From Strigamia acuminata (taxonomy: Eukaryota), in contig OX442314.1 of assembly GCA_949358305.1 (NCBI GenBank), forward strand, positions 17,732,001-17,796,000: a stretch of 64,000 bases of DNA. The letters run 5' to 3'. Every line of letters begins with the position of its first letter. Position 1 is the stretch's first letter. This document shows, in pieces, positions 1-64,000 of this stretch. The position numbers and the translations under genes were made by a program. The notes below the pieces were generated by a model that saw only the letters and a list, made by a program, of their open reading frames with translations, searched no databases and was not told the DNA's origin.

Positions 1-129
1 GCATTGTTGTGCACGCTATTGAATGGGAATTGACTGATTTGACAATGCTCCTCATCGGGCAAGACGAATTGGCCCTTACTGAAGAACCATTGGTGAATGC
101 GAGAAGGATAAAAAAGCTGCCTACTTGGA

Positions 130-265
130 GGATTGAATTGCCCCGTTGGAATGGAAGGGAAATAGGGAGAGTGGTTGTGTATGGAAAGGAGATTTATAAC
201 AAGTACTCTTCCAAAGGACATGGTCAAGAGATAAAGATTCGACCCACAAGTCGTGGTTTGAATTC
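130..265. repeat. Dispersed diverged repeat, copy 1 (homologous to about 12611-12760)
   Basis: GAGATTTATAA...GGACATGGTCAAGAGATAAAGATTCGACCCACA (189-248) aligns with GAGATTTATAA...GGACTTGGACACGAGATAAAGTTTCGACCCACA (12687-12743) with one 3-nt gap. Boundaries are approximate. Confidence 0.7.
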
Positions 266-807
266 GCAAATAGTCTAGTGCCGGAATAAGTCTTCACACA
301 CTTGTCACGAGTTTGCTATTTTAAGTTGTAGAGTTAATAATTCAGGTGGGAAAAGTTGGGAAAACTTGGGTCAGCTGTTTGGGGTTGAACTGTCTTTCTG
401 ATTTACTCACTAATGACTTGATAAAAAACGAGGAAAGGAGGGGAAAAACAAGGAACTGATAAAGTACTACGTTAATGAAGAGCTGTATCCCAATTATTAC
501 GTCTTTTGAATTTTTTATTTTTTTAAATTTTTTTTTTTTGATAAGAATGGTCATCTTTTGTGTGAGTAAGAAGGGTGCGTTTTTATCAGTAATGGAAATG
601 ACAGTTGAGTGAGTAGTCGAGCAACGTTTTTTTGGGAAGGTCTTTGATTGGTCGAGATTTATTGCGCAGATATAGATACTAGACAGTCACCTGCACATTC
701 GTCAACATATACCACCTTTTATTATTTAAAAAAAAAACTCTTTTTGCTTTTATTTTTCATGTTATTCTGTGATGGGCGTGCAATGGCAGCAATAATTCTC
801 CATTAAA

Positions 808-910
808 TATAGTGCAAAGTTGTACTCGCTATTTAATTATTGTGTGTACATAAATATTTTATAGTGTAAAGTTGTACGCGCTATTTAATTATTGTTTGCA
901 TATAAATATT
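808..910. repeat. Two-copy tandem duplication, 52-bp period
   Basis: ATAGTGCAAAGTTGTACTCGCTATTTAATTATTGT at 809 recurs as ATAGTGTAAAGTTGTACGCGCTATTTAATTATTGT at 861. Confidence 0.85.
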
Positions 911-1968
911 ATCTGTTAAGTATTTATTTTTTATTTTTTAGTTTTTTGTTTGTTTAAAATAGTTAGCAGAAGAAATGAAAAATGAGGACAATTTGTACAA
1001 AATTTATTTTCAATTGCCATGTGTTGGATATGAAGTATGCGATTTCATTGTAGTGCAATCAAGGCAGGGGGTTGATCATTTGGAAGTTTGCTGTCACATC
1101 CACAGCTTGACCAGGTTGACCGGGTTGAGAAAACACCATTTGTCCTTTTGCTCCGAAGGAGGCGTAGTCGCAGTCGTCGTGGGAGGTGTATAGGTGTGTT
1201 ACTATGGTTGCTAATAACAGCGGTAAGGTGGGGTCTAAATTTCGCATGAGAAATGTTTGGGACTCGAGTTAGTAGCGAGATAAATTATGAGACAACCTTA
1301 TAACCGAATTAAATTTTAGTAAATTATTGATTGAATAGAGATTAAAGTATTAAGCCATTATGATGAAAAGTGAATTTAATGCCACCTATGACTTGATCCG
1401 CCCATTGAGTTGGATATTAATGGACTGTCATGTCAAACTGCCTCTGTTTAGAAACTTGACTTAGTAAACTTGATGAGCGATTTCTTTGACCTATTCTGTG
1501 GGGGGGTGAACTACTGCATAAAGTTGAGGGAGGGATAAAATATGAGGCAGGGGGTAATTAACTGATGGGTGGGAAGTGACGTGTGCAAATACACCCAACT
1601 CATGTAAAAGCAATGTCAAGTTTGGAAGAAAAAAGATTTTTGAAGTGTGCGTGGGAATATTTTTTTCTTTCTTGTATTTTTTTATTTTTATTTTTTATTT
1701 AAAAGAAAAAAAAATGGTTTTTATTACGGAGTATTATTTTATATGTTAAGTGGAAGAAATGCATTTTTTCACTAACTTAATCCTTAAAATAATACGTTTT
1801 TTTCTCTCTTTAAATTCTCTGGAAATCATCAATCATCGTTTAGAAATTACGTGGGGACTTTATTCCCTAAAAGGGTTTGATTATTTTAAAAACTCGACAA
1901 TTGCAGTTTAAAAAGATACAATTTAATTACAAAAGCATCTAATGATTATAAAATAGTTCAAAACAAAA

Positions 1969-2299
1969 GGGGCATTCAAATTGGTTAAGCAATTACTTAA
2001 AGTTTTCGTAAATGAATAAAAATACGTGCAATAAATGGAATAAATGATTTAATTGAATTATTGAATAAAATGTTGTAGTATCTTACTAATGTGCGTGCTC
2101 GAGCGCAGCTGAGATCTGAATGATTGCTTAACCGAGCATGCGCAAATCGCATCATTGTTACTTAAGATGAGTTAAGGAAAATAAGTGACCCAAAACCTTG
2201 CATCAAGATAAGCAAAATAAATAAACAAAGTTAAGGAACATATGTTGTAATAAATGTCATATCTTCAGGCAGATTTTTCTTAACTAATTTGAACGTACC
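1969..2299. mobile_element. MITE (non-autonomous DNA transposon), copy 1
   Basis: Imperfect terminal inverted repeats GGGGCATTCAAATTGGTTAAG ... CTTAACTAATTTGAACGTACC. The interior is colinear with 58229-58512. No ORF. Confidence 0.7.
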
Positions 2300-5200
2300 T
2301 AATGACATACTAATAAGTTTTATTTCGGAAATTATAGTTGGGGATTCGAGGACCCAACATGGTTCGCATAATTGAATACCGTAATGAGGTAATCATAATT
2401 TTTTCTGAAACTCTGTTTTGCAACTAGGATCCAATTGCACTTGCCGCCGTTTGAGTGTCAGTTTTGACTTGCGAGTGACTTGCACAACTTAAGTCTTCAT
2501 TTATTTATAAGCTTAACGCTTTGTTCGTGTATTGGATGGAAATTCAGACACTAGCATTTGGCAGTTGACTGTCACTTTGAGGCTCAACTCCTCTCTTGAA
2601 ATGGACTTTAATACCTTTTTCTTTTATTTTTATTAACCTCACCTTGGCAAAGAGATTAATTGTTTTTAGCTTTGGGCCACAAATCGTAAAGTATGCGTCG
2701 CATCAGTAAATTGTGTGTGAAGACAAGAGAGTTCTTAGTTCTTTCCCGCACGCCCCATGGCTCTAAGGTGGGCTAAAAAGCCCTCACTTTTCTTGAAAAT
2801 GAGGTTATAGTCTACACTTACCCGTACTCTACTTGATAAGACCAATTACGGTTTATTATCAAGTTGGTTTGAAATTGTGGGGTTGCACTCGCGAGATTTC
2901 GAGTCTACGGTGTGAAATTAAATCAAACTATATCAAATAGTTATTGCCACGTGATTATTTTTAACAACTTTTTGCTGTGAAATTATTAGGACCGTTTACA
3001 GATTAGATTTAAATTATAACCACATTGGATTAGGAGTTGAGCTGTTTATTGGATCATGCGTTATATATTTAGTTTTTTAATGGTTTTTGGGGATGATAAT
3101 GCCTGCTATGAAGTATATATATCTAAAGATATGTGTAGTGAAGACAAATTTCTACTCTTCTTGTCGTTGTGTTATAATTTATGTCTCAACAACTGTTAAA
3201 TGTCAGCTATGCTTTTTATGCCTAGTTGTTATTTTTAAACGTGACACTGAAATCATATGTATATATTTTTTATTTTGCAAGTTTAACTCTATGTATGGGA
3301 CAATCCGGAAGTTGCAATTTTTTATTTTTTTTACGAGGGTCATGAAAAACTGACCGCTACTCGGAAATAAATTTTCTGAAATGGCTGTCCGGATTGTCTT
3401 AATATATTCAATTTTGGTGGTCTCTTATTACCCGAAATGGAAGAAATGAAATGAATTTGTAATTGTATTCTTTTCATGTTAATTTAATGTCCTTTTTTTT
3501 GGTTGGAATTTTTATCACGTTTGCAGATTAGGTGATAAGCTGGCGACAACATAGAACTGTCATCGTAAACCAATTTCAGCAACATTTACGTTTGCACGGT
3601 CAAATGCGATGCAAAATTCGCCTTGTTACATAGACTCATGTTATTCGGCGGGCGAACCTATTCTGATGGGCCAACAAAGCCCGATTTCTCCGCACACTTC
3701 TAGTTGTTAAAAAACGAGAAATTTGAAAACTTAGTGTTGCTCGTGTGTTTTATTGGGCGAAATGAGACGTTAATGTTGGTGCGCAGGCTTAAGCTTAGTC
3801 AAGTATGTAATGGATGTCCAATTAGGAAGGCATAACCCGAGGTCTGTTATTTCTTAATTCCCATGGTGTTGGGAGTAAGTTTAGTGTGGGTGTGTGCACC
3901 TTTCTTTATCTTGCCATTTTCTCCTATTAATGAGGCTTTTAAATTCGGATAATTTGTTCCACGTCTCGTAGAATAAAAAGCAGCGTCGGATTGTCGACTG
4001 AAAATCGTCTGCGAGTGGAGGGGAAATGCGTGTTGGACAGATGAGACGTTTAAGTTTTACTCTTTTGTGTTTACTTAGCGTTGTTTATCTTTTTGTTATT
4101 TTGAATCACTTGAAATTTGTTAAGGAATGAGATACGTACGGTGTACATCTCTCGAGGACAAAGAAAGTGTGTGACGACCTATGCAAACCAAGCGAGTAAT
4201 TAAAGTTGCAACAGGACTTGCACGGGTTATGTGCCGTAACTGATTAGATGAAGTTGGCACAATCCCTTTTCCATTTCATTTTCTTCTCCGGGGATTCGAC
4301 GGAGTTGTGCATATTTATGAGCCACGAGAATATTGCCGGCTTGTATTGTATGGATAGAATGGGCATAGAAGAAAGGATGAAGACTTTGGCTTTTATATTG
4401 GCTTGTTGTTAGCATGCATGAAGTGAAGTCTCTCGTTTTAGCTTCACATTTCACATTGTGTAGGAAATTGCTTATTACCAAAAGGCAAATACGGCCAGGA
4501 AACATCGAGAATGTCAAGAATGATCTCTCTTAAAGGAGTGAATAGACACTACTATTTTTAGTGATTTTTTCGTCTTCGTTTGCTTGATTTGCAGTGTGTT
4601 AAGAGAGAGCGCTATAAAAGATGGTTGTATGTAGAAAAAAATGGGTTTCTTAATCTATTGGGAGGAGTTCATCCGCCCTAGTCCTCCGCAAGAGACTTCA
4701 ATTTTCTGATTGGTATCTTGATAAGAATAGGGAATGTGTTTGATGGTAGAATGATAAAATAGGAGAAAGTTTCTTGGGCCAATGGTTGGTTTTAAATGCT
4801 TTTTTTTTTTTAGATTTTCGTGTGATTGACAAGATGCTGACATTTTTATTAGGGCTTTTTAGTTTTAGGGCTTAAAATTGATGTAAACAGTAGTTAGGAA
4901 AAGGGAATTGGGAGTTTTCTGTAGGTTTGTTTGTTTGGTTATAACTTCTGTGCACTTTGGGCGATTTTAGCTGCGACTTGAAATTGTGAATGTCACTTCT
5001 AGTGGTTTTTAAAGATTTTAATAATTTTTGAGAAAGTGAGGGGATTCAGCTGAATAATCTTTTAGCCGTGCTGCCAGGTGTCGGCGATCGATCTTGTATT
5101 GAGTGCGCAAGTTGAGTGTGATGAAAGGTGCCAAAGATTCTGAAATATTTTATTTAAATACTTTATTTTTTTATAGTACGGTATATACTTTGTTTTTGTT

Positions 5201-5716
5201 TAAAATTTAGATAATTTAATTATCAAGATTTTTTTTTTTTGGTAATTTTTGGTTGGACATTTTGAATTAGTGACACAAAATGGAAGTGTTTCGGAGACAA
5301 AAATGTGAATGATTGTTGTTTTACATATTCTGAGGTCATGGTACAATTTTCTCCAATCTGGGACTCTGACAGGTATCCCGGATTCATCTCACTGCTACCT
5401 AATTTTCCTTCTCTCCCCACCAGAGTGAGTGGACACGCCCTTCGTATAGACTGAAAGAATCTTCACTCCCTCCACTTTTCCAGCTCAGGAGTGAACATCG
5501 AGTGCGGACACATCGGTCTTGGATCCGATCTATAACGTGCGGCTCGCTACAGGAAAATCATATTTAATGGATTAGTTTTAATTGTTTTTGGACAAATTTT
5601 AAATTTTTAGTCGGTTATTTTTATTATTTGCAAAAAAAAATATATATATATATATTTTAAAATATAAATAATGGGTGGGATTTTAAAATTTGAATTAATG
5701 TTGTAACGTTTTTGCG

Positions 5717-6146
5717 ATGATTTCAACAAAGTTGTTTGCGTTGATAACACTGTTGCTAGCTGTGGACTTGTGCGGCGGTCGGAGACTTAGGCGACATCAC
5801 ATGAGGCTTTGTTTGGTTCAAGAAGATGGTGGTTTGGAAAGACGAGAAACGCGGGCAACTTTTATATTTACGGGAACAGTCCTCAAAGTTTACCGTAAAC
5901 CTAAACCGGAGTTGTACAAAGCGCAAGTGTTTGCAAGGAGAGTTCTTAAAGGCGATAAGATGTGGACAGATAAAGAAGTGATGATAGAAGGATTTGGAAA
6001 CGATTTACTCTGCTCGGGCCACGTGCGAAAGAAAGACACTCGCATTTTTTTCGCCGTCCAATCGGAAAAAGGCAAGTGGACGTTAAGCTCGAGCGTGATG
6101 AGATTGACCATTGCAAACTTGGATCGAATTACGGCCGCCATCAAAG
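5717..6146 (+). CDS. Agrn: Agrin first coding exon A: signal peptide + NtA domain (143 aa + 1 nt)
   Basis: In-frame TAA at 5696-5698 precedes the ATG. Hydrophobic leader MISTKLFALITLLLAVDLCGG. NtA motifs LERRE, IFTGTV, RVLKG, EGFGN..LC, DTRIFF and LSSSVMRLTIANLD match vertebrate agrin NtA (LERREEEANVVLTGTV...GFGDPLIC...DTRIFF...LNSSLMRITLRNLE, recalled). Donor AAAG|GTAAGA at 6146/6147 is phase 1. Confidence 0.93.
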
Positions 6147-9100
6147 GTAAGAAGGCTTTACTGCAATGTCTGTCAGGATGAGTGGAAACATTTTTTCGCA
6201 CCATTCTGGCCGGGTTGTTCGGGCAGATTTTTATACTTTTCTGCTTGTTACGATGGCCGGGGTGAAATTTGACAATAACAGACGAGTTTATTGAGTTTGG
6301 GGCGTTGTTGTGGAATAAAAATAATTGTTGAGGGCCTTTTTGATGTTGTATTTTCGAGGGAAATAGTCACAGGTGGTAATGAATTGCCTCACCTTCGTAT
6401 TATGGGGCCGCAGATTGGATGGTGAGAACGGTTGTTATTAGAGTTGGGTTTAAATTTCGTATGGATTATTTTTGGATGATTGTGCAAAAATGGGTAATGA
6501 TCAATTTGTTTTGAGGTGAGCGTGAAAAATGTATAACCACGCTGGGAAGAATGCATGCATGGATTTTACATCTTTTCTTTTAAATGCAAATTAGTAAAAA
6601 CAAATTCATTTCTTTATTTCAGAAAATAAATTAATTTTTTTTAACTACTTATGTTTGAATTAAAGACGCTAATTTGAATGCATGAGGGAAGGGGTGGCAA
6701 TGTACATTTAAGGTATTTTGTTTTATTTTTTTTGTTTTGCATAAGTCTTTTGCAAGAAGTTTTGGAATTGAGGACAATAAATGACTGGAAAATGACAGAT
6801 TTATTGGGGAAAAAAATTTTTTTTTGTGCAGGAGGTTTAAAATATTGTTATTAGAGGAACTGAAGAGGCGACGTATATTCGTTTTTAAAAGATTCGGTTT
6901 TAAAAAAAGAAGAAAAAATTATTGCGTCGTGTAAGATGAATAAAAGCTTTTCATCGTGGGTTAATTTTGATAATTTAATTGGGCCTTAAATCAAATGTTT
7001 GGTTAAAAATTTTAAAAAACGTTTTGGGCACTTATACGAATAAAATTTATTGCAACGCCACACGATGGATGAGAGATTTGTAAAAAGCTGCGACGATAAA
7101 TGGGACTAGGGCATTTATTAATGAGAAGCGGCAAATGCTAAAATGACAAGTTTTAGTACCTTCCAATTTGATGGTTTTTTTTTTTTTTCACTTTCGGTAT
7201 TTTATTTTCAAGTACAAAACAGTTTAAAACGTAAATTTTAATTGCCAAGTACGAAAAAAAATGGTCATAAACATAATATATATACAAAAAAGTCATTTAT
7301 TTTATAAATAACAAGTTTAAAATAAACAAACGTAGGTTTATTTATTTTCAACTTGTTACAGGCAAACGTTAAGACGTGCAGAAAAATGAATTAACACCAA
7401 TAAACTGGGTTTTTGAGTTCGTATGTTGACTTTTGGTTTGCAACATTTATATTCTAAGCCACACAATTTCGATGAGAATGTATTCCTAGCAATGAAGGAG
7501 ACACTTTTATTTATGACTTGGTTGCTTTATTTGCCGGTTGGAATAACACGTGGGGAGCATGGAGGAAATGGAGACAGAAATTTGGCGCCAGAAAAAACAT
7601 TTTAAGCCAATTGTGTCAGTCTACGAGTCACTTATGCAATTTTCCTTTTTTGTTATCTTCATAAAGTACTTGAAGACAGAAGAGGTTAAAGTGGTCGAAC
7701 TTTCTTTTTTTAGTACATGATTTTAATTTATAATTTTTATCTTTTTTTTTATTACTTTTTTTTTAATAATAATTATTGAAAAATTATATTTGTTGGTAAA
7801 AGGAGGGAATTCATTTGCACTCTCTTGGAATCAGTTAGTCTAAGCATTTGCCAGATGTCGTTGCATATATTGATTTAAAAAAGAGAAACGCTAATTTTTC
7901 TTGTAAAATGAAGACTTAAATGTATGCTTTCAGTAAAACATCTGACAGCTGAATAGGCCGCACCTAGCCGTTCTAATTTGTAAACAAGCACTGAGTATTA
8001 TTTTACAGAAGAATCAAGATCACCCTTTGAGCAACACCTATTATATGCTGTTTGGTGTTGCAATGTTTAAGGTGTGGTGCGTTATTATTAAAGGCTTTTT
8101 GAAATGATGTAATGCTCTCTAATTTGTATTCAAGTAGACTAAATGTTTTTTTTTAGTAAACCGAACCTTGATCATTCCAGATACATCCTAAAAAAAAAAA
8201 AACAGCTACAAAGCACAAAGAAATGTGAATGACAACATTTAAAAACACTTTTAACCAATATGACGTCATGAGATGTCAAAAATGGCGCGTAGTTTAAAAA
8301 AATACAGATAAGGGGTCAAGAATGATCGATAAATTTGGTCACAGAGCCTCGTGCAAGTAGATTTCCATCAGAATAATTAATTATTTGAGACGATTCTTTT
8401 GCACAAGTCCCAAGTTCCATAGACATAGCGCAAATTTAATTTGTATGATGCGGGTCAAGGTTAATTAATTCCTTTTCTTGCTTGCTCAGCCATTTTTTAA
8501 AATTCAATATTTAAAGGAGGGGGTCTTTTTAACCCCCCACAAGTAGCAGACCTTTGCCCACTTTTTCAACCGCCTACCAGTGTGCCCTACCCCGCCTTTT
8601 TTGCGATAAGCATCGCAGTGGGTAGATGAAAGAGGCGAGGGAGGGAGATTTCTGTTAATTCCCCAACCAACCCCACGTCTTCTTAGCTCGCGGCATGGGT
8701 GGATGTGGAATTAGAGGGATTCCATAAGTGGAATTTCCGAATACAAACAAACGGCATAATGGTGCCAAATGCTTTAATATATTGCCTTCCTTTCAAAAAG
8801 CGAATGCAATAACTTTGGTCTGTGGGATCGTAAAATTATTCAAGTGTTGGTTATGTCCATTAGATTTTTTTTAATGGTCGATTATGAATTGAAATGTACT
8901 TCATAAAATTAGCATTTAAAAGAACGAGGACCATATAGTTATGAGCTTTACAAGTCGATTATAATAAGACTGGCATTCGTACACCTTGACCCGGGTTTTC
9001 TTAGGAACTTGTTACAAATTGATGGAAAAATCCTTTTTTAATGCAAGGAATGAGAGTTGAGAGACCCCTGCTATGCTCGTTATACGCACCCCAGCTCATA

Positions 9101-12100
9101 AAATATGGTAGGAGTGAAATGGCATTTAATTAAGGTTATTGGCAATGAAGATATTATGATGGTGCTGGACAAGCATTATATTTTACGTTAATGGACGAGG
9201 AAATTTGTGGGGTGAATTGTTAGTACGAAGCAAATTAAAATCAGAGTGTGACAAGGATATATATATTTTATTATAAAATAATAAGGTGAGGTGCTGGGGC
9301 GAGGAATAATGGGTGAAATGTATGTGTATGGCTTGTCTGCAGACTGTTCTCCCTTATTTGTGGCTCTATTTGACTCAAACGTTTGTATAATGTACGTCAA
9401 CTAATAACTGCGACCTCCTGTGGTGCTGCGTTCGCAGAAAGTAAAAACTATTTAAGTTTGCCTCTCGGTTTTATTGTTCTACAAATGACTTTTTACTTAG
9501 ACGTCTCATTAGACTAGCGTATTGTCTGATATTTGGCTATCATTTTGTACAACTCATCAGGGGGTAGTGAAACTTTGATGACTTGTCATGTGTCCTATGC
9601 AATGAATTTTTTATATATTTTTTTCTTTTCATTTTTTTTATGCTTAAATTTTTACATGAAAAAAAAATTTACTGTCGCCAGCTTGTCGCTGTTGGTGAAG
9701 TTATCATCTATTCAGAATAATATTTTATTTTAAAAAAAAGTTAACAGAAGCTCTACCTAGGGTCAACTAAGTTCGTTGCACATTTTTTTTTAATAATGTG
9801 ACATTTTGTATGTCAATTTGCTTATTTTTATTTTATTTTAAAAAAACACCTTTTTTACGTTGTTTGTACGAACAAGAAAAAAAAAGAATTTGAAGTGATA
9901 AATGTTAGTTACCGGTATCGGTATTGAGCTTAGAGTGCAGGAATCGTGATGAATTGATGTGCTTTGACTAATGGATGGCAAAGGCCACACTGGAAATTTA
10001 CATGATAAGTGTAAAGTGTCAAGACAGCGAAAACTGGGGCGATATTTTTCTTTCTTGGCTTAAATTCTGTGAAATTAATCAAATTGTTATGCAATTTTTA
10101 TTGAGTGATTTAATATGCTGTTTATTCGACGTGCAATATAAATAATTAGGATATTTTTCTTAGGATTACGCACTCTGACACTAATTGACACGTCTGATTA
10201 TGCAATCTCAATAATTGATTTAAAGTGCAAAAAGTAGAAGATTAAAATTGGGTCATGCATGCGAAATAGTGTAGTTGGCATAGTAACAAATCTATAGAAC
10301 TAATTATTCGTTAAATTTGTTTTTGTTTGACTGGGAAATGTGGAATGGGGGAGGACAAACAAGTTGAGTAGCTGCAATAAAGGCGGACAACTTGTAACCG
10401 GTCTTTCAGCTACATATGAGTTGATTTTGGGCTGGTTTAGGTCGTCAGAGTTAATCGAATTTATTCAAAAACATGTTTTCTTTTATTTTCTGTTTAAACA
10501 AAATTGTCAGGTGAATAGAATTTGTTGCTGACTCATGTAATCCCGTTAAAACCCACTCAGGGAAACAGATGGCTCTATAAAAAAATGGAGAAGAAAAAAG
10601 TTCAAGAATTCTTAGTACTCATCTGCATATGACTTATGGACAATAAGCATTAGTTCAGACGGTTAAATGACCTTTTAACCTTTTATATGTATCATTGCTC
10701 TTTTGGAGAAGCTGTTTTGTTATTACTTTTTTTTTTTTGCTTTTAAATTTTTTTTCTTTCCCGTTGCAATGTGAGAAAACAATTTGGATTGTATTGCGGG
10801 CGGTTAATTTTTTGAGCTTCCTCATCCGGATTTGCGTGATGGGAGTTTGTGATGGTGAATCCACAAGGGCATGAAGAAAAAATAAAGACCACCTCTAATG
10901 TAGACTACAATGTTGACATGTTAATGGAAAATTATAAATTTATTAATGCGACCTGCATGATGATGATGGCTGGGAAAAGAAAACACTTTTCGGCATAATT
11001 TACATATAGTGATTTTTATTACTTTTTTTTTTTTTTGGATTTTTTAAAAAAAAAAATTTTCGTTTTTTTTTTGGACAATAATAAAGATTAATTGTTGTTT
11101 CTTTTCACGTCAAATATGGAAAAGTTCATTAGATAAATTTATTTTGGAAAAATAAAGACCTGTGGAGCCGTGAGTAGTTTATAGCATTCCATACTCATCT
11201 TTGACCTCGGAAGGTTAGGGTTGAGAAAAAAAGAAATTGAGCCAACCATAACTAGAGTAAATTTGTAAGGGGAAGATGCACTGGTTTTGCCAGTTCAAAA
11301 TTTGAACCTAGTATCATTTTGATAATTTATAGCCATCTAGGGGCCGACTTCAAATGGCCCGGAAATGGGTCTTTGAGGGGGTGCTATAGTCATGTTAAAG
11401 ATGTATTGGAAAGAAATGCGATTGCATGTGGGAATTTTGTTAATAAGTGTAGCCCGCTGTACATGGGTGGCCGAATGAAATTCAACACTACGTCAAACAT
11501 GTTTTGTCACGATAATTTCAATTTTTTTTTTAATTGAAAATTTATAACTTTTATTTTATAATTTTTCAAAAAAAAAAAAGTTGTTTAATGAATTTCACTC
11601 GAGGGTGAGACGAAACTGGCCACATTATGCATATCGGTAATTGAAAGGGACAATCATTCCAAAGTCCATAAAAGACGTCGTAACGTCATCATTCCAATTT
11701 CACATAGATGCGCAATGGCACTCAAAATGTTGGTTAAAGGATTTAATGTGGCTCTTAAAGACCTCAAAACATGCATATTGTAATTTATTTAAGCCCATTA
11801 TAAATTCTGCAGTAGCCTAGTTAAGGCTGGATTACAACAATATTCTTAATAAAAATTGTGCTGAAAATGGCCGTGACGTTTTGGTTTGAAGTAATTTCTT
11901 CGGGCAATGCTATATATAAAAGCAATCAAGAAGAATAGACTTAATTGTAAGCCATACCTAACAAAAAAAATCATTACTCGTTGTGATATAGCTGTTGGTG
12001 GCACATACCTTAGGTGTGTGATTTATTTGATGAACAATACAGTAAAAATGACATCGCCCGCAACAAAGCTGCAATTGATAAATGGAAATTTGTACAAAAA

Positions 12101-12610
12101 ACTGGTTGTTGAGAAGAAACGGTTTAAATTGTGTTTTCTTCAAAATTTCAAACCATTAACTTGTATTGTTTACCCGGGGAATATAAAGTCAAGATTCTAG
12201 GCCATTGACCCAAGAGGTAGATCCGGAAAGGAGATGGGTTATAAGAAAATGCGAGCAAGGGTTTTAAACATTACAAAGTTGGTAGAAGAAATATTCCTCG
12301 TTATATGTGATTTATATATGTTTGAGGATTTTAATCAGATTAGTGTAAGTGCTGAGACTGAAAAATGCGTTCAAATTTCCTTTTGAGGAAAGATCTTGAA
12401 AAGGAAATTCATCGAGTAATTTTCTTTCTTCTCAGTGCTATATACAAATGGACTGCAATTGAATTTGAATGGTTATTGAAAGCTGATCTTTTTTTTGTCT
12501 GCTCAATTGAGAACTCGAATTGAACTATTAGAATGGCAAATAGGAGGATTGAAAGAGGGGTTTTCTATAGTTCAATTACTATTTCTCCCGTCTTTTAATA
12601 TAATATGTCC

Positions 12611-12760
12611 GAGGGATTGAATTTTCTGTCAGAATAAAGGGAAAATGCAAAATGAAGATGATGGCGAGGGTGTATACGTTAGAAACGAGATTTATAATAT
12701 CATCTCCTCTGGACTTGGACACGAGATAAAGTTTCGACCCACACGTTGTGCTTGGAATGC
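12611..12760. repeat. Dispersed diverged repeat, copy 2 (homologous to about 130-265)
   Basis: See copy 1. Weaker similarity appears to extend upstream to about 12450. Confidence 0.7.
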
Positions 12761-14961
12761 AAAATCAGATTTGTGGAAGGTGTTTTTTTTTTCTTTCTCT
12801 TTTATCCATGATTTTTTTTTCCTTTTTCCTTTTCTCTTACTCGTGTAAAAGAAATTGGGTTGAATGTTTTTCACTTAAGCTCGATTCCAGTGGGAAAAAT
12901 TCAACTGCCCTTTAGACAAGTCATATATTGCAAAATAGACCAGAAGCTGCTTGCTTCTACGTTGCATTACATATTTGATAAAGAACTTGTTTTACAAATG
13001 GTTGGCTGGCTTTTTTTTTTGTTTAACTTTTTCCCCTTGATTATTAGTTTCACATTTCGTTGTTAACTTATCTCAAGTCATCCATCAAAGGAGCACGTAG
13101 CGAGAGTTCTCTTCTTCACACATCCTTTTATTCGTATGTAGGATGGCTCCCTGGAGAGTTTTAAACCCTTTAAAGTGCAAAATACCGCGCCTAGGTAAGT
13201 TTATGGATTTAGGGGTCAAATTACTTAGAATGTTTGAAAAAGTTTGAAATCTGTAATCAGGAGGAATTGTTCATAATTTGAAGGTTTTTTTAAAAAAATT
13301 TCCTATCGAGTTTAGCATATAAAGTCTTTATTCAACATGTGCGACTGTTTACGTTCCTTTGATACAATAATGTTTTTTTTTTTATCATTTATTTATTTAT
13401 TTTGTAAAGCGGGAAAACAAAAGGTAGAGTATTTTTTTGCACCAATTTAAAAAAAATAATAATTTGCTCACGGAAAACTATAATCTGATAACAGGAAGAG
13501 CTGACAGAAAGGAATTTAAGTTTGCTGAGCGGAAATTCTTGAAGGGTCTTTGGAAGATTTTTTTTTTCATTGTTTTTGTTTATTTTTTTTAAAGATAAAG
13601 ATCTAGTTACATTCTCCAATACCTGGCTTCATTTCACATCCACATTTGATAAATGTTAGTTTTTTTAATCTGGCATTTATTACATCTTTCTTACGTGTTT
13701 ACGTGAATTGACGGTTAAAACAATTTTTGGGGCTTCGGTGTGCTACATTTTTTATTTTTTTATTTTTTGTTTTATTTGGGGGTTGCGGAATATAGATTGA
13801 CAGTAAAAGGAAATAGAGAACCATTCTTTTCGACTGGAATCATTAAAGTGAGGGAAAACAAATTGATTGTGGTTTGTTTTAATCAAATTCCAATGTTTTT
13901 TATTGAGAACCTACACGAAATTGAATTCACACAAGATGTCTGTCTAATTTATTGCTCTATTGAGCTGTTTGGAAAAGGAAAAGTGAATGAGATAATTGCT
14001 CCGTTTACCGGAATGCCGACTAAAGGCCAGAGTGCCGCACTTCACCTGAGGTGTGCCACATGCTTGACATCGATCTGAATATTTAACAAGACTAAGGTGT
14101 TAAGAAATAATGAAAATTTAGTGCGTAAAATGAATGAATATAGCGAACTTAATACAATTATAATCTTTCCTTGGAATTGAATTGAAAGTTTGAGAGGAGC
14201 AACTCGTTTATTGAATGGGGAGATGAGGAAATGACTGGTGAGTATACAGCACTAAGGAAACTGATGACTGACTGAGTGCATCCTGTCAGGGGAAGAATGA
14301 TTCGATATTCCATATTTAGACTAAAAATAATTAAATAGAAATAGAAATTGGTACAGTATGTGAATTAATTGTAAGCAATCTGATAAGTTGTTGCTTAGGT
14401 TACATCGTCTTGGAAAGACGAATTTGAATACAATGATACTATGAAGTAGTTTTAGCAATGTGGACAATCTTTTCATTATAAAATGCATTCCCGACTTTTC
14501 AAACAAATTTTTTCAATTGTATTATGAAATGCAATATTTAATATAAAATAATAGGCCTATACTTGATTCAGAAAAATGCTATACATTTTGGAATGCATTA
14601 AATGAAAAGCACTATATTGTAGAATAAATTTTTTAACCATAATGGGTCGAAATGAAATATAGTTGTAAAATAGAAATAAACCTTTCTCTAAAGTCGTACC
14701 CCACTGTTGGAATAGGAACATCCTCTGCTTTCTCACTTTTCGCCATACGAAAACGGAAATAGATGATTAGAGCATCATAGTTTGTCGACGGTAACAGTTC
14801 GCAGTAGTATTTAATTATATACAACTTAGTATTTACAAACTGTTGGGAGTGGACGTGCATTGAAGGACAAACATTTTTTTCTTTTTTTTGCCTTAGGGTT
14901 TGTAAAGTTCGCTTAGTCACGTGTCGTTGCAGCAATCTTAACACTTTCATTCATATTTACA

Positions 14962-15394
14962 ATGGAGTTATCAGTGTGGTTACATTGTATTATGGGAGCT
15001 GTTATCACTGCGCATATTAATTGCGTCGGTAGGTCTCGTATTTTTCCGCGTGATCTATGTGTTTTGCAGCTTGAAGGCGACGTGTGGTCGCGAGTATCTA
15101 AGGCTGATTTAATTTTCACGGGAACTGTTGTGAAAGTTCATCGTCGTTTAAATCGTGCTCAATACCGCGCTCAGCTGTTGGTGAGGCGAGTACTCAAAGG
15201 TGAAAGGACGTTAACTGATCAGGAAGTGCTCGTTGAGGGATTGGGGAACAGCAAATTGTGTTCATCGCACGTGCGGAAGAAGGACACTAGGATTTTCTTT
15301 GTGAACGAAATTGATGGGAAAAAGTGGAAGTTGAATTCCACTTTGATAAGACTTACCATTGCAAATTTGGACCAAATTGAAGCAGCAGTTGCAG
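14962..15394 (+). CDS. Agrn: Agrin first coding exon B: signal peptide + second NtA domain (144 aa + 1 nt)
   Basis: In-frame TAG at 14914-14916 lies upstream. Leader MELSVWLHCIMGAVITAHINCVG. NtA motifs IFTGTV, RRVLKG, EGLGN..LC, HVRKKDTRIFF and LNSTLIRLTIANLD are present. It aligns without gaps to exon A (61/113 identical, hand count). Donor GCAG|GTATGA at 15394/15395 is phase 1. Confidence 0.92.
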
Positions 15395-18300
15395 GTATGA
15401 ATTTTTATGTTTTTATTATGTGTTACATGTGCAAAATTCCATTTCGGGAAATAGATTAAAAGTTTTATAAAATATAGAAAGGCATGTTTAAATTCCGGTA
15501 CATACTTGCGCAGTTTTAAGCGTGTGCTGAAACGACCAATCACAGCGAGGCTGGTCATTTTCTGTGAGGATTTTTAAATAAAATGGCGGCTGATGGTCGG
15601 AAATTTTACAAATCTGACCAAATTTTTGTGTTTTTTTGTGAATATTTTAATTTTGAAATAATTTTTAGAGGTTAAAAATTTGCATTGAATATTGTGTCAT
15701 CAAGGGCTAGAATCTCACAGTTGATGTTGACACGTTAAAATTATTTACACAAGTTTATAGATTATCCGATAGAAATGTGTCACGCAGGCCATGACGTTCA
15801 TTTTGGCTGAAACTGGCCTCCTGATTGTAAAAGTGAGATTTAGCGTTATCTATAACAATTTTTACTGTCAACACGGGGTTTCCTTTTTGACAGCTGTTAT
15901 CGGTTGATAGTACTGAGACTTAGTGATTACCTTGAAATCCATATGGGGAGAATAAATTAACCCTTTTGATTAGTTTCCCGTCCATTTCCTTTCCTGCATA
16001 AGCAGATAAGAGTATGTTCATGAATGATAGACCCCCAGTGTGCACTCATTTTACCTACTTGTTACGTCTTGGAAAATTGTCTCGCAGCTTATTACGATGC
16101 TTATTGATATCAGAATGTCGTCTCATTATTTCTTCTTACTAAAGAGGATTTTCGCTTTATTGTAGAGAGCCTTAAATTTTGGAATCGGGAAACGAAGAGA
16201 TAGGAAATACTTCACGAGTGAGTCATTGGAGTCACTTTTCTTTCCTATCTTATTACTATTAGATATTTTCCGGTCTTTTGGGTGTGGTGGAGGAAAATAG
16301 GATGGTCAGTTGGGCGAAACGGTAAAAATCCTCTGCAGTGCACCCAAATTCGTATAATAATTGAAAAATTATAGAGTTTTATTTTAATTTTTTGGGATTA
16401 AGTTTAAGTTTTCACACTAGGAATTCTAAGCATTGATTTTTTTGTGCCGAGTTTTAGAGTTTTACCCTCTTGATACCTGTATGGCTGGGTCTGGCTGGTT
16501 CGCTTTTATATCTCAGGCGCACACTTATTCAAACATGAAAATGATGCCATTGGTTATTTCCATAATAGAATCATGGGAAATGTCAGCACTATTTTCGTAC
16601 CAGAAGAAACTGAAATATTTGCATAGTATAACGGTCTACAGGAGATAGAAAATGTCGGGAGAGTAATAACTTATGCGTTTCGATTTTGGGAATACTGTAA
16701 GCGGAACAAAAAAAAATATTGAATCTTTAAAAAATTATTTAGTTGTTATTGGAAATAATAAATTCATGCATGTGTTTTTATTTTGGCTTTTCAAATTCTG
16801 AGTAATTAGGTTCGGGTTTATATTTATTTTTATTTTCTGCTCACGTTTGTGGTCGTGTGCGATGCTTCGCCTTGAAGAGATTTTTTTTCCTTCATGGTGT
16901 GAAAATGTGTGGTTAGTGAAGGAGAGGAAGGAAAATGAGTTTTAAATGTATGACCTCTGGTCGCAATTATCTCTTGGGCTTCGAGAAATCGAGTTAAAAT
17001 TCTCTCCTGTGGATTAAGAAATTAAAAAAAAAAAATCTTACTTATTCTAAAAGCAGTCGTGGAAATGAATTGACTTTTATAAATTAATTGCCTCTTAAAT
17101 CAAATGGCTATTAAGGTTAAGTAAAAATTTATTGCTCTTTGTATCTGAAGATTTTTCTATCTGAGGTGTCGAGTGGGCTGCCTTTCACCTCTTAATTGGC
17201 ATTGAGTATTTTTTTTTTGGGGAAGGAGCAAGAAATATGTGCTTTGTACTTGATGTGATTTTTATTGCATTTAATTATTATTTACTGCTACTTGGAAATA
17301 GACTCGTTTTATTTTCACCTGTTCTGTGGGTGCTAACTAGGACAGTCCAATTTGATGTTGCAATCTCTCTCTCTGTAGTGCATAGCCACTCGTATAGACC
17401 GTTTAAATAATTTTTTTTTAATAACAACCAAAACCAACACCTGGGTAAAGTATTTTTTATTTTTTTCAAATCAAATAAATTCGGTTAATTTGTCACCACT
17501 TTGCGGACGTCATTTTCATTAGCTTTAGCTCCTTTCACAATTAGTAAAACAATCATGGACGTAAGTTTACATTTTTTTGTTGATCTTAAATTACACACAA
17601 AACTGCGAGTGGCTGCCCATTGCTAATTGTTTTTTTTTCTTCTCTTGAATAGTTACACGTAATTACTCCCAAGTCATTTAAAAAATATATTTTTTTTCTC
17701 TCTAAAACTTAATACCAAATTGTTTTTGATAGTTGTTTTATCAAACTGCAATTCTCTTAATGGTTTTTGGTTTTTTTTAAATTTTCTGATATGTTTTTTA
17801 AAAGTTTGACGTTTATTTTACGAGCAGTCGTTGACAATATATAAAGTGTAAGCAAAAAATGGAAATCCAGTTCTCACATGCAAGTTGATGGATGAGCAAC
17901 ATGTTAAACATATCAGTAAAAGGCGTAGCTAAAAAATAGGAATGTGTGCGATCAGTTTAGAAGGGGAAAAAAGTGAGGGTGTGAACCCCTTGGAAGAAAC
18001 TATGCCAAAGCGACTTAGGCGTTTAATTAGTAGTGATACGAATGAAAGATATTGCAGCTACCTGAATATCTAACGGTAGACAGCGATTGTGAGTTATAAG
18101 TGCTCATAAGGTTGGTTGCATTACAAAGTAGCTTGAATTTATCCCGGTGTTTTCTTTGATAAGTATCGCAGCAGGTAGAAGATGGTGGAGAGAAGGGGAG
18201 GGAGAAGTTTGTTAATACCTACATTTGCCTTAGGTGAGGGTGGACCTGGAAATTAGCGAGAAATTCCTATCATGCAAGGGCATTCAACGGGAAGTTGTTT

Positions 18301-21300
18301 TTCACAGTCGTAAAGTGTAATAATATGCAGATGATTGGATTTATATATTTTTATTTTTTTTTTCTGTTTGGTTTGTGATTTTGGGTTATGTCTGGAATGC
18401 GGGTAAAGTGGAACCAGTCTGAGGCTAGAGTTTAGTTCGGAGATGTGGCGTTGGCAGCAGCGTGCAGTTGGATGTCAAGTGTGTGAGAGGGAATGGTTGA
18501 ATTTTTCTGTCGTGGGTTTTTTGCATTGTTTTGTAGTCCGATTTAAAAATTTTGGTTTTCAAAGATCGAAATTTGTTTTAGATGAAATGTGATCTATTTT
18601 TTAAATTTAAATAAACAATTTAAATAATTTTTTCGGTTAGGTACACTTTTTTTCTGCTATTTATTACTATTTAGTTGCAAATGTTTTTTTTTATTATTTT
18701 TTTATATTTTAGATTTTTTTTAAAGCATATTTTATGTTGTACAATGAATGTTGGGCGTGTTTACAATTGAATGGATTCTGGTACGGATCAAACCGATCGA
18801 TTTTCCTTAAATTTTTTATCGCGGTTTGTTTGCCTACAGATTAATTCTTCTCTTTGCATTATTTGGACTGATACAGGTATTAGGATTATTTTTTTTAATT
18901 TTTTTTAAAAGGGTTATGTACAGTTTGTTGCAAACAAGAAAATAAATAAAATATTTATTTAAATCATAATTATCTGAAAAACAATTGTGATTTTTATTTT
19001 TGTGTTTATTATGTTTCATGAATAAAATGGATTCAAGCAGAAACTGCTGAATCACATTAATATTAAGCAGTGTGGCAATATTGAAGAAAAAGTATGGAGC
19101 ATGAGAGTGGCGACATCTGTAGCCATGCTGCAGGACTCGTCTGCTTCATTTTCTAGCTAAAAGAGCGCGCTGGGTGTGGTGAGACGTGTACGATGACTTT
19201 ACGAGGACTTTCCAAGTTGACTTTCTTATCATAGCTATAAAAACGCGATTAATGTTTAGAATATTCATTTTTATTTTGCATTTTTAGTCCATCAGCAAGT
19301 TGAGTATCAAATTGTTATTAAAAAGTAATAATTTGGATAAAACTTATTCAATTTTTTAGTATATTTAAGTTTTGGTTCCTTTGGTCCAAAAGCAGCTGTT
19401 CATATATTTGCTGTGGAAAAATAAACTGGTGTACAAATAAAAGCGCTCAATCGATTGTGTGATATCCGTCTTTTAAAAGAATTTAATAATTATTTTAAAC
19501 GGAATCTACATTTTATCAAATATTTATCGATCGAATGGAAATCGAAGGCGGATGCCAAAAGCTTTATGAAACCCGATTAAAGCATAAACCACGCAAAAAG
19601 AACTTACTGGTGATTGTCGTTACAATTTGATAGTTTTAGTTGTTTCTAATTTTTGAATTTGCAACTGACAACTTGTAAATTCTGAAGATGATGTTTACGA
19701 TAAAGAACTCATACTAAAGTTCGAAATCTCCAAACTTATTTCATTTCTTTTGGTCTTTACCAATTTTTTTTTCTATGGATTTTCTTTGATTACTTCTCAT
19801 CACATCGCACACCAGGGTGGGAATGTGATGCGAAAGAAGAAGTCCAAGAAGGAAACTGGGCGAAGGGAGTGGAATTGTGAATTCTGATTGTGCCCCCCTC
19901 TTTTCTTCTTGCTTAGTAATTCCTCCTTACTGTTCGATGACTGAGAGTTGAAGAAAGAGATTACAGGATGAAGGAGAAAAAGGAGAAAAAAAAAATCTAG
20001 ATTTTTTATTTCTTACATCTTTTTTTCTCTCTTTTCTCCTTCACTTCAGTTTTCTCATCAGTCTTCTACGACTACCTTTTTTTTCGAACTTTATCCACAA
20101 AAATCTGTCACCTGCTTCTGTGGCTTGAAATGATAGTTTAAGATTTGATTCTTGCAGTCTTGAAGGCAAGAAAAAGTGAGATTTAAAAGGATAATATAAC
20201 CAGAAATGGATTGGACTGTGTTTTAATGACACGTGTGTAATGAGGATTAATTGAAATTGATTTTCTTCATGGATTAGCGATTTGATGTTTGGCGCATGTG
20301 GAAGCAGAAGTTTTACAACGGGGAGGATAAAGTATACATGTGATATGAATATGTGATTTGTTTACCGTCCTTTCGACCACTGTCACACGAATTTGTATTG
20401 TCGTTATTCATCTTTCTTCTTGACTTCGTAGCTATACTTCCTTTTCTCCTATTGGATTTTATTATTCTTGAGAAATAGATCTCTCTCTCTTTTTTTATTT
20501 TTTCTTTTTCTTTTTATCCATGACCCTTGTTTTTGTAAGGGAAATAGATTGGATGCTTTTTTATTTTTATTACTTATTCTTTTTTCGCATGCATCTTGGC
20601 TAGCATCGGAAATGAGGGTAAAAGTAAAAATATTACATAAGATTAAGAATATATGTTCTGAATAAGATGCACTAGTTGAGTCTATATTTCTCCGTTTTAG
20701 CACTTTCGTAGTGGAAATGCACGACTTTTATGGCTTGCTTTGAAAAACGAGGAATGAATAAAAAAGTTAAATTTTAAAGTATCGTCGTGAAAAATTTATT
20801 TTGTCGAATATTGAAACAAAAGCGAGAGTTGCTTTTTGAAAAACAATGAAAAGGAAAAAAAGAGACATTTGATTGGGTGTTATTGATACTCTACTGATCA
20901 AGAATCGCAATGAATTTGTTCATCTGAAGGCAGTGATGGTGGTAGCTGAGCAATAAACTAACCTTTTAGTTGGTTTTTTGTGTGCGCGCTAAGACTTTTC
21001 TTAATTAGCACTGCAATCTGCTGGTGTAGCCGACACGTGTGAAAAAGAAGAAAAAAAAGAAGCAACGTTGTGCTTGTGCCTGCTGCGATGTCTGATAAAA
21101 TTCTTGTTTGTCATTACTGAGGTTAAAAGGATTAGGAGTTCAATATTATTCAGTTGGTTTAAGACGACGAAGTAAATTAAAACTGAACTGTTACTACGTA
21201 CAAGGATTGTTATGTTAATAAAATTCATTCCCTAAATACACTCGTTCATATATAATGTATTGTAAAAATAACTGCAGATGAATTAACTGAGATTGTAATT

Positions 21301-23254
21301 TGGCCTTGCGGAGACTTTAATCCATGTCAAGCGCACCTGTTTATTTAGAAAAGAATTGCACTTGTTTTCGTATAAAGGTGTACGCGACGTATTTATGCAA
21401 CATTTATGCTCCATTTCCGTTGGGTATTATTTTTCAAACTTATGGTATCCTGGTGTTTATGGTTCGTAATTAAAAATCCTTTTTTTCTTTTGATAATTGT
21501 AAGAGCGTAGAAAATTTAAATGAAAAATCTGTGGAGTGGAAACAAAGTTATTGTTCGTACAGAGAATGATTCGGGAAATTATTGTGAAAGGCTTGAGAAG
21601 GTGAAGGGGATGAAAAAAGAGAATTTGATTAAAAATACATGAACGTAGACGTTTTTTTCTTTTCTTGGATAAGGACAGATAGTGCATTGGATCCAGTTTT
21701 CGAGCAGCAACAACAAACTAGCTTCTTTTTTCGGTTTGAATATACGTATATATTTTTTTTTTTACTTCTATTTCACGTAATGCAATTGCATTTGTTTGAC
21801 TTTCGTCTGATTGCTGCTTTCTTTATTTTCGGGGATTTAAATGCCTGAGCTTGTTTGTCACTGAGAAATTAGATCTCGCCCTTGCAAGACCATATGCTCA
21901 TGAATTATAAAATATGGTCAGTTAAATGCACTTTCCACGGAGTCGCATATTGTCATGCGGGCTCGAAGTAATGATAAAGATGTTGGATGTGCCATTTTCG
22001 TTTAGCTTAACCCCCTGCAGCGCGTATGAGAAATCCGTGCACTAACTTTAATCTCTTGCTCTCTTTCAAACCGGCGATAAAGCAGAAGGTTGTATGTTTA
22101 GCTTATCTCGGTCTGCATACACATGCAAGTGACTCGGTTTGCATGCATATAAAGTGTTTGGATGTTCTGATTTAACATTGCATGAATCTGTTTTCACAAT
22201 TTTTTTTTTTGAAATTTGCTAGTATCAGTATTGACTTAATTTTCCTATGGTCCATTTGTACAAACAAGATGACAGAGCCGAGTTTCACAAAGTCCCTGTA
22301 AGCAGTTTTCTAATGTAAGCAGCAGTATAGATTGAAAGGACATTTGTGGAAAGGAAATTACAGTGAACCAACAAATCTTGAGAATTTAAGTACACGTTAG
22401 TATTGGTTGAAATTTTAACGAGAAAAATGTGGTTAGTTTGCGATTGTATCAAGAATAAATTGGTTTGTGGCACGAAAAGTGCAAAATGTTCATTTTTTGA
22501 TCCCGAAACAAGGGACAATTTCTGTGTAAGGAAGTTTGACTCGAAAATGACGCAATTTTGACGGCAATTATCTAGTCTGATGGCAGTATTTCGATAAGTA
22601 CGGTAATTACATCAATTTTACGTTATGTCTTGACACGCTTCACTGCGCGGTCGTAAAAAGCATGGAAACAAGCTACCAAATTGCATGAAGTCACTTGACG
22701 TATTGTATTGCATTTCGGAATTTAATAACGCCAGATAGTGCATTTCATACATGGTTTAACTGGGGATATTAATATTTAGGCCCATTGCACCAAACATGCT
22801 GTAACATCGAACTACGGAGTAATGCGAAAAATGGCATTGTAGGCTTTATTGAGAGTGTAATAACTGCTCTTACAATCACAATCACATCATTAAAGCCGTG
22901 GTTAAAGTAAGCCAACGAGCCAACCTACTTTTTGACTGGTCATTTCTCAATGACCACAACTGGACAGTAAAAAATAATGTCAGGTATTTAATGACAGCAA
23001 GAACAGCTGTCGTTCAATACAAAATTCGATTCCACAACGCCCATTTTTCACAAAACGTTTACGTAGTGTACCGTGGATGGAAGAACAGTGCCAAATCTTT
23101 TGAACTGGAGAACTCATTCGCTTCGCTCACTCATCCAATTATATAATTTGATATAAAAATGCAGTTAAACACGTTAAATAAGTAGAGGGTTACTTGGCGC
23201 TGGCTCTTTATTTGTTTATTATTTGCAAAAAGAAATTTTTAAACGTGTAATTTT

Positions 23255-23450
23255 TGGAGTGTTTAGTAGTTGAATGTTGTATTGTAGAAATGGAGAGACA
23301 GATTTTGAGCGATGCTCGTTGCTCAAGCTCTTCTCTCTAACTGCTTTATTACCTAGCTTTTCTTACAAGGAGTGCCCCCACATATGGTGACGCTCACGTA
23401 ACATAAACAAACTGAGACACATGTGAAAGTTGGGGGTGAAAGACACCCCA
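23255..23450 (-). repeat. 3' LTR (196 bp)
   Basis: Direct repeat of 24499-24694 with TG...CA termini. AATAAA on the minus strand at 23345-23350. Confidence 0.93.
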
Positions 23451-23619
23451 ATATCCCCTCAATTGCGAACACAGAGAGCAATTTAAGGAGAGCAATAAAA
23501 ACTTGAATAACAAACATTAGTAAAGTATAATGGAAAGGAATAACACTAGGATTGAAAAGAACATAGAAATTGAATCATCGTAATTGAACACATTGTAATT
23601 GAAATAAATTGTAACATGG

Positions 23620-23950
23620 AATAGAAGTGCAAATAGTTGCACGAAATCAAATAGCAAATGTAAATGGTTGCAGGAAATTGAAAGCAGTGTAGTGCAAAAT
23701 ATTGCACGAATTTGTGTTACACCTTGTAACACTAGAAGTTGTAACATTATGAAAGTAGTGCAAAACATTGCAGGAATTGTAAAAGGTAGTGCAACACATT
23801 GCACGAATTTGTAATAGTAAGGATGTGCAACAGATTGCACGAATTGTAATACACCACAAAGTTGAATGAAATTGTACACCGAAATTGAATACAGGAATTG
23901 AACGTAGAATATTATAAAGGTGGTGCAAGAGATTGCACGCAATTGTAATT
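23620..23950. repeat. Degenerate tandem array inside the LTR element
   Basis: Recurring TTGCACGAA/TTGCAGGAA..TTGTAA and GTAGTGCAA motifs at roughly 30-35 bp spacing. Confidence 0.7.
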
Positions 23951-24083
23951 ATAATTTTAACATTGAAATAACATTCAGAATAAGTTTCATTAAACATTGA
24001 AACAAATGAAATGAGTTGGAACAACTCTCTCCTCCCCCCGAAAATGGCTGGAAACAGCTAGAATGGTCCAAAACGCGGAACCG

Positions 24084-24232
24084 AGCGTCCACAGCATGCA
24101 TGGTGAACGACGTCTTCAGCGCCGGCGTATTCGGAGTGGAAAAGGCGTTGAAATGTTGCGCTGGTCGGCATAGTGCGACCAGTCGGATTCCTGGCCGTAC
24201 GGCGGCTGCAGCGAGCCAACAATACCTGCCAT
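24084..24232 (-). pseudogene. Frameshifted gag N-terminal remnant
   Basis: The ATG at 24232 downstream of the PBS gives MAGIVGSLQPPYGQESDWSHYADQ, continuing in another frame as HFNAFSTPNTPALKTSFTMHAVD. This resembles the G..F....DW..Y.ER...F..AN...K...L..VG pattern of Mag-type Gag N-termini. Pattern recognition only; no search was run. Confidence 0.55.
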
Positions 24233-24485
24233 TGTGGAATCGGAACCGCACAAAACACAAGGCCTAACCACTCGAACGCACGTGTTCAAAAGTCCGAGTT
24301 TGGTTGAAAAGATCATTTGAATAGTAGCACCGAAAATACGCTTGTAAATGGAATGGAGTGGTCAGCATGGTAGACAGCATGGTCAGCATGGTGGACAGCG
24401 TGGTCGAAGGCCGGAAAAATGGTCGAAATTTCGCAAAAAATCACAAAAAGTTACTGAACCTGTAGTTGCATGGATTCGTATCGTA

Positions 24486-24496
24486 CCTCGTCGCCA
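24486..24496 (-). promoter_or_regulatory. Primer binding site, complementary to the 3' end of tRNA-Ser(GCU)
   Basis: Minus strand reads TGGCGACGAGG. Metazoan tRNA-Ser(GCU) ends ...CCUCGUCG-CCA (recalled). Confidence 0.8.
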
Positions 24497-24498
24497 TT

Positions 24499-24694
24499 TG
24501 GAGTGTTTAGTAGTTGAATGTTGTATTGTAGAAATGGAGAGACAGATTTTGAGCGATGCTCGTTGCTCGAGCTCTTCTCTCTAACTGCTTTATTACCTAG
24601 CTTTTCTTACAAGGAGTGCCCCCACATATGGTGACGCTCACGTAACATAAACAAACTGAGACACATGTGAAAGTTGGGGGTGAAAGACACCCCA
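24499..24694 (-). repeat. 5' LTR (196 bp)
   Basis: Direct repeat of 23255-23450, adjacent to the PBS. Confidence 0.93.
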
Positions 24695-26450
24695 ATTTTG
24701 TTTTAAATTAAATATATGTGTTATTTCTTTTTTTTTTTTTTTTTTTTGTTTTTTATTTAAATTTGAAGTTTACTGCTCCTGTGAAATTGCCTACGCTTAT
24801 AAGGCAAAAAAAATGAGGCAAGATTCAACAAACAACAATAAATTTCTTTTATTGGTGACAGAAGGTAAAAAGACACCGTTGTAATGACTTGTTTATAGTC
24901 ATTACAATTGCGTGTGGTCTACTGCCACTGGTGTCTGATCTCTGAAATTATCTCAAGGAAAAAGGCCTACAACGACTCAATTAGTTGGATATTAAATGAT
25001 TTTTATTAATATATATCTTTGTTTACACTTGGTAAGACAGAAACATGCTTGAAGGCATCAAGAAGAGGAATAAAAACATGTCAATTGTCAACAGAATAGA
25101 AATTATTGCGCTTGTCTCGTATGCCCTTTTTCCATAAAGTTGAATTGAATTTCATAGTTCAAAGTTTCTTTTATAATCGGGAGAGGGCTCATGTTTTTTT
25201 TTTTTTTTTTTTTTTTACTTTTTATTATTAAAAAAAACAGAATTCTGTTTTTTTTTTATAACTTGATAGGCAAATTAAATTTGGCGCTGGATGGTTATTT
25301 GACACGAGAATAGAAAAATAAAATTGGAAAACAGATTACAGTTGAGCAAGTTGATTGAGATTCCGAACAGGGAGCGCGTTTTTAATTAAAAGAAAAAATT
25401 CATTTGTAGCCTCAGTCAATATCACACAAGACAGAGCGTATAGTATTTGGGCTTGTCACTTAACTTTTGTAAATTTAAATAGAGTAACTTCGGTTTGGTT
25501 TCCTTATATTTTAAGAAGTCTTTTTTTTTTCTTCTTCTTTTTTTCAGTGAAGATTAATCAATTGAGTTTTATATTATTGGAACTAGAAGAATGTAATTTC
25601 GAGTTTTTCCTTTTTTCCTTCTCCATTCCTTCATCTTGTAATTTGCTGCGTTCAATCGTTTTTCGTTTTCTCTTTTATTCGCGCTCAAACCCTTTTACCT
25701 TAGAATATTGGTTGAAATGTCTAGGTTTTTTGCTTGCATTTTATGGGAGTGAGAGATTATTGAGAATTTTTCGCCATTTTATTGTAGGTTTAGGAGGTAT
25801 CAAAAGTATGATTGTAACCATCTGCATTTGATTATTTTCTCTGTAGGTGCGAATTATGCATGAGTTTTGATAAGAAATAATTTTCAGCTCGGGTTGGTAT
25901 AAAGAGAAGGGAAGAAAAAATGAATATCGTGCTCGAATAAGAAAAATTTCATTTGTACTTTCTACACCACACCATTTCACTGCTCAGACAATAATTTGAA
26001 AAGAAAGAGAGGAGGGAAACGAAATTTAATTTTCCAGTTTACCATAAAGTTTAGAATACATTTTTTTTTCTTCTTTCGTACCATCTAATAAACAAAAAAA
26101 TAAAAGCCCAAAAAAAATTGTCTAACAAGGAAAAATAAAAGTAGAAAAAAAAATAGAAATTGTCACTTGTTCACTAATAAGTTTTTTGCTTGACGTTTGA
26201 GGTCTTCATTTGAATAAATAAAATAGAAAAAAATATAAGTTTCATTTCCTATTACCAATTCAGAAAAATTCCGGTTTAGATTATTAAATATTAAAGGTTG
26301 GAATAAATTTTAAAAAAATTAAGGTAGAAAGTTTAAGTTAAAAATTTGTTTTTCTAGAATGGTTATTAATGAAGGCCCTGTCGCTAAAGGTGATGTCAGG
26401 CCTGTTGTAAAAGGTCGTTGCAGTCGAGTATCGCAAGTGCAACACGGGCG

Positions 26451-26490
26451 TTTGTTTGTTTGTTTGTTTGTTTGTTTGTTTGTTTGTTTG
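26451..26490. repeat. (TTTG)10 microsatellite
   Basis: Perfect tetranucleotide run read directly. Confidence 0.97.
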
Positions 26491-27898
26491 GTGCAATAGA
26501 GTTGTTTAGTCTGAGGTGCAAGATAAATGGTTAAGAAAGGTTGTTTAAGCAGACCTCACTGTCCCTCAGCAAGGGAATATAGAAAGGAAATGTCCCTTGG
26601 GTGCATTCACATGGTCAAGCAGTGCAGCCATTTCGGAGAGAGATCTAAGGGGCAAGAGAGCAATTCGTTTAAATTACTCTCTAAAGAATTATTCTTTGGA
26701 ATTAGTTTAATTTTCCCAATTCACTAAAGCTGAACATTAAGGGGTTTGTGCTAGTTGGTGTTTTGAGATTCTGACCACGATTTATTAGTGGGGCTGACAT
26801 AAAATAAATGTAGTTTGAAGTTGAAAATCGAGTTTTGCGCTGATTAAATAATTTTTTCATCCTTTTGTTGAGTTTTCTGAGATTTTTGCGATGAAAGTTT
26901 CAATATTTGATGTGATTAAAGGATTTAATTTGAAGAATACAGTCTGCTGCTTATGGCTGGAAATTGTTAGCGTGTTGGAGAGGAATGCATTTTGTGCATG
27001 CAAGTACTGTTTGCTAAAGTGATAATCCCGCTGGGTTGTTGATTGACAGATATTGTAGATGCTGTATTAAATTTTGAAAATCTGCTTGAAAGGATTTCTC
27101 AAGGGTTGGTTCAATTGAATGAACCACTTTTAAAATGTGGTGGGAGACATACAGTTGGGATCAAAATGTAAATAAATAAAAATGTAAATAAAAAATATAT
27201 TTTGTTTGAAATGGTCAAATGCGATAAATGGTGCGTGTACATCACGAATGTGATTATTAAAGGGAATGAGACACTGAAGTAATTCTGGCTGAAAAAATAT
27301 CTGCAGTTTTATTAAAGGTATATAATTTTTTTTTTATGTTGCCTTATAAGGAAAAGTTTGGACGGCTAACATATTGAGCTTGGTGAGCAACGTAGTTTGT
27401 CATTGCTAGTGAGGGCACTCTATGTGACCTCATAAATTGTATCAAAATGCATATGGAATAGATGGTTTAAGTGAGAGTGATGAGTGCAGTGAGCGGATTA
27501 TTTCTAAAAAGATATTTATTACATTTATACGTACATAACGCTCCTATGCAGTAAAACGTTTTCTTAAAACTAAATACAGAAATCAGAATTTTGCGACACA
27601 ACTGTGTATTGATTCATTGGTTATCAGGCATGGAGAAATGAGATTGCTAGCAAAAAAGTAACAGATTGCCATTCGGAAATGTTCTGGTTCCTAAAGATAT
27701 TTACAAGACAAGGAGCTGAGTTTTTTTTACATTCTCTACATTTTGTAGAAAGAGTTTGTTTCGAGGTATAGACCTTGGGCTGGTGTCATAGCTTGAATAT
27801 TTTGCCGATAGATTGAGTTATAGCTCTGCAGAACCAGCCGCCATTACTATATTGATAACAACAGACTTGACTTTGAGGTCATGTTTCTTGCTTAATTT

Positions 27899-28517
27899 TG
27901 TGACCAGCTGCCCACTCAGTCTGTGTCACTTACCTGCAACACACGGCGCTTCCACAGCTCTCGCGCACCTCGTGTGTTTCTCGTGCGCAGCCTGTCGCGG
28001 TCCCCCGCACCAGGTGGAGCTGTTGGTCGTTGGCTCCGCCAATTGGGAACCGGAAGTGCCCCTTCCGGAAGTGGTGGGCCCCCCAGTGGCCAAGTTCAGT
28101 GTTATCTGGATCAGCATGGTGAACGGTTGTTTCCCGACCTTCTTCCCATGCCTGATCGCAAGAGAGACCCAAATGATTGGCGCAGCTATGCTGTCGCCTG
28201 TCGGGACCTGAGCGTCCAACACGCCGTGTTCGTCGCATGTTCCTAAGAACGTTGCGACGACGCGGCGCAAACTGCATTCACCGATCTCGTGTGTCATGGC
28301 GATCTCAAGATTGTCGTGACACGCGGTCAAATCAGGAATGGCGGCTAAGCCGCCATTACACTTGGGACACCATATCATACCCCTAGACAACAATAAAGTA
28401 ATAACCAAAACCTAAACTTGTGTCTTTGTTGTATTTCGTGGATTTAATCATTGTGTGTGTTGCGTCCAGCGCCTCGTGGCCCCCCCTGACCACGTAACGT
28501 CTGTCCGAACACTCACA
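27899..28517 (+). mobile_element. Solo LTR (619 bp), probably Ty3/gypsy
   Basis: Sharp GC-rich island bounded by TGTGA...TCACA with a 4-bp TSD ATTT (27895-27898, 28518-28521). Contains CCAAT (28039), two CCGGAAGTG motifs (28050, 28065), and AATAAA (28392-28397) followed by a GT-rich tract. Confidence 0.8.
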
Positions 28518-31500
28518 ATTTGATGCAATTAATGTTGTATTTTTTAAGTGTTATTATTATTTTTTATTGGTTAAAAGAGTAAATAAATTGGGTTGCCATA
28601 TCTGCTGTAATGGACCGTTTGGTGACTGACCGCCAGATGGCGAAGCTTGTTAGAGGGATGAGATTTTCCGTGTGAGATTGACTGCTGGTCAAGTATGTTG
28701 TTTCATAAAATAAATCCAGTTGTTAAGTTTAAAATTATGCATTGTTTTAGACAACTTGAGACAAACTCCCATTGGCTGTTGATTTTTTGCAGCCATTATG
28801 TAATGGTTACAAATGCACAGTTAAAAATAGTGTGAAAAATGCTCCTGTCCACCACATGAGGAGGCTGATTGAAAAGAGTGACTGTAGAGACTATTTTTAG
28901 AACCAATCTTGACCGGTTAGTTCGGTCAAGTTGCAGTTTCGGTTCCAGTTTCTACCTCAGTTCTTCAGGCCACTTTAAAATTAAATGCATTTAACTGTAA
29001 TTTATTGTTTATTTTATGTTTATTTGAATTTGATTTTATGGATATTTTAGTGAATGAATACTAAACGGTTTTATTGAAATTGACTCCTTCCTTATTGGTT
29101 GAGTCGGATCACATGATCAGTTATTTGTAATTTGTATTCCTGAGCTTGCGATATGGCCAACCAATGAGATCTCAAGTTGTCTGAAACAGAGTATAGTACA
29201 TTTACAACATATAATGGAGTATAAAGCATTCTCGGTTTTAAGCGAGAAACACGTGAATGATTGTCTAATTTATGAATATGCAGTGTATGGTACTTCATGG
29301 ATTACTGTTAAATGAAGTGAAGTTTTCTACAGGAGGATCATATAAATGAGGTTGAAAAGAAATGAGGTTGGCCGGTTATTTTGGAGTAACCAGTTAAAGT
29401 TTGGAGAGAAGAAGCGAAGAAGATTGTCAAGTAAAAAGTGTGATTAGAAAGCGTGATGCGGCTTTGAGTTTTTGAGGTTGATGAAGGGTTCTGTGACGTC
29501 AGTCGAGTGAAATGAGTTTTCTTTCGGCTTGAATTAGAGAGAAGAGGAAATGAATTGCAGGTCGTTGGCTGGAGCAATAGGTGCTAAGAAGTTGGCTTGT
29601 GGCACTCGAGGTTGCAGCAGAAGACTGACGTTGGATGGCATGTCGTTTTATTTATACTTTTTTGTTTTTAACACCTCATGCTTGAAGCATTATAATTAAG
29701 CTTCCGTAGGAGATCAAGGGCTGTGCTTTTCTTTTATGGAGATGGGCAGCTTAATTAAAAGTTGGCGCAGATTGGTGACAGCGTAGAAGAAAAGGCCAAC
29801 TTGACACGACACCTTTTCCGTTTTGCTTTTGTTACTCTAGTCTTTATTAAATTCCTTTTTTTTTCTTTTTTTGCTTTTTCTCATCTAATTGTTTCGCTTA
29901 CTTGTTTTGTTTTTGATTTATTCAATACATTTGTTTTATTTTTATTTAATAATTCTAAACTCATTGCGTAGGAAAGAAATCTTACCTGAAGTCGTGAGAT
30001 TTGTTTAATGTTTAATTAAAGAAAATTTTAACAGTTTGGAGAATAAATAGGGTTTTTTTTTGTTTTACTCCAAGAGGATTTTGTGCAGTCTGTAGAGAAA
30101 CTTATTGTTTTTATTTGGAAATAGTTTCACAGACAAAGAATTCAAACAAAGACAGTGAGAAGCGATAAAAAAGACTTAGTTGTGAAAGAGAAGAGTGGAG
30201 TTGTTTTTAGATCATAAAATGCAAATAACATCCTACATCGCAGTAAAATAAATACGTTTATACGAATTTAAATAATTAATTGCCATTAACTTATCTGCCT
30301 AATGAAATATTAATAAAATATTAAGTAGCACTATTTATGTGTTTACTTGTACATCAGGGACAGCACGATGTTTTTGAAGTGGGAAAGTTTTATTTATTTC
30401 ATCTGTAACATTCATATTCACTGAATATGTGTATTGAAACAAAAGGATAGGAATGTAATGTATTTATTTTGATCTTATGCTTTAAAATCAATATGTTTCA
30501 ATTTTATCTATTTATATATGACATTGTCAGCAATATTCATTTATTTCATGTTAGTAGACTGACGGAAAGTGTACGGAGGAAAAACAATTTTGCAGAAAAC
30601 AAGCGCGGATGTTGTATGATGACAGATGCTTGCAAAGTCGTTGATCGGTATTTGATTACGTGGAGCTTACAACTGGATATAAAACAAGTGATATTTACTG
30701 AAAACAATTTGATTTAAAGATAAACTTAGAAAATCCAATTTTGTTTTGTCGAAATGCGACAGAAATCTCTTTCTTTTTAAATTTCCTTTATTGCTGCTTT
30801 GATAGCGGAATGTCGCAACGTCAAGTGATATAAAAGCAAAAGTTGCTGGATAGATATGAAACTTTTATTTGTGTTTGTATTTGTGCAGTCAATTCGGTAA
30901 GTGTTTACGGTCGTGATTGGAGATGTGTTTTCAAATCATGATAATTAGTTTCATTGCAATTTCAAGTGGCGAATTAATAATTCAACCGTAATTTTATTAT
31001 GCCATGCGGATGAGTGTGTGATTGTAATGTGGTTTGAATTCCATTCAAATCCGGTGCTATTGAAATTCGCTCATCGCCTTTAAATAAAAAAAAATATTGT
31101 TATTAAATTTGGGCTGTTGTAAGGAATTAAATTGGTTGTGGGGCTTAGAATTGTGGCTTAAACTTTCAATTTTCTTCATCTTTTTGGATATGTATAGTGG
31201 TATTCAAATTTACGACCGACATATTTTTTTTCTCATTTCCTTTTCGCAAGTCATGCCTGGTTTTTAAGAGGTCTATTTAAGTAAATATGCGGTGCAGGGA
31301 GTAAATAGGCGTAGATAGATCCTGCTTTTCCGCTTTTACCTCGAAAATTTTTCTGACGTGTGTCGTACAGAAACGCAAACACTCGTACATCAAGATGATC
31401 AGCTGGTTGGTTGGCGCTATCTCGCAAAGACCTGAAACGAGTCGAGTTAAAAACGTGCAATTTTAGAAAATGCAGGGTCCAAGAGTTGTTGAATCAAGTG

Positions 31501-34500
31501 TTGAAAACGTGGCTTGTTGGTCGTATGGATTTTTGCAACGTTGATGTCAGGTGTGCTTGGGATTTTAATTTCATTTTCAAGATTTTATACTTGGTTTATT
31601 TCTCTAGTGTTGCAATGTTATCAAATTAATATTGATTATCCACCGGTTAGTCGTGTAGCTAATGCTGAAGTGAAGCAAATAAACCACTATACAATATTAA
31701 CAGAGATTTATGCTGAGTGCACACATGTAGCGATTTAGTTAATAATTTATCAATTGTTATAATCTGAATTTTAATCAAAGTCAGAAAACTTGAAAAATAA
31801 ATTATGCACAGTTTTAACCCACCAGCAACACCATGCAGCCACTAGCTTGTTTTGCGTGCACAAACAGCGGAAACAAGTAAGACATTTAGGCAATGGCGAT
31901 GTTTGATGATGAGCAACGCAATGTGGGGCGTATTTAAAAGTGCGGAATGTGTTTTTTTATGCTAGTTGTGTGTGTTTGCCTTTCGTTTAGGAGCATGAAA
32001 ATGTTTATATCTTACGCGAAGATTTGACTGGCATTTATATGACATGGGTACAAAGCTCAAGCTAAAGCAATTTATTCATTAATAACTTTTTGTTAAAGTT
32101 AATTTTATTCACTCGCCGCATTTATTTTGATTTTAGTTGCTTAATTCCGCTTTGAAAGGTATTTTTAAACTAACACTGAAAAATTTTAAAGACATGGGTG
32201 ACTTTAAGAGATCAATTAAAAGATTAGACTGCATTCATCTAAGTGTTAATTATGAGATAAAACAGTGACACTAGTAGGGCAATTTGTGTGATGGAATGAT
32301 AATAGAATTAGCAGGCAAAAGGGAGTGGTCACATTTTAGCATAAATAAAAGAAAATTGAATTTTTGAAGACAGTTTGGTTGGTTTTGGGTTGAAATGAGT
32401 GCAGACCATAATGTTGATGAAGTGCACTTTGGTGGCAGACAAAACACTCCATTAGACATGTGGGTAGAATTTTGAGGGTGCATGTGTTGGATTGGATGGC
32501 CACCATGTGTGGTTAATGACACAATTTCTTATAGGGAGATGGGTGCGCGTTGTTGTCCTCCTCTGTCAACTGGCTTAAGCGGGCTTTCTTTGATAATTAG
32601 TCGTGATCATTAATTGTCCGATATTTGAAGTTTTAGACGAGGATGGTGGTAATGACACTTTAATGCAACGTGGTGGTCATTCTTAATGGAAGCTTTCTTC
32701 TTAATGCTTTTCACTGTCGGTGTGTTAAAAGAGAAAAGTAGATGAACTACTTTAAAGGTCATAAGAAGTGAAATGAAAATTTTCTCTGATCTCTTTAAAA
32801 TAATCTTATAAAAGCTTATGTAACATTTCTAACTGTTCAACTTATGGGATATTGTTTACAAGTACAAGTTTACAAGTTCATAAATAGTTTCACTACCGTT
32901 TGGTGGCTTTTTTTTATACATCATCGATGACAAACAAGCACATAAATTCAAGCGCCGATTCGCGATTTCAGCAAGTTTTCATGTGATATCGAGGAAGGAG
33001 ATGTTTTAACTACACTGTGGTACCATGTATGTTTTTAGCAACAAAATTCATGTTTTTAGCTACAAAGTAGATGTTAATTCAATCTTTTTAGCTCAAAAAA
33101 TAGGTTTTTTTTGCCATATTTTGATCAATTTTGGAATTCCACAGCTGCACAATACCCCGTGATAACAAATGAGTAAAATGAGCGGTAAGAGTGTTATTGA
33201 GAAACAATGTACGCATGGTGTGTTTACCTCGGTGTTTACAAATGACGTCATCGATGACATGAAATCTCAGAATGCATTGCACAAAATGTTTTTCTTTTTC
33301 AAATGGTAAAAACACTATTTGATCATGTAAAACCACTAAAACTTAATTATTGCTTAAGTTTTGCAGAAAAAATGTCACATAACCTTTTTTAAAGTTATTT
33401 TAAAGAGATTAGATAAATTTTTCATTTCTCTTCCTATGACCTTTAAAGGAGTTTTCAAAAAATGGTTGAAAGAGGATGTTGAGAATATTTACATTCTGAT
33501 ATTTCTGAATTCAGCTGCAGTAGAAAAAAGGTGCTTATGGAGGGATCAAAATGTGGTTGTTATTGAGCTGTTTATGTTCTCGAATGAGACGGAATAGCGA
33601 AATTGAGATAGGAATTAAGAAAAGAATAGCTTTTTACTTTTTTTTTTATCAAAACATTAGTTGCAAGTCTAAAGCTAGGCGACATTTTAAAGTTATCGGA
33701 CATGCAAAGCTGACATTTAATTTAATCTTCATGAAAAAATAGTTTCAGCTTCGAAAATATTTTTTTTTAAAAGAAAGATTATAGTGATAATGGGACGAAA
33801 TGTTAGTGCTTTGGCTGCTGTTTACATCAGAATTTCAATTCCTGAGTACCATGAGTTAGGGACTGTGCGGTAACTTGTATTTACATTCATTGAAATTGCA
33901 CGTATCGTCCAAATTTTAACGTTTGAGACAAAAAATGAAGGAAGAAATGAACATGATGTTAAATTAGAGGTTTTATTTGAAATTAGGGAGTCGCCCCGCT
34001 AAAAAGCAGTGACGTGAGGTAAATCAATAGCAATCACGAAATAAGTACACAGATTTATAAATATTTACCTGTTTCGAATTTCTTCGGTTTTCTGATATGG
34101 ATTTTATTCTACAGTGCGTAAAGTGTAGCTCGTGTTTTATTCACAGTTTTAAAATGTTACGGTATACATTTTTCAGGAGCGAGGAGTGAGTAAAGTTAGT
34201 TTTTATACTATTTTATCGCTGCATGCTGTCAACATGTTGGTGATTTTGCAGCGTAGAATCCCAGGTCCGTTTCGTAGTGACTCGTAATCTTGTGTTTTAT
34301 TCATCGGACCCATTTTAAAATTGTAAAAACAGCGCCCGAATGCGGGCTGCCTTCTTGGCACATGGTAAAAGTCGTGAGTGGAAATAAAGTGAAATATATG
34401 ATTGTCATATTCATTGGATGATATACAAGGGGTGAAATGTCACATCACGAAAGACAAGGGAGGATTCTTCTGATTATTGATTGCTCTTTTCTCCCAACAG

Positions 34501-37500
34501 GGGGCACATTGCTTGAAGGAGAAATTTGGCACCGACCCCATCATGCCTTCACTCATCCTCCCCCGCGTGATCATAATATTCAGAGGCGCCGTAATTGGCC
34601 AATAAATTTCCGGCAAAGCAGCAGCAGCATGACTTCTCGCTTAACGTAACTGAGTGTGCGCACTACAGGCATATCTCTCGGGCTCAGCTTTCTCTTTCTC
34701 TCCCTTTTTCTGTCTCCCTCGAATCAAATGAAAATTTGATGTGTTGGTGCTACGTCAATTTTTAAACGTTACCAGATAAATTTAAAAGATTTTCTTTCAT
34801 TTTTCTCACTTGTAATTGACGGCTAAACGTAATTACCGATTGGCTGAGATATGGTGAAGGGAAAACGGCAAAGTGCTTGCTACGCGCTTTTTTTCCTCAC
34901 CCTTTATTTCTTTTTTGCTTCCCCTTCCCATTTTTTTCCTCGTCTTACCTGAGGGTTGAGAATTAAGCTGCGTGTGCAGGTGTGGATGGAAAAAGATGAA
35001 GAAATGTAATTTACTGATGAGATTGATAAAATTGTATGCAGTTGTACAAATAAATACTTTCTTTTTTTTGGCTCGGAGCGGGTTGTGACTCTCGGGCATC
35101 GGACTTTGGCGGTAGGGTTACCCCGTTACTGTAAGGGGTTTACGGATTGGCTTCCGTAAACCATTGTTCGCCATCTTGTTTGACCCGTAATGAATCAGTC
35201 TTTCGCTGTTTTCTAACATGCACGTACGTAACTGACTCACATGGGTGAAGACCGTTATTGGTTTTATTAATTGCCAATTTAGTTTGGCATGAATTTAATT
35301 AAACGCTTGGATTTTCTCGGTCCGCGCAAAGCGAATTTTCTGCCGTGGAAAAGTATTCGGTGCAAGTATTTACAAGGGGTGCTTTCCTGCAAGGCCTTGG
35401 CTTCTGAAATTTAAAGCGGATCTAATATCTGGTGAGTTTGAGTTGTGGTCATGGTTATTTGATGAGGTAAAGGAGTAATGAACTTTTTGCAATCTTGCGA
35501 TTCGCCTTGCCATATGCCTTGCCTTACGTTTTTACCTTTAAAAATACAAGTAGCGTTTCTTTAACAAGATGGGAAGGAATACTTGGAGCCTGAATAAATC
35601 TTTCAGTAGACTGAGAATAAATCTTTGCCCCGTTTTCTAGGGGGTTCGATCACATTAATTTATAAAAATGAGAAATTAGTTAAGGTTAGGAGAGCAAATT
35701 GGTTGATGGATTAAGGGTTGCTTCTTGTAGGCTCGAGATAGTTCTTGCATCGTTGTATGTCAACAGAGGGCACCCAAGCACAGAAATGCTGACAGCGTTA
35801 ATGAAATTAAATTAAATGAAATGAACTTTGGTGCTGTTGAAACTGCGTTAGATCTAAAAGTGTTTTTTTTTAAAATAGTGTTTATTCATCATTTAAAGGC
35901 GCAATTATACATATTTTCAAATCTCATTAATATACATTTTTTAAGGGTCCGTGAACCATATGGTTAATTATTTTTATTTTGTGAAAGTAAAAGGGAAATG
36001 ATTTTTTTTTTAAATGAAAGGAAGAAAGAGTCGTGCCATTGGCACATGTTGGTAGTGATTGGGTAAAGTAATGATGCATTGTGTGTAGCTACCTTTTAGC
36101 TGTGTGTTTTTTTCTTCTGTGTATTTTTTTTATGTTTCCGAACACAGTTGAAGAGAAGATGGGAGGCCAATGCTTGAGGGAGATCGTTATTGCCGACGTA
36201 ATATGTCTAGTAGAAGATGGAATTATCTTGTTTTTGGTAGAGGCTTCCTCCTTCCTGACTTTGTTGTATTGGATATATATCATCCAGCCTTTAGGTCAGA
36301 TCGATTTCGATCCTAGAGACGAAGAGACTTGGCGAGCAGAAATTCACGGTTCGTAAATGGTAACTGCTATTGGAACGTAATATGGCTTTAATGTTTTGGG
36401 TGTGATGCTCTCGTCCTATTAGTTGGTATTGTTTGAAATAATGGGAGTTGGTTGTGTAAAATTTAATTGATTTAGAAATCTTTTTTGTATTTATGATTTA
36501 ATTTATTATACTGTTTTAAAGGTTGGGTCGGGCAAGTGGGGAGGGTTTGGATGCTTGTTGAAAGAAAATAATTTAAGCCGGTCGCATGCCAGAGCCAGAA
36601 GCGAAAAATAATTTTCCTAGAAGCCTTTCTTAAGTCCGACCTTTGGGCTGAATGCTGCAGTTGTCTGCTTTAAATTACAAATTATGGGCTGGGAAAAAGA
36701 ATGAAGAATAAATGGGATAAAAATTGTTTTGTTAACAAATAATAAAGGTGGATGGGTTCCTTTGCATTCTAATGGGGTAAATAAAGTATTGGTTTTTTCT
36801 GGTGGCTTAGTTTTTTATTTTATTTTATTTTTTTAAACAAATTTTTAAATTTTTATCGTTTTTGCTGCTTGTTGGGGTTATTAGGATGTTTCGGATGGGA
36901 GTTAATCACATACGGTATTGCCGTGGTAACGGAAACCATTTTAATATCAACGCGCGAATTAAAAATTAATAATTTAATTTGCGCTTTTGTGGAGTTTAAA
37001 AAAATTGCTATTTACTCTTTAATTTAAAAATAAATACATTTTTTGTGTTATTGATTTTAAAAGGGTGTACGTCCGTGACATTATTATGGGAGTGGGTGTT
37101 ACTGTCTGCATGAAAAGTTTTGTTGCTGGGTGCGAAACAAAATTGTGGTTGCGCATGCCCAGATTGGCGTCACTTGCATCACTGGTTGATGAACTATTGT
37201 TTTGATGACATGCGAAATAGTACATAGGCCAAGCACTTTTTCGTCCGCTAATCAGAAGCGAGCGACTGTGGTTGAATGCCGAGACTGCCAAGAAAATGAA
37301 TTGGAATTAATGTTTTAAAAAATAAATAGAACGATGGGCGAGGACAGGGACGACAGTGTTGTCTGTGGTTAAGATTACAACAGTGATTTTGTAATGCGAT
37401 TTTGGTTCGTGATTTCTCCACGTCCAGTGTGGCAAGGATGGAGATGGGTGATAAAACGTGCACTTCTTTTTGCATGACATCATTTATGGACGGTCCCGTA

Positions 37501-40500
37501 ATAAAACGTGAAATTGCATTAGGTCGAGTCCAAAATTCAATTCTATTGGGGAATCAATATGTTTATATAAAAGTTATGAGAACATCAAATTTCTTTGTGC
37601 AATAATTTATATTAACACATTCTAAGGTCGCAGGTTTTCCGCTCTTAATAAATCTTATTTTTCTTAGCCCGAAGTGAAGAGATATTGAGTGTAAAATTGA
37701 TTAAATTAATTGGTGCGAATGTTGGACCTGAGATAGAGATATCAATGTCAGGTTGAACAGTTTAAAAGAAGATTCAACTTGTTTGAGGGTTTATATCGGT
37801 ATAGGAATGTATTTTAAAGGCGGCCATTAATTGGTTGGGATGGCGAAACCCTGTGTTTATAGCCCCTTGATACCGATTAAAGGTGTCTCTCCTGCCCTAA
37901 ATTTTTTCTGCGGTAATACACCCGAGAGAATGAGAGTGCATTCGCCTCAGCTACAATTTCGAAGGAGTTTTGTTGCGATGTTGTGTTGGAGATGAAGATG
38001 GGTGGAGATGGTGTTGTAGTCAGCGCGTTTGCTGAGGTTGAAACATGATAAGAAAAACGTTGATGGATATAAAAAGTTTGATGTGTTTTTCTCTTCTTTC
38101 AAGGGAATTTGCGAGTCAAGTGAAAAAAGAGGCGTTATAATAAAAACACTTTTACTTTACAAGATGTTATTCGAAAAGTTTGTGTAAGGAGATGAGTAAT
38201 AAAAATTTTTATCTTGTCTTTAGTAAAAGATTATAAAATTAGGCTTAGATCTTGAGTATACAACAACAAAAAACAATGCGGAGAAGAAAGTTAATTGCAA
38301 TTGAGTTTCTTCATTCCGTTTCAAGAATTAAATACAAACGGCGAGGTTGGGAAATTTTCCAATAGTTAAAACTAGCTCTTTTCTTATTTCTATTTGCTTC
38401 ACCAATCCTGTTAATTTCAAAAGAAAAAAAACCCGGGAGGATTGCAATGAAAAGCTATCGTTGGTAAAATTGAATGGGTGTGTTACGAATTTTGTGAAAA
38501 AGAAGAGTGCAGTGAACTTTTACAACGAAGGGAATTCAATTTGTTTGCTAAGCGAGTATACATTATTTACAGCATTCGATTGTAAACATTTAGCAGACGT
38601 CTGAAACGGAGAGACAGTAAATAAAGGCGAGTGAAGGTTGTTTAGGGAATAGAAAAGCAGGTCTCTGATAGATAAATATGATGAAATGGTATAACCCTTC
38701 GTTGCACCTGCGCACAATATAGCACAATGTTGCACATTGAGTCTGTTTATAAAGTTTGTACTTGTTTCATCCGAGTGCACCTGAGACTTCTTTTAGGCAC
38801 ACAGAAAAGTGAAACCATAGGTTTCCCCTGACACACTCATGTTCTAATGGTTTTTCCTTAAGGCTGTTGGTCGGGAGCAGATGGACAATGGTCAAAGGCC
38901 TTCTTTTGAGGACACGAGAGTGAAGAAAGCGTGTAGATGGTTGGCACGTTTATTAGAAGGCCGTTGTTGTGTAGTGCAAGAGAAAAAGAGAAAAAAAAGA
39001 AGGAAGGCATTGGTTAGGTCGTAGGGAGGAAGGTTCTGTGAAGCTGTGGGCATCCAAATAGGCGTTCAATAGAAGGAGAAGGAAGAAGGAAGAGGGTGTG
39101 TGCGTGTTGAACGTGCATGGACGTAACATTTCCACATACTGAGATAGAAGCGTCAAAGAAATACAAGGGGGTTAGATGTGGTCGCGGCACGGTGCTACGA
39201 CTTGGGAATATATATTGACAAAAAACGTTTAAGATAAAGTGGGGCATGTTTCTGTCAATTTTTATTGTAATTTAAAAAAAAAAAAAAAAAAAGGAAAAAG
39301 GAAAAAAAAAATAGAAGAAAAAAATTCATTTTATGGATGGGTTTTAAATTTAAATAGTTGCTGCTTTGCAGTTTAAATGAAGTAAAGTTAAATTATTTAT
39401 TTTTTAATCTTATTCATTTTAAAGAAGTAGCGTGAAGATACCCGTGGTGGATAAGAATCTCGCCTGCTGCGATAATGATTATAAATGAAACTGCGGAAGG
39501 AACCGGCTACGAGATGGTTCGATTTGTCTTTTGCAAAGATATTTTTCCACAGTGAGTACTTACAGTGGCGTTTTGAGCAGTGCTTCTTAAATTTTTTAAG
39601 GTCAGGACGAGCAGTTTATTGTTGTCGGGGTTTGATGACCACTAAAGGGGGTGAAGGAGCAGAACACTTGTGAAGGAGAAGAGTTTCGCCTTTAAACTGT
39701 AGAATTTTTTAATTATTACTGTGTAATTTTCTGAAATTCACTGAAATATTTCACGCCGTTTTATTCTGTATTTTTGCGGATCAGTGACCCCAGCTCTGAA
39801 GATCAGTACTTCAGTAGCACTGGTCTGTAGAGCAGCACTTTAAGGAACCACTCATTTGGAGTGATGCATGTAAAGGAAGAAAGTTGAAAAGTCAAAATAC
39901 GGTAACAGATGCACAATGCACTTTCAATCTTTGTTCAGGGGGTTTGATAAGGATGTGGAGAAGAGTGGTTTGATGACTCGGAAGTAAGTGTGGTGTGACG
40001 ACCTTGTTGAGGTACTAGTGTGGTTTAGTTTACAGATTGTTTTAATAGCATTTTGGTTAGCAATGTTTACAATTTTTGAAAGAGCTAATAGGTATGGTGT
40101 TTAAATTTTAAAGTATCATTAAATTTATATAAGTTTGTGGGGAAAAAGTGGAAGAGTGATTAAATATTTATCTCTGCTTAAAAATGAGAGAAAATTTTGA
40201 CTCATGAGGTGCACTTTGGTTTTATGACGACATTTCCTGTTTGTAAGCTTGGTAAGAGTTTGTAGAAAACAAAATGGCAGGGCTGAGTCAAAACAACTGA
40301 AATAGCGATTTTTTGGAAAAGCATTTTCCATAAATACTGAATTTGTAATCGCGTGATATTGAGTTTGGTTTTCAATTGTTCAATTCAGTCGGAACCCAAT
40401 TCAATTGGAATTGCATAAAATCAAACTGCTGGCCGACTGGCGCATGCGCAGATTGCGGAATAAAGTGAATGAAGTGGACAACACGATACGAATGGGCCAT

Positions 40501-43500
40501 ACAGCACAAAAATTATTTCTGTATCTTAATTTTTGGAAAAAAAACTCTAAATTGTGATTTAAAAAATTTATTTCTACTTTAATATATTTTATGTAAACGA
40601 GAATGTCACATTTAACTGATTTAACTCATTAAACGTTAGGTTAAATCAAGGGTTAAATATAATAACTTAATACATTTATATTGCAGCAGTAAAGTACGGT
40701 TAGCTCATGAAATTGACACAAGACCACCTTCAGAAATGTGGTAAATTAAAGTGAAAGCGAAGGTGATGTAGGGGAACATTATTTTATATTTTTTTCTACA
40801 GTAGTTACGGTACGATGGGAATCATCTGCTTCAACTTAACTACAACCAGTAATATTCACAGCATGTAGTCTCCAACTTTAATCGTGCTTGAATTAAGTAT
40901 CGAACCTGCGAGTCAAGTCAGTGCGGTTGGGTTGGACTAAATTTATTCAAAAACAAAGAATTTCTACAGCCTGTATTCTTCTTGGGATTAATGTACTTAA
41001 TCCCTGAGAACCATTGGTCAGGTGTGGCAATGTCTGGTCCTGTGTGGGTAGAGGGAGGATGACTGGAATGCTAGCGTATATAAATAAGAATGAATTTATA
41101 TCGGTCGTGTTTAGAGTGTTCAGTTTGTATATTCATAAGTGTGGAAATAAATTAAGTTTAATTCGTTATTTATAACACGTTTTTTTCTTCTCAGATTTAG
41201 GAAAGGAATTTCTAAATTCCGGGATTAAAATTTATACGCGGTTGCCTCAATTTCGAGATGGTTGAAGAGGTGATAAAGGGGTTGTGAGCAGCGAGTTCAC
41301 TCGTCTGTAACAGGTGATCTGTGATGAGAGTAGGGAATAGAAAATGTGTGGAAGGAGCAGGAGGTATTGAAAATTCGACTGCTGTTCAAATGGGATTCTG
41401 GATGTGTGAAAGTGAAGTTAAAAAAAATGGTTGGAACGGAGTAGCAGAGGATGCACGGAATGGATCATTCTCTCTCTTCTCTGCTGTCTCATCTTCATCA
41501 CTCTCACTTCCTCATCCTAGGCAAAAGCTTCAAGTGCGGTAATCTAGATAATTGACTCTGGTTCTAAGTATGGGTGCATCTTCTTGGCTCTAGTTTTCTA
41601 TGAATGTGCAATTTGAACAAGCACCGAGAAAACTTAGTGTCAGTTGGTATGGATCGAACCAACTTTTCCCTCATTCGGTTTTCAGCTTGGGAATGTTGAG
41701 TGATTAAATTTTCCCAAATCAATTCGGTCCAAACGTGAAAAGGAATTACCTAGTCAATAATTTGTTTTCTTTGCGTTTAATATTTTATGCACGTCAAGGC
41801 GTTTGGCGTTTTTTGGTTGTCTAAAGAGCTGGTTAAAGGGGAAAATTAATTGGAATTCTTTCTCGAAAAAAGAGTAGATTGAGTATTTGATACACGTCAC
41901 GCGTTGGTCTTTCTTGAATGTACATGCTGAAGATGCATCGTTTTTGGTGAACTGATATTTTATTTTTACCTTTCCAACCACGTTTTTCCGATTCTCACTC
42001 TGATGCAATCATTTTTTTTCCTCCTTTCTGTCACATTTTTTCGGGGTTGAAGCGATTTAAGTTTTAACAAAAGTGGGAAAGGGGTTTGAAATGTGGCACA
42101 TTCCAATATGTGCATGTTGAAGTTCGTCTAGTTTTATTTTATTTTTTTTCTTTCTTTCTTGTCGATATTTCCATCTACCACAGATTTGGTTTAGTAAAGA
42201 AATTCTAGTGGAATGCAATGCCCAAGTGAAACCATCTGCTGGAGTTGCAGTGCTCAAGGCAACTCGCTAGCTTTTCAATTTTGGGATTTGTGATGTGCGC
42301 AAAAGTGATGTTGACTTCACCTATCAATGAAGGTGATCTTTGTACAGTTGGCGTCAACATTTGGCTACACTATTAGCTTACTAATGAGAAATGTAACTTT
42401 AAAAAAAATTAACAGATGGATTTCCTCATAGATGTGCAATTTTATAAAGCGTGTTTCATATTTCATAATTTTTTTTTGTTTTACTTCTCAATGATGATGT
42501 CGTGTAGTGAGGACGGCAATCGCAATGCAAGGTATAATCCGTTTATTTGTAGTGCAGTGTTGTGAAACATTCAGAGGAATAATTTAGAATGTTCCTAATA
42601 TTTATCTGTGTTGTTGAATGATTGATATGCGATAAGAATTGTATTGGCTACATTAACCACGTCGATTTCCACAATTTTTTTTTTGTTTTTACAGCTTTGT
42701 TTGTTAGTTGGTTTATTTAATATCTGAATACATTTATTCTTTAAGGAAATGCAGTTTTAGATTTTTTTTTGGTTTGAGGTTGGTAAGCCTACTTTAATGT
42801 CAATGTACAAACCAATATCCCAATGTCCAATGGTTCCCAGCAGCGCTACACTCTTTGGATCTTTCTTCTGGATAAAAAATTCCATTGTCTTTTTTGATCT
42901 TCTTTAAACCTGTACTGCTCTGCCTGTGTGAGAGTCTGCACTTTTTCTCGGTTGATTTAATGGACAAGTGGATAAATTTTTTAAATTAACTAATTGAATA
43001 TTCGAGAAACATTTTTCAAGTAAAGAATAGTTATGATTAGTTTTTTGCATCATTAATGAATACAGGAAATGATTAAAACTACTTATTTAAGAATTTTTCA
43101 CTACTGCACACGGTTTTGATTTGCAATATGGAAAATAAGAATTCGTGAGTTGCTTTACTGTATGTATGTATTTTATTTAATTATTTAATACACTCCAAGG
43201 GAGATTTCAGAAGGAAAATGAAATGAAATTTTGTTTCTCTGGTATGTATAACGATTTTTATCGTCGTTGCTTGGAGATGTGCTGTCAAAAGTTCAGATTA
43301 TCACGCATCGAGGACTTGAGAATTGAGGATAAGAAGTAGATGACATTCATAAAGTCGTGTTTTTTGTGTTTGTTTTGGTGTTTTCTATGTCACTTATGCC
43401 GGTGATTGTGATTAAGGCTCGAAAGCAAGATAAAACAAACACCACATGGAATTAAAAATGTTTTCAGAACTTGTTTATAGAACCTGTCTTTGAGACTAGT

Positions 43501-45059
43501 GATGTTGTTTCTGCTTAAGCATAAACATGATTAGTTAATCACGAAGTCTTCTGCATTCAAAAGATGCATAAAATTTTCTAGTCTCAACAATGGAGTAAAT
43601 TTACTTAGAAGCATTTTTAGGTACTTGGGCACTTTGTATTCGTGTTTAGAACACAGTTAAAAGGATTTCTGAGATCTCACAGCTTTGATTCGACTGCCCT
43701 GGCTTTTACTTTTTTTTTTTTAAAGTTTTAAGTCTCATCAATCAATATTGGAATCAGGAATGTCATTTGTTCAACATCTTATAAGATTTTTATTTCTGTC
43801 TTCAAATTGTGATGTGCAATTTTGAAACACAAATCTATATTGGGCAAGAAGTTTCTTTTTATATCTTTTGTTTTTGACAACTTGTTCAGAAATTGAGTGG
43901 CATTGGTTTTGACAAGTTGAAGATTATCCGTTTGGAAATACCTTTTTATTATTGAGAATTTGCGTCAATTGTCAAAGACCATGACAGAATCTGCGCATTA
44001 AACGTTTAAATATTCTGGTTGGACATTGTATATTTTTCGCAATACGGTACGTTAATCGGTGCATTAATTTTACTATAATTACAGTTTTGAAGAAAAAGAT
44101 TTTTTTTTTAATGAAGCTATTATTGTAATTTCGTCGAATAAACAGGCTGCATAAATTAATTTTTTTTAAAATAAAGACCAAGATAAACTGTCGTGGGATT
44201 TTATGTCGGGAAATTTCAATCATTAATCATGATGTGAATTTACATTAGAATTTTAAATTTTAAACCTCACTATTTTTCAAGTTTGCATCCTTTACTCTTC
44301 AGTTAAATATTTTGGCTTTACAAAAGAAAAATGACTGAAAAAATAGCTCTTGTTTACAAAACTTGTGCTGAAACATTTTTTTGAATTTATTTTTCTTTAA
44401 TAAACAAACATTTTGTGTTAACCTAATAACTAGACGCAAACAAATATTTGTTCAAAGTATGAATAAAAATTTTTTTTAAATCTGTTTTAAATCGATATTC
44501 AAGTTAATTAATGGGTTTAATCTTTTGGCTCAAATGATTGATTGATGATGGCTTGTAACGTGTTGACACCGTGGCCTAAGTCTTTCTCTCTCCTTCGGTC
44601 ATTAAAGTCGTCTTTGATCGACTTTGCAAATTGATGACTCACCTTTAAGCCTTACGTTTGTATAATAGCGAGAAGAAAAAGGGATGAAATAAAGAGGATT
44701 GTAATATTTATTAAAGATTTATTTTAAAATTCGAAACGGAATATAAAAAGGTTGATCTTAGTTACTGGGTTCATCGATTCGGTCTGGCAAGGGAAAAAAG
44801 AGGAAAAGAGACGAGACTCGGGCAATAACGGAATTGTCTCTAATAGAATACAATTCTTATTTGTTTGTACGTCATATAAATAGGAGAGGATCGATAAATG
44901 CAAGGGCTTATCATTGCGTGCTGATACAGTTATCGAAATAATGGCACTTTATTATTTGTTCTCCTTGGGTTGAGAGTACTTGGTGTGAAAAATTGTGCAA
45001 GTGGTGCGGTGCTGGCTTGCAATCACAACGATAGTCATGAATAAATGGAGGAATATTTG

Positions 45060-46245
45060 AGTTGTAAAGCGTGTGTAGAAAGAATAGAAGCCGACAGTTG
45101 TGTGTGTGTGTGTGTATGCGTGCGATAGAAAAAGGAGGAGAAAGAGAAAGAGTAGCTCAATCTTTTGCCCTTGGTCTATGCACCCGTTCGATCGATTGGA
45201 CGCTGGGAGCAGCTCCACTTGTAGATATTCCTACACAACCTGAGCCTTCAACATTTCTGGGCTGGCTGCTGCTGCTGCTGGTGGTGCTCGTGCTGTTGCT
45301 GCTTGCTTCTTTCCCCCTACCACCCGGGAAATGGCAGTTGACTCAACCACCGATTGTCATGTACGCCCCATCAAGGTGTAGAGGCAGCTTGAGCGCGCGG
45401 TCGACACCATTCGCGCTGAGCGAAAAGGTGGAAGAGGAACGGAGCTAGGAAACGCTGGCACAAGTGGCTCGATGCTGCACGCGTCTGTCGTGTGATTTCG
45501 AGGGGATCTAGTGGTCAGAAGATGGTGTGAGCGAGCTTACCTGTGTCTTGACCGTCGTCGTGTCGAAATGGAGCTGCGTTCGGCACCATTCTGAAAAGCG
45601 TTGGTTCGTCAAGCGTGATGCTCGTCCCGGTTCCCTAGCAGCTGCTGCTAAATCTGTCTTGGATGATATTCGTTGCAAATTTGTGTAGGACGCGCTCACC
45701 TGAAAGCGCTTTGGGCGTGGTCGGATCTGGCGTTCAGGTGGGGAGAAAGTGAGGGCAGGCCGGCTGGCGAATGCTGACCCGTTCCGGCATCTGTTTCACG
45801 GATTTGGTTGCGAGGACACGTGGGCTGACCCATCAAACAGGTGACATTGTTGATTATTCACGGTTACGACGAGTTGTGTGTGTGCGCTGTCCTGTCATGA
45901 TTGTATTATGGATCTCATGATCGAGCATATCTGTTGGATTCTTCTTCTTCTTCTTCCACCACATTGTAGCGTGTGGCCTTAAAGAGACGAATTTGAGCAT
46001 TAAAAGTATCGTATCACGAGTGGAATTTATCATCGCGCCAATTGTATTATGTGCGTTTGGAAGAAGGTGGATGCGGCTTTTTTGGTGCGGAGTCGCGTTC
46101 GCTAATAACCGTTGACATATCTAACTGCATATCTTGCGTATGGCTTTCGGGAAAGCGCTAACTGCCAAGTCGACATCGTTGTATCGCGATTACGGAATCA
46201 GAGCTGGCAACGCACGATCCGAGACACTGGGCCGGAGGCGGCCGA
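45060..46245 (+). promoter_or_regulatory. GC/CpG-rich putative internal promoter and 5' UTR of the transmembrane isoform
   Basis: About 1.2 kb of raised GC and CpG with (TG)n, (CTG)n and (CTT)n runs, directly upstream of the TM exon. The TSS cannot be determined. Confidence 0.5.
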
Positions 46246-46555
46246 ATGCCTCCTACCTCCAACTCGACGACGACGGGGCACTTTCGGCCGAGTTCGCGCC
46301 CCAATTCGAACGCGGCCATGCCTCCCACCATGGTCATTCCGCTCAAATTTGATCCGACTGCCAAAGAGGATTCTAACGCGATGCCCGATCACCACTTCAC
46401 TGACCCAGGCGGGGGTGGGGTGTCGACCAAAAGAGAGGACAGCTCTCCATGCCTATGTGGGTGGCCATTAGGTCGACTCACAGCTCTTTTACTTCTGCTC
46501 ATCGTCATTCTAGTCGTCTTTGTGCTCATCGCTGGACTTCTTCTTTACTTCAAAT
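46246..46555 (+). CDS. Agrn: Agrin alternative first coding exon C: cytoplasmic tail + type II signal-anchor TM helix (103 aa + 1 nt)
   Basis: In-frame TAA at 46159-46161 lies upstream. About 75 polar residues are followed by GR-LTALLLLLIVILVVFVLIAGLLLYF-K. The donor AAAT|GTAAAT at 46555/46556 is phase 1 and coincides with the switch from GC-rich to T-rich sequence. It joins the shared exon as T|AC = Tyr. Confidence 0.8.
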
Positions 46556-47677
46556 GTAAATATTTGATCTTTTATTTATTTTTATTCCTACGTTTTCGAA
46601 GAATTTTTTTATTTTTTATTTTTTTGTTGTTTTATTTATTTTTTTTATATTTTTTTGGGGGGATATGGTATATGGAGGAATAAATTTTCTGGTTTTTGAT
46701 AGCGCGTATAGATTAGGTTTATAATGTATTGAATTTGAATGTCTCCTGGTGACAATTTGGACGAAATTTACGAGGAGTGTGGTCAGCATGATGGTAATTT
46801 GTTGACGGTTGAAAAGTCATAAATAATTTATGCTGAATGCGGCCCGCGTTTTAATGATTTATCTTTATTGCTCGCAACAAAAATTAGACGTGTGAAATTT
46901 TGATTATGTTTGAGCGTAGCAAAAGCCACACAAAGATTGGCTTTTTATGTCAACAAATTTAATAGGTGGATTTTTGGATAGGTTTCCTTTGGAGAGGAAG
47001 AGAGGAGGGGTCTTTTATCTCATTGGAAACACGCCAATTTGGCGCTCATTTGAATGGACGCAGGTGTGGACTGGAAGAAAACCCTCTTGTACGCATGCGT
47101 ATGAGCCTGATGTCCTCGCCAGAGGCACATCCTCTGTTGACGCGTTCATTCCGATAATGGATCATCCTTGTAATCGGGAGATAATTTCTCTCCCACGCAT
47201 TATTTTTCTCCCCCGTGGCGACACGCGGGGTGAGGCGAGCGTGTCTTTCAACGGTTGTGTCAGCAAATATTCAAAGTGGCTCAGGTTCCATTTGCCAACA
47301 TTTTTTAACCAATTTTACTAAATGAGGAATGAAATTGAGCCAAAATTGGTTTTTTTCTATAAATATATTTTTTTTATTTTTTATTTTTTTGTAACCTCTT
47401 TCGCGACCGCTCTTCACTTGCACTCAGCCGTGTTTTTAAGGGGAAAAAATAGTTTCTATTTTGTGATTAATTTTAAACGAGCGCGTGCCTGAGTGTACAG
47501 TTAGAGGGCAAATTAGACAACCCTATTCCCAACACAGTATACGATGTTGTTTTAAGCAGAGAGTAAATCATTTCCCCACGGTGTTGTGAGAAAGGAACAG
47601 CCGGTTGCCGAAGTGAAATGAGTATGAGAGACTCGAAGAATGAAAGTCTGGTTTGATGTTGTTGTTGCCTGTTTGAT

Positions 47678-47926
47678 ATGCACACGGTAAAGGGGTTTTC
47701 AGCAATTGTGCAGTCAATTGGCCTGCAATATACGAGGAATCCATTAAAGCGGATCTGCACTTGTCCTCTTGTCCCCCAAGAAAGGTTTGAGGTGATGCAG
47801 TTGTTATTAAATTACCGAGCACAGATTGAGTCTGTGGGCCGAGAGCCAAGGGGAAATGACCTGCATGGAGGGTTTTACACTGGAAATTGGCATGAGTGGC
47901 AAAAATTATGTAAAGTAGAGATGTGA
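47678..47926 (+). pseudogene. Possible decayed ankyrin-repeat fragment
   Basis: The ORF reads VKGFSAIVQSI...RNPL...FEVMQLLLNYRAQIE.VG...NDLH, resembling the ankyrin consensus TPLH.A...G..EVV.LLL..GA.V...D..G.T.LH with key residues lost. Confidence 0.4.
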
Positions 47927-50900
47927 AATGAAATCTTGAAAGCGGCAATAGATTGTGTAGTTTGAAGGGTTTTATGGGCAAATGGGAGCATTAGGACCAC
48001 GAGTTTTACTTATTTATTAATTTTTTTAAAAACTCCGTTTGAGTAATTAATACTCCGTAGTTTAATTAGCGTAATAGAGAAAATACTTAGTAAATTATAT
48101 GGAAATATAGTTTGACCGCATGGAGAATAAGCTGTTCGGTTATAATGTGCTAATTATGGCGACTTTGTTTTATGGGTTTAAAACAAAGCTATCTGCTTTC
48201 TGACACTTAACTGCAGCGTTTAATTTGCAAAGTGATTTATTGATTGTGTACCGTAATAAAGTTATTGAAAGGTTTTGTGTTCGTGCAAACGAATAGTACT
48301 TGGAAAAGCAAAGAATTATTTCGAACGAAATTCCTCATTTGGCTTTAAAGTTGAAACTGCCAATCACATTTCGTGGTCACCTCTCTAACCTTTGCAGGCC
48401 CTCACGCGTTCACATAAACCTAGAAAAGATGTGACGCGAACCCATTTGACATTGCTAGCCTTCGAGTTTGACTCGGATACGTCGGAAAAATATTACATGT
48501 ATATACAAAAAATATGAAGGATTTTTGTAGTTTTTCAGCTTAATTTTTTTTAATGATGGTGTTTTAAAAATTCACGTCATCTGCTACATGGGAAGGGACA
48601 TTTTACACTGCTGTTAGGTTATATTGGCTCTTGGGATCGGTGGTGGAGGGATGAGAAATCGACTTGTATAACGACGGATGATGAATTTTAATGGCGAAGT
48701 TTTAAATTTATATGTCTTCAATTTATATCTATCCTACTTTGGCACTTCTTTCGTGGATGATTATTATGGGTTTCGTTCAACCCTCTAGGAATAAAAGCGA
48801 ATAAAGATGAAGAGTTTTCTAAGACTGAAGAGAATAAATGCATAATACGGTCAATAATAAATTGCATGTGTTATGAGTACGCCAAAAAGTTTTTCATATC
48901 ATATCCATATTGACACTTTAAGGCAAACACATAAACAGTTTCCTTTTCCCATTTAAGCGTAGTCGTCAAGTGCTACGCAAGCCTTAATGGTGGTCGGCAT
49001 CCTTGGCGTTGATTAGAAAGTTCACTTTTAATTTCATAATGGAAACGCATCACTTACTCACTCGTAGTCTTGGTTAAAAAAAGTGGAAATAACTTATTGA
49101 TTTTTAAATAGTTTAATTGATATACCTTATTGGCTTTTCATTTATATTAAAAATGGTTGCGCAGTGACTCGACTGAAAGAGTTGGAAATTGATTGGATTG
49201 TACGCACCGTGAAATGTTCAAATGGCCAGACCACTTGATAAATAGGAAAGTTGAGCTGAAAATAATTGTGGTGTATAAATAAATCTCTTTCTGTGTGTCA
49301 AATTATGTGTGATTAAATATTGAATTTTGAAATGAAACGTCTATTTGTAGAGCTTCAAATGATACGATTTATTAGCGTCAGTTTTGCTAAAAATACAACA
49401 GCACTTATTTTGATGAGCTACGAATGAAATCTCTGGTGATATTAACCAGTTTTCTTTTACTCCGTATTTTTTTTGAAAATTCCGATGAAAACAAAGTTGG
49501 GTGTATGGAAATTTTAAAATTTTAATCTATCGCTTTTAGAGATAAAAATGTAGTTTGTTAATGTATTTATTCAGGTTGCACGATAAATTACCATATTTTG
49601 GTTTTATCAGAAAAGTGTTATCCGAGTGTACGCCGAGATAAATGAAGTGTGAGAGTTTTCTTGTGTAAGAAATAAATCTGAGAAACGCTAGTGGGCAACA
49701 GTTGAAGCGATGCATCATCATGTTGACAAGAGGAGATGGAATGTTTCCATGTCAAGAGCATTGTGTATGTGTTGGGATGAGTATGTTAGCTGCGCATGAG
49801 TGGAACACGGAAGATAAGGTGCGGGACGGAAAGAGACGGGAAACGAATCTGATATACACCCGACTATCTTTTGTTGAACCACAAGCTGTGAAAACAGTAA
49901 GAGACTCATCTCAAATCTCCGTTTACTTTACTTAAAGAGGATGATAGACTTTAAGCGTTTTTCTAGAGACTCGTCATTCGGCGATGATGGACTGCCTCCG
50001 CACGTATACGCTGTAATTTGACAGAACTCCACTCCAGATAAGTGCTGGTTGCTGGTACATGATATCAAATGTTGGTGGTTAAATAAGTTTAAAATTTGTG
50101 AGAAGAACACGGGCGAAAATTTTTAAATTGATTTCTCTTTGGAATTATGCATGGATGGATAAATTATCAAATTTGCAACAATATTTACAGGTTTTTATTT
50201 TGGTTGACCAAGAATAACACTCATGCATAGTATACACATAATAAAGATGCATTTTATTAACATTTTAATCAGTCTTTTGGTTAGTTTTTTTTTAAGGTTA
50301 GGATTTTAGCTTCGGAAATGCGAAAATATTGTTTTTGTTTTTAAGGGAGTTCGTGAAAAATCGACTTTTGTTTTAGTAGCATGCTTTATGCTTTGATTTT
50401 TATGTAGATGGATGTTTCACGTGTTTGTCAGTGTGTAGGTAAACTCAGATTTATCTCGAGAAAAATGGAGAAATGTGAAAATGCTTCCATATACTCTCTC
50501 TTCGCTCCCCTCGAATGCACATGTGTATAGATGTTTACGCAGTTCTCCACGAACCGACATTTTTATTACTTACCGGTAGTCTAAGTTGTGGATTCAGTCT
50601 TAATTATAGACGTCTCGTCTTAATTATACTCGGAAATGATGGTACAGGCATGATTCTTTTATTTTATTATAAAATTCTTGTAGTAGATTAGAATCAATAA
50701 ATTACATTGCAAGACGAGCTCATAAAAGTGACTTGGAATGAAATGGAAGATTAAATAATAGAAAAGTACGCTGATTTTTGAGTGCTTTTTATTTGTGGAA
50801 ATATATAAGAAATTGATGCAATTTTTATTTGTAAAAGAAAAAAAAAGAGAAATGATGAATGATATAGTGTTAGAAATTTGAATTTTTTGCAGTCGTGTTG

Positions 50901-53900
50901 CAGTGATGATAGCGAGATGTGTCCATTTATCTCAGGCTTGTAGTTTATGGTTTTGGAAAAAGGAGATTGAGTTTTTGGCAGACGAGAAATCCAGTGTTTT
51001 CAATATGGTGGTGTGATAATGGGCGGGATTGTACGACGGCTGCAGCTTGTTTAGGGGCCCCGAGTGAACGTTGTGGGGATGGAGAAGGTGGGGAGATTTC
51101 GAGTTCTGGTCTGAGTTATCGCACCTGTGTGGTTTGTGTTTGGCGTCTTTATTCAGCCCAAGAGTCGAGTTTAAAAGTATGAGCCTCTTTCTCTTGGCCG
51201 ATGTGAGGCTAACATATCCCACTTTGCTGTTCGACACGTGTCTAATTGGTGTCTTAATGAAGGCGTCATCTTTCGATTCCAGTTAGATTAGACGTCCATC
51301 ATCCATTTTGTTGATGGTCTTTTATTGCTCTTTAATGCAATAGCGAATTTATAATGCGGCCACGAGTGATGAATTGCCGGTTCATACGAAAGGGAGAAGC
51401 AATATTTCTGAAAATGTAATAATTTATGAAAATTAAAGTGTAGTTTTTTTCTCCCGATCTTTAAGAAACGCCGGTAATGGTCTACGTTTTTGAAATTCAT
51501 GAGTTGAATATTAATTACCTCATTTCGAATTGATTCGGATTGAGAAGTAAGATTTATGATTCAAGTATTTTTATTCCACTTTATGAAAATAATAAGCTAG
51601 TGATTGAGATTTACTTTGTCGAATAAAATAAATGTTGCATTTTTGCTTACTCAATCGCTGTAGATTGAGGTGCAACGTTGAGATTCAAAGTAGGAAGTGG
51701 AATACGGATTCCGAATGCTACTAATGAATTGCTGGAGGAAAATGATTTTGCAATTACACGTTGTGCACCTTGTATTTTGAGTCGCTGTCTTTCGCCGTCC
51801 ATCCCACTTAATATCTGTGTCTGTTTCAGGGTAAATGGAGAAGCGCAAGAGGGAACGGGAATATAGACGTGGTGCGCGATCATTGAACCGAGACGGGATT
51901 AGCTTGGTGATGGAAACGTGTACGCATTTCTAGTTACACGTTATTTTATAGCTAAATCGCTATCTCGCCGTGAGATGAAAAAGTGTTTAAAATTTTATTG
52001 ATGCGGTTTGGTTGGGTCATATCGAAACATGTCCGTATAATAATGTTGTAGTGTTATCTGCGTTTTGCAGTGGATGAATATGAAAAAAGATGTATATTTC
52101 TGGCTTGAGGAGGTAATTTTTTTCTTTTTTTCTTTTTCGTTGTTTCTTTTTTTGTGTGTGATGAATTCCCGTGAGTAGTCTTGGAACAAGAGAGCAGATG
52201 GTTTGGTCCTTTGCGTTTTATTTTGGCTTCTGGCTGTTTGCGAGTATGGTAATCAGATGGCGGTGGACATAACGGAGTGTTACCAAGTTGCAAAACAAAA
52301 AATGAAAGGAAACCTGAATGCTTGGTGTTATGCGCGCGTGCTCAGAGGAATCAGCAGATGTTCATTCTGAACTGATGGCACACCACAACAGCCCTCGCAG
52401 TCATCTTTAATGCAGCTGACTCGAGGTGGTGTGAAAGAAACTGGACTTTTTTCTTTTATTTTTTTTTTGAAAAAGAAAAATGGGATGAGTTTGAATTTTT
52501 CCTTTTTGCAGAGAAAATGTAACTGGAAAAAAAGGTGACTTCATTTCATTTCTTCTTGTTAAATTCACATCGCAAAGATTTTTCCATTTTTTGCCACAAC
52601 AAATTTGTCCAACACATTTTTCACGGGACAAAAAAATCAAATCCATATTTTACGTTTGGATTTATTATTTTTCTTTTGTTAAAAAAAATTAGAGGTTTTT
52701 ATTTATCTTGGCCCTAGTGTGTGATTTTTATATTTTTATTCATTTCTCGTGTAAATGTGTCGTGCGTGATCTAATTGCCTATGAAGGTAAATGAAATGGC
52801 ATGAGAGGAACAGTTCCGGGTTGGATTGTGAAGGATTTGTGAAGACTCTGGGCAACATTAATTTAAGGTAGTAGACCCTAGTGTGACATCTGAAAATAGT
52901 GAAAACTTTTTTCCTTTTCTTTTCCTTTTTCTGTGTTTTGAATCTGAGCGCGCTTGACTGATTTATGATAGCTACAGCATGCGGGTCTGTGAATTTAAGC
53001 AAAGGAAGCGCCATCACATTCATCCGAGCATGATATGAGTGTAAGGTGCTTCTCTAATGTGCCATAATAGGTCTAGAAAACTCGTGGAACAGAATGGTAG
53101 CTCGTCAAAAATTTTGAAGGTGTAGTCAGAAAGAAGTGTGAGGAATGAGTCTCATTTTGTAGTGCGAAAAACCGGGCATATAAAAAGAAAATGATAAAAA
53201 CCGGAATGTTGGAATTGTGCGCGATGCTGGCTAGCAAATAGTGATTTTTGTATACACCGTACGTGTAAAAAGAATTTTTTTCATAACCAGTTTTGCTTAC
53301 TTACACGAACATAGAGGGAATTTAATTTCGCGTTTAATGGTTTTTGAGGAAGACTAGGTGTGGCTTGACACAGACAGGAATTAGTAATCAATTATTATTG
53401 GCCTTAAAAGTGTTTTTGCTCTATTTTGCGTGAGTTAACGAGAGAAATGGTTTAAATAACGGTGAAATGACGTAACTAAATGTTAAATGGTGCTGGTAAT
53501 CAGTTATCCGAGAGAATTTTATTATATAGCAAGGATGTTAAAGGGAATGATGCATTAGTTATGGCGGAAGGGATAGTAAGACTCTTTGTAAGCTAATCAT
53601 TAGACGGCGTTGTTTAGTTGTTCGTAAATTACTATTGCCGTAATTTTTCCTGCTATTTATGGGCTTGTTGTTTAGAAAACAGGCGTATAAAAGATATTGT
53701 TTTCACCTGCTGAGTTTAAACTGGGTATCATTTTTCAGTTGTCAGAAACTTATTGTGTTGTCTTGGAAGTTTACCATTGTGTTTAACGAGTAAAAAAAAA
53801 TGGTTTTGTCAAGTCTCGTGCTGGCGCTTGGAAGTTGAAACAATGGGAGCGGTATAGTGAGTCACTGAATTGTTGATAGTTTTTATTATTTTTTTTCTTT

Positions 53901-55166
53901 TCTTTAATATTATACTTGAAATAATGTGAAGGTTTTTTTCTTCTTTCATCTTTTAAAAGCGAAGTTTTATTTAAACTTTGTTTTCAATTTATTAGGTATC
54001 GACTAATACAATTTGAAGATTGCAATCTGTTGATTTAAAGCTCAAGAGAACGGGTTCAATCCAACATCGATATGCGGTGACAAATCTCAAGTGTTTTTAA
54101 GTCGCGGGCCGGCTCTCTCTGGAGGGCAGTCGAGATAGAAAAGTTTTAAATTTGTTTTCTCTACTTGAGCCTTTTTTCTTCTTCTTTTCTTCGATTCGTC
54201 CGTCGAAATTAGCTTTGGGTGCTGCTAATCCATCTGTAAATATTGAATTGTAACAATGCAGGAGAAGAAAAGAATATATTTTGGGCATTTCTTTTCCTAT
54301 CCGACGTTTCTTTTCATGACATCCGTCTCTTTTGTATGCTGCGCGGTGGTTTCCATTTACGAGACTTCGCTCAGGAGATTTGGATTTGGGAAAAAAAGGT
54401 GTGGACGGGGTTGAAATGATATGCTTCAATTTTTTTTAAAACCTATAAATATAAATATAGGGGAAATTAAATTGTCTTGATTTTAAATTTGTTGAAAGCG
54501 CTTTTATTTCTCTGCTTTGTTGTTTTTGTTTTTGGTTTAGTTGTTGTACGACACGTTATTTTTATGTTGTTTATTTTTATATATTTACTTTGGAAGTGGA
54601 GACAAATTGGAAATCTAAGCGTAGAACCCCACTATGTTTGTATGGGGGGGACATGAGAAATTTGTTGCATCGATTTGCCAATGTGAGAAAATCCAATACT
54701 GTCAAGTTTATAAATTTCACTTAGGAAAAAATTTAATATTTGCAGCAAGGGGTTTGTGTTCGAGTTGTTTAATTGGAATTTTTTCCTTTTTATGTTTGGT
54801 ACGTGAGGGTATTTTTCCGGTTCACCTAATACATTTCCTTTAAAAGAAGATCAATCAGGGTGGAAAATAAAATATACGAAAATGTAGCACGGGTTAGAAC
54901 GAAGGAGGTTTATTATGTGGGAATGAATTGCCTTTCAAATTCAGCACCATCTGTGTGCTGTTGTCCATTTGTCAATAGCCAACAATCGTCTCGTTATGAA
55001 GGTGACATTAGGCATTTGCTTATCGTTAAAGCTGTAGTTAAAAATTTGATTAATTAAAAGTAATGACAATTTATTTCGAACATAGACATAATTTGTGTTA
55101 AATGTAATCGAAATGTGCATTATTCATATTAAAATATCTGATTATTTTATTTCTTTTTCATTTCAG

Positions 55167-55202
55167 ACGTTCCATATCAAGCAAGACCACCAATAAACGA
55201 AG
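55167..55202 (+). CDS. Agrn: Agrin first shared exon, 36-nt phase 1-1 linker (D/Y)VPYQARPPINE
   Basis: Long pyrimidine tract TTTTATTTCTTTTTCATTTCAG| and strong donor GAAG|GTAAGA. It is open in phase 1 and Pro-rich, like the vertebrate (D/Y)KPG.HFTP.PPTPP linker between the N-terminus and the first follistatin domain. Confidence 0.85.
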
Positions 55203-58200
55203 GTAAGAAATATTTTAAAGCTAATGTAGTGAATATTGAAGTCACGTGACACGATTCAACATTTCCCATTGGTTCAAAATTCGAATAATCAAATGCAGCT
55301 TTAATAAATTGGTTAGTCGTTAGGGTATAATTTTTCTAAAGTAAATTTTTCATCTTGTTTACGTAAAGTCGTGCAGAATGTGAGGAAAAGCTATAATATT
55401 AAATGTAGGATCGATATTCTAGGCTAAATATTTTACGTTAACGTTGTTTGCCTCGGAAAAATTTTATTAGTGTTTTTATATATTTTTTTAGTACAAATAT
55501 TAACAAATAATTATGAAAGTCATGTTGCATCTAAACTGTGATTAAGTTGTCTACCAGTGGGTGTTTCTGCTATCGCAATATTGACCTCTAATATGCATGC
55601 ATAATAATGCGTGCCCAAAAGCAATGCAGTAGTTTTTGTTGACTTGTTGATCAATATATTGTTGAGTTTCCTCATTTTACTGTGTCTGTCGATTTAGTTT
55701 TCAGAGAAAACCAGCAAACGAAAATTTCATAAAATTACCGTACGTAAAAAAAACTGAAGTGGATCGATGAATCTAAATTATGAATGCATTTATTACCACT
55801 TAAAATTGATAAAATTTTAAATTAAATATACCATAGCTGACATTCAAACTTAGAAACGCAAAAATAACGTTGTTGAGTATTTGCTTTTGGCGTGACTTTA
55901 GCAGCCAAGTTGTTAAAGGTTTGTGCTTTAGATCAACGATAAGCGAAGATTTTATTCGAAAATGTGAAATGGTTTCATTTTCTAACGCATTTAATATATT
56001 TTTAAGTTGTTTTTAATGTGGACATAAACAAGTTGGATTCATTTTTCATTATTGATACGGAAGTTCACAAATAAGTGAGGTGATTGATCTGTTTGTGATA
56101 TTATCTCTTGATGCGTATATAGCATGAAATGCTTAATTGAAGGCAATAAAAGCCTAACTACATGCTAATGATTGTCATTGCTAATGTAGGTTGAACCTTG
56201 AGTTTTTCGCCAGTTTGCTGCAAGTATGACAATATCATTGAATAGTTAATTTCCTTACGATTTACGATTGGAGTTTGGAGTATCTGATGACACAAATGAA
56301 ATCGACTGGTTAGTTAACGTTTCAAAACACGCGGTATTTGATCCGAGCGTGGAAAATGAATGAGGGAAATGTTGTGCAATGTAATAAGCTTTAGGTGAGC
56401 TTGTCATTTGGAATAGAGATTTAATTCCGTCAGAATTCTCTCGATATTAACGGAACCGCAGAAGGTTGTACCGCCATATAATTTGCTCGATACTCGCTTT
56501 ACTCACTCTCTATAACACTGTAGCCAAAGGGGTAGCTCGGTGAATCTCACTTAATGAAAATCAATAAGGGATGGCGTTGAAAGTGTGCCGTTGCCTGTGA
56601 GGCAATATTACATGCGGCTGAAGATTTAGCTCTGGAGGAAATGCTACAAGTGAACAAAACCCATTTGCAATGATCTAATTTTCTTCTTGCTTTGAGATTT
56701 TTATTGTATTTACTGGTATTTGTTTATATTTGTTTGTTCTTCTATCGTCTCCTTTCGTGTTTGTTATTGAAAATGTTTACCCGAAATTAATTTTGTTTGG
56801 AAATAGTAAAAAGAAAAAAATGGTGGATGGAAAAATAGAAAAATAGAAAAATAGAAGAATGATGTGCGCTTAATTAATGCACATGTGATTGCGAGTTCGG
56901 TGAGCTCAACATCCATATTGGTGGTGGTGGTGGTTCGTGACGTGATGAGAATTTACAATTAGGCCTAACTGGAGGACGGAAGAGATGAGACTGAAGAAAA
57001 GAAAAAGCTAAAAGAAAAAGAAATGGATGTAATAAAGAATTTAAAGTGAAAGGGATTTAGATAATTAAGGGGAAATTTTTTTGACGTTGATCTTTTTGAA
57101 ATGATTAGGACAGAATGAAGGAGTGAAGATGAAGAACTTTTATTCTTGTTTTGGTGCCGCTGAGTAAAGTTGAAAAGATTTTAATTAATTAAAATCTCTT
57201 TCACGGGGGATCTAATAAGCTTTTCGAGTCGAGTTTGATGTGTGTGTGTGTGTACTGCATGGCAACCAATAAGGTTTCTTTATTTTTCTCTTTTCTTTGG
57301 TAATTAACTCTCAAAGACATGTATTTCTTCGGGCATTTACCATCGACAATCCTTTAAGATGTTGAAATATTGGTTTTGGGTCAACACCAGAATCAAAATA
57401 TTTAAATATACGCTCCCCGGGTAGTAAAAAATGGCTTTTCGAGTGAAATATGTAAAAATGCACTCATTAGCTACAGTTAATTAGTCACGCTAATTTTTCT
57501 AATTACTCCCCGAATTCTCCAGAAGGCGAAGGAGAAATTTGTTACGATGACAAAAGGGGATGAAAAGCGAGAAGTAAAAGCTCCCCGATGTGAGACTTCA
57601 CTGCATAGCATTTGGAGTTATTACGCGTGGGGGAAAAAAGTTTAGTTTGAAAGTTTGAGATTTGAGTTTAGAGAACTTTGTAATTACGGCACTGAACATG
57701 TTCGCGTGTGTTGCTCAATGCTTTGATTTGCCCCGTTTTGTTTTGGTCATCAGACCAAGTTGATTAGAAACCCTGCACTGCTGGTAGCTATTGACTAATT
57801 TCACATTGATTAAGGTTTCTGTTAAATGTGAGCAGAGAAAACTTGTTGTCATTAGGAATCAATTTCGGGCATAGAAAAAAATAGGAAGCAGATGTTAGCA
57901 TCGACACTTTAGCCTCGTTAAACTGCATGGTGCAACATCATTTCCTAAAGACAAGATACGAGTGGGGAAAGGGAAAAAACTCGAGAGGAAAGAGATTTTT
58001 TTTTCTTCACTCATGAACGTTGATTACTGTGAGAAGAGTCAAAAGGTCCTGCGTTCGAGTAGCTTTTCAGACCAGCTGTCTACTACATGCTATAATAGCA
58101 TTCTTCCTCATTTGTAAGTTTCTTTTGTTTTCATTTTTTAATTTTAGCCACGTTTCATGCTTACTCGGAGATGAATCACGTCTGATAAGTTTGAAAAATC

Positions 58201-58228
58201 GATCGTTTAACTTTCCATCAGAATATTA

Positions 58229-58512
58229 GGTGTGTTCAAATTGGTTAAGCAAATGCTTAAAGTTTGCTTAAATGAATGAAAATAAGTGAAGCAAGTAAAA
58301 TAAATGACTGCAATTTTTTTTTACTAATGCGCAGGCTTGTGCACAGCTGACACATGTATGATTGTTCAACTGAGGATGCACAAATCGCGTCATTGTTGTT
58401 AGAAGAATAAGCGACACAACCCTTGCTAGCGGTTAATCCAAAATGTGACTTAAAAACTGTGAAAACGAGGTTATCATTTAAGCGGATTTGTCCTAATCAA
58501 TTTGAATGCACC
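58229..58512. mobile_element. MITE, copy 2
   Basis: TA|GGTGTGTTCAAATTGGTTA ... TAATCAATTTGAATGCACC|TA terminal inverted repeats flanked by TA. The interior is similar to 1969-2299. Confidence 0.75.
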
Positions 58513-61500
58513 TATTGTTTTTAATAATCGTCAGATGTGACGGAATCATCAAAAAGGAGTATAAAATTGAATTTACAAGATGCGTATTTTCGGTGGTGAA
58601 TTCGATGAATGCTCACAAAATAGATTAAATGCTTGTGAATTCGTCGCTGTGTTTCTGACTTTGAAAAAATTACTCATTCTGACAAGATGAAACATGGTTG
58701 CGCATAGTTATGAGACCGAGTATCGCCTTCATCTCTTTCAGTCACCAGAACAGTGACGTGCACACAGACTTACCAGATTCCTAACCTCAACAAGTGCGAG
58801 TGTAAGCTTTAAACTAAACATTATTAGTTAATGTATCTCGACTTATCGGTCATGCAATGTATCTGCTCTTATCACGTGATCCCAGTAAGCCAATCATAAC
58901 AGTTTGGCACAAATCCTCTTAATGAATTATATATTGATAATAATCCTGTGACCTCAGTGTTCTTTGAATGAGCTTTAACGATTATCAATTTTTACAATAT
59001 TTATGCTTTATCTATTACAAATTTATTACAAATATTTCATTTCACGATTGGTGAATTTACTCTTGTTTGCCCTGCCCTATCTGTTGCCAGGCTACACGGG
59101 ATTATATTTGTGGGTTGATTTATTGTTTGATTTTTGTAGTGACCAAACACCGCATTCATATAAATTCACAAACCAAGCTGACATTTAAGATACAGTAGGT
59201 GCGTTTGGAGATAGAAACATTTTCGCTTTCCTCGCGAGTATGTCTTCAATCCGAAACAAAAAAACATGTGAAAATTAAATTTATCATTGGTTTCTACATC
59301 ATTTCAGCTGTGTTTACTTTCGGATGCAACTTTTGTGGAGATTGCTACACAATCATCGTTTGAAAGTCTTACAAACAACACGGGGGCTTAGATTGTTCCA
59401 GAGAATTTTGACAAGGGTAATTCAGCGTTGAAAACATGCATGCCGGAAGGCGCAGGAGCGAAATAATACAAATGTCACCTAGCAATGAGATGAATCCATG
59501 TTAGCAGGGCAGATATTTGGAAAATGGAATTCAAGTTCCGCGTTTCTATTTTTATTCGATGCAAGCAAGTATCCGCATTACTTGCCGACGTGATTAAATA
59601 TGCGGCCAACTCACCTAATTCCAATGCAGATTTTAATTCTCTAAATACCCACTTGCGTGGGAATAAAATTTAATTCCACTTCTTTATACGAGTTCAAATT
59701 CAAACTTTGTGCTTAGTTTTAGTTTGCACATTTGAGCGAAGTGTGAAATGTTTTCACCTGAAGAAAACAATACTAGATCAGGCGAAAGTGAACGACGAGT
59801 GAACTGTAAACACGTGTTTTATTCACATAAAAAGGTGTTTGGTTGATTTGGCGTACCGTACGAGTGGAAAGTGTTTTCCAAGATGTGAGAAACAAGTGAA
59901 TTTTTTTCACTCACGTGAACACATGAAAGTATAGTATGCGTGAGGCTTTAAAGATTAAAGGAGGACGAACAAAATTAATAATGTCCACTTAATTAATGTT
60001 TCAATGGCACTTGGCCTAGAGATATAAACAAAAGGAGAAGGATTAAAACGAGTTTGTTTATGAAACGTATATTTTCATTTGATATCTCATATTTTAGAAT
60101 AGGTGAAGTTTGTTAATTTGATTAGTGGGCTTGTTTGACTGGCTGAATTACTGGATCAAGTTAAGTTAGATGAATTAAGCGAACATCACATGATGTCGGG
60201 CAGTTGGGCTCTATCTGCCATCTCGGAGTGTATTGCTAGATTTTCCCTGCACGTGCACTATCACCAGCAAAGACTGATGGTTTGAAGAAGTTCCCTTTTG
60301 CTTCTTATCTTAACTGTTTAAATCTAACGACGTCAAGCAGGGGAGTGGCGAAGAGTGAAACTCAACATTTCTAAGTCTTTTGATCACGATAGGAAAAGAA
60401 TAGAGCCAAAGATGTCGTCTGTGTTCTTTTCTTTTCCTTTCCTTTTTATAACTTTCATTTTAGTAGCCAGTGTTAAGAATCAAAGTGGCGATGATTAGAG
60501 GATTAAGTGTGTTGGAGATTGTAGTTTGGTTTTAGGAGCTAAGATACCTTGTCTTGATAGGGTTTAAGATGTTCTTCAGCTGTGAAACGAGATTTTTTTA
60601 AAAAAAAAAATTGGGAGAATAAAAAGTGCTGAAACAGCATAATGAGTTGATGATGGAAGGTTTTAGTGTCATTTACTCTTTAATAAATTCTGGGGAAGCG
60701 GGGGCGAGGACATTAAAGGATATCAATATATAGTTGTGTGGAAATAATCAATGTGTTCATATGCATCATTTGTTTACATAAGGTTTAATTAGCCATGGCC
60801 AGATTGTTACAGTAAATCATCATTAAACTGCAACAATGTGTTCTGAACTGATATAGGTATTTTGGCACATAATATATCAATCATCAAGTTTTGTCATTTA
60901 ATGGACTTGATGTAAATAAATAAAGCAAGAAAATTATTTTGAGGTTTTACTAATTTTTAAAGTTTTAATTGATTTTTTTTTTTGATTTTCTTCTTTCTTT
61001 TGAGATGGGAGTTTGGTGCCAAATGGAACAAATCTTGGAACGAAAGTCTAAGTTTGTGGCTGAGATTTTTTTTTTGTTTTTATACTTTAATATATTCGTT
61101 CATTACTTCGTAGAAAAGTTTCTTACGTTTACTTTATTTTATTGGAGAAGGGCTGGTAGCTAAACTTAGCTATGAGATTTTTTTGCTTTACAATGCAAAA
61201 TTACAAATGGAACTGAGTTTAGTTTAAAAATAATGTCTCTTGTAGGCAGGTGAATAATTTAGTTATCCAGTTGAAATATTTTTCAAGACGGATGCGGTTT
61301 TTGAAAGGAAACTTGAGAACCGGATACGATTGAATGTTGTTGAGGCAGAAGGAACTTGAAGCAAATCAACACGTATAAATTTCATACATAATTAATATGA
61401 TTAAAACGTTTCACAGGAGATTCAAAGTGTTGGTGGTCTTTTGCTATATCATATTTATTAGAAACTCGTTATGTTAGTGACAGATTTACGACTATATATA

Positions 61501-64000
61501 TGCACAAAATTTAGGATTTACTAGAATGTAGTAAAACCACAAAGCGTATGGCTGTATGCAAGGCATAACTTGAATTGGTTTATGTGATTTCAGATTTAAT
61601 CTACAACTCTACTTCGTACTAAAGTTCTAGCAAAATCACTTGTGCTAGAAATTAAACGTTCCAGTTTATGGCGTGTCTCCTAGTGTCGAAAGTACCTGTA
61701 ACTCTCGGAAGTGCTAGCAAATAATAGGTTTAGAAAATCTTCTCACACATTTAATTTTCTACAAAATAATAGTCTTTCAAACTCGTGGAACCAAAAAAGA
61801 AGTGGTGGTTTAGCAATAAATTAGAAAAAAAATGTTATATTGTAAATAAAAAAGGGATAATTGAATTTATAGAAAGGAAGTGTTTTTCAGTAAAATTCAA
61901 GAACGCTTATATACCCAGGTTATGTCGGTAAATAACATGGCATCAATGCAAAACAGGTTGAGGCAAAAAAAATGATTTAAGCGGCATTTGGTTTTTTTGT
62001 TGTTATTGTCGTGTTCGTTCTTCTTTTCATTTATTTACGTTTCAATTTTCGTTGATGTAAAGTGTCCGAGCAGCACGACTGCGTTTTTGCATGACATTTG
62101 CGACATGTAGTATTTTATGGTTCAGTGTTTAAAGTTACAAGCGTGGAATATTGGTCTAATTTTATAGTTAAAATGAATGCTTGTCAAATTGGTTGTAGGC
62201 CCAGCCCTAATATCGACGTATTTACGCGACATGTGAATAGAATAGTGGCTTAAAGATAAATGCTGATAATTACCGACATAAGTAAAGTAAAGTAAACCTT
62301 TATCGATTATCAATAAAATAAATGTAGGCTACGTTTTTTTAATTTTTTTTTTTTAACAATTTAATATCGGTAAGGACTGCATCCTTATCAAAACACTTTA
62401 TCAGAACATTTTTCATTATTTTTTGGTTTCCAACAAAGTAATAATTTAGTTCCTTGTATTTTTTGAATCGGGTTTTTTATTTATTTACTTTTTTTTTGGG
62501 TATCAATATTTTATACAGCTCTGGCGAAGTCTGTCATGTCTTTTCCGTTTGAAGTGAATTATTCCCTCCAGGAAAGGAGGTTTGACAAGCAAAGGAACAG
62601 GCAAACGTCCACACTTATTGGCAGAAAGATGGAAACAAGATAAAGGGCACTTGGCAACAACATTCAGAATGTTGTCTAGTATCCGTTCGATAAGTCAGGG
62701 CCTAAAAATAATCTGGCGCGTCTCGTTGACCCAATGCAAGTTGGATTTCAATTGATCCTGTTGTTCATTCTGTTGACACAGTAATGTATGAACGTATTTA
62801 TTGATTGGCAATGACTATTGGAGCGCTGTAAATGTAACGCCTTTGTTTTTATGGCCATTAACTTGGAAAAAAATTCACAAAGTAATGATAAAATATTGAA
62901 TTAAATTTGAGAATTTCAAATCGCATTTGAACGATGAAATATGTGGACTAATCTCGAAGTATGAATTATTTACGACTTTTATTTTAAATTATACAATTAC
63001 TACGAAATGAATGAAATTAGGAAGACAAAAAAATTTAATTGCATTTTTATTATAAAACTAAGGCATTAATACATGGCCACTGAATGTTTAAATGGATATG
63101 TATAATAATAATATAAAAATCACTAAATTGCATCCTCAAAATAACAAAATATCTGTTTTTCTGAGCTTATCTCTTCGTTTAATGTAAAATTCAGATTTAA
63201 TATATTTTAAAAATAGTTTTTAAAATGTAGTTGTTGTTAACTCTGCATATTTTTCTTTATTGACGATCACTTGAAAACATAGGGCGTCTCTCCGGATTTC
63301 GAGTCATTTACTAGGGTGGACCTCGTCACCTCTTTATTCTTTAGCAAATGTCTTCCATTTCCGGGTGGGTGGGGGCGTGAGGGCCCTGCGAAGTTCAATT
63401 CTTGAATTGGTGTGTTCATGGGTGGATGTCGCGTGCGAGGTCAATGTGCTAATTGCAGAGGACTGTTTGAGGTCTCGGACTTGGGCTTTGGAACTAATGG
63501 TGTGTGGATACGTTGTATTGTTGAAGATTTCCATTCTTCTGCACTCCTCACAAAATTCAATCCGGTTTTTCTTCCTTGATGATTCTCGTTTGTATTAAGA
63601 AAGAAAAAAAATGTACATCATTTTTCTTTTCTCCTTTAACCCATGTAAAATATTGAAGATTGATTTTTTTCCCTCCTCGTCTCGTCTGTAACTTCTCCAT
63701 CTTTTTTATTTTTTCTATTTTTTTTAGGCTGGGTTCTTTGAATTTTAGCCTGCTGACAGATAACTCGGCGCCAGTTTTATTGAAAAGCCTTTAATTCAAG
63801 TCTTGAACATAGTTTTGTTCGGTAGCTGTGGCGTGCAGTCATTTGTTCTTTTTTTTCTGCTTCTTTGGAATTCTTCGTTCTCGCCAATGAGATTTGATAT
63901 CAGTCATCCATCAGGTCAAGGGTGGGAAAAGAAAAAAGGAAGAAAAGGCTGAGTTTGGCGAGATTAAAAAACATGCAAGAAAAGAGCGTGTTATTGCCTT

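What the first reader, a model, noticed from the sequence alone, without database searches (positions are those of the whole stretch)
5717..55202. Variable-first-exon agrin locus: two secreted NtA cassettes plus one transmembrane cassette feeding a single constant region
Seen: three ATG-initiated exons, each with an upstream in-frame stop, its own targeting signal and a phase-1 donor, all in frame with one 36-nt downstream exon. Known: vertebrate agrin has one NtA (LN, basal-lamina) start and one TM (SN) start. Inference: this animal picks among at least three N-termini by promoter choice, a small version of the clustered protocadherin or chelicerate sDscam variable/constant layout. I am not aware of a described agrin with duplicated alternative NtA exons, but I cannot check the literature.
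Basis: partly seen in the sequence, partly recalled or inferred. Interest (0 to 1): 0.88.

Follow-up and report, generated by a model that had tools for sequence, protein, structure and literature searches.

The report
Agrin gene with duplicated laminin-binding head
This animal DNA, likely from an arthropod, holds two old, intact copies of the exon for agrin's laminin-binding head and one membrane-anchor exon upstream of a single shared linker exon, so one agrin gene likely makes two secreted forms and one membrane form where vertebrates have one of each.

Summary
The window holds two signal-peptide + NtA exons (5717-6146, 14962-15394; 54% identical, synonymous sites saturated, both intact), a transmembrane exon (46246-46555) and a 36-nt exon (55167-55202). 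All three starts end in phase-1 donors in frame with the 36-nt exon. That exon is the NtA-to-follistatin linker of agrin and the only one in the window. The transmembrane exon plus linker align without gaps to bee and beetle transmembrane agrin. The two NtA copies are sisters in a tree, so this is an old tandem duplication within the lineage.

Corrections: (1) NtA-versus-transmembrane starts are known from mouse, and transmembrane agrin was already predicted in insects; only the second NtA is new. (2) Both NtA exons have strong acceptors just before the ATG, so they are first coding exons, and promoter choice is not shown. (3) No follistatin exon lies in the window and no RNA data were available. 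(4) The protocadherin/sDscam likeness is one of layout only.

I found no paper describing a duplicated NtA exon. The scan noted the same layout before on other DNA (e1-7499325, unchecked). Verdict: a new variant of a known kind, moderate interest.

The parts
5717..6146 (+). NtA cassette A1: coding part of an exon for a likely signal peptide + agrin NtA domain, ending in a phase-1 donor
   Evidence: Pfam NtA E 1.3e-20; PDB agrin NtA E 7e-11; donor rank 6 of 4077
5373..5483 (+). candidate 5'UTR intron(s) before A1: donor after 5372 with a CTAAT branch-like site and acceptor at 5424 (51 nt), or donor after 5424 with acceptor at 5484 (59 nt); inferred
   Evidence: acceptors with 17 and 18 pyrimidines in 20 nt; donors rank 121 and 130 of 4077; G>C skew falls to about 0 in 5267-5567
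14962..15394 (+). NtA cassette A2: coding part of an exon for a likely (weak) signal peptide + agrin NtA domain, ending in a phase-1 donor
   Evidence: Pfam NtA E 7.2e-23; model pLDDT 92.7 matches chicken NtA, TM-score 0.83; donor rank 30 of 4077
14791..14896 (+). candidate 106-nt 5'UTR intron before A2, ending in a strong acceptor (exon would start at 14897; in-frame TAG at 14914); inferred
   Evidence: acceptor 19 of 20 pyrimidines; donor after 14790 ranks 166 of 4077
45001..46600 (+). largest GC-rich island of the window; likely promoter and 5'UTR of the TM form, with a candidate UTR intron (donors after 45737 or 45840, acceptor at 45970)
46246..46555 (+). TM exon: cytoplasmic N-terminus + type II signal anchor, ending in a phase-1 donor; true start ATG uncertain (46246, 46318, 46330, 46381)
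   Evidence: ungapped match to bee and beetle TM-agrin, counted by eye on sequences printed
46140..46352 (+). 70-codon ORF in another frame that overlaps the 5' part of the TM exon: uORF, or the true N-terminus if there is an indel or a small intron
   Evidence: 59% C-ending codons in 46240-46330 against 37% in the TM frame; candidate introns listed
55167..55202 (+). 36-nt phase 1-1 linker microexon (whole codons read VPYQARPPINE), first common exon
   Evidence: homologous 12-residue unit delimited in horseshoe crab isoforms P0151/P0152

Best explanation
The window holds two intact paralogous NtA exons, a transmembrane exon and one linker exon, which are likely three alternative first coding exons and the first common exon of a single arthropod agrin gene, each start likely transcribed from its own promoter. 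Shown in the sequence: each start exon ends in a phase-1 donor in frame with the 36-nt linker, and no other linker, follistatin exon or third NtA lies in the window. Shown by comparison: the two NtA exons are sisters, long diverged, and keep the family core. Inferred: an ancestral unit (short untranslated leader exon, small intron, signal peptide + NtA exon) was duplicated in tandem. Transcription from leader 1 or leader 2 would give secreted agrin with NtA head 1 or head 2, predicted to dock on the laminin coiled coil of basement membranes. Transcription from the GC island at 45-46 kb would give type II membrane agrin. The two secreted heads most likely divide expression by tissue or stage; different laminin affinity is possible but untested.
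For: Identity: Pfam NtA for both; PDB agrin hits; the A2 model folds as NtA. Selection: NtA part pS 0.76 (saturated), pN 0.29, dN 0.37, no stops; both keep the Cys pair and 33 and 32 of 47 columns conserved in 56 other NtA domains; the helix-3 Leu and the Val seven residues later, named as the laminin motif in PMC3439447 (passages), read Leu/Ile in A1 and Leu/Val in A2 (alignments). Both keep a strong donor at the homologous position despite saturated silent sites. Sisterhood: SH-aLRT 100 in a quick tree of 152 NtA domains, path length 1.18. Shared acceptor: the linker is unique in the window; among acceptors with 15 or more pyrimidines in 20 nt, none other opens a phase-1 frame that looks like an exon (by eye); no follistatin hit (best iE 5.8) and no third NtA. 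Agrin orthology: from the Arg before the anchor to the end of the linker, the window matches bee agrin at 17 of 39 and beetle agrin at 19 of 39 positions without gaps, with Tyr at the junction and 12 residues before the first follistatin domain (by eye, PMC2874008 Table S1). The exon order NtA, then TM, then common exon is that of mouse, where separate promoters were inferred from a gene trap (PMC2189804 passages). Local promoters: G>C skew falls to about 0 and GC rises in about 300 nt upstream of each NtA exon, with small-intron candidates there.
Against: No transcript evidence of any kind. Acceptors upstream of both NtA ATGs (12 of 590 YAG sites score 17 or more, and 3 of the 12 lie there; chance for both about 0.002, threshold chosen after the fact) fit a shared leader equally well. 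An A1 transcript must skip the strong acceptor at 14897; using it adds six residues and a stop. Bases 1-5300 carry the same strand skew as the introns (G>C z 9.3, T>A z 5.5), so transcription may start left of the window. No convincing core-promoter motif was found. The TM donor and A2's signal peptide are weak. NtA exons can sit in non-agrin proteins (P0030/L002). No full-length NtA-agrin that I could label as arthropod turned up, but those searches stop at 2000 aa or list only representatives.
Confidence: 0.6

Rival explanations
1. Same three products, but A1 and A2 are mutually exclusive second exons spliced from one shared untranslated leader exon upstream (possibly left of the window), so the NtA head is chosen by splicing and not by promoter.
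For: Strong acceptors 65-293 nt before both NtA ATGs; intron-like strand skew in 1-5300; joining A1 to the A2 acceptor hits a stop, which would enforce exclusivity through nonsense-mediated decay (the decay step is inferred).
Against: Plausible donors lie 51-111 nt upstream of each acceptor, and the skew collapses locally, as expected for local leader exons. The mouse LN/SN choice is transcriptional.
Confidence: 0.2
2. The NtA-headed transcripts share the linker but end after the first follistatin domain, giving short secreted NtA-follistatin proteins of about 230 aa; only the TM form is full length. This can hold together with the best explanation.
For: Spliced NtA-linker-follistatin proteins of 210-318 aa that end soon after that domain: Limulus P0014, Tachypleus P0152 and P0153, Halotydeus P0101, Cordylochernes P0128, and unnamed P0017 and the 6-member P0072 cluster from 1-2.7 kb Logan contigs. 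No full-length arthropod-labelled NtA-agrin among my hits.
Against: The TM exon that shares this linker matches full-length insect agrin. The short forms may be separate paralogues, broken gene models or contigs that end early. My searches could not see proteins over 2000 aa. Non-arthropod-labelled or unnamed hits P0119, P0129 and P0155 do carry NtA on long agrins.
Confidence: 0.3
3. One NtA exon, most likely A1, is an independent gene: a stand-alone secreted NtA by read-through to the stop at 6179-6181, or the first exon of a non-agrin protein.
For: Read-through frames end 11 and 21 codons past the donors, with AATAAA within 135 nt. Precedent: P0030/L002 is signal peptide + NtA + stalk + transmembrane helix with no follistatin domain.
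Against: A near-consensus donor is kept at the homologous position in both copies after silent-site saturation; no alternative partner exon was found in the window; AATAAA is common in DNA of 35% GC.
Confidence: 0.12
4. One copy is a dead pseudo-exon, or the pair is an assembly artefact.
For: A2 has the weaker signal peptide and has lost the conserved Leu and Glu near its N-terminus.
Against: 54% protein identity with saturated silent sites rules out a false duplication of alleles; both frames are open over 143-144 codons with pN far below pS; two contig sets hold 0.99 and 0.97 of the words of 5500-15480 (one study, possibly the source sample).
Confidence: 0.05

Closest known systems
Mouse agrin LN/SN alternative N-termini (Burgess et al. 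2000, PMC2189804; passages read)
   Same: NtA exon(s), then a short membrane-form exon, then a first common exon; both in frame with the common region.
   Different: Mouse has one NtA start spread over at least three exons within 5 kb; here signal peptide + NtA is a single coding exon and there are two copies. Separate promoters are supported by a gene trap in mouse and only inferred here.
Apis and Tribolium transmembrane agrin (Banyai et al. 2010, PMC2874008; passages, section 17, and parts 1-2 of 3 of Table S1 read)
   Same: Type II signal anchor and 12-residue linker align without gaps to the window's TM and linker exons (17 and 19 of 39 identical, by eye).
   Different: Those models list no NtA start; the window has two upstream of the TM exon.
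Short chelicerate 'agrin-like' NtA-linker-follistatin proteins (Limulus XP_013778652, Tachypleus XP_076333660/661/846, Halotydeus KAI1296490)
   Same: Single-exon-like signal peptide + NtA followed by the same 12-residue linker unit.
   Different: They stop after one follistatin domain; whether the window's NtA forms do so cannot be seen.
Chelicerate sDscam and vertebrate clustered protocadherins (PMC4835542; passages read)
   Same: Tandemly duplicated 5' cassettes, more alike within a species than between species, upstream of common exons.
   Different: Two cassettes instead of large arrays; an extracellular-matrix anchor domain instead of a self-recognition domain; no promoter assay, expression data or binding code here.

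Membership tests
Agrin | N-terminal NtA domain | tested here: met
   Pfam NtA 74 and 81 bits, cut-off 25; fold match to chicken NtA
Agrin | alternative type II transmembrane N-terminus downstream of the NtA exon | tested here: met
   46246-46555; ungapped match to insect TM-agrin, by eye
Agrin | linker between the N-terminus and the first follistatin domain | tested here: met
   55167-55202, best of 67,272 11-mers; homologous unit in P0151/P0152
Agrin | follistatin/Kazal repeats, laminin-EGF, EGF and laminin-G domains downstream | not testable with these tools
   no follistatin exon in the 8.8 kb after the linker or elsewhere in the window; no genome held
Agrin | laminin-binding helix-3 residues (Leu142 and Val149 of PMC3439447) | tested here: met
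   Leu/Ile in A1, Leu/Val in A2; binding itself not tested
Variable-cassette loci (clustered protocadherin, sDscam type) | paralogous 5' cassettes upstream of common exons | tested here: met
   two cassettes, sisters in the tree; no third in the window
Variable-cassette loci (clustered protocadherin, sDscam type) | each cassette has its own promoter | tested here: inconclusive
   local skew and GC change with small-intron candidates, but strong acceptors and upstream intron-like skew also fit a shared leader
Variable-cassette loci (clustered protocadherin, sDscam type) | each cassette is spliced to the common exon in transcripts | not testable with these tools
   no RNA holder listed
Variable-cassette loci (clustered protocadherin, sDscam type) | large array giving isoform-specific homophilic recognition | tested here: not met
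   only two NtA cassettes in 64 kb, though more may lie left of the window; NtA is a laminin-binding domain

The most novel reading that the evidence does not exclude
Arthropods have repeatedly turned agrin's laminin-binding exon into a small variable array. The window shows the last two cassettes of an array that continues to the left, and each head has its own promoter and laminin preference, so one agrin body is addressed to different basement membranes. Leads: intron-like skew left of A1; two different NtA proteins (P0012, P0015; 49% identical) listed on ENA contigs of the same length, 10,073 bp; the scan's unchecked note of the same layout in another genome.
Probability: 0.17. Interest if true: 0.68.

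Novelty: new variant of a known kind. Interest (0 to 1): 0.42.

Why it matters
Agrin's N-terminus decides where the protein sits: in basement membrane through NtA, or on the cell surface through the anchor. Vertebrates are described with one of each. A lineage that has kept two diverged NtA heads under purifying selection would have a third address for the same molecule, which can be tested by RT-PCR and laminin binding. The window also shows NtA exon, TM exon and common linker in mouse order in a likely arthropod, which suggests that the double start is old; the insect models in PMC2874008 showed only the TM start. Alternative first exons made by tandem duplication are a familiar device (own knowledge), so the surprise is moderate.

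Tried and rejected
No whole genome is held, so flanks and the follistatin exons could not be examined. Sequencing runs for 5500-15480: 2 holders from 1 study, no RNA holder listed; this says nothing on expression. No reads were laid on the NtA exons. On the TM exon both contig sets laid nothing, so the question of an indel there stays open. Search for longer relatives of A1: 0 of 825 candidates passed. Alignment search for longer relatives: 4 of 7998 scored candidates, one with NtA and none an arthropod-labelled NtA-agrin. JGI metagenome scan with the A1/A2 alignment: 0 of 95 pattern hits confirmed. Scan with a mite-like NtA alignment: 2 of 89, contigs of 1.5 and 4 kb, each with one NtA, too short to test tandem copies. 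Single-sequence fold of A1 was poor (pLDDT 47.6) and was not used. ESM Atlas for the TM exon gave only unnamed arthropod clusters under 0.9 (a lead only); the Atlas query for A2 did not complete. The careful tree did not finish; the quick tree is used, and 152 of the 164 sequences in hand went in (6 without a usable domain cut, 6 near-duplicates left out). A tandem NtA1-NtA2 protein was rejected: the strong acceptor at 14897 leads to a stop. Rfam: 0 matches in the window. Pfam found nothing in the ORFs of the other GC-rich patches except one hit below its cut-off. Literature: 6 searches aimed at invertebrate or duplicated NtA agrin (listings only unless named above) showed no description of a duplicated NtA exon; passages of PMC1939731, PMC10381214 and PMC4224354 had none either. 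The library lacks most subscription papers, and part 3 of Table S1 and the other supplements were not read. The search for the original laminin-site mapping by residue number found 0 papers. Scan look-ups by place and by sequence found nothing.
Full report
Observation. A1 (5717-6146) and A2 (14962-15394) each encode a likely signal peptide and a whole NtA domain (Pfam 74 and 81 bits against a cut-off of 25; agrin is the only PDB sequence match). A model of A2 built on a 58-sequence alignment has pLDDT 92.7 and matches chicken NtA best (TM-score 0.83). The TM exon (46246-46555) encodes a hydrophilic stretch and a long hydrophobic helix. All three end one base into a codon at a GT donor and join the 36-nt exon at 55167-55202 without a stop; the split codon reads Asp after either NtA exon and Tyr after the TM exon. 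On an approximate donor matrix of my own, the A1, A2 and linker donors rank 6, 30 and 5 of 4077 GT sites, and the TM donor only 497.

What the 36-nt exon is. Spliced relatives carry a short linker between NtA and the first follistatin domain: 12 residues in Limulus, Tachypleus, Halotydeus, P0072 and P0078, and 11 in P0017. Two Tachypleus isoforms part exactly after these 12 residues, and two gene models (Cordylochernes P0128, Haemaphysalis P0092) lack the unit altogether and stay in frame, so it is likely a separate symmetric microexon in relatives too. Scored against 9 such linkers, the window exon is the best of 67,272 six-frame 11-mers (20.7, next 14.3) and of 186 open 36-nt AG..GT candidates (next 6.6). 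Neither NtA exon has a linker of its own. A profile of 43 follistatin repeats finds nothing in the window (best iE 5.8), and an NtA profile finds only the two copies. The follistatin exons must lie beyond base 64000 and could not be checked.

Why this is agrin. Table S1 of PMC2874008 (parts 1 and 2 of 3 read) gives bee and beetle agrin as full-length type II membrane proteins. By eye, from the Arg before the anchor to the end of the linker, the window matches them without gaps at 17 and 19 of 39 positions, with Tyr at the junction and 12 residues before the first follistatin domain. So the TM exon plus linker is the 5' end of an agrin orthologue, and a TM start in arthropods is already predicted in print. 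The order NtA, TM exon, first common exon is that of mouse, where a gene trap argued for separate promoters (PMC2189804, passages). The organism was not identified; arthropod is inferred from the best named hits (mite, spiders, horseshoe crabs, myriapods) and from the insect match.

The duplication. A1 and A2 are 54% identical over 112 residues and each other's closest sequence: SH-aLRT 100 in a quick tree of 152 NtA domains, 1.18 changes per site apart (the careful search did not finish). In the NtA part pS is 0.76 (saturated) and pN 0.29 (dN 0.37); the flanks share no detectable similarity. Both keep the Cys pair and 33 and 32 of the 47 columns conserved in 56 other NtA domains. The helix-3 Leu and the Val seven residues on, called the laminin motif in PMC3439447 (passages), read Leu/Ile in A1 and Leu/Val in A2. 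An old tandem duplication with both copies under purifying selection, donors included, is the plain reading. An allele artefact or a dead copy is unlikely.

How the start is chosen. Both NtA ATGs have strong acceptors just upstream (5424, 5484, 14897): 3 of the 12 sites with 17 or more pyrimidines among 590 YAG sites, chance for both exons about 0.002 with a threshold chosen after the fact. So they are likely second exons behind an untranslated leader. Two readings remain. Local leaders: plausible donors lie 51-111 nt upstream of the acceptors, and the G>C skew falls to about zero with raised GC in about 300 nt before each exon. The TM exon sits in the largest GC island, with its own UTR-intron candidate. 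Shared leader: bases 1-5300 have the same strand skew as the introns, so a transcript may already be running, and joining A1 to the A2 acceptor gives a stop after six residues, which would make the two exclusive. I favour local promoters at about 3 to 1, leaning on the mouse precedent; nothing here proves it. No RNA run was listed.

Results against the reading. No transcript was seen. A2's signal peptide is weak (6 of 58 comparable proteins score lower). The spliced NtA proteins that I could label as arthropod are short and end after one follistatin domain, so the NtA forms here may also be short; my searches could not see proteins over 2000 aa. One fetched locus encodes signal peptide + NtA + stalk + membrane helix with no follistatin (P0030/L002), so NtA exons can serve other genes; no such partner exon was found in the window.

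Generality and novelty. Six literature searches showed no account of a duplicated NtA exon; the library lacks most subscription papers. The scan holds one earlier, unchecked note of the same layout in another genome (e1-7499325), with no sequence look-alike to this window; I could not test it, and I took the PMC id of the mouse paper from it. Two different NtA proteins, P0012 and P0015 (49% identical), are both listed on ENA contigs of 10,073 bp, which hints at another tandem pair but was not verified. The likeness to sDscam and protocadherin (PMC4835542, passages) is one of layout: duplicated 5' cassettes before common exons. There are only two cassettes here, of a matrix-anchor domain, with no evidence for a recognition code.

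Verdict. A real feature: the 5' end of a likely arthropod agrin gene with the known NtA/TM double start and a second, old, intact NtA exon. New variant of a known kind.

Noticed in passing
window 46140-46352 (+): A 70-codon ORF overlaps the TM exon in another frame. Its codons look more coding-like than the TM frame in 46240-46330, and by eye its Tyr-acidic-Gly-Leu-Ala-Glu-Pro-Gln stretch resembles the cytoplasmic part of bee TM-agrin. It could be a uORF, an assembly indel, or joined to the TM frame by a 76-nt intron (46333-46408; weak donor, CTAAC branch-like site). ATG 46330 in the TM frame has the best start context.
   Followed up: partly
window 1-5300: Same G>C and T>A skew as the introns, so the transcription unit or another plus-strand gene may begin left of the window; more NtA cassettes could lie there.
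   Followed up: partly
window 14897-14916: A strong acceptor in the A2 frame followed by an in-frame TAG: splicing A1 to it would give a secreted NtA-only protein or a decay substrate.
   Followed up: partly
L002:1076-2347 (P0030): Signal peptide + NtA with long insertions + Ser/Thr-rich stalk + transmembrane helix + tail in one open frame, with no follistatin domain: an NtA protein that is not agrin, in a mite-like NtA clade.
   Followed up: partly
P0014, P0152, P0153, P0101, P0128, P0017, P0072 cluster: Short secreted NtA-linker-follistatin proteins recur in chelicerates, also as spliced frames on Logan contigs: an early-ending agrin isoform or a mini-agrin paralogue.
   Followed up: partly
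P0012 and P0015: Two NtA proteins, 49% identical, both listed on ENA contigs of 10,073 bp; possibly a tandem pair in another arthropod.
   Followed up: no
window 23253-23452 and 24497-24696: 200-nt direct repeat, 99.5% identical, flanking a GC-rich patch (23951-24500); looks like a recent mobile-element or local duplication.
   Followed up: no
window 27751-28550: GC-rich patch (60%) with overlapping ORFs on both strands and no Pfam family above cut-off; likely a repeat remnant.
   Followed up: partly
window 32745-32828 and 33370-33453: 84-nt inverted repeat, 87% identical, about 540 nt apart, like the ends of a small non-autonomous transposon.
   Followed up: no
window 1975-2159 and 58235-58397; 184-270 and 12682-12763: Dispersed repeats of 70-76% identity.
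   Followed up: no

What the first reader, a model, noticed from the sequence alone, without database searches (positions are those of the whole stretch)
46246..55202. Invertebrate transmembrane (SN-like) agrin with the same D/Y split-codon junction as vertebrates
Seen: the NtA exons donate G and the TM exon donates T to the shared exon's AC, giving Asp or Tyr. Known (recalled): mammalian LN agrin reads ...FCVE-D-KPG and SN agrin ...LFLSN-Y-KPG, and SN begins MPP, as this exon does. Exon order (NtA, then TM, then short linker) is also the same. Inference: the secreted/TM switch may predate the protostome-deuterostome split, or it is a close convergence.
Basis: partly seen in the sequence, partly recalled or inferred. 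Interest (0 to 1): 0.8.

Follow-up and report, generated by a model that had tools for sequence, protein, structure and literature searches.

The report
Ancient secreted-or-membrane switch in agrin
This invertebrate agrin gene has two start exons for the NtA (laminin-binding-type) domain and a third for a predicted membrane anchor, which a close relative splices onto the shared exon, and matching gene models in starfish, scorpions, insects and molluscs suggest that this secreted-or-anchored choice, long described for vertebrates, likely dates from the common ancestor of bilaterian animals.

Summary
Two signal-peptide+NtA exons (5717-6146, 14962-15394) donate G, and the hydrophobic exon (46246-46555) donates T, to a 36-nt exon starting AC (55167), giving Asp or Tyr. 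Contigs of a close relative join 46555 to 55167 at GT..AG; two unspliced runs do not. Public models put a membrane-anchor N-terminus at this junction in jawed vertebrates, starfish, crinoids, chelicerates, insects and molluscs; 40 of 45 distinct ones have Tyr there, and ten invertebrate species show both forms. Against: shared phase and position are forced by the common acceptor; helices show no in-register similarity across phyla; the three molluscs lack the Tyr; no anchored model was listed for lamprey, amphioxus or hemichordates; the MPP start is likely coincidence. Insect membrane agrin is already in print as a prediction (PMC2874008 supplement); nine searches found no statement that the switch is pan-bilaterian. 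The scan noted duplicated NtA exons in another genome before (e1-7499325). Verdict: real three-way first-exon choice (about 0.9), likely ancestral to Bilateria (about 0.65).

The parts
5717..6146 (+). Alternative first exon 1, coding part: signal peptide + NtA domain in one exon, phase-1 donor giving G (Asp with the linker)
   Evidence: Pfam PF03146 E 1.3e-20; donor; X1 contig covers 5370-6146 and leaves the genome at the donor with 26 further letters; 9 of 14 changed codons listed for organism A are synonymous (only the first 15 coding substitutions were shown)
14962..15394 (+). Alternative first exon 2, coding part: signal peptide + NtA, 54% identical to exon 1, phase-1 donor giving G
   Evidence: Pfam PF03146 E 7.4e-23; tblastn; X1 contig covers 14705-15391 with 30 letters running on
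45305..46245 (+). Long 5' leader of the membrane-anchor exon in a GC/CpG-rich island; likely own promoter upstream (inferred)
   Evidence: One X1 contig runs 45305-46555 without a splice; GC over 0.5 from about 45100 to 46500 against about 0.35 elsewhere; 14 upstream ATGs in 45253-46245
46246..46555 (+). SN-like first exon, coding part: about 77-residue hydrophilic N-terminus, then the helix, then K and a T donated to the split Tyr codon
   Evidence: in-register similarity to insect (z 6.8) and chelicerate (z 4.2) anchors; 39%, 39% and 34% identity to three termite-type read-through ORFs
46477..46551 (+). Predicted transmembrane helix (residues 78-102), predicted type II signal anchor
   Evidence: Kyte-Doolittle 19-mer mean 3.62, no hydrophobic stretch in front of it; topology inferred, no dedicated predictor run
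46556..55166 (+). 8611-nt GT..AG intron
   Evidence: Joint 46555>55167 in X1 only
55167..55202 (+). Shared 36-nt linker exon, phase 1-1, starts AC
   Evidence: same 12-codon length and similar sequence as the insect linker, which bees can skip as a cassette (P0389 against P0399/P0400); similar to starfish and scorpion linkers

Best explanation
This agrin gene has three phase-1 start exons in front of one shared 36-base exon: the membrane-anchor exon is spliced to it in a close relative and would make a type II membrane protein, the two NtA exons likely splice to it to make secreted, laminin-binding agrin, and the choice is likely inherited from the last common ancestor of bilaterians. Mechanism: promoter choice (inferred, by analogy with mouse, PMC2189804) decides which first exon is used. 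NtA exons give G+AC = Asp, a cleavable signal peptide and a basement-membrane-bound protein. The anchor exon gives T+AC = Tyr, keeps a short cytoplasmic tail inside, and displays the follistatin, EGF and laminin-G domains at the cell surface. Shown: exon structure, phases, transcription of all three exons in organism A, the anchor-to-linker joint, homology of the anchor to arthropod agrin anchors. Inferred: NtA-to-linker joints, topology, separate promoters, the downstream domains (outside the window), laminin binding, single origin. Confidence about 0.9 for the local architecture and about 0.65 for single origin including vertebrates; the number given is for the whole statement.
For: Joint in X1 at the predicted coordinates. 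NtA contigs stop at their donors. The intron after NtA sits in one column across animals: the window's V143 aligns with human V153, and 115 of 146 aligned NtA hits have G, S, R or C there, the residues an N|GT read-through gives (four proteins over 450 aa left out; some G rows are spliced products). Seven vertebrate-type rows are among them. Of 258 stored proteins of 900 aa or more, 135 start with NtA and 56 with an anchor; these are 45 distinct anchors, 40 with Tyr at the junction (read by eye from the printout). Both forms at the same junction in one species: Acanthaster planci (N/Y), Antedon mediterranea (D/Y), Centruroides vittatus and C. sculpturatus (N/Y), Tribolium castaneum, Tenebrio molitor, Haliotis rufescens (D/D), Octopus sinensis (G/G), Liolophura sinensis (G/S), and Apis mellifera (NtA form P0390, anchor form in PMC2874008 Table S1). 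The first polar residue after the helix lies 1-2 residues before the junction in all 4 vertebrate, 4 echinoderm and 3 chelicerate rows, 7 of 8 insect rows and the window. Four of four termite-type read-through ORFs end the helix LYFN-C, that is T|GT, as the window does. T at the last exon base is uncommon at animal donors (recalled, roughly one in ten), so three lineages sharing it is not expected from chance alone.
Against: Phase, position and use of the same linker are forced by the acceptor and are no evidence of homology. No cross-phylum pair of anchor groups scored best in register; the best, vertebrate-echinoderm at offset -1, p 0.003, is not significant after 15 offsets and 15 pairs. 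The 3 mollusc anchors end 5-9 residues before the junction and give D, G or S; a leafhopper gives H; a mite model is unclear. No anchored model was listed for lamprey (0 of 7), amphioxus (0 of 15 listed from an 84-member cluster, 0 of 5 further representatives), hemichordates (0 of 3), sea cucumbers (0 of 5 full-length), Lingula (0 of 7), nemerteans (0 of 3), Babylonia (0 of 4), Gigantopelta (0 of 3). Ciona was corrected to a secreted form and C. elegans gave one isoform by 5' RACE (PMC1939731 passages). The three nearest outgroups of jawed vertebrates thus show no anchor, which fits a separate vertebrate origin; these are partial lists of automatic models. Tyr is favoured at membrane interfaces (recalled), so selection could produce it more than once. 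The joint rests on one run of one study, in a relative, with RNA status guessed and a 30-letter short side. No follistatin exon lies in the window.
Confidence: 0.63

Rival explanations
1. Convergence: the phase-1 intron after NtA is an old hot spot, and anchor-coding first exons arose there separately, for example in jawed vertebrates, echinoderms, arthropods and molluscs. The Tyr recurs because the linker starts AY and Tyr suits the membrane interface.
For: No in-register helix similarity between phyla; mollusc geometry and residue differ; no anchor listed in lamprey, amphioxus, hemichordates; cytoplasmic tails range from about 15 to over 400 residues and the MPP start is not shared; the same gene gained another N-terminus in protostomes (16 of 258 models) and a second NtA exon here, so new first exons do arise.
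Against: Needs at least four gains at one site, three with the same uncommon donor base and the same 1-2 residue spacing; absences come from short lists of automatic models, and sea-urchin models lack any N-terminal exon, showing how incomplete these 5' ends are.
Confidence: 0.28
2. The anchor exon is the only real start of the long agrin in this animal; the NtA exons make short separate products or feed another gene, so there is no switch here.
For: The letters that follow the NtA donors in X1 were not displayed, so their partner is not shown; the NtA exons lie 40-49 kb from the linker.
Against: Both are phase 1 and in frame with the linker; their contigs run on only 26 and about 27 letters, as expected where 31-letter-word contigs merge into a shared exon (inference); arthropod models join NtA to the same linker (P0164, P0390, P0405).
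Confidence: 0.05
3. The hydrophobic stretch is a cleaved internal signal, so the third exon makes a secreted agrin without NtA rather than a membrane protein.
For: Topology was not tested; PMC2189804 itself did not recognise a transmembrane domain in mouse SN (passages).
Against: A 25-residue helix 77 residues from the start with no small-residue cleavage pattern after it (sequence); TMHMM called the insect homologues type II with N-in probability over 0.99 (PMC2874008 Table S1).
Confidence: 0.04

Closest known systems
Vertebrate LN/SN (NtA/TM) agrin alternative N-termini (Burgess et al. 2000, PMC2189804; passages and section 13 read)
   Same: NtA exon(s) upstream, single anchor exon with its own 5' leader, then a short first common exon; D/Y split codon at the same column; helix ends 1-2 residues before the junction.
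   Different: Here signal peptide and NtA lie in one exon (at least three in mouse) and are duplicated, giving three starts; introns of 31 kb and 8.6 kb against 8 and 0.4 kb; tail of about 77 residues against about 25; no detectable helix sequence homology; neural specificity and separate promoters untested.
Predicted type II membrane agrin of Apis mellifera and Tribolium castaneum (Banyai et al. 2010, PMC2874008; passages, section 17 and the whole of Table S1 read; Figure 1 seen only as legend)
   Same: Homologous helix and junction (GIVLYLN-Y and GILLYFN-Y against AGLLLYFK-Y) and a 12-codon linker.
   Different: That paper gave insects only the anchored form without NtA, and its legend assigns two alternative N-termini to vertebrates; it does not discuss a switch in invertebrates in the parts read. 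Here both forms lie in one gene and the splice is seen in contigs.
Echinoderm agrin N-termini as reviewed in PMC10381214 (passages read)
   Same: Notes an NtA-less, membrane-type N-terminus in Asterias rubens and Patiria miniata agrins.
   Different: Labels it a Major Facilitator Superfamily structure and treats NtA as absent in most echinoderms; the models fetched here show it as the alternative to NtA at the same junction (Acanthaster, Antedon).
Unpublished automatic RefSeq/UniRef agrin isoform models of arthropods, molluscs and echinoderms
   Same: Both N-termini are already modelled as numbered isoforms in many species.
   Different: They carry no isoform interpretation; none of the full-length NtA rows printed showed two different NtA first exons in one species.

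Membership tests
Agrin | N-terminal NtA domain after a signal peptide | tested here: met
   PF03146 above cut-off in both exons; matches to solved agrin NtA chains; signal peptide judged from sequence only
Agrin | Follistatin/Kazal repeats, laminin-EGF and laminin-G domains downstream | not testable with these tools
   No follistatin-like motif in the three + frames of the window; no genome held; the homologous anchors and linkers lead into these domains in other species
SN/TM agrin | Alternative first exon between NtA and the first common exon, spliced to that exon in frame | tested here: met
   in a close relative, one run
SN/TM agrin | Single uncleaved helix, type II topology | tested here: inconclusive
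   Hydropathy and position fit; no topology predictor or experiment
SN/TM agrin | Split Tyr codon at the same column as the NtA form's Asp | tested here: met
SN/TM agrin | Sequence homology of the anchor to vertebrate SN | tested here: inconclusive
   Window against 4 vertebrate anchors: score at offset 0 near the shuffle mean, best at -1 with z 1.8; short hydrophobic stretches rarely keep such a signal
SN/TM agrin | Own promoter, neural-enriched expression | not testable with these tools
   Only contigs available, which cannot show starts or levels; GC/CpG island and unspliced leader are suggestive
Arthropod membrane-anchored agrin | Helix alignable in register with insect and chelicerate anchors | tested here: met
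   z 6.8 and 4.2 at offset 0; alignment A1

The most novel reading that the evidence does not exclude
The secreted-versus-membrane switch of agrin is an ancestral bilaterian feature, fixed at one phase-1 junction with a Tyr kept in vertebrates, echinoderms and arthropods since the protostome-deuterostome split, older than agrin's vertebrate role in receptor clustering. This animal has widened it to three start exons by duplicating the NtA exon, and protostomes share a further NtA-less secreted start that skips the first follistatin domain.
Probability: 0.63. Interest if true: 0.7.

Novelty: new variant of a known kind. Interest (0 to 1): 0.58.

Why it matters
The papers read treat the two N-termini as a vertebrate arrangement, with the membrane form tied to brain neurons and filopodia. 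If the switch is ancestral, membrane agrin has an old function that predates the vertebrate neuromuscular role. That function becomes testable in tractable invertebrates by isoform-specific knockdown (Tribolium, starfish). Drosophila lacks agrin (PMC2874008) and C. elegans has one isoform (PMC1939731), which may be why it was overlooked. It also corrects two printed readings: insects as anchor-only and the starfish anchor as a transporter fragment.

Tried and rejected
No genome is held for the window, so downstream exons and organism were not reached. Word-indexed searches with the NtA1 exon (825 candidates) and the anchor exon (266 candidates) among longer proteins found nothing; weak negatives. 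The run search listed no holder on record as RNA; X1 is RNA by guess and behaves as spliced. The second read laying did not display the loose ends at the NtA donors. The ESM Atlas gave only sub-0.9 hits to unnamed arthropod clusters, a lead only. The NtA tree fell back to the quick method: the two window NtAs group together (SH-aLRT 83, unstarred) and the organism is not placed; nearest rows are chelicerates. Arthropod, probably not an insect, is an inference from a conserved NtA plus an insect-like anchor. A metagenome scan with a termite-type anchor ORF found no locus. The MPP argument was rejected. The hydrophobic ORF at 45068-45445 is a CTG-repeat stretch at the start of the leader with no Pfam match and was rejected as a second anchor exon. 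I considered reading the joint's depth of 287 as the sum of three first exons and rejected it: it is the junction contig of the anchor exon alone, and contig depths cannot rank exons. Literature searches found no paper stating a pan-bilaterian switch; the library lacks most subscription papers, and Neumann et al. 2001 was seen only as a citation. PMC6966886 gave only reference-list hits. Nine other supplements of PMC2874008 were not read.

Full report
What is in the sequence. The window is an AT-rich animal locus (GC about 0.35) holding the 5' end of an agrin gene on the + strand. Two exons each encode a signal-peptide-like start plus a whole NtA domain (5717-6146 and 14962-15394; Pfam PF03146; 54% identical). 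Both end at phase-1 donors with G as last base. A third ORF, 46246-46555, encodes about 77 hydrophilic residues, a 25-residue hydrophobic helix and a Lys, and ends at a phase-1 donor with T as last base. It is the clear outlier among 91 candidate ORF-plus-donor combinations in the 49 kb scanned. A 36-nt exon at 55167-55202 has a good acceptor, begins AC and ends phase 1. Joined in a script, the products read ...AAIK-D-VPYQARPPINE...AAVA-D-VPY... and ...LLYFK-Y-VPY.... No follistatin exon lies in the window and no genome is held.

Is it spliced? Three runs hold the region. X2 and X3 (organism B) give long unspliced contigs. X1 (organism A, RNA by guess) gives one contig over 45305-46555 that ends at the donor, and a joint 46555>55167 with GT..AG ends, found in X1 only. 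X1 also covers both NtA exons and leaves the genome at or within 3 bases of their donors; the following letters were not shown. So the anchor-to-linker splice is shown in a relative, in one run, and the NtA-to-linker splices are inferred.

How far does it reach? A profile-free HMMER search with NtA1 gave 189 hits, 150 listed. In 146 aligned rows, 115 have G, S, R or C exactly at the junction column, the residues an unspliced N|GT gives, including seven vertebrate-type rows; human V153 aligns with window V143. The intron after NtA is therefore the same intron across bilaterians. A search with the follistatin region of a hemichordate agrin gave 932 hits, 120 listed, and 30 clusters were opened. 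Among 258 stored proteins of 900 aa or more, 135 begin with NtA, 56 with an anchor, 16 with a third N-terminus, 45 are partial or other and 6 lacked the motif used. The 56 reduce to 45 distinct anchors, from teleosts, caecilians, a rodent, starfish, crinoids, horseshoe crab, scorpions, a mite, many insects, an abalone, an octopus and a chiton. Forty have Tyr at the junction; the exceptions are three molluscs (D, G, S), a leafhopper (H) and an unclear mite model. Ten invertebrate species show both forms at the same junction (Apis by P0390). Termite-type read-through ORFs confirm a T|GT donor in insects (4 of 4). The first common exon is a short phase 1-1 exon in insects (skippable) and, by one read-through ORF, in a fish-type sequence (P0070).

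Homology or convergence? Phase, position and linker are forced by the shared acceptor and prove nothing. The free features are the last base of the exon and the distance from helix to junction. Both agree in vertebrates, echinoderms, chelicerates, insects and the window: a polar residue 1-2 positions before a Tyr. T at this position is uncommon in donors (recalled). Within arthropods and the window, the helices are homologous in register (z 4.2-6.8); between phyla no register signal survives correction. Molluscs differ in spacing and residue, though all three have a Tyr-Ser just after the helix, which could reflect a shifted donor (inference). No anchored model was listed for lamprey, amphioxus, hemichordates, sea cucumbers, Lingula, nemerteans or two gastropods. 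These lists are partial and automatic, yet the gap around jawed vertebrates is the strongest point for a separate vertebrate origin. The MPP start is not shared beyond the rodent and is discounted. I put single origin at about 0.65, convergence at about 0.28.

What is known. Mouse LN and SN forms, their exon order and separate promoters are described in PMC2189804 (passages; section 13). PMC2874008 predicts type II membrane agrin without NtA for Apis and Tribolium in its Table S1 (whole file read) while assigning two alternative N-termini to vertebrates (passages; section 17). PMC1939731 found one isoform in C. elegans (passages). PMC10381214 saw the starfish anchor and called it a transporter-family structure (passages). 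Nine searches found no statement that the switch is shared across Bilateria; subscription papers are mostly outside the library. The scan's notes hold a duplicated NtA pair in another genome without RNA support and no look-alike of the anchor exon.

Verdict. A real SN-like first exon, spliced as predicted, in a gene with two NtA alternatives. Invertebrate membrane agrin as such is not new; the recognition that it is the alternative to NtA at the vertebrate junction across protostomes and deuterostomes appears to be, as does the three-way layout with transcript support. New variant of a known kind; interest 0.58.

Noticed in passing
stored proteins P0196, P0198, P0211, P0258, P0261, P0263, P0264, P0281, P0300, P0381, P0393, P0394, P0414, P0440 and others: A third agrin N-terminus in 16 of 258 models, from molluscs, an annelid, chelicerates and insects: a signal-peptide-like stretch, then CY-x-(F/Y)-P...DP, entering at what appears to be the second follistatin domain. 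It looks like a conserved protostome internal first exon for a secreted agrin without NtA; none came from a deuterostome.
   Followed up: partly
window 5717-6146 and 14962-15394: Duplicated single-exon signal+NtA cassettes, 54% identical, sister to each other in a weak tree, both covered by X1 contigs up to their donors.
   Followed up: partly
window 45253-46245: About 1-kb leader with 14 upstream ATGs; the one at 46140 opens a 70-codon ORF overlapping the main ATG out of frame. The best-context in-frame ATG is 46330, so the true start may be downstream of 46246.
   Followed up: no
window 46450-46458; insect, vertebrate and mollusc anchors: Cysteines near the cytoplasmic end of the helix (C69, C71 in the window; also in insect, vertebrate and mollusc rows): candidate palmitoylation sites (inference).
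   Followed up: no
P0399, P0400 against P0389, P0396: Bees can skip the 12-codon linker exon, joining NtA directly to the next exon with Glu.
   Followed up: no
window 23253-23452 and 24497-24696: 200-bp direct repeat, 99.5% identical, flanking 1044 bp with no Pfam match: possible small terminal-repeat element or recent duplication.
   Followed up: partly
window 27800-28500: GC/CpG-rich island inside the 31-kb intron with no Pfam match in four frames tried; unexplained, possibly another promoter or a mobile-element remnant. It was not covered by either read laying.
   Followed up: partly
window 32745-32828 / 33370-33453; 1975-2047 / 58235-58307: An 84-bp inverted repeat pair (87%) and a 73-bp dispersed repeat that is high-copy in X2 and X3.
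   Followed up: no
whole window: GC skew is positive in all 32 bins of 2 kb (0.04-0.30), as expected for a long gene transcribed on the + strand (interpretation recalled).
   Followed up: no
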